Shown piece by piece: positions 1 through 64,000 of a DNA stretch of 64,000 nucleotides. The translations under genes and the position numbers were made by a program. Within the stretch, counting starts at the first letter, position 1, and each line of letters begins with the position of its first letter. Source of the DNA: an uncultured Clostridia bacterium (GTDB lineage Bacteria; Bacillota; Clostridia; TANB77; CAG-508); NCBI GenBank assembly GCA_947627595.1, contig CANQWQ010000004.1, positions 4,341-68,340 of the forward strand. The letters run 5' to 3'. A model generated the notes under the pieces. It saw only the letters and a list, made by a program, of their open reading frames with translations, had not been told where the DNA came from and did no database searches.

Positions 1-10403: not shown

Positions 10404-13400
10404 TCATTTGTAGAATTTCTTTCTTCTTACAAATTCAACTGTTACATAAGTAACACCTAAAACTATTATCACAGCTGGAATAGCTATTAATAATACGTTT
10501 GTAACTTGCTCTGCTTTCTCATTTGCCTTTCTTTGAGTTTCTGAAATACCAGTTGGTGGAGAGAAAGTTACATATTCAGAGAAGTCTGTATCACTTTCAG
10601 GTCTAGCAAGTTCTATTAAAGTCTTTGGTAATACTCTTGATGGATCTGGATCATTGATTGCAATTGGCTCTTTAGTTGTATTTCCAATAAATCCATCTGC
10701 AGCAAGGTCATCTTTTACATATGCCTTTCTACCAACAGTATTTGAAACTTTAATAATCTCTGCGATATTATCTAATACAACACCATTTATATCAACTTCT
10801 GAAGTTAATATCTTAGAAGCTTCTAATCTGATGAAGTAGAATTCATTCATAACAGTATTTTCATAACTACTGTCAAGCGGATTTCCAAGTGTTCTTATAC
10901 TTGCGTCTCCAACTGTTCCACTACCATCATAATCATATCCTACAGATGCCTCAGAAATTGTTGTATTAAATTTATTTCTATCAAATGGCTCTAAGAATTT
11001 ATAGAAGTATGGGTTGATATTAGCATCTTCAATGTTAAATGCTAAGTTATTATTTGTATTTTCAGTTCTACTTACATAGTTCTTTTCACCATCTGTAATA
11101 TTTTGTACAGTTGGGTCAATTCCTCTTAATAAGCCTTTTTCTGCGATTTCATCAATACTATATGTTTGGTAAGTAACTTGATTATTTTCGTTAAAGTTTT
11201 CTTCTGGCTTAAATACTAAGTCATTATCAACATAGTCAATGTATTGATTTACTCTTGTTTTAACAATTGACTCTCTATTTGCACCAGCTGTCTTTGTATC
11301 ATTGTAGTACATATCACCTACATAGTAACCAGCTGTATAGTTGCTTTGAGCATCATGTCTAATATTTGTATAAGTATATGCTTTCTTAACTGAGTTTGAA
11401 CCAACTCCGTTTTGTCCAGCATAATTGTAAATTGCGTTTCCACCTACAGAGCTTAATCCAGCTGTAAGTGTAGCTGTTGCTGTTCCGTCACCACCTATTT
11501 GACCAACTCTATTATTGTCTGTCAATAAGTAATGTAAGTAGTTTCTACTATAATCATAATTTCTTGTTTGTGTATTTATAATATCTGTTTTTGTTACACC
11601 ACTTGATGAAGTACTTGTTCCAGTACTTGGTGGAACAAATTGTACATGTAAGTCTGTCTCTGATCCAAGATCTCCTGGAGTTCCTTCAATTTTCTTCTCT
11701 AACCAAGTTGAAATGTGGTCAATATCACTATTATTAGCAATAGCAGTTTGGAATTTAATTGTAATTATCATACCTTGAAGAAGATCATCATCAACGTTTA
11801 CATATCTGAAACCTTGGTTTGTTCCAAATCTATTTAATACCTGAACTTGTTCAAGTCCTTTAGATTTAACAAGGTCTGGAACTGCTCTATGGATGATTTT
11901 GTCTCCTCCATCTTCATAGATAATCTTGAAGAAGATATCTATTAATGTGTTTCCATCAGAAGTTATTGCTCTAACTTCTGTAATATCATTCATAAGTTGA
12001 AGTTTTGTTATTGGTCTTTCAATTAAACCAAAGTTAACGTCTCTTACTGAATAATATAATGGGTCTGTTGTTGTACCATCAAGTGTTTTGGTTGATGCAT
12101 TACCATAATTTCCAAAATACTCGATTTGCATATTAAATGCTTTTGTATCAGCGAACATTGATGTATGTTCTGCTAAAATTTTTGCTTCATCTATATTAGT
12201 TAAAGTTCTTCTACTGTCATTTTCTTTTTCTGTTGTAGATATTCCAGTATCATAAGCTTTTAAAACTGTATCCATTGGGTATGTCATTGTTGTTGAATAT
12301 TCGTTAACTTCAAGTCTTCTAATCTCATTATCTTTTGCAACTGAAACTATATTTGAACCTAATGTAGTTTGGAAGCTTGAGCTAAATGGATTACTGTTTC
12401 CTGAAATATTTGTGAATGCTGTTGCTTCAATTATTTCAGCTTCTTGAGTTGGATCTCCTGGATCAGTATATTTTGTAGACTTAAAGTCTTGTCCAGAATA
12501 TCTAATTGTTGTACCATCACTGGTTACAAGGAAGTCTGCCTCATCACCATAAACGAATCTTACAACATAGATACCTGCATGAAGTCTATATCTATCATCT
12601 ACAGAGTTTTGTCCTGATGTGCCTCTTAAGCTACTATCAACACAGTCTCCAAAGTAATATCTACCATCTGAACCAGTTCTATACCACATTCCAGTATCAA
12701 CTAAATATTCTTTTTCAACATTTCCACCGCTCTTTCTTTGAACAACTTCGTAAAGTTTAACTAAAACATTTGCAGCTGGTGTATCTTTTGTTGTATCTGA
12801 TGACATTTTACCATCACCAACTTTTTGACCATCATCACTAGCTGTTTTTGCAAGTTCTTCGAAAACTATACCAGAAATATTTCTGTATGATTTCTTTTGA
12901 TATTCTGGTGGTGGGTTATTTTCTGGTGGTGTATCTCCTGGAGGTGTTCCAGGTGGTACTGGTGTTTCTGGTGGTGGATTATCTGGATAATCTCTTAATA
13001 CAATCTTTAATGCTGTCTCAAATGTATCATCCTCAAATTTTGATGTATCGAAATCATCACCAGTTGTTTCTACGTTTGCTGGGTTTGAGTTTACATCAAT
13101 TAAACCAGCTGGTGTAGTACCATCTTCTTTATAGATTGAGTATGCTCCAACTTCTGCAACATTGACTTTTGCATCAATTGCATTATCTGAAGTCATATCA
13201 ACATAAATGTATCCTTGTTTATCAGTTTCTGTATGTTTTAATACTTTATATTTTGAATAAATATCTAAAGTATCATTTGGCGCTAATTTCTTATTTGATA
13301 AATCACTTCCTGTAAGGAATTGTACATTACATTTAGATGGACAGTTTGCTGAATTTTCAAAGCTTGAGTTTGTACTTGAATTTAATGTTGCTCCAGTTAC

Positions 13401-16400
13401 ACTATCTAATCTAGCTTCTAAGAATGTAAGTTCATTAGAATAGTAATCGACAACTTCTTTTACAGCTGCATAGCGTCCTTGATCTGATTCATTTTTAATT
13501 GTAATCTTGTAAGTTATAATAATTTCTAAGTCATTAGTTCTTCCATAATCTGTAAATGCATTATTTGCATTCATTACATTTTTGACTTCATCAACATAGT
13601 TAGCTGTTCTAAATTCATAGTCTTCTCTATAGATTCTTAATACATATGGATCCATTGTATTATCTGATTTAGCTGTGAATCCAGAATTTCCTAGTTTCTC
13701 AAATGTGTAAGTTGTATCAAATCCATTTACAGTTACTTGTGCACTAACAACGTCTTTTGTTAATGAAAGATTTGCTTTTTCTCTTTCTTTTAATCCTAGG
13801 TTAATATGTTGTAAGTAATCTACTTCACCATCTGGATAATAGAATGTGAATGATTGAGCTTCAACATATATTCCTGAAGATTTATCCCATGTATATGTAC
13901 TTATTTGTAAATTACTTGTATTGTTTGTATCATATGCTAATGTATATTTATTTCCTGAACTATCTTCAGTATCATAAGATTTATTATTTGCAATTGTAGT
14001 TAATTTCTTCTCAAAGTCTGGTCTATTACGATCATCTGCATTTGAGTCATTTTCGAAATCCACTATCATATTATATGAGCCATCTATATGTTGCTTATCG
14101 TGGTTATTTACAGGTTCATAACGAACACCATTATAATCAAATACTACATAATATTGTAATAAAGCACCTGTTGGGTAATAGAAATCATTTCCTTCACCTA
14201 TATGAGTATATTCTGTTCCTTGAGTTGCTCTTACATCAGATTTATCAAAGCCTTTTCTAACTCTACCAAAATCATAATGTCCTGATGCTGAAACTTGCTG
14301 CTCATCAACCTTTTTATCTTCTGTTGCATTCCATAACTCAACTACTACTTTTCTATCTGATGGTAATTGCATTGCTTGATCAAGCTCTTCGCCTGGGCCT
14401 TTAAGATCATCGCCATCTAAATCTAAGTAAACATCACCAGCGATTATTGGATCAAGTACTCTTAAATATTCTGCATCAGTACCAGGTAAGCTTTCTTCAG
14501 GCTCTGTTCTTGTACTACATGAGAAATCGCAATTAGGGTAATCGTGATAAGTTACAGTTATATAATCATCATATGTATAACTATATCTTTGATAAGTGTC
14601 ATATGCATGTATAAAGTCACAAACATTTTTAGTATATTGATATTTTATATCTGAAACAGCGTTTTTAATATTTGTTATTCTCATATTTGAAGTTAAAACT
14701 TCAAATTGTAAATCAGCTGTTACTGTCTGTTCTTGATCTTTAATTAATAGTACATCATTCCAAATTATTTCATCACCTGGATTACCGCCAAATGAGGCTC
14801 CGCTAATACTAATAAATCTTAATTCAGAACTATCAAATGTATCTGTACATTTAATATAGTCTAAATATCTATCCTCATAATAATGTGAACATTTATTGCC
14901 TTGGTGATCAGCATCACTTTCATGATCAAACCAAATTTTGAAATCTATTTCTACTCTATATGTTACTATACTTCCTTTTTCAACTTCAGCAGGATATATT
15001 TCTTTAGTTGTTGTTCCCATAGCTTCTCTTCCTGATCTAAAGTATCCTGATGAATTTGGACTTTGAACATTAGTTACATATTTACGAATTTTACCTGCAG
15101 GAGGATATGTTCTCTTTTTTAATTTAAAGAAATCAGATGATTCTAATTCTTCTGCATCTTCACCATCTGCAGTCAAAGCCTTAAAGTATGCTGTATTTAC
15201 ATAAGTACCTTCAGGAGTATCTTTTGGAACTGTAGCAGTTATTTCTACAAAAAGTGTAGTTCTTGGTGGTATACTTATTTGTGTACCACTTTCAGAAATA
15301 GCTGTTCCATTGAAAGTAATACTTTGTATTTGTATAACACCATCATGTACATCTCTAAATATACCTGTTATTGTATAAATACTCTTATTTTCTAATTCTA
15401 CTTTATAAACTATTGTCTTATCAGTATCATTATATCCAGCATCAGCAGGATTTGACACTTTTCCTGGTTCACTTAAAGATGAACGACTTTGACCTGCTCC
15501 ATCAATGCTCTCGATATATTTATTAATTGGTGATATAGAATTAGGTATTATTACCCAATCTGTTGAAGTTATTTCATTTGAAGGGTCTAATACATTGTTT
15601 TCATCATATGGCGTAAATCTTATAGTATTCTTATATTTACCACTTGTTAAACCAGATGCTAAATCTAAACTAATTTGATATTCTCTTTTCTCGCCAGGTT
15701 GCAATACTACTGAAATAGTTTTTGAACTGGTATCAGTAGGACTATCTGGAGTTATATAAGTAAAAGAATTTCCTCCAGTTGGTAGAGGTACATCTCCAGT
15801 ATAATTGCTAACATTTGTGAAATTTATTAAATAAGGATATTCTGGTTCATCTGTTAGAACACCTTTAATTATTTCATTACTTGTATTCTCAAGTTTAATT
15901 TTATAATATACTGTAGATTCAGCAAAATCTATTATTGCAGGATCTTGCTCTCTATCAGTTTTATTTTCTCTTTGATCTCCTAAATTAGTTTCTCCAGGAT
16001 CATTTGGATCATTTGATTTTATTTTTGTAACATATTTATTTATTTTAGGTTTATTAGCAACATCTTCTGATCCAAAGAATACAGCTCTATCTTGAACTCC
16101 TCCGCTATCACCATCAGTGTAGAAGAAGATGAATACTTTTCCAACATAAGCTTTATCTGTTATTTGACCGTTTTCATATTGAATTGCAGTTGCTCCTTCT
16201 GTAGTATTTCCACCATCAAAAGAGCTACCATATCCAGCGAATCCTGGAAATCCTAAAGTTTGAATACTACTTCTTAATCCTAAACTCATGAAATACCAGA
16301 AATCTGCCCAACATGTTGAATACATTTGATCATGGATAGTACCACTTTGAACTAATGCTCCATATGCTGCCATTCCTTTAGCACCTGAAACTGGAGCACT

Positions 16401-16772
16401 TGATGTTTGAGTACCACTGGCACTATTTACAGTAATATAACCGTCTTTATCTATATCTATTACCGCCATCAATTTAAAAGCTGTTTTTCCGCCAGTTGCA
16501 GAGCTATCTAATGATCCTTGTTCGAAACAAGGTGTATTTACAACACCATGTGTATTATCAGGAACAAGTACACCACCTTTTTCTACTATTGTACCATCTG
16601 AATATGTTAAATCTTTAACAGCATCCCAACTTAATGCACTAAATGCTCTTAAATTATCTACTCCTGCATAAGTAGCTTCAGCTTTATTGTTAGTGAAATG
16701 ATTACTCAATCCAATAACAGCTAAAATAGTAAATACTAATATTAATATTATAGATATTTTCTTTTTCATCAT
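10404..16772 (-). CDS. Giant cell-surface protein (2122 aa): signal peptide, DUF11/Ig-like and SdrD-B/Cna-B-like domains, C-terminal SPPTG sorting signal + TM + basic tail
   Basis: N-terminus MMKKKISIILILVFTILAVIGLS. C-terminus ...VTFSPPTGISETQ...LLIAIPAVIIVLGVTYVTVEFVRRKKFYK. The C-terminal 350 aa are homologous to the 3197-aa protein (VKTRVNQYIDYVDNDLVF vs VQTKVHQMIDYVDPDVEF). Starts 8 nt after the stop of the upstream gene, with GGGGGTGA RBS. Confidence 0.85.
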   Translation of the reverse strand: MMKKKISIILILVFTILAVIGLSNHFTNNKAEATYAGVDNLRAFSALSWDAVKDLTYSDGTIVEKGGVLVPDNTHGVVNTPCFEQGSLDSSATGGKTAFKLMAVIDIDKDGYITVNSASGTQTSSAPVSGAKGMAAYGALVQSGTIHDQMYSTCWADFWYFMSLGLRSSIQTLGFPGFAGYGSSFDGGNTTEGATAIQYENGQITDKAYVGKVFIFFYTDGDSGGVQDRAVFFGSEDVANKPKINKYVTKIKSNDPNDPGETNLGDQRENKTDREQDPAIIDFAESTVYYKIKLENTSNEIIKGVLTDEPEYPYLINFTNVSNYTGDVPLPTGGNSFTYITPDSPTDTSSKTISVVLQPGEKREYQISLDLASGLTSGKYKNTIRFTPYDENNVLDPSNEITSTDWVIIPNSISPINKYIESIDGAGQSRSSLSEPGKVSNPADAGYNDTDKTIVYKVELENKSIYTITGIFRDVHDGVIQIQSITFNGTAISESGTQISIPPRTTLFVEITATVPKDTPEGTYVNTAYFKALTADGEDAEELESSDFFKLKKRTYPPAGKIRKYVTNVQSPNSSGYFRSGREAMGTTTKEIYPAEVEKGSIVTYRVEIDFKIWFDHESDADHQGNKCSHYYEDRYLDYIKCTDTFDSSELRFISISGASFGGNPGDEIIWNDVLLIKDQEQTVTADLQFEVLTSNMRITNIKNAVSDIKYQYTKNVCDFIHAYDTYQRYSYTYDDYITVTYHDYPNCDFSCSTRTEPEESLPGTDAEYLRVLDPIIAGDVYLDLDGDDLKGPGEELDQAMQLPSDRKVVVELWNATEDKKVDEQQVSASGHYDFGRVRKGFDKSDVRATQGTEYTHIGEGNDFYYPTGALLQYYVVFDYNGVRYEPVNNHDKQHIDGSYNMIVDFENDSNADDRNRPDFEKKLTTIANNKSYDTEDSSGNKYTLAYDTNNTSNLQISTYTWDKSSGIYVEAQSFTFYYPDGEVDYLQHINLGLKEREKANLSLTKDVVSAQVTVNGFDTTYTFEKLGNSGFTAKSDNTMDPYVLRIYREDYEFRTANYVDEVKNVMNANNAFTDYGRTNDLEIIITYKITIKNESDQGRYAAVKEVVDYYSNELTFLEARLDSVTGATLNSSTNSSFENSANCPSKCNVQFLTGSDLSNKKLAPNDTLDIYSKYKVLKHTETDKQGYIYVDMTSDNAIDAKVNVAEVGAYSIYKEDGTTPAGLIDVNSNPANVETTGDDFDTSKFEDDTFETALKIVLRDYPDNPPPETPVPPGTPPGDTPPENNPPPEYQKKSYRNISGIVFEELAKTASDDGQKVGDGKMSSDTTKDTPAANVLVKLYEVVQRKSGGNVEKEYLVDTGMWYRTGSDGRYYFGDCVDSSLRGTSGQNSVDDRYRLHAGIYVVRFVYGDEADFLVTSDGTTIRYSGQDFKSTKYTDPGDPTQEAEIIEATAFTNISGNSNPFSSSFQTTLGSNIVSVAKDNEIRRLEVNEYSTTMTYPMDTVLKAYDTGISTTEKENDSRRTLTNIDEAKILAEHTSMFADTKAFNMQIEYFGNYGNASTKTLDGTTTDPLYYSVRDVNFGLIERPITKLQLMNDITEVRAITSDGNTLIDIFFKIIYEDGGDKIIHRAVPDLVKSKGLEQVQVLNRFGTNQGFRYVNVDDDLLQGMIITIKFQTAIANNSDIDHISTWLEKKIEGTPGDLGSETDLHVQFVPPSTGTSTSSSGVTKTDIINTQTRNYDYSRNYLHYLLTDNNRVGQIGGDGTATATLTAGLSSVGGNAIYNYAGQNGVGSNSVKKAYTYTNIRHDAQSNYTAGYYVGDMYYNDTKTAGANRESIVKTRVNQYIDYVDNDLVFKPEENFNENNQVTYQTYSIDEIAEKGLLRGIDPTVQNITDGEKNYVSRTENTNNNLAFNIEDANINPYFYKFLEPFDRNKFNTTISEASVGYDYDGSGTVGDASIRTLGNPLDSSYENTVMNEFYFIRLEASKILTSEVDINGVVLDNIAEIIKVSNTVGRKAYVKDDLAADGFIGNTTKEPIAINDPDPSRVLPKTLIELARPESDTDFSEYVTFSPPTGISETQRKANEKAEQVTNVLLIAIPAVIIVLGVTYVTVEFVRRKKFYK

Positions 16773-16780
16773 TTCACCCC

Positions 16781-19700
16781 CTATCTGTAGAATCTCTTGG
16801 TTGTTTTAATTTTTATAGCAATTGCAATTATTGCTGTAACCATTATTATAATTACGAGTGTCATCGTAATATATTCAACTGTATGACCAGTTGCAACTGT
16901 GATTATAAGTGTTGATTCACTATAATCATCTTCTGATTTCATTTTATTATTTTCGATAGAATCTCTATCAAATAATCCTAAAGCATTAGTTGTTTCAGCG
17001 ATTTCTGCTCCATTTGTTAAGATTGCTGATTCACCATCTTCTAAGCTTCTTCTTAACATTAATGTGAATTCTTTTGTTTCACCTGGAGCGATTTCTTGAT
17101 CTACTAAACCAGTATAATATAATCCATTATCAGAACCTACATACCAGCCTTCGCTCTTATTTAAAACAACTTGTACTCCACTTGGTAAGTAATCAACTAC
17201 TTTGTTTACATACCCTGGAACATCACCCTCATTTGTTATTCTAAATTTATAAGTAATATTTACGACACTTGATTTATAATATTTTGAACGAATTTCTAAT
17301 CTTCCGTTTTGCATATCTCTGTAATCGTAATATTTTGTTCCTTCATCATTTTTAACTCTGATTTGTGAAATCATTTTTTCTAATTTTAAGTCAAAGTTTG
17401 TTTTATCAACAATACCAATATCTATCGCCATAAAACCACTATCAGTTATTTCTAAAACATCTGTAACACCTACTGTTTGTGCTACTCCATTTATTGTAAC
17501 TGTTTTAGAAATTGCATCTGAGTCTTCAACTGTTGTTGCATTTTGTGATTGATATTTTGTTACTTTATATTTGCTTGCGTTATAATCAAAAACTACTATA
17601 TATTTTCCGATTGCAACGTTAGTAAATGTATATTTACCTTGACTATTTGTTGATGTTGTAGCAACTAAACTTGAAGTATCAATTCCACCATATTTATTTG
17701 CTTTATATAATGAAACTACAACTGCTTCTTTTAATTGTTCTTCATCTTGTCTAATTCCATCTTGATTTTCATCTACCCAAGCTAAACCTGTGATATTGTA
17801 ACCTGTTGGAACTTGTTCTACTACGTTGTTAGGTGTTACTGTTGGTTCTGGAGTAGTAGTTGGTGTTTGAGGTTGAGGAGTACTTGGTGTAGTTGGTTGA
17901 TTATTGTTAGATTGATTGTTATTAGTTTGATTGTTATTTTGATTATTTGTTTCTGGTTGAGAATATTGTGTAATGTTGCTATTCTCTATTTTGTAAGAAA
18001 TTATATTTGTTTTAATAGTCTCTTCTGAATTTTCTTTAATGTCCATTGAAAATTCTATAGTTTTTTGATCTCTAGCATATAATCTCTTATTAACTTTTGC
18101 TGTTATTGTTAAGTTTTGTTCTTTTCCTTCATCAACCTGTAAATTAGATTTTATTTTATCTTCTTCAATTATATTATTTGAACTTTCTTTTACATCATCT
18201 AATGATAAATCTGTTATTTCCAAACCACTTGGAATATTAGCAATTGCTTGTATTAAACCAGAATCATTAAATCCAATATTTTTTGCATTTAATGTGAATT
18301 TAATTACATCTCCATTATCAACATATTCTTTATCAGTATCTGTTAAAAGTTTATATTCTACCTTTGTTTCACTTTGATAAATCTTTTTGCTATAATCATT
18401 TGAATAATTTACTTCGTCATCAATTTCTGCAAAAGATGTAATTGTCATCTTTGTACTATAAACATTGTAATCCATACTATTATTTTTAATATAGTATGTT
18501 ATACCTATATGTTCTCCTGCTTCTATTTTTGGAATATTAAATACAACAATTGTTGTTCCATCTCCGACTTTATTTACAGTATATTCAACATTATCTGGAT
18601 TACAAATAATCATTTTATCAAATAATGTTACACTGTCTGGTAAAGTTAATGTATATTTTACATTTTCTAAATCATGATCTGTAATATTTTTTATATATGA
18701 ATATAAACCAATTGAATCATTAGTTATATTCTTTTCTTCATCTACAAGCTCTGTTCCGACTTTCTTAATAAGAACTTCTAGATTAGCTTCTTTTACTTCA
18801 TTTTTAAATGTTGTAACTTCTTTTTCAGCATTACTATCATTTGAAACTATTATTTTACCATAAACTTCAGGTGTATCTATTTCACTTAAGTCTTTAACTA
18901 TAGCTTGGAATTCAATTGTCTTTGATGTTCCAGGTGCTAAACTATCTATTGTAAATTCAACATACTCTTTTTCATCTTGAGTATATTCTTTCATTTGTTT
19001 AACTTGATCAACACCTTGGAAATATGTTTCTCCTGTACTTATATATTCCCAGTCATATAGATTAGCATTTTCTGCTTTTCCTTTAACTAAGATATTAGTT
19101 AATGTATTATTAGAAGTGTTTTTAACAACTACAGTATATTTTATAACTTGTCTTTCATATACACTGTCAGTTTCGCCTAAAGTTTTTCCACCTTGGCTAA
19201 CTTGAGTTCCGACTGTTACATCATTTAACTCTTCTTTGTGTTCTTCTTCAATATCATCCATATCAACTTCTTTTATTTCAGTGTACATTCCAACTGAACA
19301 TTGATTTGAATAATTTTGAGTATCTATTTTATAGTAAACTGTATAGTTTGTATATCCTATAGCATTGTATCCAACACTTTCTGGAACTGTTAAATTGTAA
19401 TCAAAAGAAATTCTTTCACCTTTAGCTAAAGTTTTTTCTCTTACTACTATTTTAAATGATTTGAAACTACTTAGGTTTGTTGTATCTTGTGTCCAAGTAT
19501 CTGAACTTGCATTTGCATTTCCATCTTCTGAATAGTAAACATCTCCTACAACTCCGGAAGTTGCTAATGCACTTTGTAAAGTTGTATTAAAGTTTGTTCC
19601 TAAGTCATTTCCATTTCCGTCCTTATTACCTACAAAAGGAATTCTACCTATAATTACAACATCTTCTAATGTTGCTTCATAATTATTAACTATTGCGCCA

Positions 19701-21352
19701 TTTATATAAATTGTTTGATTTTGATTTGTTAAAATTTGAATTTTTTCTGTTTCAGCATCATAGCTTGTAGCAGTAGCTACGTCTGGTTCAGTTATTGCCA
19801 TTGATCTTACTAGCTCTTGTCTGCCAACAAAACCAACTTCTATGTCTTCAGAATCTTTTCCTTCTAATACATATGCTTTTCTAACTGTATCTTTATTTGT
19901 ATAAGTCAATTTCAAAACATCTTTTGAATCTGCTGTTAATCTATCAACATCAATTTCAGTATTTAAAACTAATGTTGTTCCTTCATTAACAGATCCTGGC
20001 ATATATTCTGATTGTGCACCAGAAAGATTGACTCTTAAAACTTTCTTTCCAATACTATTTGTTGTTACATTCCAATTATCTATTGATAATCCATTCTTAT
20101 ATAATAGACTAACACCAGTAACATTTAATTCTTTTATTGCTGATGGGAATTCTATGTTAATTGTTGGATTTTCAAACAAATCATATCTTTCTTCATCAGT
20201 TTTTAAAGTTACGTTTATTGCAACTTCGTTTTTACCTTCAACTGCTAATGTTGTTGTATCAGCATCAATTAACATTTTTGACTCTGTTTCTTCTAAGTTT
20301 ATATTTCCTTCAGAAGTATAATTTTTAACTTCTTTTCCTTCTTCATATAAACTTACAGTTGCCAATGTATTAATTGTTGTAAATAGACTTATTTCATTTC
20401 TTTGGAACTCTGCAGTAGATTTGATTACTTTATCATTTTTAAATGAAATTGTTCCATCATTTCTGATTCCTTTTAGTTCAAATCTTACAAAATTGTATTC
20501 TGCAGGGTAAACAAACACATACTCTTCACCGACAACTGTAGTATCTTTACTAATAGTACCGATTACATCACCATTTGGTGCGTAAACTGTAATACTACCA
20601 TCTTTTCCAAGAATAGTATTAAATTCTTGAATTGCTATTCTTGTTTGTCTGTAATATGTGTTTTCTCCTAAATCAAATTTTCTATTTGTGATTAAGCCAA
20701 TTTTATCTGGCTCATCTTGAACAGTAAGTGAAGCCAAATTTTTTCCACCAACTATTGAAACAACATCAACTGTGTTATAGTTTGTTTCATAACCCATATC
20801 AGATGTTGCGTTAGCATATAAGTAACCTTTATAAATGCTTGAGTTTTGAGAAGTAACTTCTATAGTAGCTTCTGGCTCAACATAAGGTTCTTCATCTTTT
20901 GGCTCTTCCTCATCTGGATTTTCTACATCTGGATTTTCTTCTGTTGGCTCAGTTGGTTCTTCACCATCTGGTTCATCTGTTGGTTCTTCTGGATCTTCAA
21001 CGATTACAGAACCACCATTTGGATCAGTTTCATCAGGTGTATCATTATCACCTTGTTGAAATGGATTTCCACCAACTGTTGTTTCGCCATCAGTTGGATT
21101 TGGATTCTCAGTTTCATTATCTGATGATCCACCAACAACAGTTTCTCCTCCAGTTGTCTCATTGTCTGTGTTTTCTTGATTCTCACCGCTTCCGACTGTT
21201 ACGTCATCAGAGGTCTCGCTACTTCCACCAACAACTGTTTCGCCAACTGCAACAGCAATTTGAGCGAAATACGTGAAATAAGCTTGTAGAATCGCAAAAA
21301 TACAGAAAATTGCAATGAGTTTTTTAATTTTTGCTTTTCCTTTTCTTTCCAT
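16781..21352 (-). CDS. Large cell-surface protein (1523 aa): signal peptide, acidic G/E/P/T-rich linker, multiple DUF11-type domains, N/Q/T/P-rich linker, SdrD-B-like (Cna B) domain, C-terminal VATG + TM + KIKTTKRFYR tail
   Basis: AAAGGAG RBS before ATG 21352. Domain patterns include YTVVVKNTSNNTLTNILVKG and TGLAWVDENQDGIRQDEEQLKEAVVVSLY...GKYTFTNVAIGKYIVVFDY. It is a paralogue of the 52326..57671 product. Confidence 0.85.
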   Translation of the reverse strand: MERKGKAKIKKLIAIFCIFAILQAYFTYFAQIAVAVGETVVGGSSETSDDVTVGSGENQENTDNETTGGETVVGGSSDNETENPNPTDGETTVGGNPFQQGDNDTPDETDPNGGSVIVEDPEEPTDEPDGEEPTEPTEENPDVENPDEEEPKDEEPYVEPEATIEVTSQNSSIYKGYLYANATSDMGYETNYNTVDVVSIVGGKNLASLTVQDEPDKIGLITNRKFDLGENTYYRQTRIAIQEFNTILGKDGSITVYAPNGDVIGTISKDTTVVGEEYVFVYPAEYNFVRFELKGIRNDGTISFKNDKVIKSTAEFQRNEISLFTTINTLATVSLYEEGKEVKNYTSEGNINLEETESKMLIDADTTTLAVEGKNEVAINVTLKTDEERYDLFENPTINIEFPSAIKELNVTGVSLLYKNGLSIDNWNVTTNSIGKKVLRVNLSGAQSEYMPGSVNEGTTLVLNTEIDVDRLTADSKDVLKLTYTNKDTVRKAYVLEGKDSEDIEVGFVGRQELVRSMAITEPDVATATSYDAETEKIQILTNQNQTIYINGAIVNNYEATLEDVVIIGRIPFVGNKDGNGNDLGTNFNTTLQSALATSGVVGDVYYSEDGNANASSDTWTQDTTNLSSFKSFKIVVREKTLAKGERISFDYNLTVPESVGYNAIGYTNYTVYYKIDTQNYSNQCSVGMYTEIKEVDMDDIEEEHKEELNDVTVGTQVSQGGKTLGETDSVYERQVIKYTVVVKNTSNNTLTNILVKGKAENANLYDWEYISTGETYFQGVDQVKQMKEYTQDEKEYVEFTIDSLAPGTSKTIEFQAIVKDLSEIDTPEVYGKIIVSNDSNAEKEVTTFKNEVKEANLEVLIKKVGTELVDEEKNITNDSIGLYSYIKNITDHDLENVKYTLTLPDSVTLFDKMIICNPDNVEYTVNKVGDGTTIVVFNIPKIEAGEHIGITYYIKNNSMDYNVYSTKMTITSFAEIDDEVNYSNDYSKKIYQSETKVEYKLLTDTDKEYVDNGDVIKFTLNAKNIGFNDSGLIQAIANIPSGLEITDLSLDDVKESSNNIIEEDKIKSNLQVDEGKEQNLTITAKVNKRLYARDQKTIEFSMDIKENSEETIKTNIISYKIENSNITQYSQPETNNQNNNQTNNNQSNNNQPTTPSTPQPQTPTTTPEPTVTPNNVVEQVPTGYNITGLAWVDENQDGIRQDEEQLKEAVVVSLYKANKYGGIDTSSLVATTSTNSQGKYTFTNVAIGKYIVVFDYNASKYKVTKYQSQNATTVEDSDAISKTVTINGVAQTVGVTDVLEITDSGFMAIDIGIVDKTNFDLKLEKMISQIRVKNDEGTKYYDYRDMQNGRLEIRSKYYKSSVVNITYKFRITNEGDVPGYVNKVVDYLPSGVQVVLNKSEGWYVGSDNGLYYTGLVDQEIAPGETKEFTLMLRRSLEDGESAILTNGAEIAETTNALGLFDRDSIENNKMKSEDDYSESTLIITVATGHTVEYITMTLVIIIMVTAIIAIAIKIKTTKRFYR

Positions 21353-21604
21353 AAATTGTTCTCCTTTGTAGGTTTTATGGCTACAACGCGTCTTAGTTTT
21401 CTGTCAAAACGGCGTAGTACACCACATATTTTTAATTAATATATTATAATTTTAACTTATGAAAATAAAAAATCAATAGGGGAAAAATGGCAAAAAAATT
21501 AAACACCCTTTACCCCCTTACGGAAGTTGTTTCTAGGTGTTTCAAAAGTCTTATATTACTTTTTGATGTCATTTTTCGCAATTTAGTGTTTTAAAAAGCA
21601 AAGA

Positions 21605-21634
21605 TATCCACATTTTTCCTCTAAAATGTGGATA
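21605..21634 (-). terminator. AT-rich hairpin (12-bp stem) in the intergenic region downstream of the 2557-aa gene; possible second terminator or regulatory stem
   Basis: atccacatttt tcctct aaaatgtggat, followed on the minus strand by tttgcttttt. Confidence 0.3.
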
Positions 21635-21715
21635 CCCCTAGCAAAATTTAGAAAAAGAAAAAAGGGGACGACAAGACAAGGGGACGGTCCTCTTCATACC
21701 AAAAAAACAAGACAA

Positions 21716-21742
21716 GGGACGGTCCTCTTCAAGGACCGTCCC
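21716..21742 (-). terminator. GC-rich rho-independent terminator overlapping the stop codon of the 2557-aa gene, built from a 25-bp direct repeat
   Basis: gggacggtcc tcttcaa ggaccgtccc is a 10-bp G+C stem followed by ttgtcttgttttttt on the minus strand. The unit acaagacaagggacggtcctcttca recurs at 21671-21696. Confidence 0.7.
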
Positions 21743-24700
21743 CCACATGTTCTGATCCAGTATATTTTTCCCACCAAGCAATTCCTTTTTCAATAAATTC
21801 TATTATTTGTTCTCTTGTAGCTTTTTCTTCGCCATTTCCTAACATTTCTTCTGGTGATTTAATTTCTACTGTTCCAACATCTGAGATTTTTACATTTAAT
21901 TTGTTATTTTTATATGTTAGATTATTTACTGTGTCAGTTATTGTAAAGTCTGAAGATGTCTTGATTTCTGAAATATATTGATTATCATCAGTTAAAGTTA
22001 CAATTAATTTTACTTCACTTTCTTCTGGTAAATCATCGTCTAAGCCTTCGCTTTCAGAGCTAATATATTGTAGATTTAGCCAATTTTTCATTCTTTCAAC
22101 ATTAATTGTTATTTCATAAGTGTTTTCGCTATCTTCAGCTTTTTTAATTCTATCTATTGCATTAATAGTTGTTTTATCTTTTTTAATTAAGTCTTGTAAT
22201 AAGCTAAGTTCGCTAATTCCATAACCTGTTCTTAAGCTTGAATCATATCTCCAGTCATTTAAATATACTCTTGAATCATCTTTATCTTCGCCTTTTGAAG
22301 CGACTATAACTACATCACTATTATTAATATAGTTATTTTTTGGGAAAACATATTCTTCACAAGGTTTTCCGTTAGATTCGAAAGTTGTATATTTTAGTCT
22401 TTTTTCTTTATCATATTCAAGTGTATATTTATCAGTGTTTCCTTTGATGTAATTATCTTTTTCGTATTTTAAATTATTAGAATTTGCTGTAGCTTTAGCT
22501 GCATTATTTATAAGTTCTTCAAGTGTTTCTACATCAGAGTAATCAACTGTAAATTCTTGAATTTCATACTCGTCTTCAGTTGGACCATCAGCATCTAATC
22601 TGATTTCATATAATTTTCCATTATTTCCTTTTATATTAGAAGCCTTAATTGCCTCTAGTTGTAAAGTCATAACGTTTGAATTACTTATTCTAGCAATTCC
22701 ATTATCACTATATGAGCTATAAAGATAAGTATCTTCATCACCATTAGGGTCTATTACTGAAACCGTTGAAACTCCAGTTACAAAGTCATTTGAAGCTAAT
22801 TCTACTGGAATATAGAATTTTCCATCTTCACTTTGTGTTGAGATTAATCCAGAGACTTTATTTCCTTCTACTTCAAGTCCGCTAATAGTTAGGCCTTCTT
22901 CTTGTAACATAGATATTTCAGAAATTATTTTTACAGGTTGAACTCCTTCTGGATTAGTCTCTAATACTTGGTCACCTTTTAAGTATACGACCTTTACTTT
23001 GTGGAAATCTTTTACTACAAATTCGATTCCATTAAAGTTTTCTGAACTTTCACATTCAGCTGCAATTGTAGCAATTTCAGTAGTATTTTCTTTATTATAG
23101 TTAAAATCTATATCTGCATTTGAACCGCTTGAATCTTTTGAAAGTTTAACAGTATAGCCTGTTCCATATAATTTGTTACTTGCAATTCTTACATCTGTCT
23201 CGCCATCTTCTGCTTCAGCTGTTGAGTCAAATGTTTTTATTGTTATAGCATTTAATTTACTTTCATTACTTGTATCGTTTTTACCAAAATCATTTAAGTA
23301 AATCTCTGTTCCTTCTGCTAGAGCGCCATCAACGTTAATGTAGTTATCTGTTACTTTAGTTGAATCAAAAGTACACCATCTAACATCAACTGCAACTTTT
23401 TCTGCATTATAATTTATAGCATTTTTAACAGTTTGACTTTCACTTACATTTTTCAATGTTGCTTGCCATAATGAGAATTTAGCAATTCCACTTTCAGGCT
23501 GTGCGGTTTCAATTTTAACATCTATTAAAGCATCTTTATTTTCCTGTGCATCAACTTCAAGATTTAATCTTTGGAATCCTACTTTATCAGCAGTAATACT
23601 AATTCCTTTAGTTTTTAAAGTTACTTTGGTTGACTCTCCAATTATTATAAGATTTCTATTAATATTTAATTCTGACTCTAAATCTATTCGTTTATCTTCA
23701 CTTTCTGGAGCTATTATTATTTTTGTAATTTCAGGTTTTGCTAAAGCTTGATTAAAGGCTTCTTTTGTACTTACCTTTTCTGTTCCTTTTTCTAATTCTA
23801 CTTTATATGTAATCCAATAATGTTTATTATCTTTTGCTGTTAATTCATCTTTTTTAATTACATCTTTTGGAAGTTCTGTGTCATCTTTGACTATAACATA
23901 GTCACGACTTTCAGTAAATCCAACAGCTGTATAAGTTTCTCCATCATAATTGAATCCTGAAAGTGCGTCATAACCAGTTGTAGGTAGCTTAACTTTTTCG
24001 TTATATAAATTATATCTAACAAAATCTAGTCTATATCCACCTTCATAACTGTAAAATACTGTTTCAAAAATCTTTGAGTGTTCTGCTTCATTGTAATAGT
24101 TACAATAATTATAAGTTGAATCTACTTCCTTATAATCGCCTTTAGGGTTCTTTTTCTCTCCGCCTTGATCTTCATATTTTGTAATCTTTTCTATTGTTTC
24201 TAATTTAGTAGCTGTTTGGCTCTTGCTATCTTTTAAATCAACTGTAGCGCCAGTTTTGCTAGCTCTTACAACTGGATTATTATAGTTTTCACCTTCATAA
24301 GTTATATCTCTAGCTGTTAAACTTCCACTATCTACTTGAATTCCGGCTTGTTTAGAACCTTTTAAACTAATATTATCAATTGCTACACCTTCAGCTGTTA
24401 CAACAAATATTGTATTAACTGAATCACCTTGAGCTGTTAACACATGGCTTCCACCGTGAATTGTAACTTTTTGAGTTATTTCAATTGGTGCGCTAACTGT
24501 AAATGGTTGACCTATATAAATTTCTTTTTCTGTTTGTTGTAAAGCTTCTTTTAAACTACTTTCATCATAAACTGTTATTATATCTGAATCAAAAGTAAAT
24601 TTATATGATGTTGGAACAACCTCTTCACTCATCAATGAAATTCCATTTTCTTCTGGGGCTTTAGCAAGTGTAACTGTTTTTGAAATATTTTTTGGATTAA

Positions 24701-27700
24701 ATGATAAAGTGAAATTATTATATGTTGTATTTCCAGCTAATGTGCTTAAAGTAACCTTATCATCAGTTCCACCAGCTTCACTAAATTTAGTACTTAATAT
24801 AGTGTCATATAATTCTTTTGCACCACTTTGAATTGTTGTTTTTAAATTAGTTTGATTTGTTTCATCGCCTTTTGTAAATGTTTTTGTATTATCAGTTCCT
24901 ATTGTTAATGAAACTTCTTGAATCTCATCTTTTAATAAAATATAAGCTATAGTTCCAGGAATACTTGTTTCATTCATTTTTTCTAGTTTAACATTTGGAT
25001 CTAATACTTTAATAGTAACATTTGCTCCATCTTTTTCTAAAACAAACTTCTCACTAAAGTCATCTGATTGAGATCCTTCTTCTTTTCCTTTTGGTGAGTT
25101 TAAATCATCTATTACATCACTTATAAATTTATCTGAATATAAATTCCAGTGTGGAACTAAAGTTACGTTTCCTGAACCTTTTGCAAAAGTTATTTCACTA
25201 TATTTTGTTCCATCATCTTTGTTCCAATATGCGAAATCATGATAAACGTCATCTGCTTTTGGTTCATCTTTTGGGAACATTTCTTCTGAAATTGTTTCTC
25301 CGTCCCAGATTGTAACTTTCTCAGTCTTTTCACCATCTTTAAATTCAACTTCATGTGATGTTAAGAATTCTAATTCTGAATAATTAATTGTTTCTTCATA
25401 TGGTAAGAAATATTTTCCGTCTCCGTCCCAGTCAATCTCATATTTGATTTCTTTAGTTTCACTATTATCTTTTAATTTAATTAAGGCTACAACGAAATCA
25501 TTTCCATCATCTGGAGAAACTGGAGCTTTATATTGTCCACTTTCGTCTTGGAATTTAACTGTCCATTTACCTTTTTGATAGTGTTCTGAGCCTTCAACTT
25601 GATTATCAGTTGGTCCATAAACTTTTAATACAACATAATATCCATTGCCGTCTTTAAATCCAGCTTTATCAACATTTTGTTGTTTAACTGAACCAGTTAA
25701 TTTTTCATTTAGTCCATTAGCACTAATTTCTAAGCCATTTCCGGCATCTTCTAGTTTATATCCCCAAGTTTCTAATTCTTTTTTATCTTTTTCAGGAATA
25801 TAACCGTTATGTTGTTCACTTTCTTGTGTATCAGTACTGTTTCCAACTTCAGTATCTGTATAGAAACTTTCAGATTGGAAATCTAACTCGCTCCAATCAA
25901 TTGTTAAAGTATATGGAGCATATTCTTTATCTTCTCTATCAAAATCTATTGTAATTTTAAATTTTTTAGTTGTTCCATCTTTACTTGGATTTACATATTT
26001 TAATACATAGATTTCATCACTATTTCCGAAGTCACTTAAACTTATTGTATTTGTTTCTCCGTCTCCATCTCCATCTGTTAAGAATTTAACAGATGTTGAA
26101 GTCTCTGAAACTGTCATTGCTTTAACTGTTGTAGGTTTCTTTAATTTAAATAATAAATAATAATCATAAGCGCTTCCGAAAGGATTGTTATTATCCCATT
26201 CGCTATCATCAAAAATTGGAATAAATCCTGTCACTTTAACAGTGTATGGATCTTTTTCGTCTGTTTCAAATTTAGTTTCGTAATTCTCTCCTGGTTTCCA
26301 ACCGTCAAAACCTTCGTCTCCTTCAATTCCACTTAAATCTGTATCAACGTTTTCAACTTCAACTTTTGATTCTTTTTCAAAAGTTACACCACAATAATCT
26401 ATTTCATAAAGTGTTGGTAAATATTCTTTTCCGTCCCAGTCAATTCTATAGTAAATTGATTTTCCGCAATCACAAGATGTAGCTGGTTCTCCAGATTCTT
26501 TACAACATTGTGCTGTGCAAGTAGGCTCTTCTCCTTTACATTTTTCACAACCTGTTGTATCTTTATCAAATCTATATAAAATTGTTAAGTTTCCATTTTC
26601 ATCGAAATCATCAGGCTTAAATGTTTTCTTAACTGTAGTTTGTTCTTCTTCACCAGTTGGTTTCTTTTCTAGACGTTCAATTTTAATTTTATCTTTGCTA
26701 GTTCCAGTTGGAGCTGTAAAACTAAAATCAAAATAATATCCGTCTTTTTTGTCAGCTCCAAAAGCTTTATCATCAGATAATTCTTGTTCAGACATCTCGC
26801 CTTTTAATAAACCATCTGTTAATGATAAATTTTTATTCTTTTCTGAGCTATATCCATAGCTTGTAAATGTTTTTTGATCATTTGCGCTTGGTTTGTGTAA
26901 TTCTACAGTAACTTCAGAGTTTTGCTGGAATTTTAATTCACTGTAATCTATTGTAACTGTATATGGTGCATAGCCATCAGCATCACCATCTAAGTCAACT
27001 GTGATAGTAAATTCTTTATTTCCATTTATTCCATCTGGTTCAACTTTCATTAAAAGTGCTACATCATTATCTGTATCAAAACTATCTTTTCCAAGAGTCT
27101 TTGTTATATCTTGACCATTACTATCTTTTGTAGGAACTTTAACTTCTACGCTTTCTGTTTTATTTTCTTCTGTATGAATTACAAAAACTATATAATATCC
27201 TGGGTTTTCTTCACCATAAAATCCTGCGTGAACATCACTCATTAATGGAAGTAAACCACTGAATTTTACTTTTCCATCATTACCTGTTGTAATTGTAACC
27301 CCATCTATAAATTCTTGATATTTTTCTTCTGGTTTAAAGCCTAAAGCTTCAAACGCACTTTTAATTTTTTCTTCAGCTTCTTTTGGTAAATCTTTTGAAA
27401 CTGAGAATTTTGAATTTTTCTCAAATTTAACATTACAATAATCTATTGTATAAGTAACTGGAGTATAAGCTCCGCCGTCACCATCTAAGTCAACTGTAAA
27501 TGTAACTTTCTTAGTACACTTGCAATCAGCTATATTTCCATCTTCTTTACAAGTACATTCATCTGAACAAGTTGCACTTGTATTTCCAACTCTAATTAAA
27601 AGTGTTAATGAATCATTTTCATCTTCAAGTGTTAAAGTTTTACTAACATCTTCATTTTTAACTTTAATTGTTGGTTTAAATTTAACGCTTGAGTCTAAAT

Positions 27701-29402
27701 CTTCTATTTTAGAATTTGTTGGATCTATATTTACTGCAAAGTAGTAACCTTTAGCTTTATCTTTTCCATAAACATCTTCATTTAAAGTTTGTTCTGAAAT
27801 TTCTCCAGATAATTTTCCATTAGAATCTAATGTATAATCTCCAGAGTCGCCATGTTTATATCCCCAATCATTTAATTCTGGAGTTGTATCTGGTTTTTTA
27901 ACTGTGATAGTAGTAGTTTCTTCTTCTCTAGTTTGTTTATCACCACATAATTTACAAGTTTTTTCTAATTTTCCATTTTCTCCAATTTTCCAACCTTCAT
28001 AGTTATGGCCTAACTTTTCAATTGTAGTTGTTTTTGTATCTGTATATGTTTTTGAAATAAATTTAACTGTAGCTGTATATGTAGTTGTTCCACCTTCTGT
28101 ACAAGTAGCAGCTTTAATAGTAGTTGTAATTTTATTTTCATCTTTGCTATCTGCCTTAGCAGTAACAGTTTTTGAATGGTTACATCCACTTACAGTACAT
28201 TTAAATGTAGCTGTAGCAGATACCGTTCCACTCCAGCTCCAAGTAGGTTCACCATAGGTATGTGTATGCGTTGTAGGTTCTTGTGGCTTATCTGGTTTTG
28301 ATGGCTTATCAGGATCAACTATTTCACCTTGAACTGTTTTTGTTTGTTTATATATAAAACCGTCTAATTCAACTTTAGCAGTATATGTTGTTTCTCCTTC
28401 GAATTTTTCAGTAGAAACTTCAGCTGTTAAAGTAGTTGGGTGGTCAGCTCTTTTACAAACGAAAGTAGCTGTAACTTTTCCATCTTCTCCCCATTCCCAA
28501 GTTGGGTCTTCCCATTCATGTCCAAGTGCAGGTTTTTCAGTAGGTTTTAAAATTATCTTTCCACAAATTTGACATTTTCTTCCACCAAAATGACCTGGCT
28601 CTGTACAAGTAGGTTCTACAACTTCTTTTATATCAACTGCTTTATGTCTAGTTGTTCTTTCATCTGCTTCTGAATTTGTATAGCAATGAACAAATAATCC
28701 TTTATAATCCTTATTTTCTCCAAATGCATTTTGTAAGTCTTTATATGTAGCTAAATAGCAATCTAAGTTAACATCTGAGCTTGGGTCTCTTAACTCATTT
28801 ATTCCACAAGTTAAGAAGTGGTCAAATGCAGCTGTAAAATTATTTGAACCAAACGCTACTAAAAGGTCTGTGTTTGTGTTTAAATAATACTCTACATCAA
28901 AATATTTGCTACCTCTACGTCCTTCCTTAATTCCATTTGTGTAAAAGTGATTATAAATACCTTTATAATCTTTTCCAAATGCTCTTTTTACGTCTGGATA
29001 TTTAGAAGCATAATATTCAGGATCTATGTATGGACTTCCTGATCTATTTTCGTTAATTCCGGTATTTACAAAGTGGTTATAAGCTTCTCTATAATTAGTA
29101 CCAAACGCTTTTCTTAAATCTTGGTATTTATTTAAATAATAATTAACATCAAAATATGGGCTACCAGTTCTACCTTCGCTAATTCCAAAGTTTATAAAAT
29201 GGTTATAAGCCCCTAGATAATTATTTTCTCCATAAGCTTTTCTAACATCTGGATATTCCCTTAAATAATATTCTGCGTTAAAAGTTACACTATCATATTT
29301 AGTAGTTGCTTCTGTTTTGATTGTCAAAATTAACATCAGAATAATTGAAAATACCATCATTTTAAGTATTTTTCTTAAGTACAAGTTTTTACTACTTTGC
29401 AT
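21729..29402 (-). CDS. Giant secreted protein (2557 aa): signal peptide, 4-5 tandem ~37-aa Tyr/Asn-rich repeats, Cys-rich modules, many Ig-like segments, pectate-lyase-like beta-helix region; no C-terminal anchor
   Basis: [32 protein letters not shown] is a signal peptide. Repeat pattern YYLxxYxDVxxAFGxNYxxAYNHFxNxGIxEGRxGSPYFD. Beta-helix-like stretch VTIHGGSHVLTAQGDSVNTIFVVTAEGVAIDNISLKG. It ends ...EKYTGSEHVGDGP with no sorting signal. Confidence 0.85.
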   Translation of the reverse strand: MQSSKNLYLRKILKMMVFSIILMLILTIKTEATTKYDSVTFNAEYYLREYPDVRKAYGENNYLGAYNHFINFGISEGRTGSPYFDVNYYLNKYQDLRKAFGTNYREAYNHFVNTGINENRSGSPYIDPEYYASKYPDVKRAFGKDYKGIYNHFYTNGIKEGRRGSKYFDVEYYLNTNTDLLVAFGSNNFTAAFDHFLTCGINELRDPSSDVNLDCYLATYKDLQNAFGENKDYKGLFVHCYTNSEADERTTRHKAVDIKEVVEPTCTEPGHFGGRKCQICGKIILKPTEKPALGHEWEDPTWEWGEDGKVTATFVCKRADHPTTLTAEVSTEKFEGETTYTAKVELDGFIYKQTKTVQGEIVDPDKPSKPDKPQEPTTHTHTYGEPTWSWSGTVSATATFKCTVSGCNHSKTVTAKADSKDENKITTTIKAATCTEGGTTTYTATVKFISKTYTDTKTTTIEKLGHNYEGWKIGENGKLEKTCKLCGDKQTREEETTTITVKKPDTTPELNDWGYKHGDSGDYTLDSNGKLSGEISEQTLNEDVYGKDKAKGYYFAVNIDPTNSKIEDLDSSVKFKPTIKVKNEDVSKTLTLEDENDSLTLLIRVGNTSATCSDECTCKEDGNIADCKCTKKVTFTVDLDGDGGAYTPVTYTIDYCNVKFEKNSKFSVSKDLPKEAEEKIKSAFEALGFKPEEKYQEFIDGVTITTGNDGKVKFSGLLPLMSDVHAGFYGEENPGYYIVFVIHTEENKTESVEVKVPTKDSNGQDITKTLGKDSFDTDNDVALLMKVEPDGINGNKEFTITVDLDGDADGYAPYTVTIDYSELKFQQNSEVTVELHKPSANDQKTFTSYGYSSEKNKNLSLTDGLLKGEMSEQELSDDKAFGADKKDGYYFDFSFTAPTGTSKDKIKIERLEKKPTGEEEQTTVKKTFKPDDFDENGNLTILYRFDKDTTGCEKCKGEEPTCTAQCCKESGEPATSCDCGKSIYYRIDWDGKEYLPTLYEIDYCGVTFEKESKVEVENVDTDLSGIEGDEGFDGWKPGENYETKFETDEKDPYTVKVTGFIPIFDDSEWDNNNPFGSAYDYYLLFKLKKPTTVKAMTVSETSTSVKFLTDGDGDGETNTISLSDFGNSDEIYVLKYVNPSKDGTTKKFKITIDFDREDKEYAPYTLTIDWSELDFQSESFYTDTEVGNSTDTQESEQHNGYIPEKDKKELETWGYKLEDAGNGLEISANGLNEKLTGSVKQQNVDKAGFKDGNGYYVVLKVYGPTDNQVEGSEHYQKGKWTVKFQDESGQYKAPVSPDDGNDFVVALIKLKDNSETKEIKYEIDWDGDGKYFLPYEETINYSELEFLTSHEVEFKDGEKTEKVTIWDGETISEEMFPKDEPKADDVYHDFAYWNKDDGTKYSEITFAKGSGNVTLVPHWNLYSDKFISDVIDDLNSPKGKEEGSQSDDFSEKFVLEKDGANVTIKVLDPNVKLEKMNETSIPGTIAYILLKDEIQEVSLTIGTDNTKTFTKGDETNQTNLKTTIQSGAKELYDTILSTKFSEAGGTDDKVTLSTLAGNTTYNNFTLSFNPKNISKTVTLAKAPEENGISLMSEEVVPTSYKFTFDSDIITVYDESSLKEALQQTEKEIYIGQPFTVSAPIEITQKVTIHGGSHVLTAQGDSVNTIFVVTAEGVAIDNISLKGSKQAGIQVDSGSLTARDITYEGENYNNPVVRASKTGATVDLKDSKSQTATKLETIEKITKYEDQGGEKKNPKGDYKEVDSTYNYCNYYNEAEHSKIFETVFYSYEGGYRLDFVRYNLYNEKVKLPTTGYDALSGFNYDGETYTAVGFTESRDYVIVKDDTELPKDVIKKDELTAKDNKHYWITYKVELEKGTEKVSTKEAFNQALAKPEITKIIIAPESEDKRIDLESELNINRNLIIIGESTKVTLKTKGISITADKVGFQRLNLEVDAQENKDALIDVKIETAQPESGIAKFSLWQATLKNVSESQTVKNAINYNAEKVAVDVRWCTFDSTKVTDNYINVDGALAEGTEIYLNDFGKNDTSNESKLNAITIKTFDSTAEAEDGETDVRIASNKLYGTGYTVKLSKDSSGSNADIDFNYNKENTTEIATIAAECESSENFNGIEFVVKDFHKVKVVYLKGDQVLETNPEGVQPVKIISEISMLQEEGLTISGLEVEGNKVSGLISTQSEDGKFYIPVELASNDFVTGVSTVSVIDPNGDEDTYLYSSYSDNGIARISNSNVMTLQLEAIKASNIKGNNGKLYEIRLDADGPTEDEYEIQEFTVDYSDVETLEELINNAAKATANSNNLKYEKDNYIKGNTDKYTLEYDKEKRLKYTTFESNGKPCEEYVFPKNNYINNSDVVIVASKGEDKDDSRVYLNDWRYDSSLRTGYGISELSLLQDLIKKDKTTINAIDRIKKAEDSENTYEITINVERMKNWLNLQYISSESEGLDDDLPEESEVKLIVTLTDDNQYISEIKTSSDFTITDTVNNLTYKNNKLNVKISDVGTVEIKSPEEMLGNGEEKATREQIIEFIEKGIAWWEKYTGSEHVGDGP
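28655..29291 (-). repeat. In-frame tandem coding repeats (4-5 x about 110 bp) at the 5' end of the 2557-aa gene
   Basis: Protein repeats FDVNYYLNKYQDLRKAFGTNYREAYNHFVNTGINENRSGSPY, PEYYASKYPDVKRAFGKDYKGIYNHFYTNGIKEGRRGSKY and similar. Coordinates are approximate. Confidence 0.6.
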
Positions 29403-29452
29403 AAGGATACCTCCTTTTTAAGACATAAAATCCCCTTATTATAATCATGTAA

Positions 29453-29481
29453 ATTATATCCTATTTTCGTGAGATTGTAAA
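29453..29481 (-). promoter_or_regulatory. Candidate sigma-A promoter for the 2557-aa gene (TTTACA-17-TATAAT)
   Basis: Minus-strand reading gcTTTACAatctcacgaaaataggaTATAATttacatg. The -35 is at plus 29476-29481 and the -10 at 29453-29458. RBS AAAGGAGG lies 8 nt before ATG 29402. Confidence 0.5.
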
Positions 29482-29566
29482 GCATTTTTTTGCCTTTTTT
29501 TAGGTATTTTCGAAAGTTTTTAATTCTTAAAAAATAGGGCAAAAATACCCCTAAAAAAGCAAAAAA

Positions 29567-29589
29567 ATTGCTAGATTTTCTCTAGCAAT
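29567..29589 (-). terminator. Rho-independent terminator after the yabE-like gene
   Basis: attgctaga ttttc tctagcaat is a 9-bp stem, flanked by A/T runs on both strands. Confidence 0.6.
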
Positions 29590-29605
29590 TTTCGTTTTTA
29601 TTTAA

Positions 29606-30586
29606 TTAATAAATATAACATTCTAAGTTTCTTCTACCAAAACTATAACATTCTGAAACTGTATCCATATAAACATCAAGTTTATTATTAGTGATTGCTC
29701 CGCCTCTATCTTCTACAACAAACCAACCGCCATTTGGTTGACTCGCAAAATATGGAACATAGATTATAGTTCCCATAGGAATTCCAGGGCCTGCAGCAAC
29801 TGTATACCAGCTAGAAGCGATTGCACCTGAAGCAGTTCTTTCATAGTTAGGATCTGATGGAGCTTTTCCACAAGTAGAAGCAGTATAAGCTGAAACATTT
29901 AAAGTTGTAACAGTAGGAGCAATTCCTTCAACTCTATCTTTTAAAGATAAACCTGAAAGTGCTCTATAACTAGCAGAACGTGAAACTATTCTAGTAGAAA
30001 TTTGAATAATTTTATCAACTGGTTCTTTTATAACTGTTTCAGAAACAACTTCTCTTTGAACCTCAACATCATTTTCATATCTAACTTTATATTTAATTTC
30101 TTTAATTCCATTTTGACCTTCTTGAAGAACTCTGTCTGTAGTATCTGTTCCAGCTTGTGAAACATCTTTAGTTACAGTCTCAAAAGGAATTTCAACTTGT
30201 TCTGTAACAAGTTTTTCTGTTATAGTAACATAGTTACCTAAAATTTGTTCAGTTGTAACATTTGTTTCTTCTTCAGCAACAACAACTGGTTTTTCACTAG
30301 CCTTTGAAATTTCGATAGTTTTAGAAGCATCAATTGGTTCATCTAAACCTGGAACAACTTTTTCATCTGAAAGAAGCTCAATATTGTTTTCTTCTAAGAT
30401 TTCTCCAACTGTAACTTTTGCAGTAACTACTGAAATCTCTGTATCATCTGTAAATCTAATAGTAATGTAGTTTAAATCGTTTTTAGACGCAAAAACTACT
30501 GCTACAAGTATAGCTCCTAAGATTATACTTATAGCAATAATTCTTCTAATTATCTTCAGTGATGATATATTATCATCTAGTTTCAT
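29606..30586 (-). CDS. yabE: YabE-like 3D-domain protein (N-terminal membrane anchor, DUF348-like region, G5 domain, C-terminal 3D/MltA-like domain)
   Basis: G5-like TTDRVLQEGQNGIKEIKYKVRYENDVEVQREVVSETVIKEPVDKIIQIST. The C-terminal TCGKAPSDPNYERTASGAIASSWYTVAAGPGIPMGTIIYVPYF...DRGGAI is typical of 3D (Asp-Asp-Asp) domains. Confidence 0.75.
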   Translation of the reverse strand: MKLDDNISSLKIIRRIIAISIILGAILVAVVFASKNDLNYITIRFTDDTEISVVTAKVTVGEILEENNIELLSDEKVVPGLDEPIDASKTIEISKASEKPVVVAEEETNVTTEQILGNYVTITEKLVTEQVEIPFETVTKDVSQAGTDTTDRVLQEGQNGIKEIKYKVRYENDVEVQREVVSETVIKEPVDKIIQISTRIVSRSASYRALSGLSLKDRVEGIAPTVTTLNVSAYTASTCGKAPSDPNYERTASGAIASSWYTVAAGPGIPMGTIIYVPYFASQPNGGWFVVEDRGGAITNNKLDVYMDTVSECYSFGRRNLECYIY

Positions 30587-30621
30587 ACAAATTTAATCCT
30601 CTCTTTCAAGTGACTATTCGC

Positions 30622-30650
30622 ATTATACTACTATTACTATTATTTGTCAA
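30622..30650 (-). promoter_or_regulatory. Consensus sigma-A promoter for the yabE-like gene (TTGACA-17-TATAAT)
   Basis: Minus-strand reading aatTTGACAaataatagtaatagtagTATAATgcg. The -35 is at plus 30645-30650 and the -10 at 30622-30627, about 35 nt upstream of GAGAGGA RBS and ATG 30586. Confidence 0.6.
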
Positions 30651-30656
30651 ATTTAA

Positions 30657-31214
30657 CTAAAAGCTAACTTTCACGTTTTTTCTAGCTTCTTCGTTCTCAA
30701 CTTCAAATAACTCTGATTTTTCGAAATGGAAAAGACCAGCAATTATATTAGTTGGGATAACGTCGATTTTAGTATTATATTCGTTAACAGCAGCATTATA
30801 TGAATTTCTAGAGCCGGCAATTTTTTCTTCTGTATTAGATAGTTCTAATTGTAGTTGTAAAAAGTTTTCACTAGCTTTTAAATCTGGGTAATTTTCAATA
30901 ACTGCATAAACAGAGCTTAAGCTTTTTGATAATTCACTATTTAATTTTCCTTTTTCTCCAACAGTTTTAGCTTCGCTCCAAGAAGTTCTAAGTTCTGTTA
31001 ATTTAGTTAAAGTTTCGCTTTCATGTTTAGCATAACCTTTAACAGTTTCAACTAAATTTGGAATTAGATCAAATCTTCTTTCTAGTTGAACATCAATTCC
31101 GCTCCATTCTTGTTTAACTTTATTTCTAGCAGCAACTAAACTATTATAAGCAACAATTACTAATAAAACTATCGCAACTAAAACTACTATTAAAACAATA
31201 ACCCCTATATTCAT
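30657..31214 (-). CDS. lemA: LemA family membrane protein
   Basis: N-terminal TM (MNIGVIVLIVVLVAIVLLVIVAYNSL), then the LemA core AARNKVKQEWSGIDVQLERRFDLIPNLVETVKGYAKHE and ENYPDLKASENFLQLQ. Confidence 0.85.
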   Translation of the reverse strand: MNIGVIVLIVVLVAIVLLVIVAYNSLVAARNKVKQEWSGIDVQLERRFDLIPNLVETVKGYAKHESETLTKLTELRTSWSEAKTVGEKGKLNSELSKSLSSVYAVIENYPDLKASENFLQLQLELSNTEEKIAGSRNSYNAAVNEYNTKIDVIPTNIIAGLFHFEKSELFEVENEEARKNVKVSF

Positions 31215-31240
31215 TTTTAACTTCCTTTCTTATTTTAAAA

Positions 31241-31262
31241 AGCTTTGGCTTTTGCCAAAGCT
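31241..31262 (-). terminator. Hairpin terminator between the cohesin-like gene and lemA
   Basis: agctttggc tttt gccaaagct is a perfect 9-bp stem. Confidence 0.45.
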
Positions 31263-31270
31263 ATTTTAAA

Positions 31271-32206
31271 TTATTCATGATAATTGTATTTTGAATATTT
31301 TTTATAGAATATGAAACCTAAAACAGCCATAGCTATAACTGGTATTATTATTAATTTATAACCTGTCTTTGGTAAGTTTGATGGTGAAACTGTATCATCA
31401 TTACTTCCTTGTTGTTGGCCACCCTGTTGTCCTCCTTGTTGACCACCTTGTTGTGTATCACCACCACTAGGTTTTTGAGTTTGTTCATTTTTAGCTTCGT
31501 TCTTAGCTGTATTTTTACTTTCGTTCTTTACTTCATTTTTAGTTTCATTTTTAACTAAATTTTGTGTTTCATTTTTTACTTCGTTTTTTGTAGTTTCATT
31601 ATCATCTTTATCAACTGTAGAACCAGATTTATTAATTATAACTTTAATTCCTTTATTAGTTAATTCTTGGCTTTCAAGAGGTTCATCTGAGAATACTTCA
31701 AATAATTTATAAACTATAGCTGAAGGATATTCTCCAGTAGCTGCATTACTTTTAACTTTAAAGTTTAATTTAAATAAACTTGTTCCACTTGTTAATGGTT
31801 TATTTAAGTTAATTACAACTTTGTAATCACCTTTCTCTGAAACTGTTTCTCTAGTAAATATAATTCCTGTATCTGTGCTAAGAGATAGGTCATCTGAATC
31901 ATAAACTGTTAATAGGTTATCTTCATTTATTTTAACTTTTCCATCACTGTCTCTAACTATACTTTCAACTGTTAGAGGTTCTAAGATGCTTTCATTTATA
32001 TCTATATAACCTTCAATAGCAGCAATTCCGCCTGTTGAACTTAGTTTATCTAGTTTAACTGTAATTGAAAATTCATCTCCTGGACGAATTATATCATTTT
32101 GAGTTTCAACATTAAAACCAAGTTCTCCGCTAATTGTGGCATATACACTAGTTGTAAATAAAATTAGCATTACAACTATATATAAAACAACCTGTCTTTT
32201 TTTCAT
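31271..32206 (-). CDS. LPXTG-anchored cohesin-domain-like surface protein (311 aa), N/K/E-rich and QQGG repeat linker
   Basis: Signal peptide MKKRQVVLYIVVMLILFTTSVYA. Cohesin-like beta-sandwich segment (IRPGDEFSITVKLDKLSSTGGIAAIEGYIDIN...), KNEVKNETKN and GGQQGGQQGGQQ low-complexity linker, then LPKTG + TM + KKYSKYNYHE. Confidence 0.7.
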   Translation of the reverse strand: MKKRQVVLYIVVMLILFTTSVYATISGELGFNVETQNDIIRPGDEFSITVKLDKLSSTGGIAAIEGYIDINESILEPLTVESIVRDSDGKVKINEDNLLTVYDSDDLSLSTDTGIIFTRETVSEKGDYKVVINLNKPLTSGTSLFKLNFKVKSNAATGEYPSAIVYKLFEVFSDEPLESQELTNKGIKVIINKSGSTVDKDDNETTKNEVKNETQNLVKNETKNEVKNESKNTAKNEAKNEQTQKPSGGDTQQGGQQGGQQGGQQQGSNDDTVSPSNLPKTGYKLIIIPVIAMAVLGFIFYKKYSKYNYHE

Positions 32207-42575: not shown

Positions 42576-42694
42576 AATTACCATAAAACTTTAAAAAAAT
42601 TATTGCAATCTGTGATAATTTATTAAACTTTTAGCCTAAATTTGCTAAAGTTCAGTTTTTATTTTATTACACTTTGTCATAAAATGCAAGAAAA

Positions 42695-42724
42695 AATCGA
42701 AACGTTTTTACAAACGTTCCGATT
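42695..42724 (-). terminator. Rho-independent terminator after giant surface gene 3
   Basis: aatcgaaacgttt ttac aaacgttccgatt is a 13-bp stem with one mismatch, followed on the minus strand by ttttttcttg. Confidence 0.6.
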
Positions 42725-42739
42725 TTTTATTATATTGTT

Positions 42740-45700
42740 TTAATTTTTATTTAAAACTTTCTTTTTAATTATAACTATTGAAACCGCGATGATTGTAATT
42801 GAAATTGTTATAACTAAAACTAATTGTAATGTTCTAGACTCTGTTGGGCTTAAACCTGTTGGTGGTGATAAAGTGATTACCTCAGTTGCACTAGCATCTT
42901 TCTCTTTTCCTTGTGTAGCTGCTGCGTAAACTCCAACTGGTTCTCCAGTAGTTTCATCTAACTTATATGGGTTTACGTTACCAGGAATATTTCTAGCATC
43001 TCTTCTACCAGCAGTATTCTCAACTTTAATAAGTTCGGCTAAGTTATCAATATCACTAGCATCTGTTTCAGATGAATAGAATCTAGTAACTGTTAATGAA
43101 ATTGTTCCTGTAGATCTATTAACATTAGAATCTGCCATGTATGGATCCAAGAATTTTACAAATCCTGAATTTGAATTTTCAGTAGCATTTTCACCACTAT
43201 TTAAGTTTAATATTAAGTTGTTTTTATTTTCTGATTGATATCTTTGTAATTTATCACTAATGATTGAGTAGCTTTCTCCTGCTCCTAATGTGTCAGTAGC
43301 GGCTGTTTTACCAGTAACTCTACCGTCACTATCAAGAATTTGGATAGTAGCTGGATCAAGTAAGTGATTATTCATTAAGTATTCAACATCAGTATTTTCC
43401 CAGTTATGATCTTTAGTGTTGTTGTTTTGGTTAGTAAACTCAACATCTGGATCAACATAGTCTATCATTTGATGTACTTTGGTTTGAACTATCTTCTCGT
43501 CTCCTCTTACACCAACGCCTTGGCTACCTAAGTAGTAAACGCTTCCGAAGTAAGTACCATATCCGACAGATTTAAATCCTGTTCCATCATTAAATACTCT
43601 ACCTTTACTATCTGTATAAAGGTTAGTAGCAATTTTGCTCATTGCATCATTTACAAGTTGAAGTTTTTCAGTGTCTGTAGAAACTTTATTTACATTAGCC
43701 CATAATGTTTCTAGAGGTTCACTAATTCTATCAGTCTCACTCATATTAAATACTGTTAATTGATAGATTGCTTCAATTTGAGCACCTTGAAGAATTGATT
43801 CATCAATGATTAAGTATCTATAACCTTGATCAATTGCTCCTCTTCTATTAAGTGATGCTATATGGTCAGATGCTGTAGATTTTTCTTCGTTTAATACGAC
43901 TGTAGAAGCTATTGTACCATCTGATTTTAAAGTATATTCAATGTCATAAACTGCATCTAATATTACTCTATCATCTGATGTTTTCAATATAATCTCTTTG
44001 ATTTGTTTGTCTAATGTAAGTTTAGTTTGAGATCTTTCTTCAATACCACAGTCAACATTTTTAACGTGATAAATGAATTGTGCTGTTCCAACATCTTTTC
44101 CATTTTGTGTAGCTTTACCATTAACTACACCTACATCAACTCCGCCTATATTTTCACTATTTTTAACTTTAGAAACATTTTCAACTCCAAGGTTTATCTT
44201 AGCTGTTTCAGCATACATATAGTAGCCTTCGCCTCTAACAGGATCTGTTAATTTAGCTGTTTCATAATTTCCAAATAATTCTGTATGATCAGCTGCTTTA
44301 TTATCAGCTGTAGCTAATACTGTAGAATTATCGAACGTTAACATTTCTGATTTAGCTGAGATATATAATCTTCTAGCTTCATCATCACGAGCGTCGTTAA
44401 CTCTTAAGTCATTTAACTCGCTATTTGTTATATCATGCCATTCATTATCCGCAAATCCGTCATTATCTTTATCATTATCAAATTTTACTTGATATGCTGT
44501 AGTCTTATAATCTTGACCACTATAAACTTCTTCTGAACCAGTTTTTCCTGTTTCTATTTGTTTATCACCATAAACGAATCTTACTTTATAGTTACCAGCT
44601 GGAATATTGTAGAATGAATATTCACCATTTTGAGTAACTGTAGCTTGTTTGAAGCCTGTAAGTTCTTCTATTGTTTTATTTCCAAGTGCAGGAATTGGTT
44701 GATTTGTTGGCCATGCGAATTGATATTCTTTATAAACCTTTTCGCCATTATCGTCTGTTTCTGGAACTGTAATTGATTCATAAATTTCTGTTGTTATTCC
44801 ATCAATTACTTTATCACCCTCATCTGGGTTAAATAAACCATTACCAACTACTTGACCATATTGAACATTTTGAGTTTGAGCATCATCCCAAACTATACCA
44901 GAAATAATTCTTTGTTCGTCTGAGATTCCAATTGTAATAATTGGTGCTGAATCTGTATCATCTTCATAATATGGTTTATCGTTGTAATCTGCAATATTTA
45001 CGTTATCTGGTGCTGAATCTTCATCAACTCTACCAGAAATTTGTCCTGGTGAACTCCATCTATTTTCAGACTTATCTGAATAATATGAAGTGAATTTTGT
45101 AATTTCAGCAACATTATGTTTTTTACCTAATTTAATTGCATTTAATACTCCAGATTCGCCAACGCTATCTTTTCCTATCTTGAATGTTACTGTTATGCTA
45201 GCTTTTTCACCAACTGCCAATTTATGACCATTTAAGCTTGATGATGTAAGTTTTGAGTATTTAACTCCATCACTTCCATCTATTTCACCAGCATTTGTCC
45301 AAGCCATAGTTCCGCTGCCAGTTTCTGTTGAACCATTTAAGTATTTAACAGTTGATGGGCTAGCTACTTCTATAACTTGATCAACATCTTTACCGTTTAA
45401 AGTTTGAACATATCGTTTTTCAGTAGCATTTACTAATTCAAATGTACTATCATAGTAATCTGCAACTTCACCTATTGTTACATCATAAGTTTCTGATTGG
45501 TTATATACATTAATTGTATATTTTAAGTAAATCTCTAACTCAGATGTATCTAATGGTAATCCTAATGTTCTTGTGTAGTATCCGCTTAAAGCAGATCCTG
45601 CATCACTTCCATCATATACTGATGCTCTATAATAATAGTCACCACTATATAATCCTAAGTTATATTCAATTTGTGCATCTGCAACTGCTAATTGTTTATA

Positions 45701-48700
45701 TAATAATTCGGCATTATTAGGATCTTCTAAGTCAATTGCACTATTAAATTTATATTTTAAAGCTTTTCCATTTACAACTACTAAAGCTTCAGTTAAGTCT
45801 TTTTCTAACGCTACGTCAGTTCCTTCACGTTCAACTAAACCTAAATTGATACTTAAGCAATAATTGTAAATAGCTTCAAATTTATATCTTATTGTAAATA
45901 TGTCAGTAATTGTTTTATCCCAACCTCTTAAGTGCCAAGCTGTTGTATCATAAGCTGGGTCTTCTGTGTAGAATGGGAATGTTAGGTTTGCATTTGATGT
46001 TGCTGCTTTAATCTTATATTGATCTAAGATTTCTTTATTCTCATCAAGTGTTTCTAATGTTGATATCTTTCTAGAGTTATCACTATTAAAGAATGAAACT
46101 GAATCTACAGATGAATAATTTAATTCATCAACACCAGCTGCTTTACCAACTGTATTTCCACTATCATCTATTGGTGAAACACCTTGAACATCAGCAAATT
46201 TATTATTGAATGATGTTCTTTCACCTAAGTCATCTACTGCCATAGAATCTAGTAAGAATTTGTCTCTTTCAGATGTTGAACTATCTATAATAGTTGACCA
46301 TCTATTTGAAACATCACTATACATATTGTTTGTAGCATTTGCTCCGACATATGATTGTGCCTGACCTCCTGCTGTAGCTAAGAATTCTGTTGGTTCAAAA
46401 GTTTGACCATCATATTCAAATTCTACATCATATGTTACAACATAGCTATCACCATATATAGCTTTTTCATCTTCTGTTAATGCTGGTACAGAAACTGCAC
46501 CGAAACTCCAGTTACCATTGTCATCTGTGTATGTATAGTTCTCTAAGTGTGTTGTTAAATCGTTTTCATCATAAACATATACACCATTAATTCTTTGAAC
46601 AACTTGACCACTGCTATCAACTAAAGCTCTATAAATTGTAACTTTAACGTTTTCAATTCCTGGTTCGCCTTCGTCGATTTTTCCGTTTTCTAAAGCATCA
46701 ACATGTTTATCAGATGTACGGTTTGTATCATCCCAAACTTTACCACCAAGCTTCATTGTAACGATTAATTCTTCGTTATATCTCCACTCGTTTGTAACGT
46801 CTACGACTGCTGTTTGACCGTCTACTAATTCATTATTATCTGAAGATGACTCTGTACTTACTAAGTCCCAACCAACTGGCATGTCTGCTGAAGGTTCTTC
46901 AACAGCAAATGTTGGGGCTTTATCGCCGTTCCATTTAATATCTGATGATTCCCAAGTCCATCCACTTTCTTTAGTAATAACTACTTTTAATGTTAATGGT
47001 TTATTGTCTGTATAAGCAACTCCATTATAAATGAAGTTTCCTTTAATAGTTACTAAGAATGTGAAATCAACTGAAACATCATCTTCTGAAATTTTATCAT
47101 TTACAATTAAGTTTTTATTTACTCTAAGTTTTCCACTATGGTTTGTTATATAATGGTTTTCAGCATATACTGAAACAATTCCTGTTTTTCCATCTTCAGT
47201 ATCTTGTGCTTCTAATTGACCATCTTGTTTATCAAATGTAACTTCATATCCGCTATTATCAATCTCTTCGATATGATATGTTGGAGCTGAATCTTTCTTA
47301 GACCAAGTGTACCAGTTACTTCTCCAATATCCACCAGATGTAACTGTAGCAATTTCTTCTTGTACTGTTCCATCTGCAAGTGTAACAGCAACTTTAAATT
47401 TAAATTCTACTCCATCTATTTCGTTTCCTTTATCATCAAGTAAAACTTTGTGAATTTGAAGTCTACCTTTGTCATATCCATCAAATGTATTTTCTACAAT
47501 TACCCAGTTTTCACTGTTTTCTTCAACAGTACCAGTGATTGCTGGTTGTGTATTTGTTTGATATGCATTTCTGATGCTTACAAATTTAGCACCTTCAGGG
47601 AAATCTGCTGTAACCTCAGTTACAGTATATACTGGTTTTCCATCTGATTCATACCATTCAATATCATTTGATGTCCAAACTTCACCTGGTTTTAATTTAA
47701 TATCTTTAATTTCAAGTTTTCTATATTCTGTTCCGTTATATTTAAATTTACCTGTAACAGTTACTGTAAATGTAAATGTGTCATTATTAATTTCATCACT
47801 TAAAGATTGTTTTTCAACTGTGATTTTACCTTTAACAGGAACACCACTATCGGCATCATTTACAGCAATAATATGTGTAATGTCACCAGCTAAACTTCCT
47901 GTAATAGTTAAATCTCTTCCACTAGCATTTGTTAGTTCTTCAACTATTATAGATGTATCATTTCTAAGACTTACAGATTTAACTCCATCTGGGAAGACTC
48001 CTGTTACCTCTGTAATTTCATATTGTGGAATTGCAGCTCCAGCATCCCATTCAAAATATCCTGATACCCAGTCTTTTTCATCAGCTACAACTGGAACATT
48101 TTTCATTACAAATTCTTCACCTGGGTTATAAGTTGTAACTTTTGTAGCATCTTCTAAGTCATGATATCTAAATGGAGATGAGCTCCAAACTCTAACATTA
48201 AAGTAGAAAATTCTACCTTTAAGGTCTTTATTTAAAACTTCCTTAGTTATTTCAATATGACTACCATTTGGTTGAGCACCATAGTTGATAGCAACTACTC
48301 TTGCTGATTTTGTAGAGTTTAAAGTACCAGTTATTGTCTGGCTAGCATCTGTAACTACTTGTGTTTCATTTGAAATACTTACAAAACGTGAGCCAGCTGG
48401 TAAGTTAACCTCTGTAACTTCATATGTTGGTGCTGGACTACCCTCATCCCATGTAACAGTTCCTAATACCCATGGATTTCCATTACCTTCAACTTGAACG
48501 TTTTCAATTGTAAGTGTGTCTCCATTTGGAGAACCTGCTCCATAGTGTTTTCCAGCATAATCAAATTCACCTTTAATTTTTACATTAAAGTTAAATATTT
48601 GTCCTTTTAAATCTTCTGTAGTCTTTTTAGCTATTCTTAATGAGCCATCATGGAAATTTTCTGTTGGTTTGTTAATAGCTGTAATATAGTTATTATCAGT

Positions 48701-51700
48701 TCCTTCAGCTAATGTTCCATCTATTTTTGTTGAAGTAGAAGTTCTAGTTCTATTAGAAATACTTACAAATTCAACATTTGCTGGTATACTAATTTCTTCT
48801 ACAGTATATGTTGGTGCAGGGGCTCCTTCTTCCCATGTGATTAATTCAGAAACCCAATCTTCTCCACCACAGACTGCTTCTACATCATTAACTTTTCCAT
48901 CTAATACTAAAGTTGTATTTGTATATTGTGTATATCCTTTTGTTCCATCTGGATTTATCTTGTCATAATATCTAAATGTACCTGAAATTGTTACTTTAAA
49001 GTAGAATACATAATCGTCTAATACTTCATCTGTAGACTCTTTAATTATAACAATATGTGCATTCTTTCTAGCAGTACCTTTGTTAATACAAGTAATTACT
49101 GTTTGAGCATATCCTTCATAGTTTCCGTTAATAACACCGCTGATTGATTTAACACTAGTTTCTGTTCTGCTTCCATTTGAAATACTAACAAATTCTGAAC
49201 CAGCTGGTAAATTAACCTCTTCTACTGTATATCTAGGTGCGCTAACATTACTATCCCAATAGAATAATTCTGAATCCCAAGTTCTAGAAGCTCTATCGCC
49301 TGTTGGCGTTATTTGAACATCTAAAACAAATGGATTATCTACTGTATAAGTTTGTTTAGCCCCTCCGTTATATCCAAATGTACCTGTAACATTAACTTTA
49401 AATGAGAATGTTTTTCCATATAAGTCTTCTGTTTCAGTAAGTTTTATAATTTCTAATTTTCCGTGTAATACTTTTTCTTCATCGTTTGTAATTACAACTT
49501 TAGTCTTTCTTCCTTCTTGTAATCTACTAGAAAGATTATTTATTCTAGAAGATGTAAGTTGATCTGTTATACTTACAAACTCTGTTCCGTCAGCCATGTA
49601 TGATTCATATATTGTATATCTTGGAGCAGTTTGATTATTTCTCCAAGTAATTATATCTGAACTCCAATGCCATCCGTTTCCAGAATCTAAAGTTATATCA
49701 ATTTCTTTAGATCCGCTAACATATTCGCTTCCATATTTAAATTCACCTGTTATAGTAAGATGAGCTTTAAATACTTCACCTGGTTGAGGAGTGGTACTAC
49801 TTACCATCCTCTTATCAACCTCTATTTGAGACCATCTAGATGATCTGTTCCATGCTACAGTTGGTGGAATTTCATCTATATGTCTTGTATCTCCATCTCT
49901 TAGACTTGATACTTCAGCATCTCTTCTTACCATTGAATCTAATTGATAAAAAGCATCATTTGGAATAATTTCTTCTACATGATATTTTGGTGCTGAACCA
50001 TACCATCTAAATAAACCTGATGTCCATTCACCTTCACCTGTAACTGATCCATTTATTATCAATGGATTTCTAGAAGTATATGTTGTAATTGGTCCATTAT
50101 TATAACTAAATGTACCTGTTACACTTACTCTAAAGTTATAAGTTGTGCTCCACATATCATTAGTAGGATTTATCAGTCTCTTTTGAATCCTAATTAGACC
50201 AACATCTGGTCCTACATAGTTTTCAAAAGTTACTGTATTTCCATTAATAACACTTTCTCGAAGTGTTCCACTAAATGGACCGTTATTATTGTAACCTCCA
50301 ATTTCTTCTACATAATAGTCTGGTGCAGATTCATTTTCGCCCCATACTATTAAGTGTGATAAATCACGTCCAAATCCATTGTGAGTTCTAACTGTTAAAT
50401 GTTGAAATTCTTTTAGTCCTTCTCCATCATGTCTATCTATATAAATCTTGAATATATATGTGTCATCTATAAGTGTTTGAGAACCATCAAAGTCTCCAAT
50501 TACTCTTTTTTCAACTAATATTTTTGCTCTATGTAACTTATAACGTGTAACACATTCAGCTTCTTCGTACCATCTAGCTCCAATTAAAGCATGTGCTAAT
50601 GTCTGTGAATCGTGTGGAACTACAGATGTACATTCTATCCATGTTTCACCATCACTAAATACGCTTCTAGTACGTCCTTCACCATCTGTGTAAGTATCAA
50701 AGTTTTCATATCCATTTACTGTCCAGTTTACTTCATTATAAATACCATCATAAATGTCTAGCTCTGCTCCGGCATTCATATATTCAAATTCAAATTTGAA
50801 TTCTTTTATTGTAGTAAAGTCTGGAATATATTTAATTTCAATATAGAAAACTTCATTTGGATCTGGATAAGGATATGTTGAATTAGGATCTCTAGTTTGA
50901 TCTGCTAAGAACAAGAAATTCCAATCGGTTCCAAACTCAAGTTCTCCAACGTTTGTGTCTAATTTAACACCTGTAATTTTAGCAAAATCTACTTCTGCTC
51001 TACCATCTATTTTAACTGATCTTTTAACATAATTTAATGAATAAGGTCCAATTAAATAAGTATTTTTTCTATAGTTAAATGTTGGTGTTACTTCGTCTGC
51101 TTCATTTATAACACCATTTTGATCAGCATCTTCGTTAAATCCTGGATGATAATCTATAACTGGGGCTGTAACATCACCTTCACTATGTGTTCCGTCATCT
51201 TCATCAAATGAGAAGTGTTGTTTCTCATATTGCATTTGATATACATCACTAATTCCAGTTATTTCTTTCATATATGCTTCAAAAGCATCTGCTTCTTTTG
51301 ATAAATTGTTTGGTGCAGATGGTGAAACAGTTTGATGACTTGTTCCCATATCTGTAGTCCACCAAGCAATTTGGATATAGTTATAATCGTTTTCAATATA
51401 TGCATAATATAATGTTCCATTTATATCAACGACTGTATCATAATCCATTAAGTATACATCCCAACCTTCTGCTGGAACATTAGCTTCAACAAGATTTCCA
51501 TCAGAATAATAGTAGAAATCATAAGCTTTATATCCTTGTAATTGAACAACTACTCCTGATTTTGGATCTGTTCTTTCAAAACGACCTGTATATGCTGCTC
51601 CGCCATGTTCATCAGCAAGAATATAGATTATATTTCCATCACTATCTCTAGCTGAATCTACGTAGAAAGCACCATCTGGTGTATTAACTACATATTTATG

Positions 51701-52324
51701 ATGAATAGTATATGCTGTTTCACCAGTTGATAATTGGAATGAATAATTGTCATAATCAATTGTTCCTTCATATACTTTTGGTTGACCATTTTCATATATT
51801 ACTTCTGCTGAAGTTTGATTTCCTTGACCTATATCTAACTCTTTTTTCATTTCAGCTATAATATAAGCTTCTTTTGGTGTAGCAATATGTTGCTCAACTA
51901 TTTGATAATAACCATAAGTTCTATGAGTATATGTGGCTTTATCAAAATCTCTAGCAGCACCACTATATGAACTATATATGCTATGTTGTTCTAGAACTGA
52001 TCCAGGGCCATAGCCTAAATCTTGCCAATTACCCATGTTATAGTCAAAACTTCCTTGACTATGAGAACCTGTTAAATGAACTCTATTCTCGCCATTTAAA
52101 GGTGTTCCATGTTGACAACATAAAATATCATAATAATTAATTAAGTCATTATATGTTAAATATGTTGGGTTAGGTCTATCTGTTTGTTTTAATGAAGAAA
52201 TCTGTGGTGATACAAATAGAGCCTGTGATCTGATAGTTAAAAGTGTTCCAAATACGGCTAGCATTATAAAGAATAATACTAATAATTTAATATTGATTTT
52301 TCTAACTTTATTTTTGTTATCCAT
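42740..52324 (-). CDS. Giant fibrillar surface adhesin (about 3194 aa from ATG 52324): signal/anchor, N-terminal globular region, about 11 tandem isopeptide-type (Cna-B/SpaA-like) Ig domains, SdrD-B-like domains, C-terminal SPPTG sorting signal
   Basis: RBS AAAGGAGG lies inside the last codons (KGGV) of the upstream gene, 8 nt before ATG 52322-52324; the track starts at an in-frame GTG 52333. Repeats carry K...YTV(E/T)E(V/I)xxPxGxxFVSI...N. C-terminus EVITLSPPTGLSPTESRTLQLVLVITISITIIAVSIVIIKKKVLNKN. Confidence 0.85.
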   Translation of the reverse strand: MDNKNKVRKINIKLLVLFFIMLAVFGTLLTIRSQALFVSPQISSLKQTDRPNPTYLTYNDLINYYDILCCQHGTPLNGENRVHLTGSHSQGSFDYNMGNWQDLGYGPGSVLEQHSIYSSYSGAARDFDKATYTHRTYGYYQIVEQHIATPKEAYIIAEMKKELDIGQGNQTSAEVIYENGQPKVYEGTIDYDNYSFQLSTGETAYTIHHKYVVNTPDGAFYVDSARDSDGNIIYILADEHGGAAYTGRFERTDPKSGVVVQLQGYKAYDFYYYSDGNLVEANVPAEGWDVYLMDYDTVVDINGTLYYAYIENDYNYIQIAWWTTDMGTSHQTVSPSAPNNLSKEADAFEAYMKEITGISDVYQMQYEKQHFSFDEDDGTHSEGDVTAPVIDYHPGFNEDADQNGVINEADEVTPTFNYRKNTYLIGPYSLNYVKRSVKIDGRAEVDFAKITGVKLDTNVGELEFGTDWNFLFLADQTRDPNSTYPYPDPNEVFYIEIKYIPDFTTIKEFKFEFEYMNAGAELDIYDGIYNEVNWTVNGYENFDTYTDGEGRTRSVFSDGETWIECTSVVPHDSQTLAHALIGARWYEEAECVTRYKLHRAKILVEKRVIGDFDGSQTLIDDTYIFKIYIDRHDGEGLKEFQHLTVRTHNGFGRDLSHLIVWGENESAPDYYVEEIGGYNNNGPFSGTLRESVINGNTVTFENYVGPDVGLIRIQKRLINPTNDMWSTTYNFRVSVTGTFSYNNGPITTYTSRNPLIINGSVTGEGEWTSGLFRWYGSAPKYHVEEIIPNDAFYQLDSMVRRDAEVSSLRDGDTRHIDEIPPTVAWNRSSRWSQIEVDKRMVSSTTPQPGEVFKAHLTITGEFKYGSEYVSGSKEIDITLDSGNGWHWSSDIITWRNNQTAPRYTIYESYMADGTEFVSITDQLTSSRINNLSSRLQEGRKTKVVITNDEEKVLHGKLEIIKLTETEDLYGKTFSFKVNVTGTFGYNGGAKQTYTVDNPFVLDVQITPTGDRASRTWDSELFYWDSNVSAPRYTVEEVNLPAGSEFVSISNGSRTETSVKSISGVINGNYEGYAQTVITCINKGTARKNAHIVIIKESTDEVLDDYVFYFKVTISGTFRYYDKINPDGTKGYTQYTNTTLVLDGKVNDVEAVCGGEDWVSELITWEEGAPAPTYTVEEISIPANVEFVSISNRTRTSTSTKIDGTLAEGTDNNYITAINKPTENFHDGSLRIAKKTTEDLKGQIFNFNVKIKGEFDYAGKHYGAGSPNGDTLTIENVQVEGNGNPWVLGTVTWDEGSPAPTYEVTEVNLPAGSRFVSISNETQVVTDASQTITGTLNSTKSARVVAINYGAQPNGSHIEITKEVLNKDLKGRIFYFNVRVWSSSPFRYHDLEDATKVTTYNPGEEFVMKNVPVVADEKDWVSGYFEWDAGAAIPQYEITEVTGVFPDGVKSVSLRNDTSIIVEELTNASGRDLTITGSLAGDITHIIAVNDADSGVPVKGKITVEKQSLSDEINNDTFTFTVTVTGKFKYNGTEYRKLEIKDIKLKPGEVWTSNDIEWYESDGKPVYTVTEVTADFPEGAKFVSIRNAYQTNTQPAITGTVEENSENWVIVENTFDGYDKGRLQIHKVLLDDKGNEIDGVEFKFKVAVTLADGTVQEEIATVTSGGYWRSNWYTWSKKDSAPTYHIEEIDNSGYEVTFDKQDGQLEAQDTEDGKTGIVSVYAENHYITNHSGKLRVNKNLIVNDKISEDDVSVDFTFLVTIKGNFIYNGVAYTDNKPLTLKVVITKESGWTWESSDIKWNGDKAPTFAVEEPSADMPVGWDLVSTESSSDNNELVDGQTAVVDVTNEWRYNEELIVTMKLGGKVWDDTNRTSDKHVDALENGKIDEGEPGIENVKVTIYRALVDSSGQVVQRINGVYVYDENDLTTHLENYTYTDDNGNWSFGAVSVPALTEDEKAIYGDSYVVTYDVEFEYDGQTFEPTEFLATAGGQAQSYVGANATNNMYSDVSNRWSTIIDSSTSERDKFLLDSMAVDDLGERTSFNNKFADVQGVSPIDDSGNTVGKAAGVDELNYSSVDSVSFFNSDNSRKISTLETLDENKEILDQYKIKAATSNANLTFPFYTEDPAYDTTAWHLRGWDKTITDIFTIRYKFEAIYNYCLSINLGLVEREGTDVALEKDLTEALVVVNGKALKYKFNSAIDLEDPNNAELLYKQLAVADAQIEYNLGLYSGDYYYRASVYDGSDAGSALSGYYTRTLGLPLDTSELEIYLKYTINVYNQSETYDVTIGEVADYYDSTFELVNATEKRYVQTLNGKDVDQVIEVASPSTVKYLNGSTETGSGTMAWTNAGEIDGSDGVKYSKLTSSSLNGHKLAVGEKASITVTFKIGKDSVGESGVLNAIKLGKKHNVAEITKFTSYYSDKSENRWSSPGQISGRVDEDSAPDNVNIADYNDKPYYEDDTDSAPIITIGISDEQRIISGIVWDDAQTQNVQYGQVVGNGLFNPDEGDKVIDGITTEIYESITVPETDDNGEKVYKEYQFAWPTNQPIPALGNKTIEELTGFKQATVTQNGEYSFYNIPAGNYKVRFVYGDKQIETGKTGSEEVYSGQDYKTTAYQVKFDNDKDNDGFADNEWHDITNSELNDLRVNDARDDEARRLYISAKSEMLTFDNSTVLATADNKAADHTELFGNYETAKLTDPVRGEGYYMYAETAKINLGVENVSKVKNSENIGGVDVGVVNGKATQNGKDVGTAQFIYHVKNVDCGIEERSQTKLTLDKQIKEIILKTSDDRVILDAVYDIEYTLKSDGTIASTVVLNEEKSTASDHIASLNRRGAIDQGYRYLIIDESILQGAQIEAIYQLTVFNMSETDRISEPLETLWANVNKVSTDTEKLQLVNDAMSKIATNLYTDSKGRVFNDGTGFKSVGYGTYFGSVYYLGSQGVGVRGDEKIVQTKVHQMIDYVDPDVEFTNQNNNTKDHNWENTDVEYLMNNHLLDPATIQILDSDGRVTGKTAATDTLGAGESYSIISDKLQRYQSENKNNLILNLNSGENATENSNSGFVKFLDPYMADSNVNRSTGTISLTVTRFYSSETDASDIDNLAELIKVENTAGRRDARNIPGNVNPYKLDETTGEPVGVYAAATQGKEKDASATEVITLSPPTGLSPTESRTLQLVLVITISITIIAVSIVIIKKKVLNKN
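46790..50540 (-). repeat. Tandem array of about 11 diverged 330-360 bp coding repeats (isopeptide-type Ig-like domains) inside gene 3
   Basis: Protein-level repeats, for example KTFSFKVNVTGTFGYNG...SAPRYTVEEVNLPAGSEFVSISN...VITCINKG and GQIFNFNVKIKGEFDYAG...PAPTYEVTEVNLPAGSRFVSISN...VVAINYG. Boundaries are approximate. Confidence 0.6.
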
Positions 52325-52325
52325 A

Positions 52326-55300
52326 TTAAACACCTCCTTTAACTATCATCTTGTTTTTGATTTTCAGAACCACAATTGTTACTGCAATTCCTACTAATAT
52401 AATTGTTGTTATAATTATTGAAATATTTATGAATATTTCACCAGTTTTTACTGAAATATATGTATCTGCTCTTGAGAAGTCATCTTCATTTTGTGATCTA
52501 TTATTTGGAACAGAGTCTAAATCAGATACACCGTAAATATTGTAATCTTCAACAACTTCAGCAGTATTTGAAACTGTTCCGAAATTGTCGTTTGTTAAGT
52601 TCTTTGAAAGAACCAATTTAAGTGTTTTTGTTTCACCTGGTTGAATTTCTGTATTTGCTAAGCTTGTTGTATATAACATTCCATCTGAACCTGTGAACCA
52701 GTCACTGTTCATTCCAGAATTAAATTCCATTCCTGCTGGAATATAATCAGCAATTTTCTTAGCATATCCTGCTACTTCACCTTCGTTTTTAATTGTTAAT
52801 TTATATTCAATATATACGCTAGCACCTTCTGCTTGTTTAGCAGCAATTTCAGTTTTTGTTAATTTACTATTATCATAATTATCTGTAACAGTATCTTTAG
52901 AAGTTTTTGTTGTTATTTTTGAAACTCCTAAATCTAAGCTTAAGTCAAATTTCATAGCATCTACTAAACCGATATCTATATTTGAAACACTACCGTCAGC
53001 TACAGTAACAACTCCTGTAACAGCGCCGTTTCTCATTTGACCATTTTCTTCAATCTTTGTTGTGATAACATCTGAATTTACGTTATTAGCAACATTTTCT
53101 TTTTGGTATATAGTAACTGTATAACGAACTGTATCATAATCAAATACTATAATATAGTTACCATTTCTAACTCCAGTGAAACTATACATACCTTCAGAAT
53201 TTGTAGTTGTTGTTTGTTTTATAACACCATTATCTGAATCAACTAATGTTGCTTTAATATTTTTCATTAATTGTTCATTATCTGATCTCATACCATCATT
53301 ATCTTTATCTAACCAAGCAGTACCTGTGATTTTATAAGTTTTACTTAATGATGTTGTTCCAGTAGTTGATGAACTAGCTTGACCTGTAGAATGTTCTCCT
53401 TGAGATGTAACTACATTTCCAGAAGCTTCTATAATATGTGTAATATCATTTGATTTTTCTTCAGCAATATTTCTTCCAGAAATTGTTGCATTATTTGTTA
53501 CTGAACGCTCGCCAAGTCCATTTAAGCTAGCAGCTGCAGCTGTAACATTAACTATTAATGAATCACCTGCTGGAATTGCAGCACCTACTATAACTTTTTC
53601 TTTATTAGCAACGTTAGTATCAATTAAAATTCCTTCTGAAATATATGATACTTTCTTAGCAACTAACCCTTCAGGAATATTATCAACAAACATAACGCTT
53701 TGAGCAGTAACTGCACCTTCGTTTTTGATTGTAAATTGATAATCAATTGTTTCTCCTTCTTTAACATATGAGTTAGTTGTAGATGTTGTTTGATTTATTA
53801 CTAATTCTGGTCTACCGATAACGAAACTTACATTTCCTGAAGTATATTCTGAAGTTCCATCAGCTTGAGCATTAGCAACCATAAATACTTCTGTTTTTGT
53901 AACACTTTCGTCAATATCGCCAACTTCTAATTTTAATTTTAAACTTATAATATCTTTTGGATTGATGTCTCCAATTTTCCAAGTAACAGTTCTTGTTGAT
54001 TCATTATATTCAGCTTGGCTAACATCATGAATTGTAGTATATGTTTCGTCATATCCTAAAACTGAACCTTCAACAAATTCAAAACAATTTGCAATTTTGA
54101 ATGTTGCAACAGTATTATGAATTACATCATCTGTTAAGTTTTGTACTCTGATGTATAATTTTGCATCATTTCCTTTAAACATGATTCCATCCATAACAGT
54201 GTTTTCAATATACACTCTCATTTCTGCATGATTTAATGTAACTGTTTTTTCTTCAGTTTGTAAAACAGTATCTAAATCTGTAGCAGTTATCAATGAGTAA
54301 ATTTTAATTTCATTTTCTTCGAAATCTTGAACAGATACTCTTAATTTAAATGTAACTGTTTCATCAACTTCAAGGAAAGCTAATTTATATTCCATTTGAT
54401 TATTGTTATTTGACCAAGTAGCGTCATCTCTATCACTACTACTTGAAACAAATTGTGTATTTAATGGAATTGGAGTTGTTACTAATAAGTTACGTGCTAC
54501 TGCTTTTCCAGTATTTTTAACTGTTGTTGTAATTTCTAATTCTTCAAATTCACTAGCAGTATCTTTATTAACTGATATATCATAATCAAATTGTGGTCCT
54601 TCACCTGTAACTAAACCAACTAAATCTGCTTTAGAAACATCTGTTAATGTAGCTATATCAGTATTATTTGTATAATATGTAACGAAAGTTCCATAAATTT
54701 CTGCGTTATGTTCTAGATTTTCTGGAATTTCATATTCATATGTAAATCTTAATTTTGTAGCTGAATTCATTCTATATTCTGGATCAACCGGAACAATTAA
54801 GAATGATTTAATATTATCAAATGAATCTACAGATTCTACCCAACCATTGTTTGGATCATCTAAATCTTTAGTAGCTTCACCATTTTCTGAGTAATAATAT
54901 CTAAATTTTGTTTCATTGAAATCTTCTGGAACAATTTCTGAAATCATTTTAGCTGTTAAAGTTGTTCCTAATTCATCTCCAGTTATAATATCTTTAACAC
55001 CTTCAAAAGGAACACGTCCTAAGATTACAATGTCTGAAATATTATTTTTCTCATTATTCATAATAGTTAATTCTGCTTTAGCAGTTTTTCTATCTGAATA
55101 AATTGGAAGTTCATCTATAACTTTACCTTGATTTACACTAGTAACTGTTCTAGTTTCATCTTCACTATAACCTGAAATACTATTAACACTAACTACTCCA
55201 CTTGGTGCAGAATATGAAACTGTAGCACTTGAGAATCCAACTTCTGCTCCTTGTTCATAGTAATTTGTAGCATCATCATTAACATAAGTTAATTCAAAGT

Positions 55301-57671
55301 TTCCTTCACTTGCTGGTGCAAATAAATCAACTTTGATATTTGCATTTAATACTATATTTGTACCATTTGAAACTATACCAGAGCTTAAGTCTTTTTGTTT
55401 TCCTGTAACTTGAACTCCGATATATTTTGAACCTTCATTTTCAAATTCATAAACTTCGCCTAATTCTAAGCCTTCGCCATAAACTATGCTTGAATCTGTA
55501 ACTTCGGCTGTTTCAACATATTCTGGTAATTTGATTTGGAAAAGTGAATTTCCATAAACATCTGAGCTAACATCTTGGTTGTTTAACTCAATTTTTAACT
55601 CTACATTATTATTCATTGCAAGAGTAGATAAACTATCTTGACCAATTTCTAAATCAGCTTTTGTTGAAGTATCATCTAATTTAATCTCTAAACTAGAATT
55701 TCCAACATCAACTAAATCATTTAAATATATATATTTAGCTTTTCCTACTGAATTAATTGTAATTCTATCAAAATCTTTATAAGTGTCTTTTCCATAGCTT
55801 ACATCTGTATAAGCTTTAACTACTGAGAAAATAAGGTTTCCGTCATTAACTGGTTTTGAAGTTTCTATTTGAATATTTTTAACTGTATTTTCAAATAATA
55901 CTTCGATTACTCCGTTTTCATTTACCTCAGTATCTTTATTAATAGTAAATATTAAATTTCCGTTCTCGTAAATATTTACTACACCGTCTTCACCAAGCAT
56001 TTCAGTGAAGTTATCTTTATTTAATTTTAAAGTTTTATAATATATATCATTTTGGTTAAATGGCTCGTTTGATTTTGAAACATACTGATTATCTCCATCA
56101 GTATAATATAAACTTTCTACTATATCTTTATAAGAAACGTTAAAGATTAATTTATTGTCAATTTCAATTTCGTATTTATTTTCTTCATTATTATAATTTA
56201 AATATGTATAACCTTTTGAAACTGAATTTGTAACTGATTCATTTGAAAATGTAACAATGCTTCCGACTTCATCTTTTAAATCAAAAGTCATTTCATTTTC
56301 TGATTTTAAAGATGTTTTTCCGAATTCGTTTTGTGTAGCACTAACTTTAGTTGTTACTTGTCTTTCACCAATTCCTACATTTTTATATGTATATGTGATT
56401 AAATATTTATCAACACCAGACTCACTGTAATACATTTCTTTTTCTGGAGCTGTTTCGTCAATCAAACTATCAGTTTCATTTTGTGTAGAAACTAATTCTG
56501 ATTGATTTTTAACATTTATAACAATTTTATTTTCGTTACTATCGTAGCTCCAATTATCAGCTTGAAAAGCAACCTCATCATGTTCTTTTCCAGTCGTAGC
56601 TTTTAAAGACTCAGCTACAACGTTAATTGTTTCTGGTCTTACTCCATCTATTTCTGGAACAGAAATTTCAACATTACTTTCTTTGATTGGCAATGAAATA
56701 TTATCTGTTGAATTATCTACCATAACTGATGTTTGAAGAATTATTCCATTAACATTATCTTGACTAAATCCAAGATATTTAGTTATCTCAGCAGATGTTT
56801 TTAATTCTCTTTCATCTTCCCAAGATAATTTTAAATCAACAGTTTTTGAAACTTGAATTTCTTCAGCATCATCTGTGATATATGTTCCAACGAATTTTAT
56901 TTTATTAGTTTTTGAAATCATTGATTTTTCAACAAATTTCTTGTAATTATAAGAAATTGGAAATTCAACTTTCATTTCTGAACCAGCATCTAATTGAATT
57001 AAATATAATGTGTTTGATTCAAAACTTTGAATTTCTTTATTTTCTTCTACAAGATCTTTTGTTTCAACAGTTTCTGTAACTTCTTCTGGTTCAGGTTGAA
57101 CTTCAGTTGGTTCTTCTGAAACAGGTTCGCTAACTGTAGGCTCATCAACTATAGGTTCGTCTTCAACAACAGGCTCTTCTACAGTTGGATTATCTTCTAC
57201 AAAAACTGATCCTCCGATTACTTCTTCACCGTCATCTTCAGAACTTCCGCCAACTGTAACTTCTTCAGATACATTAGCTTCGTTAACTGAAGCAGGTTCT
57301 TTTGTTTCTTCTGTTTGAACTTCGACTTTATCGTTTATAACGAAATTTAAGTCTTTTCCGTCGCCAAACAAAATTTTAGCATCCTTCAAATATCCACTGT
57401 TTTTGACTTTAACAGTTGCACCCATGATTAAATCTGAGTTCTTGATATCTGAACTAGCTGATTTAACTTTTTCAGAATCTGAGCTTGTTTTAAAATATGC
57501 GTCAAATTCTACGTTACTGCTTCCAGTATCACCTGCATCTTTGGAGTCATTTCCAAATATGCCAGAGAAAATTGTAGCAGCATAAGTTTTACCAACTAGT
57601 GCAAAATTAGAAAAAGTCATTGTGAATATTAAAAGAATTGCTATAACCTTCTTTTTCCAGTTCTTTAACAT
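52326..57671 (-). CDS. Large cell-surface protein (1781 aa), paralogue of the 16781..21352 product: signal peptide, acidic linker, DUF11 domains, SdrD-B-like domain, C-terminal VKTG + TM + KIKNK tail
   Basis: GGAGG RBS before ATG 57671. Contains EITTTVKNTGKAVARNLLVTTPIP, YQFTIKNEGAVTAQSVMFVDNIPEGL and ITGTAWLDKDNDGMRSDNEQLMKNIKATLV...GMYSFTGVRNGNYIIVFDY. C-terminus ...YISVKTGEIFINISIIITTIILVGIAVTIVVLKIKNKMIVKGGV. Confidence 0.85.
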   Translation of the reverse strand: MLKNWKKKVIAILLIFTMTFSNFALVGKTYAATIFSGIFGNDSKDAGDTGSSNVEFDAYFKTSSDSEKVKSASSDIKNSDLIMGATVKVKNSGYLKDAKILFGDGKDLNFVINDKVEVQTEETKEPASVNEANVSEEVTVGGSSEDDGEEVIGGSVFVEDNPTVEEPVVEDEPIVDEPTVSEPVSEEPTEVQPEPEEVTETVETKDLVEENKEIQSFESNTLYLIQLDAGSEMKVEFPISYNYKKFVEKSMISKTNKIKFVGTYITDDAEEIQVSKTVDLKLSWEDERELKTSAEITKYLGFSQDNVNGIILQTSVMVDNSTDNISLPIKESNVEISVPEIDGVRPETINVVAESLKATTGKEHDEVAFQADNWSYDSNENKIVINVKNQSELVSTQNETDSLIDETAPEKEMYYSESGVDKYLITYTYKNVGIGERQVTTKVSATQNEFGKTSLKSENEMTFDLKDEVGSIVTFSNESVTNSVSKGYTYLNYNNEENKYEIEIDNKLIFNVSYKDIVESLYYTDGDNQYVSKSNEPFNQNDIYYKTLKLNKDNFTEMLGEDGVVNIYENGNLIFTINKDTEVNENGVIEVLFENTVKNIQIETSKPVNDGNLIFSVVKAYTDVSYGKDTYKDFDRITINSVGKAKYIYLNDLVDVGNSSLEIKLDDTSTKADLEIGQDSLSTLAMNNNVELKIELNNQDVSSDVYGNSLFQIKLPEYVETAEVTDSSIVYGEGLELGEVYEFENEGSKYIGVQVTGKQKDLSSGIVSNGTNIVLNANIKVDLFAPASEGNFELTYVNDDATNYYEQGAEVGFSSATVSYSAPSGVVSVNSISGYSEDETRTVTSVNQGKVIDELPIYSDRKTAKAELTIMNNEKNNISDIVILGRVPFEGVKDIITGDELGTTLTAKMISEIVPEDFNETKFRYYYSENGEATKDLDDPNNGWVESVDSFDNIKSFLIVPVDPEYRMNSATKLRFTYEYEIPENLEHNAEIYGTFVTYYTNNTDIATLTDVSKADLVGLVTGEGPQFDYDISVNKDTASEFEELEITTTVKNTGKAVARNLLVTTPIPLNTQFVSSSSDRDDATWSNNNNQMEYKLAFLEVDETVTFKLRVSVQDFEENEIKIYSLITATDLDTVLQTEEKTVTLNHAEMRVYIENTVMDGIMFKGNDAKLYIRVQNLTDDVIHNTVATFKIANCFEFVEGSVLGYDETYTTIHDVSQAEYNESTRTVTWKIGDINPKDIISLKLKLEVGDIDESVTKTEVFMVANAQADGTSEYTSGNVSFVIGRPELVINQTTSTTNSYVKEGETIDYQFTIKNEGAVTAQSVMFVDNIPEGLVAKKVSYISEGILIDTNVANKEKVIVGAAIPAGDSLIVNVTAAAASLNGLGERSVTNNATISGRNIAEEKSNDITHIIEASGNVVTSQGEHSTGQASSSTTGTTSLSKTYKITGTAWLDKDNDGMRSDNEQLMKNIKATLVDSDNGVIKQTTTTNSEGMYSFTGVRNGNYIIVFDYDTVRYTVTIYQKENVANNVNSDVITTKIEENGQMRNGAVTGVVTVADGSVSNIDIGLVDAMKFDLSLDLGVSKITTKTSKDTVTDNYDNSKLTKTEIAAKQAEGASVYIEYKLTIKNEGEVAGYAKKIADYIPAGMEFNSGMNSDWFTGSDGMLYTTSLANTEIQPGETKTLKLVLSKNLTNDNFGTVSNTAEVVEDYNIYGVSDLDSVPNNRSQNEDDFSRADTYISVKTGEIFINISIIITTIILVGIAVTIVVLKIKNKMIVKGGV

Positions 57672-57724
57672 AAATTTACCTCCAACGCTCCTTTTAAACC
57701 CTTTTTTAATATTATATATATTAT

Positions 57725-57752
57725 ATTATACTCAATTATAAAACTAAATCAA
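57725..57752 (-). promoter_or_regulatory. Candidate sigma-A promoter for surface module B (TTGATT-16-TATAAT)
   Basis: Minus-strand reading cctaTTGATTtagttttataattgagTATAATat. The -35 is at plus 57747-57752 and the -10 at 57725-57730, with a 47-nt leader to ATG 57671. Confidence 0.45.
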
Positions 57753-57773
57753 TAGGTTCAAATCTATTGATTT
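57746..57773. promoter_or_regulatory. Perfect 10-bp palindrome AAATCAATAG-N8-CTATTGATTT overlapping the -35 of the module B promoter; candidate operator
   Basis: Seen directly in the sequence. The half-site AAATCAATAGG also occurs at 21470-21480, upstream of module A. Confidence 0.4.
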
Positions 57774-58142
57774 CAGCTTTATACCAGAGTATTTTACGGA
57801 TATAATTTTTATAGGGTTTTGATTTTGATTTATAAAATTTTGATTACAATTATATCGGTATGGAAGTGCTCTTAAAAAATTCACCCATACAATTACTATT
57901 ATACACTCTTATGTTAACTTTTTCAAGTCTTTTTGGCATTTTTTAATAATTTTTTAGCCAAATTTATGGATTTTTTGTCGAATTTTGTCATAAAGTATAG
58001 TTTACATTTTAATTATTTCTTAATTTTTTAAAAATTTTAAATTTTTCTTCAACATTACGGAACTAAAAACATATACTATATTAATCAATTTTTAAATATT
58101 AATGAGAAAGGAGAAATATGATTATTATCATATAAGATTTTT

Positions 58143-58298
58143 ATGGATAATATGGATTTTAACAAAATGCTTGATATGCTTGCAAATATGGATAAATCTG
58201 AACTTGAATCTAAATTAAAACAAGCACAAGCTATTTTAAATTCTAAAGATATTGATACAAATGATATTAAGATTAATACTGATAATTTTAAAAAATAA
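58143..58298 (+). CDS. Small hypothetical protein (51 aa, acidic, helical); no SD of its own, starts 7 nt after the stop of a 5-codon uORF (MIIII, 58118-58135) that has a strong SD
   Basis: ATG 58143...TAA 58296-58298, translation MDNMDFNKMLDMLANMDKSELESKLKQAQAILNSKDIDTNDIKINTDNFKK. It is below the ORF-track length cutoff. Confidence 0.3.
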   Translation: MDNMDFNKMLDMLANMDKSELESKLKQAQAILNSKDIDTNDIKINTDNFKK

Positions 58299-58316
58299 GC
58301 TTTTGGAGGCGAAATT

Positions 58317-58676
58317 TTGGAAAACTCTACTTCTAATCAACCTAATCTAGATGATGTAATTGGAAGATTTAACAATATTTTAAAAGATAAAAACATAGAT
58401 CTTGGGAAAATTTTAAATGACGAAAACAATAATGAAAACGGCTTTAACTTTGATTTAAATACATTATTAAAATTCAAGAAAATTTTTCAAAAGATAAATA
58501 ATTGTAACAATCCGCAAAATCGCCTCCTTCAATCACTTAAACCATTTTTAAATGATTCAAAAAAGCAAAAACTTGATGAATACATAAAAATTGCAAATAT
58601 TCTTGTAGTTATGAATATAATTAATGAAATGAATTCACTTTACTTGATTTTAATTATTATCTTAATTACAAAATAA
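58317..58676 (+). CDS. Hypothetical small protein (119 aa) with C-terminal hydrophobic tail, TTG start
   Basis: GGAGG at 58305-58309, 7-nt spacer, TTG 58317. The C-terminus is LYLILIIILITK. It is followed directly by a terminator. Confidence 0.45.
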   Translation: MENSTSNQPNLDDVIGRFNNILKDKNIDLGKILNDENNNENGFNFDLNTLLKFKKIFQKINNCNNPQNRLLQSLKPFLNDSKKQKLDEYIKIANILVVMNIINEMNSLYLILIIILITK

Positions 58677-58680
58677 AAAA

Positions 58681-58707
58681 CCAAGTTACCATAAAGTTGT
58701 AACTTGG
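58681..58707. terminator. Bidirectional rho-independent terminator between the small plus-strand ORFs and minC
   Basis: ccaagttac cataaagtt gtaacttgg is a 9-bp stem flanked by A6 and T5 runs. Confidence 0.6.
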
Positions 58708-58715
58708 GTTTTTAT

Positions 58716-59321
58716 TTATTTTATAACTATTTCGTTATTTTCTATTTTACAAACTGGACATTTATCAGTTTTTTCTTCTATTTCTTTTACGACATTTGAA
58801 ATTCTAAGTTGTGTCGGCTCTATATAATTTGCACAAATTATAGCATTTGTGTTTCCACCAGCTCCTGCATGCGCTAAGCCTCTTAAAGCTCCTAAAATTG
58901 CAATATTTCCGCCAGCTATAACTTCTGCTCCAGCATTAACATCTCCAACTATTACAAGGCTTCCAGAATATTCTTCGATTTGGCCAGATCTTAAGGAATA
59001 TTGAATATATTTAGTTTCGCTAACATCCATTTCAGTTTGAAAAGTCTTTTTAATTGCATGTAGTCCTAATAAATCAGAAGGTGAATCAAATTTAACTTCA
59101 ACATCAATTTCGTTGTTTATAATCTTTTTTAGTTTTTCCATTTCTCCATCTGTAAATAGCCTTCCTGTAATTCTTATAGGTGTTTTGGCAGATTGATAAT
59201 ATTCTTTAAGTTTAACAAGTTTTGTTTCAATTTCTTCAATTATTTCATCCATTTCTGCAACTACATTTACATTTAAAACTACTTCTTCAATAGTTTGATT
59301 AATTTTAATATTGTTCAACAT
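58716..59321 (-). CDS. minC: Septum site-determining protein MinC
   Basis: The C-terminal beta-helix dimerisation/MinD-binding domain pattern is present (SGSLVIVGDVNAGAEVIAGGNIAILGALRGLAHAGAGGNTNAIICA). 201 aa. Confidence 0.8.
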   Translation of the reverse strand: MLNNIKINQTIEEVVLNVNVVAEMDEIIEEIETKLVKLKEYYQSAKTPIRITGRLFTDGEMEKLKKIINNEIDVEVKFDSPSDLLGLHAIKKTFQTEMDVSETKYIQYSLRSGQIEEYSGSLVIVGDVNAGAEVIAGGNIAILGALRGLAHAGAGGNTNAIICANYIEPTQLRISNVVKEIEEKTDKCPVCKIENNEIVIK

Positions 59322-59341
59322 CCTTTTCCTCCTTAAAGAAA

Positions 59342-61523
59342 TTAATTAAAATATTCATTTTCTGTATTTATTGACATATTTTCATCAATTCCAGTTCTGT
59401 TTGTACCAAAATATTCTTGCATTACAGCTTTAACAACCTCTGCTGTGTAAAAGCCGTGCCATCCATTTTCAACGACAACGACAACTGCAATTTGTGGATT
59501 TTCATATGGTGCAAATCCAACAAACCACGCATGAACATCAGCTCCAGGTGTTTGAGAAGTTTCAACAGAACCTGTTTTACCACCAACAGTAACACCAAAA
59601 TTTGAGAAAACTCTATAAGCTGTACCACCTTCATCATCTGTAACAGATCTCATTCCTTCTTTTACTATTGTGAAATTTTCTGGGCTAATTTCTAATCCAT
59701 CATCTGTTGTAGATGTTTCAGTTAAATTTAATTCTTTATTAACAAAATCATTTATTTCTTCTCTAGTTTCATTTGTTCCATCTGAATTCATTATATCTTT
59801 AATAATAGTAACATCTAAATTTTTTCCACCATTTGCGACCATTGCAATATATTTTGCCATTTGAATTGGCGTGAAACTATTTGTACTTTGACCAATCGCA
59901 GCACTAACTGTATGACCAACACCCCAGCCCGCTTCTGAATCTCTAGTAGCAACTTGGCCTTTAGCTTCACTATATAATTCTATACCAGTCTTTTTTCCTA
60001 AACCAAAGTGACTAGCATATTGTGAAAGTCTATCAATTCCAACTCTTCTACCTGTTTCAAAGAAAAATACGTTACAAGATTTTTCTATAGCACCAACAAC
60101 ATTTAAAGAACCATGTCCACCAGCTAACCAACAATGTCTTTCACGGTCTATTCCGTTTACCCAATATACACCACCATCATAGATTCTTTCTGTTGGGCTA
60201 ATCTTGCCATCTTGAAGTCCAGCAAGAGCTGTAACCATTTTAAATGTAGAACCAGGTGAATACAAACCTTGAATAGCTTTATTTAGCCAAACTCCTCTAT
60301 TATTATAATCATTTGTTTCTTCAGTTGATAAACCTCTGTATAATGCTCCTGGCGTATAATCTGGGTTACTAGCCATTGCTAAAATTTCACCTGTATTAAC
60401 ATCTATTGCAACACAAGCTCCGCCTTTAGCATTAGATGGCTCTCCATAAGCTCCATTTCTTATTCCATTTATACAATTAGCTAAAGCTTCTTCTGTAACT
60501 CTTTGAAGATTAGCATCAATTGTCAAAACTATATCAGATCCACCTATTGCTTCTTTTGTAGTATATTCTCCAGTGATAATTCCGTTGACATCCATATCAA
60601 TTTGTTTTTCACCGGTCTGTTCCTTTTAAATATTTTTCAAAAGTTCTTTCAATTCCAGATTTTCCGATTTTATCAATTGATTCATCATAAGTATCATCAA
60701 CTCTTCCGTCATCAATATCTGATTTACTAATTCTTCCCATATAGCCTATAACATGTGATGCAAGGTTTCCCATTGTATAAATTCTATTTGAATCTGTTTT
60801 AACATTAACACCTGTTAAATCATTGCTATTTTCTTGTAATTGAATAAAACTGTTTCTACAAATACTTTTTGAAATCTCTAAACTTCTAGTAACTGAATAA
60901 CCTTTAGTTGTTATTTCATATCTTATAGCTAAAATTCTTCTAATTTCATCAATATCTTCACTGTTTATATTATATTTATCACGGAATAAATAAAAAGCTT
61001 CTTCTGCTGATGCAGCTTCTGGAATTTCGTATTTTTTCTTCCATTCACTTAATTTTTCATCTGAATCAAAATTATAACTAAAAGGATTTATAGAAATTGG
61101 AAAATTATCTACATAAGAATCTCCATTATCTCTTAAAATTCTAGTCATCAAACTAATTGAAGAATTTAGACTTTCATCATCAGCTTTACTTTTATACATC
61201 TCAAGTGAAAATATCATTTCTGAACTAACTAAGCTAGTTCCATTTCTATCTAAAATACTTCCTCTAGTAGCACTTAAAGTAGTTTCTCGCGAAAGCTTAG
61301 TGTTTGAAGTTTCACGGTATTCTGCGCCACTAACAATTTGTAAAGTAAAAAGTCTAGCTAAAATTATTACACCACAAGCATAAGTAAGCATTGTCAAGAT
61401 ATTAAAGCGAATTTTGAAATCTAAAACTTTAGGCTTTTTATTTTTAACTGTTTTTATTTTATTCTTTTTAGGTTTTTCAACTTTTAAATTAAGATTTTTC
61501 TTTCTAATTTTCTTCGCCTCCAA
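59342..61523 (-). CDS. mrdA: Penicillin-binding protein 2 (elongasome transpeptidase), split by a +1 frameshift at 60611-60616
   Basis: N-terminal ORF 60609..61523 has a Lys-rich tail, the TM segment and the PBP dimerisation domain (ILDRNG, ends ...KYLKGTDR). C-terminal ORF 59342..60595 has the transpeptidase motifs (STFK, SCN, KTG). Deleting one C (or G) in GAC CGG TGA gives ...KGTDGEKQIDMDVNG.... Confidence 0.85.
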
Positions 61524-61528
61524 TTAAA

Positions 61529-62104
61529 TTAAAGTTCCACAGAATACATGTTGCTTCTTTTTAACTTTCTTTCCATCATATAACCAAATTTTTTAATTAC
61601 CCCAAAGAAAATTATTGTTAATAAAACATTATATAATTCTTCAATAGCCAAAATTTTAAAGAAAACTCCTGATTCTATTTCAAAATCTAAAATTAATGAT
61701 TTTAAGAAATATGATCCAAATTCAAAAATAAATGTTGATAAAATTACCATTATTATTATTGAAATTCTTTCATCTTTTGACCAAAGGGAATCAAACCAAG
61801 TTGCTATAAATCCGACTAAACAAAGCATTGCTGGAGTTATTCCAATTACTTCGCTATAACTTAAATCTATAAATATTCCTGAAATTATTCCAAATAAAAT
61901 CGCTAAAAAATTATTTCCAAAAAGTCCAATTACTAAAATAAAAATAACAAATAAATTAGGAACTATTCCATTTATTGGAATTAATGGAAAAATATTAGCT
62001 TGAAGGAAATATAATAATCCAAAAACTAAAAGTAAAATTATACTAATAAATATTAGAGCTGGAATATTAAGTTTTTCCCTTCTTCTATTTTTATATTTTT
62101 TCAA
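61529..62104 (-). CDS. mreD: Rod shape-determining protein MreD
   Basis: 191-aa polytopic membrane protein immediately downstream of mreC, the typical MreD size and position. Confidence 0.7.
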   Translation of the reverse strand: MKKYKNRRREKLNIPALIFISIILLLVFGLLYFLQANIFPLIPINGIVPNLFVIFILVIGLFGNNFLAILFGIISGIFIDLSYSEVIGITPAMLCLVGFIATWFDSLWSKDERISIIIMVILSTFIFEFGSYFLKSLILDFEIESGVFFKILAIEELYNVLLTIIFFGVIKKFGYMMERKLKRSNMYSVEL

Positions 62105-62118
62105 TTTAAATATCTCCT

Positions 62119-64000: not shown

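Follow-up and report, generated by a model that had tools for sequence, protein, structure and literature searches.

Two gene pairs on a contig of an uncultured Clostridia bacterium encode giant surface proteins, and in each pair the two genes nearly touch. This raises the question of what the partners of such a pair do together. From the sequence alone, an earlier note had proposed that the two modules, A and B, are paralogous operons for a functional pair, such as an adhesin plus a stalk or a pilus-like assembly. The proposal was followed up in the window, i.e. the whole stretch of 64,000 nt that was analysed, and in related loci fetched from uncultured gut and rumen Clostridia.

Gene organization of modules A and B

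Four ORFs were confirmed on the minus strand, which also carries all features of the two modules described below. Module A consists of A1 (gene 1, 16781..21352, 1523 aa) and A2 (gene 2, 10404..16772, 2122 aa), and module B of B1 (gene 1, 52326..57671, 1781 aa) and B2 (gene 2, 42740..52324, 3194 aa from the ATG at 52324). For B2, the ORF listing set the start at a GTG at 52333, and the ATG at 52324 given by the earlier reader was preferred because AGGAGG (52338..52333) precedes it by 8 nt inside the end of B1; the ribosome-binding site of B2 thus lies within the final codons of B1, as had been claimed. In module A, the TAG of A1 is followed by an SD-like gap of 8 nt, GGGGTGAA (16773..16780), and the ATG of A2. 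In module B, the TAA, a single nucleotide and the ATG follow each other. The tight coupling and the 8-nt gap agreed with the previous description, and the gap of module B was corrected from 2 nt to 1 nt.

The 3' end of operon B is a terminator-like hairpin with a 17-bp stem and a T run directly 3' of the B2 stop (42691..42728). About 225 nt upstream of B1, a sigma-70-like promoter, TTGAAA-17-TATAAT (57898..57926), matched the consensus at 11/12 positions and was assigned by that match only. Operon A is separated from the upstream ORF C by a strong terminator-like hairpin 3' of the latter (21712..21746, minus strand). ORF C (21729..29402) was considered as a third member and rejected, since it shares no similarity with any A or B protein, lacks an anchor and has its own terminator.

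Module A is flanked by a G5/3D gene on one side and ylmH on the other, and module B adjoins minC, a PBP gene and mreBCD. The GC content of both modules is only slightly higher than that of their neighbours, and a horizontal-transfer island was rejected on the basis of this GC content and the conserved housekeeping synteny of both modules. A search with Rfam for a riboswitch or other regulatory RNA upstream of the operons gave no match within the window; a c-di-GMP riboswitch was among those sought, as it has been seen for sortase substrates of C. difficile.

Paralogy of the modules and conservation of the ordered pair

By BLASTP, A1 and B1 were 26% identical over 1370 aa (E=5e-86), and A2 and B2 were 25% identical over 1249 aa (E=3e-44). 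Modules A and B are true paralogues with a similarity far above chance, which bore out the proposed duplication. The similarity of A2 and B2 had been placed in the C-terminal 350 aa and was measured here over ~1150-1250 C-terminal residues. This common region corresponds to residues 962-2103 of A2 (10464..13889), containing SdrD_B-like units and the terminal base module, and to residues ~2135-3186 of B2 (42767..45922).

In the fetched loci, the partner was found directly downstream of 78 of the 86 gene-1-type ORFs. Four of the eight exceptions were at contig ends, leaving 78/82 in the informative set. The gap between the genes was <=30 nt in 76/78 pairs, with 19 overlapping, and an SD-like core was detected at the junction in 68/78. 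The reversed gene order was seen at none of the pair loci, the synteny around them was conserved, and the pair was kept in many genomes at the species level, covering at least 8 subtypes of the module. On the two points that could have told against the earlier proposal, the supposed paralogues were similar, and the homologues in related genomes occurred as the same ordered, closely spaced pair rather than singly.

The subtypes of gene 1 and gene 2 co-segregated (ARI 0.67), with concordant best matches in 53/55 cases. Plain genetic linkage would be expected to give this pattern as well.

Domain structure of the gene 1 products

A1 was composed of a signal peptide, an acidic low-complexity linker, an Ig-like array, CLIPPER/DUF11-like units, SdrD_B and a terminal domain, followed by xTG, a TM helix and a basic tail. 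The acidic linker of the VTVGGSSE type, reported previously, was found in both gene-1 proteins. In the alignment of gene-1 homologues, an invariant Lys (K175, IYKGYLYAN) opens the folded part. Residues 161-720 of A1 (19193..20872), without Pfam match, were predicted to form ~4 Ig-like beta-sandwich domains (AF2 pLDDT 89.7), and the Foldseek PDB matches of this model were integrin leg domains, AgI/II C-domains and MSCRAMM N2N3, with TM ~0.2.

SdrD_B (PF17210) scored 46.6 bits, above the curated cutoff, in A1 (residues 1188-1298, 17459..17791) as well as in B1 (residues 1449-1539, 53055..53327), and that of A1 also gave PDB profile matches to SdrD and UafA. The best CLIPPER/DUF11 unit of B1 (residues 1290-1410, 53442..53804) reached 52.9 bits with PF01345 and 59 bits with TIGR01451, while in A1 PF01345 stayed at 23.6 bits, just under the Pfam cutoff of 24.6. 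Both domains had been assigned to both proteins; SdrD_B was confirmed in the two of them, and DUF11 in B1.

The gene 1 product is an all-beta CLIPPER(DUF11)/SdrD_B fibrillar protein. The long, all-beta, anchored layout with CLIPPER/DUF11 and SdrD_B is that of the stalks of fibrillar adhesins (PMC12617251), with which gene 1 shares both domains, the signal peptide and the C-terminal anchor. It differs from these adhesins by having no recognisable adhesive head, a (V/I)xTG motif without proline, a TED-like partner downstream and a C-terminal base module in common with that partner.

The head and stalk of the gene 2 products

Pfam and NCBIfam searches with A2 and B2, as whole proteins and as eight pieces, returned nothing above cutoff, and no match to the gene-2 heads and repeats was obtained in the PDB by sequence and profile searches. 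Word-seeded homologue searches gave very few matches (2 and 6). Only 120 clusters came out of the exhaustive search of representatives, and the head family therefore appears narrow and fast-evolving.

The sole Pfam family matched by more than one member was the TED family PF08341, with 4 of 30 heads matching, all below threshold (best E=0.034); the match in one relative (L027) was co-linear. When the gene-2 heads were compared with bona fide Class II TEDs including TIE-pLS20, the hhalign score was 33.4, against 12-21 for 30 shuffles, and Cys68 (YCID) and Gln256 of TIE-pLS20 lined up with the conserved gene-2 Cys and Gln. With 24 diverse gene-2 heads, the comparison with Class II TEDs gave E=4.6e-5 and a probability of 68%. 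Over all hhalign comparisons with Class II TEDs, E ranged from 4.6e-5 to 1.3e-3, above the shuffled controls. The B2-type head group was linked to the TED-aligned heads at E=5.5e-5 and 9e-5.

The three TED motifs defined previously (PMC6194298), i.e. [YFL]C-phi-zeta, TQxx-phi-W-like and phi-Q-zeta-phi-phi, were all found in this order in the gene-2 heads. The Cys at the bond position was invariant across 30 aligned heads, the relatives reading FCMEHG and YCVEHG; the second motif was present as VQNAIW and IQIAWW, with Ala at the TQxxW position in one subgroup; and xQ(N/R)(L/I)x was conserved. In B2, the TED-like head assigned from the motifs and the hhalign chain spans residues ~40-600 (50525..52207), including an insert of ~150 aa, and carries Cys69/70 (LCCQHG), IQIAWW (Q318) and Gln574 (HDSQTLAH) as the candidate bond-forming residue. 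The AF2 model of this head, from an alignment of only 7 sequences, had a pLDDT of 37. Together, the motifs and profile alignments suggested that the gene-2 head is probably a divergent TED-like domain with a predicted fold and thioester chemistry, and that it probably binds covalently.

For A2, residues ~35-265 (15978..16670) may form a Class I-like TED. In the alignment of 8 A-type heads, the motifs were Cys82 (TPCFEQ) and a beta-hairpin with Gln227 (GGVQDRAV), and the A2-type heads were connected to the B-type heads at a weak hhalign E=2.8e-3, so that this assignment is possible and tentative.

Behind the head of B2, 10 tandem units of ~125-135 aa each (residues 631-1841, 46802..50434) were detected by an HMM iterated on B2. 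The units share a K ... YxVxE ... N signature, with E-values down to 2e-40, which points to a CnaB-type stalk with putative isopeptide bonds. Weak matches of gene 2 to SdrD_B and, in these B2 units, to DUF5979 fell below cutoff, and relatives carry SpaA/SdrD_B domains.

Gene 2 resembles a TIE-type adhesin, judging from its TED-like head, isopeptide-type repeat stalk and SPPTG signal. The TIE proteins compared were BaTIE, SaTIE, EfmTIE86, TIE-pLS20, CpTIE and SfbI (PMC6194298, PMC8092201, PMC4450167), which have the same succession of signal peptide, N-terminal head, stalk of isopeptide-type domains and C-terminal sorting signal. The B-type head additionally has a beta-sandwich insert ahead of the Gln strand, as in Class II TEDs. 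Gene 2 departs from the TIE proteins in that its heads have diverged beyond the reach of Pfam TED and of sequence searches in the PDB, its products are 3-6 times as long (1,300-3,200 aa), (S/T)PPTG replaces LPXTG and a partner gene always lies upstream; B2 also differs in the extra ~150-aa insert of its head. The thioester of gene 2 is a predicted one.

The base module, sorting signals and sortase

The C-termini of the gene-1 and gene-2 proteins are homologous (hhalign probability 99.9%, E=2e-33) and constitute the base module. All four proteins end in a motif, a hydrophobic helix and a basic tail, which is the classic architecture of a sorting signal. The signal of A1 (16784..16897) has TVATG, a TM helix and the tail KIKTTKRFYR, and T1488 and G1489 of this motif did not vary among 53 gene-1 homologues, whose sequences elsewhere are only 25-70% identical. 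That of B1 (52329..52454) has SVKTG, a TM helix and the tail KIKNKMIVKGGV. SPPTG followed by a TM helix and a basic tail was found in both gene-2 proteins, in accordance with the previous reading: in A2 (10407..10562) at residues 2071-2075, with a spacer of 18 aa and the tail RRKKFYK, and in B2 (42743..42868) at residues 3153-3157, with a spacer of 11 aa and the tail KKKVLNKN. The 18-aa spacer of A2 is long for a sorting signal. Some gene-2 homologues had LPPFG or long spacers.

The motifs are class-specific, (V/I)xTG in gene 1 and (S/T)PPTG in gene 2. The latter fits the (S/P)PXTG class, validated as a clostridial sortase motif (PMC4155245), and is a predicted target of sortase processing; nothing relevant on SPPTG or TPPTG as sortase motifs came up in the literature searched. 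The gene-1 motif, without proline, is outside the validated sortase motif classes, and C. difficile SrtB failed to cleave its nearest known counterpart, NVQTG, in vitro (PMC4155245). A canonical LPKTG substrate encoded in the same window shows that the organism makes use of sortase anchoring. No sortase-like ORF (120-450 aa, TLxTC-type motif) was detected in the window or within ~10 kb of ~88 loci, nor did any neighbour gene have a sortase Pfam match. Pilus clusters normally have their own class C sortase. The key hallmark of the pilus-like assembly proposed earlier is missing, and a classical pilus locus was rejected because no sortase lies within ~10 kb of any locus.

Discussion

The pili of Group A Streptococcus (GAS) encoded by the FCT region consist of the tip adhesin Cpa, the shaft FctA and the base FctB, with SrtC (PMC7900414). 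In these pili, sortase joins the TED-bearing tip Cpa to the shaft FctA, and the two differ in their motifs, none of which is LPXTG (VPPTG, QVPTG, EVPTG; PMC7900414). Modules A and B are similar in that the gene of a probable TED-bearing adhesin lies beside that of a stalk protein, with differing non-canonical motifs (xxPTG-type). They differ in that their loci lack a sortase, a signal-peptidase-like chaperone and a base pilin, in their giant multi-domain subunits compared with pilins of 30-80 kDa, and in gene order. The SPPTG/TPPTG, TM helix and basic tail of gene 2 are like those of the (S/P)PXTG substrates of Clostridioides difficile SrtB, the gene of which is also located away from the substrate genes (PMC4155245, PMC5569036). 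Unlike in that system, the gene-1 motif is outside the class and a canonical LPKTG substrate occurs in the organism as well. The earlier note did not recognise a described system. The components turned out to be of known kinds (PMC12617251, PMC6194298); no description was found in the literature of a fixed pairing of two such genes in which each partner has its own sorting motif.

Based on these results, the explanation we favour, and consider fairly probable, is a pair of co-expressed fibrillar adhesins anchored in the wall or the membrane. Each module would be a bicistronic, translationally coupled operon for two giant Sec-secreted fibrillar proteins, displayed together on the surface of an uncultured gut or rumen Clostridia cell. 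Gene 1 would provide an all-beta rod of acidic linker, Ig-like array, CLIPPER/DUF11 units, one SdrD_B and the terminal domain. Gene 2 would provide a TIE-type adhesin, the TED-like head of which would bind its target covalently via a Cys-Gln thioester and be held off the cell by a long isopeptide-type stalk (10 CnaB-like repeats in B2). Both would end in the homologous base module and the tripartite sorting signal, through which a sortase encoded elsewhere in the genome may anchor them to the wall, or they may remain in the membrane. We infer that the function is adhesive and that co-expression is functionally important. A division into adhesin and stalk, as initially suggested, did not hold, since each partner is complete in itself, with signal peptide, long beta stalk and a separate anchor signal, and the two have the C-terminal module in common. 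This homologous module makes an origin of the pair by tandem duplication likely. The duplication would be ancient, the pair having later diversified and been re-duplicated as a unit, with modules A and B as two old lineages.

The co-expressed adhesin pair has to be weighed against other arrangements of the same proteins. One of them, which we judge unlikely, is a covalent two-subunit fibre, i.e. a minimal heteromeric pilus, in which a gene-1 Lys would be linked by a sortase to the Thr of the gene-2 (S/T)PPTG, or captured by the thioester of gene 2. Gene 1 would be anchored by its own (V/I)xTG, the fibre would be ~3,600-5,000 residues long and tipped by the TED head, and the partner-specific motifs would steer polymerisation versus wall anchoring, with the sortase(s) encoded elsewhere. 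The strict gene order and translational coupling suggest 1:1 production, and the two partners keep their different motifs while a third, canonical LPKTG exists in the window, comparable to the sortase-joined Cpa and FctA of GAS with their distinct motifs (PMC7900414). The full anchor signals in both partners and the homologous base module, however, fit independent anchoring better, and the TLxTC-type sortase is missing from the surroundings of the loci. The invariant K175, where the folded part of gene 1 begins, would suit a covalent junction, but could equally make an intramolecular isopeptide bond.

The missing local sortase would also suit an arrangement without any sortase processing, in which the C-terminal TM helix keeps both proteins in the membrane as type I proteins and the conserved TG is structural, at the end of the last beta strand. 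The gene-1 motif without proline, unlike validated motifs and close to the uncleaved NVQTG (PMC4155245), and the LPPFG or long spacers of some gene-2 proteins point in this direction. The invariance of T and G in homologues as divergent as those of gene 1, the classic succession of motif, hydrophobic stretch and basic tail, and the match of (S/T)PPTG to the validated clostridial class (PMC4155245) speak against it, and rods of >1,500 residues would gain little from a membrane anchor under a thick wall; we regard it as improbable. That the adjacency is historical only, with tandem-duplicate paralogues acting as separate adhesins and the order reflecting linkage and not cooperation, seems quite improbable. 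The homologous C-terminal module of genes 1 and 2 and the co-segregation of subtypes would be expected in that case. The retention of the pair in nearly all informative cases, over many species-level genomes and all those module subtypes, and the absence of the reversed order among the cases seen are against it, and the short or overlapping junctions with an SD near the gene-1 stop argue for selection on co-expression.

The host lineage of the co-expressed adhesin pair belongs to uncultured Clostridia common in human, ruminant, rabbit and chicken guts, the cell surface of which is little known. The cassette is conserved and often multiplied, and each copy devotes 11-15 kb to two giant, co-expressed surface proteins; it is likely a main determinant of attachment to mucus, food particles or other cells. 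The gene-2 heads would extend the thioester-adhesin family into sequence space missed by current family models, and the split of two non-LPXTG motifs between the partners gives a tangible starting point for work on sortase specificity in Clostridia. Should the partners prove to be covalently joined, this would be a new way to build a Gram-positive surface fibre, namely a minimal "two-giant-subunit pilus" that does without a pilus-sortase locus of its own, occurs widely in an uncultured gut Clostridia lineage and diversifies as a cassette.

Organization of the two modules

The four minus-strand ORFs proposed in the earlier note were recovered by ORF listing at the same coordinates, namely A1 (gene 1, 16781..21352, 1523 aa) and A2 (gene 2, 10404..16772, 2122 aa) of module A, and B1 (gene 1, 52326..57671, 1781 aa) and B2 (gene 2, 42740..52324, 3194 aa) of module B. 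The A1 stop codon TAG was followed by 8 nt (GGGGTGAA) and then by the A2 ATG at 16772. The B1 stop codon TAA (52328..52326) was separated from the B2 ATG at 52324 by 1 nt rather than the 2 nt given previously. Since an AGGAGG was located within the final codons of B1 (52338..52333), the B2 start of the earlier note was preferred over an upstream GTG. No convincing minus-strand terminator was found between gene 1 and gene 2 of modules A and B; a terminator directly followed the B2 stop (42728..42691, minus strand), and a sigma-70-like site with an 11/12 match was located at 57926..57898 (minus strand). No Rfam matches for RNA elements were obtained in the window.

The proposed paralogy of the modules held in BLASTP alignment, which joined A1 and B1 over 1370 aa (26% identity, E=5e-86) and A2 and B2 over 1249 aa (25% identity, E=3e-44), far beyond the 350 aa to which the gene-2 similarity had been limited. 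The partners were also related to each other. When 55 gene-1 C-termini were compared with their 55 matching gene-2 C-termini by hhalign, about 313 columns were aligned (probability 99.9%, E=2e-33), comprising an SdrD_B-like domain, a CnaA-like terminal domain with large inserts on the gene-2 side, and an N-x-AEI...N strand. By this match, gene 1 and gene 2 are ancient paralogues with a common base module, unlike in everything distal to it.

Conservation and co-segregation of the gene pair

In the first loci examined, a giant gene 2 came next after every one of the diverse A1 homologues, and modules in tandem were present at some of these loci. The scan of species-representative genomes revealed 235 related loci. 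All of the fetched loci (79/79) came from MAGs of uncultured gut or rumen Clostridia, with samples of human, ruminant, rabbit and chicken origin, and Clostridium sp. CAG:343 and CAG:452 were included. Across all fetched loci, 86 ORFs carried the gene-1 C-terminal signature, and a partner in gene-2 position, defined as an ORF of ≥250 aa on the same strand with its start at -20 to +113 nt, was found for 78, so that homologues did occur as the ordered pair the earlier note had asked about. Four of the 8 unpaired ORFs were at contig ends. The gap was ≤30 nt in 76/78 pairs, the genes overlapped in 19, and an SD-like core was present in 68. Module A was flanked by a G5/3D gene on one side and ylmH on the other, and module B adjoined minC, a PBP gene and mreBCD; both module types were present in several MAGs, in some on a single contig (loci L012 and L034). 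The subtypes co-segregated (11 gene-1 vs 9 gene-2 clusters, adjusted Rand index 0.67), with concordant best matches in 53/55. The cassette has therefore diversified together, although the same pattern would follow from linkage alone.

Gene 1 is a predicted all-beta rod

Pfam searches detected SdrD_B in A1 and B1 (46.6 bits each) and DUF11, a family now named CLIPPER, in B1 (52.9 bits, backed by TIGR01451) and just below the cutoff in A1 (23.6 bits). The gene-1 profile of 20 homologues matched SdrD and UafA structures, and the acidic (V)TVGGSSE linker was present as described earlier. No family model matched A1 residues 161-720, for which AF2 yielded a model of about four beta-sandwich domains (pLDDT 89.7, 53-sequence alignment). 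Foldseek matches to this model were generic tandem Ig-like proteins, including integrin alpha legs, AgI/II C-domains, MSCRAMM N2N3 and CfaB, with TM ~0.2 throughout. Judged from the model and these matches, gene 1 would be an all-beta rod without a distinctive head. In fibrillar adhesins, CLIPPER and SdrD_B are known as domains of the stalk, and their intramolecular isopeptide bonds are predicted or proven (PMC12617251).

Gene 2 carries a putative thioester head and a repeat stalk

No Pfam or NCBIfam model matched A2 or B2 above threshold, as whole proteins or in pieces, and PDB sequence searches with gene-2 heads gave no matches. Nearly every gene-2 product from the related loci began with a signal peptide followed by a Cys-containing motif of the type (I/L)(Y/F)C(V/M/I)(E/Q)H(G/N)Q. 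Thioester domains (TEDs) are marked by [YFL]C-phi-zeta with the bond-forming Cys, TQxx-phi-W in an adjacent, non-bond-forming helix, and phi-Q-zeta-phi-phi with the bond-forming Gln, which in Class II TEDs comes after a beta-sandwich insert (PMC6194298). B-type heads contained all three in the same order, as FCME, YCVE or LCCQ, then VQNAIW or IQIAWW, and finally, beyond ~100 aa of beta-rich sequence, a conserved xQ(N/R)(L/I)x. In one subgroup of the 1,300-aa type (L007, L024, L032, L054 and L079), VANAIW replaced VQNAIW at residues ~90-110, with the Cys and the later Gln both retained; the Gln of TQxx-phi-W is unnecessary for thioester formation (PMC6194298).

Among 30 heads of ~14% identity, the Cys and a GP pair were the only invariant residues, and the TED family PF08341 was the only Pfam family matching more than one head, below threshold (4/30, best E=0.034); in the head from locus L027 the YC and Q..W motifs bounded a co-linear match. 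Bona fide Class II TEDs from plasmids served as reference, namely eight relatives and TIE-pLS20 itself, for which experiments show Cys68 to be essential and modelling gives Gln256 as its bond partner (PMC8092201). By hhalign, 22 compact gene-2 heads scored 33.4 against this alignment, compared with 12-21 for column-shuffled controls (n=30), and Cys68 and Gln256 aligned with their conserved Cys and Gln; 24 diverse heads gave E=4.6e-5 (probability 68%). The B2-type group aligned co-linearly with the compact heads (E=5.5e-5 and 9e-5), which placed Cys70, Q318 and the candidate bond-forming Gln574 in B2. The B2 head is rated a probable TED. Its AF2 model reached only pLDDT 37, since the alignment held 7 sequences. 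The A-type heads were shorter (~230 aa), with a conserved Cys (C82 in A2) and a beta-hairpin with a conserved Gln (Q227 in A2). Because their profile link to the compact heads was weak (E=2.8e-3, A2 included), the A2 head is a possible TED, and the resemblance of A-type heads to Class I TEDs is tentative.

Downstream of the head, residues 631-1841 of B2 formed 10 tandem units of ~125-135 aa each, with an opening h-x-h-x-K, a central Y-x-V-x-E and a closing h-x-h-x-N, a pattern that reads as a CnaB-type isopeptide signature. In an exhaustive search of 1.84 billion representatives, the B2-head profile matched only 120 clusters. All fetched matches (34/34) were giant proteins, and those with a complete C-terminus ended in (S/T)(P/E)P(T/F)G, a TM helix and a basic tail.

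Neighbouring genes

Directly upstream of A1, a third giant ORF, ORF C (21729..29402, minus strand, 2557 aa), had a signal peptide but lacked a C-terminal anchor. It matched no Pfam family above cutoff (DUF7904 weakly) and was dissimilar to the proteins of both modules. A strong terminator hairpin was located at its 3' end (21746..21712, minus strand). The syntenic loci L001 and L003 lacked ORF C here, so that it looks like a lineage-specific insertion. A small cohesin-domain protein (31271..32206, minus strand) adjoined a 1155-aa LRR protein ending in a type I dockerin (32390..35857, minus strand), in an order syntenic in L001 and L003. These look like a wall-anchored cohesin and its dockerin-bearing partner, resembling cellulosome-style attachment except that the LRR protein is non-enzymatic. 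The comM-like gene, composed of a Lon_C/ChlI part and a Mg_chelatase part, was present as two minus-strand ORFs (7763..8596 and 8550..9284) overlapping by 47 nt; as the gene was also split in two in L001 and L003, an assembly error is improbable and the split probably genuine. Between the TatD gene and spoIIE, a 418-aa protein without Pfam match (37246..38502) and a 510-aa WG-repeat protein (38518..40050), both on the minus strand, were syntenic in L003. Two small plus-strand ORFs of 51 and 119 aa (58143..58298 and 58317..58676) lay between minC and B1 in otherwise uniformly minus-strand surroundings, and locus L007 had two opposite-strand ORFs of 144 and 148 aa at the equivalent position; those of the window could be regulators of module B.

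Sorting motifs and interpretation

The partners differed in their C-terminal signals. Gene 1 ended in ...DxDSxPxN...EDD...h-x-h-x-(V/I)-x-T-G, directly followed by a TM helix and a basic tail, with a sorting motif [S/G/T][I/V/L]xTG (e.g. SIRTG, SIKTG, GIQTG, SVKTG), and T1488 and G1489 of A1 were invariant across 20 and across 53 homologues. Gene 2 mostly carried (S/T/L)P(P/A/S)TG, with LPPFG in some; A2 and B2 both had the SPPTG noted earlier, then a spacer (18 and 11 aa, respectively), a TM helix and a basic tail. For C. difficile SrtB, (S/P)PXTG is a validated recognition class, and NVQTG, which comes nearest to the gene-1 motif, was uncleaved in vitro (PMC4155245). The cohesin protein carried a canonical LPKTG at its C-terminus; the organism therefore uses sortase anchoring, and three motif classes coexist in the window. 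Ends in LPPFG or SPPFG, with Phe in place of the scissile Thr, were found at L018, L020, L021, L028 and in L130-type gene-2 proteins (P0130, P0132); if these are sortase substrates, a different cleavage chemistry or enzyme would be required in those lineages.

The main rival to two separately anchored proteins is a covalent two-subunit fibre, which would be analogous to Cpa-FctA of GAS pili (PMC7900414). Such a fibre is favoured by the strict coupling of the two genes and by the distinct motif of each partner. Against it, both partners carry full anchor signals, and no sortase-like ORF was detected in the window, nor at a distance of up to ~10 kb from any related locus. A further rival is plain membrane anchoring with no sortase at all, in which the C-terminal TM helix would hold each protein. 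The adjacency of gene 1 and gene 2 might also be purely historical, a reading that their common ancestry favours and that the short, often SD-bearing junctions argue against.

The domain kinds and adhesin classes are already known. The obligate, co-diversifying cassette, the two non-LPXTG motifs split between partners and the TED-like head family missed by current models appear to be without description in the literature. The evidence best supports two giant fibrillar adhesins, each anchored independently, whose genes are co-transcribed and translationally coupled; gene 2 would be a TIE-type (thioester-isopeptide-ester) protein whose head is probably of the thioester kind, and gene 1 a headless CLIPPER/SdrD_B rod, the two sharing an ancestral base module.

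Follow-up and report, generated by a model that had tools for sequence, protein, structure and literature searches.

The window, as we call the whole 64-kb stretch of DNA analysed here, comes from an uncultured gut Clostridium and encodes two pairs of very large surface proteins, A1-B1 and A2-B2, whose C-termini carry two different signals: [ST]PPTG in the B proteins and a proline-free motif in the A proteins. We lean toward the reading that both signals are of the sortase type and that a sortase subfamily not yet described, with its gene outside the window, is dedicated to the A type. The two pairs would represent paralogous two-gene operons, each encoding two giant fibrillar proteins that are secreted to the cell surface and have Ig-like stalk domains, and each of the four proteins is predicted to end in a three-part cell-wall sorting signal composed of a T-G motif, a membrane helix, and a basic tail. 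The B signal appears to be of the type cleaved by sortase B of C. difficile. The A signal, [ST]-[VI]-x-T-G, would lie at the junction of the last β-strand and the membrane helix, and the A terminus is probably one case of a widespread C-terminal module on CLIPPER (DUF11) proteins. The enzyme acting on it is most likely a sortase from an unclassified subfamily that is dedicated to such substrates and, in other lineages, encoded right after them; in the source genome, the gene of such a candidate would necessarily lie beyond the 64-kb window. Cleavage would take place between T and G, and the protein would then be attached to the cell wall.

Surface proteins and C-terminal signals in the window

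Five minus-strand genes of the window encode proteins with a motif, a membrane helix, and a basic tail at the C-terminus, namely A1, B1, A2, B2, and a cohesin-domain protein. These genes, their signals, and a neighbouring gene are as follows.

52326..57671, minus strand: A1, an ORF of 1781 aa; surface protein with a signal peptide, CLIPPER (DUF11) repeats, SdrD_B, and a terminal Ig-like domain
52440..52454, minus strand: A1 motif S-V-K-T-G, aa 1740-1744; T1743 and G1744 are invariant
52329..52439, minus strand: A1 membrane helix of 24 aa and basic tail, KIKNKMIVKGGV; one residue lies between SVKTG and the hydrophobic stretch
42740..52333, minus strand: B1, surface protein of 3197 aa; 8-nt overlap with A1; no Pfam match
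42854..42868, minus strand: B1 motif S-P-P-T-G, aa 3156-3160
42743-42853, minus strand: B1 spacer of 7 aa, helix of 22 aa, and KKKVLNKN, 3' of SPPTG
16781..21352, minus strand: A2, 1523 aa; A1 paralogue, 26% identity over 1370 aa
16886..16900, minus strand: A2 motif T-V-A-T-G, aa 1485-1489; aligns with SVKTG of A1
16784-16885, minus strand: A2 helix and KIKTTKRFYR, after TVATG
10404..16772, minus strand: B2, 2122 aa; B1 paralogue, 25% identity over the C-terminal ~1200 aa
10548..10562, minus strand: B2 motif S-P-P-T-G, aa 2071-2075
10407-10547, minus strand: B2 charged spacer of 13 aa, helix, and EFVRRKKFYK, after SPPTG
31271..32206, minus strand: cohesin-domain protein, 311 aa; Pfam Cohesin, 32.5 bits
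31361-31375, minus strand: motif LPKTG of the cohesin protein, then helix and KKYSKYNYHE
32390..35857, minus strand: LRR and dockerin protein, 1155 aa; Pfam LRR_4 and Dockerin_1

The preliminary description had distinguished three types of sorting signal in the window, SVKTG/TVATG, SPPTG (twice), and LPKTG, and our analysis bears this out, with all five termini as it gave them. In all five proteins, a hydrophobic stretch of 17-24 residues is followed by a K/R-rich tail of 8-12 residues, and the N-termini resemble signal peptides on inspection, with a K/R-rich start and then a hydrophobic segment. A six-frame scan for a hydrophobic stretch and a basic tail close to a stop codon matched these five genes and otherwise only three unannotated plus-strand frames of 93-145 codons, two of which lie inside minus-strand genes. 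Measured against the LPXTG pentapeptide, the cohesin protein is complete (LPKTG), the B proteins keep P, T, and G, and the A proteins keep only T-G, without Pro. The preliminary description had named a canonical motif overlooked upstream as refuting a special A signal; we looked for one in A1 and A2, and none is present. The LRR and dockerin protein is likely the partner displayed on the anchored cohesin, judging from the adjacency of the two genes.

A1 is 100% identical to P0001 and has 93 homologues, and B1 has 27. The B2 gene starts 8 nt past the A2 stop codon. In other MAGs, A2 orthologues end with ITVSTGR, and B2 orthologues carry TPPTGLMRNRR followed by a spacer of ~20 aa, a helix, and KIKKRRYK. 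DUF11 (PF01345) was matched in three stretches of A1, with a score of 52.9 bits versus a gathering score of 24.6, while A2 scored just below (23.6); SdrD_B scored 46.6 bits in both A proteins. No Pfam family matched B1 or B2. Likewise, no NCBIfam or Pfam model for an LPXTG, sortase-B-signal, or other C-terminal sorting domain matched the A or B proteins, even at E-values up to 1.

Conservation of two distinct signals in one module

Related genomes were scanned for the module with a 19-sequence A alignment as the profile, yielding 62 related genome loci. More than 60 MAGs of uncultured gut Clostridia (Ca. Scatovivens and relatives) carry A and B together as a conserved module of two genes, located between minC and spoIIE. 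All loci examined have the pair at this site, down to 28-29% identity, and where sequence beyond A was available, B came directly after it, either slightly overlapping or separated by a small gap. The occurrence of the pair at one chromosomal site in all loci examined suggests that it is a core envelope structure of the clade rather than a variable adhesin.

Among 132 non-redundant A-family termini, T and G of the motif are invariant, with variable neighbouring residues. In a 46-sequence alignment (24-74% identity to A1), T1743 and G1744 are among only 19 invariant columns of 1781. Position 2 is V in 71 of the 132 termini, I in 49, A in 6, and P in 3, and the motif in its general form reads [STLGA]-[VI]-[KRSG]-T-G; the exceptions with Pro at position 2 are IPSTG, SPGTG, and GPKTG. 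In the B family, P-P is invariant (70/70 termini) and T nearly so (68/70), and TPPTG is commoner than SPPTG. PPTG is replaced by PPNG or PPFG in three B-type proteins, two in clade loci and one in a distant module, indicating that the threonine is not needed in all cases. The pattern of the A and B termini is far beyond chance.

When the last 150 aa of A and B were compared with hhalign, the two were aligned with a probability of 96% and an E-value of 2e-9. TG falls on TG in this alignment, so that "VK" of A stands in place of "PP" of B. By this profile comparison, A and B have homologous C-terminal modules. The preliminary description had placed the proline-free motif only in the first gene of each module, which is true for every module recovered across the 62 related genome loci. 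Because A is proline-free and B has P-P in every genome examined, the conservation argues that selection keeps the two signals distinct.

A single sortase that is loose at positions 1-3 could in principle serve both A ([ST][VI]xTG) and B ([ST]PPTG), the motif difference then setting efficiency or order. Such an enzyme would agree with the homology of the termini with TG in register and with the few A-family members that have Pro at position 2. There are also precedents for relaxed recognition: Spy0129 of S. pyogenes takes V or P at position 2, (E/Q/V)(V/P)PTG (PMC3019223), and NAKTN is found among the Listeria SrtB substrates (PMC8225981). However, across more than 60 genomes P-P is constant in B and absent from A, a split that an indifferent enzyme would not hold, and the linked sortase found in other organisms (described below) is flanked by proline-free substrates only. 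We consider one shared enzyme unlikely.

An AF2 model of the C-terminal piece of A1 places the motif between the last β-strand (FSRADTYISV) and the membrane helix, which begins at G and covers residues 178-213 of that piece. In the closer A homologues, the terminal KGGV and polar residues (Y/T) within the helix are conserved, which is unusual for a segment that is to be discarded and counts against our preferred explanation. The alternative that these features bring up is that the A terminus is never cleaved, A being a type I membrane protein held by its helix, with T-G kept for structural reasons at the strand-helix junction. The position of K-T in the model, between the last strand and a helix starting at G, would suit such an anchor, as would the lack of proline, the KGGV end and helix Y/T residues that suggest a retained segment, and the PPNG or PPFG variants of the three B-type proteins. 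Yet a membrane anchor does not readily account for the 132/132 conservation of T and G among varying neighbours, for the positional equivalence of the A motif to the canonical sortase motif in B, or for the tight linkage of the same module to a sortase gene in nine fetched loci, and we regard an uncleaved A terminus as quite unlikely.

Comparison with known sortase substrates

SrtB of C. difficile cleaves (S/P)PxTG located 17-45 residues from the C-terminus (PMC4155245). As the preliminary description proposed, SPPTG of B1 and B2 fits this motif (PMC4155245); G is followed by 37 residues in B1 and by 47 in B2, the latter slightly beyond the 17-45 range. B1 and B2 resemble the known C. difficile SrtB substrates (CD0386, CD2831, CD3392, and others) in that SPPTG, which lies within the (S/P)PxTG motif, is followed by a helix and a basic tail, and in being large adhesin-like Clostridium proteins. 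The B family differs in that TPPTG is more frequent, the spacers between G and the helix comprise 7-20 residues, and no SrtB-type gene was seen. In contrast, the A proteins fail (S/P)PxTG, having V or I at position 2 in 120 of 132 termini and Pro in 3. In C. difficile, NVQTG, the nearest known motif, is not cleaved by SrtB in vitro and some SPSTG/SPQTG proteins are unsorted in vivo; a signal-like tail is therefore no proof of sorting.

The preliminary description gave V(K/A)TG as an unfamiliar motif, yet it has precedents: motifs departing from L-P are found in C. difficile CbpA (NVQTG), with the S. pyogenes class B sortase Spy0129 ((E/Q/V)(V/P)PTG), and with Listeria SrtB (NAKTN). CbpA (CD3145), an Ig-like adhesin, resembles A in its proline-free motif with V at position 2 and T-G, which is followed by a helix and a basic tail, but NVQTG is known from a single protein of one species, whereas the A-type motif occurs in hundreds of proteins and, in related families, beside its own sortase. 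Spy0129, a class B pilus sortase, tolerates V at position 2 and serves Cpa (VPPTG) and the major pilin (EVPTG) at one locus. Position 3 of its substrates is always Pro, while that of the A family never is; furthermore, the sortase linked to CLIPPER proteins is not of class B (no match), and pilus loci have their own sortase, whereas the A-B module has none. In overall layout, A1 is the same as the CLIPPER (DUF11) fibrillar adhesins with isopeptide-stabilised stalks, consisting of a signal peptide, a stalk, and a sorting domain (bioRxiv 10.1101/2025.04.25.650565), and the B proteins differ from these adhesins in lacking any Pfam match. The passages of that survey consulted here mention neither a proline-free terminus nor a dedicated sortase. 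An open-access literature search on proline-free motifs and on sortase with DUF11 returned nothing relevant.

A sortase linked to proline-free termini in other organisms

That the window holds no sortase, as the preliminary description had noted, was confirmed in three ways. L-x-T-C is absent from every ORF of at least 80 aa in the six frames of the 64-kb window, a Pfam search of the other ORFs of the window returned only families unrelated to sortases, and tblastn of the window with the CLIPPER-linked sortase gave no match. In the 62 related genome loci, no sortase signature was found within 10 kb of the module, and none was present in the 7 contigs inspected; these negative results weigh against our preferred explanation. 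As an alternative processing enzyme, we considered a pair of divergent ORFs, of 119 and 51 aa, located between minC and A, which are without protease-like features, and a 309-aa gene that follows other CLIPPER proteins, whose product has a membrane helix and Ig-like repeats and is not an enzyme.

A profile of the A terminus matched 5385 representative proteins. In about two-thirds (roughly 100) of the best 150 matches, a proline-free x-[VIL]-x-T-G precedes a helix and a basic tail, often IKKYVL, at the C-terminus. The proline-free terminus is also found on many further CLIPPER (DUF11) proteins from uncultured bacteria, often on low-GC contigs. In nine fetched loci, a protein ending with TISTG/TIATG is encoded 11-45 nt upstream of a sortase gene of ~230 aa. 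Among the metagenome loci, L128, L132, L136, and L143 have the terminus APVLLTISTG or TIATG with the sortase gene 11-45 nt downstream, and all four sortase homologues chosen by sortase similarity alone (P0355, P0413, P0406, and P0372) have such a protein 12-18 nt upstream. At L154, a second proline-free protein is encoded downstream of the sortase. In the loci examined, the linked sortase is flanked only by proline-free substrates, and in the metagenome sample the sortase is adjacent to only ~5% of proline-free termini, a point against our preferred explanation. The preliminary description had suggested a distinct processing enzyme or a polymerisation step for the first gene of each module; the proline-free module upstream of a sortase in nine loci speaks indirectly for the enzyme, and nothing found here speaks for polymerisation.

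The linked sortase has an N-terminal membrane helix, GHNYRNG, TLSTC, and a conserved Arg, and its family comprises at least 3882 members. It was recognised by general sortase models, with 89.6 bits for Pfam PF04203 and 50.7 for TIGR01076 (cutoff 39.35), and judged by these sequence features, the CLIPPER-linked enzyme is a true sortase. None of the NCBIfam models for classes A-F reaches its cutoff: the scores are 53-57 versus 160 for class C, 45-54 versus 160 for class E, 36-46 versus 140-165 for class D, and 18-20 versus 166 for class F, and classes A and B were not matched. The nearest solved structure is the class D sortase SrtC of B. anthracis (PDB 2KW8; LPNTA), with 55.8 bits and an E-value of 4e-14. 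The two enzymes share the same short catalytic domain, the His, the cysteine in T-L-x-T-C, and the Arg; unlike class D, the linked substrates carry TISTG rather than LPxTA, and the class D model scores below its cutoff.

Similarity between A1 and a CLIPPER protein linked to the sortase is confined to the last ~200 aa, with 35% identity, an E-value of 1e-27, and TG aligned. The sortase-linked substrates seen all carry TISTG or TIATG, and none has SVKTG or TVATG, which, like the shortness of the shared region, weighs against our preferred explanation. The presence of this sortase in the source genome and the use of different enzymes for A and B are inferred, as are cleavage and attachment to the wall. 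A broader proposal, which we offer only tentatively, is that [ST]-[VI]-x-T-G is the motif of an unclassified sortase class for CLIPPER (DUF11) proteins in uncultured low-GC gut Clostridia, and that the A-B operons combine two orthogonal signals leading to different enzymes or a fixed order.

Possible covalent joining of A and B

The tight coupling of the two genes, with an 8-nt overlap in module 1 and an 8-nt gap in module 2, also raises the possibility that A and B are joined covalently in the manner of a sortase-built pilus, the B threonine being linked to a lysine of A, A to the wall, and the order of assembly being given by the two motifs. In favour are two signals that differ and are strictly conserved, motifs that come directly after the last strand as in pilins, and the resemblance of the pair to VPPTG of Cpa and EVPTG of the major pilin in S. 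pyogenes. K486 and K1606, which are nearly invariant in A, would be compatible with an acceptor role. On the other hand, no sortase adjoins the module in 62 genomes, while pilus sortases are normally adjacent, neither a pilin motif nor an acceptor lysine is established, and the A and B proteins are 3-6 times the size of pilins.

A thioester-type tip domain suspected in B was unconfirmed by Pfam, PDB profile, and Foldseek searches. A thioester domain (TED) combines its fold with a Cys, TQxxΦW, and a Gln; conserved elements of B stand in this order, namely LCCQHG (C69), YIQxAWW (Q318, W321, and W322), and SQTLA (Q574). For a TED in B, there was no Pfam match, no PDB profile match, and no Foldseek match in the PDB at E <0.001 (model pLDDT 78). 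Taken with the evidence above, covalent joining of A and B seems very unlikely.

Implications for surface proteome prediction

The surface proteome of Gram-positive bacteria is predicted from sortase signals, and sortases of new specificity are sought as orthogonal tools for protein ligation. Predictors based on LPXTG would miss the proline-free signal. Since neither Pfam nor NCBIfam flags an anchor, the very large surface proteins that carry it, hundreds to thousands of them in common uncultured gut bacteria, have probably been given no annotation beyond "DUF11" or "hypothetical". If the linked sortase recognises motifs of the T-I-S-T-G type, it would constitute a new specificity class, and a sortase of this kind might also account for NVQTG of C. 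difficile CbpA, so far an orphan motif.

Five C-terminal signals in the window

The window has a G+C content of about 30%, and the minus strand holds almost all of its genes. The preliminary description had reported five sorting-signal-like C-termini and no sortase gene, and both observations were confirmed.

C-terminal signals in the window. A1 and A2 are the first genes of the two two-gene modules (proline-free signal), B1 and B2 the second genes (SPPTG).
A1, 52326-57671, minus strand, 1781 aa: ISVKTGE, 24-residue hydrophobic stretch, KIKNKMIVKGGV
B1, 42740-52333, minus strand, 3197 aa: LSPPTG, 7 polar residues, 22-residue hydrophobic stretch, KKKVLNKN
A2, 16781-21352, minus strand, 1523 aa: ITVATGH, helix, KIKTTKRFYR
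B2, 10404-16772, minus strand, 2122 aa: FSPPTG, 13-residue charged spacer, helix, EFVRRKKFYK
Cohesin protein, 31271-32206, minus strand, 311 aa: LPKTG, helix, KKYSKYNYHE

All five were recovered in a six-frame scan for reading frames whose C-terminus combines a hydrophobic stretch with a basic tail, the only extras being three unannotated plus-strand frames of 93-145 codons, two of them inside minus-strand genes. A canonical motif that might have been overlooked upstream was looked for in A1 and A2 and is absent. As to the sortase, no window ORF of at least 80 residues carries the L-x-T-C signature, tblastn of the window with a sortase gave no match, and in Pfam the remaining ORFs are YlmH, G5/3D, LemA, SpoIIE, WG repeats and LRR plus dockerin, or have no match. 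The LPKTG of the cohesin protein is a canonical signal; this protein adjoins an LRR plus dockerin protein (both within 31271-35857), and the two are probably a small, ordinary wall-anchored cohesin-dockerin display pair.

Two signals kept apart

In our view, the A-type proline-free terminus is most plausibly a true sortase signal belonging to a type of its own. Its T and G are present in all 132 non-redundant A-family termini, where position 2 of the pentapeptide is V in 71, I in 49, A in 6 and P in 3, position 3 is K in 92 and the residue after G is E in 93. Only 19 columns never vary in a full-length alignment of 46 sequences (24-74% identical to A1), and T1743 and G1744 are two of them. The 70 B-family termini all contain P-P and G, with T in 68 and, at position 1, T in 47 and S in 15. 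The two exceptions to T are SPPNG (L009) and SPPFG (L042), and a more distant module has IPPFG (L069, 14667-19850); the three proteins retain the rest of the signal; these variants are either sequencing errors or lineages in which cleavage is lost or altered.

When the C-terminal 150 residues of A were compared with those of B, profile to profile, they matched with 96% probability (E 2e-9) and TG on TG, indicating a shared ancestral module in which the "VK" of A occupies the place of the "PP" of B. The C-terminal 215 residues of A1, modelled with AlphaFold (pLDDT 83.5), form a beta-sandwich with the final strand FSRADTYISV, followed by K-T and a long helix beginning at G, which places the motif precisely where the domain meets the membrane. 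The deep phylogenetic split between proline-free A and P-P B argues for two signals held distinct by selection, which favours two enzymes, or at least two recognition modes. The published specificity of Clostridioides difficile SrtB, which cleaves SPKTG, PPKTG, SPSTG and SPQTG and does not cleave NVQTG, LPETG or NPQTN (PMC4155245, PMC4371152), fits this reading.

Each class also has a conserved cytoplasmic tail, A-type tails ending in KGGV (A1, 52329-52364) and B-type tails reading IKKKVLK; for a segment supposed to be discarded, such conservation is unusual. In the second module, both tails end in (K/R)(F/I/R)Y(K/R), namely RFYR in A2 (16784-16813) and KFYK in B2 (10407-10436).

The A-B module

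A1 and A2 are paralogues (26% identity over 1370 residues), as are B1 and B2 (25% over approximately 1200 C-terminal residues). A1 and B1 overlap by 8 nt, and 8 nt separate the A2 stop from the B2 start. In Pfam, the A proteins contain an SdrD_B domain and repeats of CLIPPER (formerly DUF11), a domain stabilised by isopeptide bonds that forms the stalks of fibrillar adhesins (bioRxiv 10.1101/2025.04.25.650565). The B proteins have no family match in Pfam or NCBIfam and no sequence match in the PDB. In their N-terminus (B1, 50525-52324), the Cys of LCCQHG (C69) and the element Q-x-A-W-W (Q318-W322) are invariant across the family, and SQTLA (Q574) is nearly so. The order LCCQHG, YIQxAWW, SQTLA is the motif order of thioester adhesin domains; such a domain found no backing in Pfam, in a search of PDB profiles or in Foldseek.

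We found 93 homologues of A1, mostly of 1600-1900 residues, and a scan of species-representative genomes gave 62 loci, all in uncultured gut MAGs labelled Clostridia or Candidatus Scatovivens from rabbit, deer, sheep, mouse, chicken and human. The B gene directly follows the A gene wherever downstream sequence was recovered, and many genomes have an A2/B2-type pair directly upstream of A-B. Wherever neighbours could be read (five contigs), the module (window 42484-58715) lies between mreBCD-pbp-minC and spoIIE; next to homologues of only 28-29% identity to A1, mreBCD-pbp-minC is still upstream, with spoIIE kept downstream in one. Adhesin genes do not usually keep so stably to one chromosomal site, which hints that the module has a core role in the envelope.

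The tight gene coupling, the distinct motifs and a motif abutting the last strand resemble pilins, and a polymerisation step had been suggested for these proteins. However, none of the 62 genomes has a sortase adjoining the A-B module and an acceptor lysine is not established, leaving pilin-like polymerisation of A and B unsupported.

Between minC and A1, two small plus-strand ORFs, 58143-58298 (51 aa) and 58317-58676 (119 aa), are divergent from A1, and their sequence and position are kept in three related loci (L004, L068, L069). Just upstream of A2 lies a 2557-aa protein (21729-29402) with a signal-like N-terminus; it lacks a C-terminal anchor and has no confident match in Pfam. In many relatives, the A2/B2-type pair is instead directly upstream of A1/B1.

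A sortase family linked to proline-free termini

The A-terminus profile was searched against 1.84 billion representative proteins (E up to 0.001) and matched 5385. About two-thirds (~100) of the best 150 close with a [STGA]-[VIL]-x-T-G motif lacking proline, followed by a helix and then a basic tail, which commonly reads (L)IKK[YF]V[LI]. Many matches are other CLIPPER families with termini of the form EDDIDDAPVxL[ST][IV]xTG, and a metagenome scan with these termini gave more than 442 relatives; positions 2 and 3 are free of proline in all 97 termini recovered from the fetched loci.

Four metagenome loci (L128, L132, L136, L143) each encode a CLIPPER protein ending in APVLLTISTG or TIATG, and 11-45 nt after it comes another gene. 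Its product, of approximately 225-235 residues, has a helix at the N-terminus, the sequences GHNYRNG and TLSTC, and a conserved Arg. This protein is a sortase (PF04203, 89.6 bits; TIGR01076 above its cutoff), and it reaches no class-specific NCBIfam cutoff: the bits against the cutoff are 53-57/160 for class C, 45-54/160 for class E, 36-46/140-165 for class D and about 18-20/166 for class F, and the class A and B models do not match. Among solved structures, the closest to it is the class D SrtC of Bacillus anthracis (2KW8, 55.8 bits). At least 3882 proteins of the collection searched belong to this family. Four members were chosen by sortase similarity alone (57-78% identical to the query), and each of them lies 12-18 nt downstream of a gene for a proline-free CLIPPER protein; one of these loci has a second such protein downstream. 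At 26-28%, the G+C content of these loci comes near that of the window (~30%) and of the examined related A-module loci (28-30%). A1 and a sortase-linked CLIPPER protein have only the last ~200 residues in common (35% identity, E 1e-27), with TG in register.

We propose that the proline-free signal rides on a mobile C-terminal module and would be served by a dedicated sortase subfamily, unclassified so far. The earlier suggestion of a distinct processing enzyme is thus plausible, given the candidate family next to proline-free CLIPPER proteins, although no sortase lies by the modules in the 62 loci of the window's clade, the uncultured gut Clostridia carrying A-B; there, the sortase would be unlinked to its substrates, and we only infer its presence elsewhere in those genomes. 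It is also possible that the A termini are plain membrane anchors, because closer A homologues keep both the terminal KGGV and polar helix residues, threonine is replaced in a few B proteins, and C. difficile proteins with a signal-like tail are not always sorted (PMC5569036).

Partial precedents exist: Spy0129 of Streptococcus pyogenes accepts (E/Q/V)(V/P)PTG (PMC3019223), NAKTN and NPKSS are Listeria SrtB substrate motifs (PMC8225981), and C. difficile CbpA carries NVQTG (PMC4155245). None of them unites proline-free positions 2 and 3, a family-wide spread and a dedicated sortase, and the open-access papers searched gave no mention of these motifs or of a sortase dedicated to DUF11 proteins. 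The finding is of practical value for surface-proteome prediction and sortase engineering.

A divergent D-Ala-D-Ala carboxypeptidase (Peptidase_S11) and a YcxB-family gene consistently precede the sortase-linked CLIPPER operon in loci L153-L157, and a Spo0A-like regulator follows it in three of those read. A different conserved neighbourhood is found at three other proline-free CLIPPER loci, where the CLIPPER protein is followed by a conserved ~310-aa protein with an N-terminal helix and Ig-like repeats (L070, 15724-16653; L071, 16838-17779; L072, 15871-16800), and a GGDEF protein is adjacent or one gene on.

Split housekeeping genes

Four housekeeping genes in the window are each broken by a single frameshift.

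Frameshifted housekeeping genes
PBP2, 59342-61523, break at 60570-60640
ComM/Mg-chelatase-like, 7763-9284, break at 8540-8610
DprA, 6881-7754, break at 7185-7300
MreB, truncated at 63106, break at 63060-63130

A CACGG or ACCGG sequence lies beside each break, and in the related locus L004 the PBP is intact as a single 692-aa gene. The frameshifts look less like real pseudogenes than like a systematic error of sequencing or assembly, such as might arise in long reads at a methylated motif.
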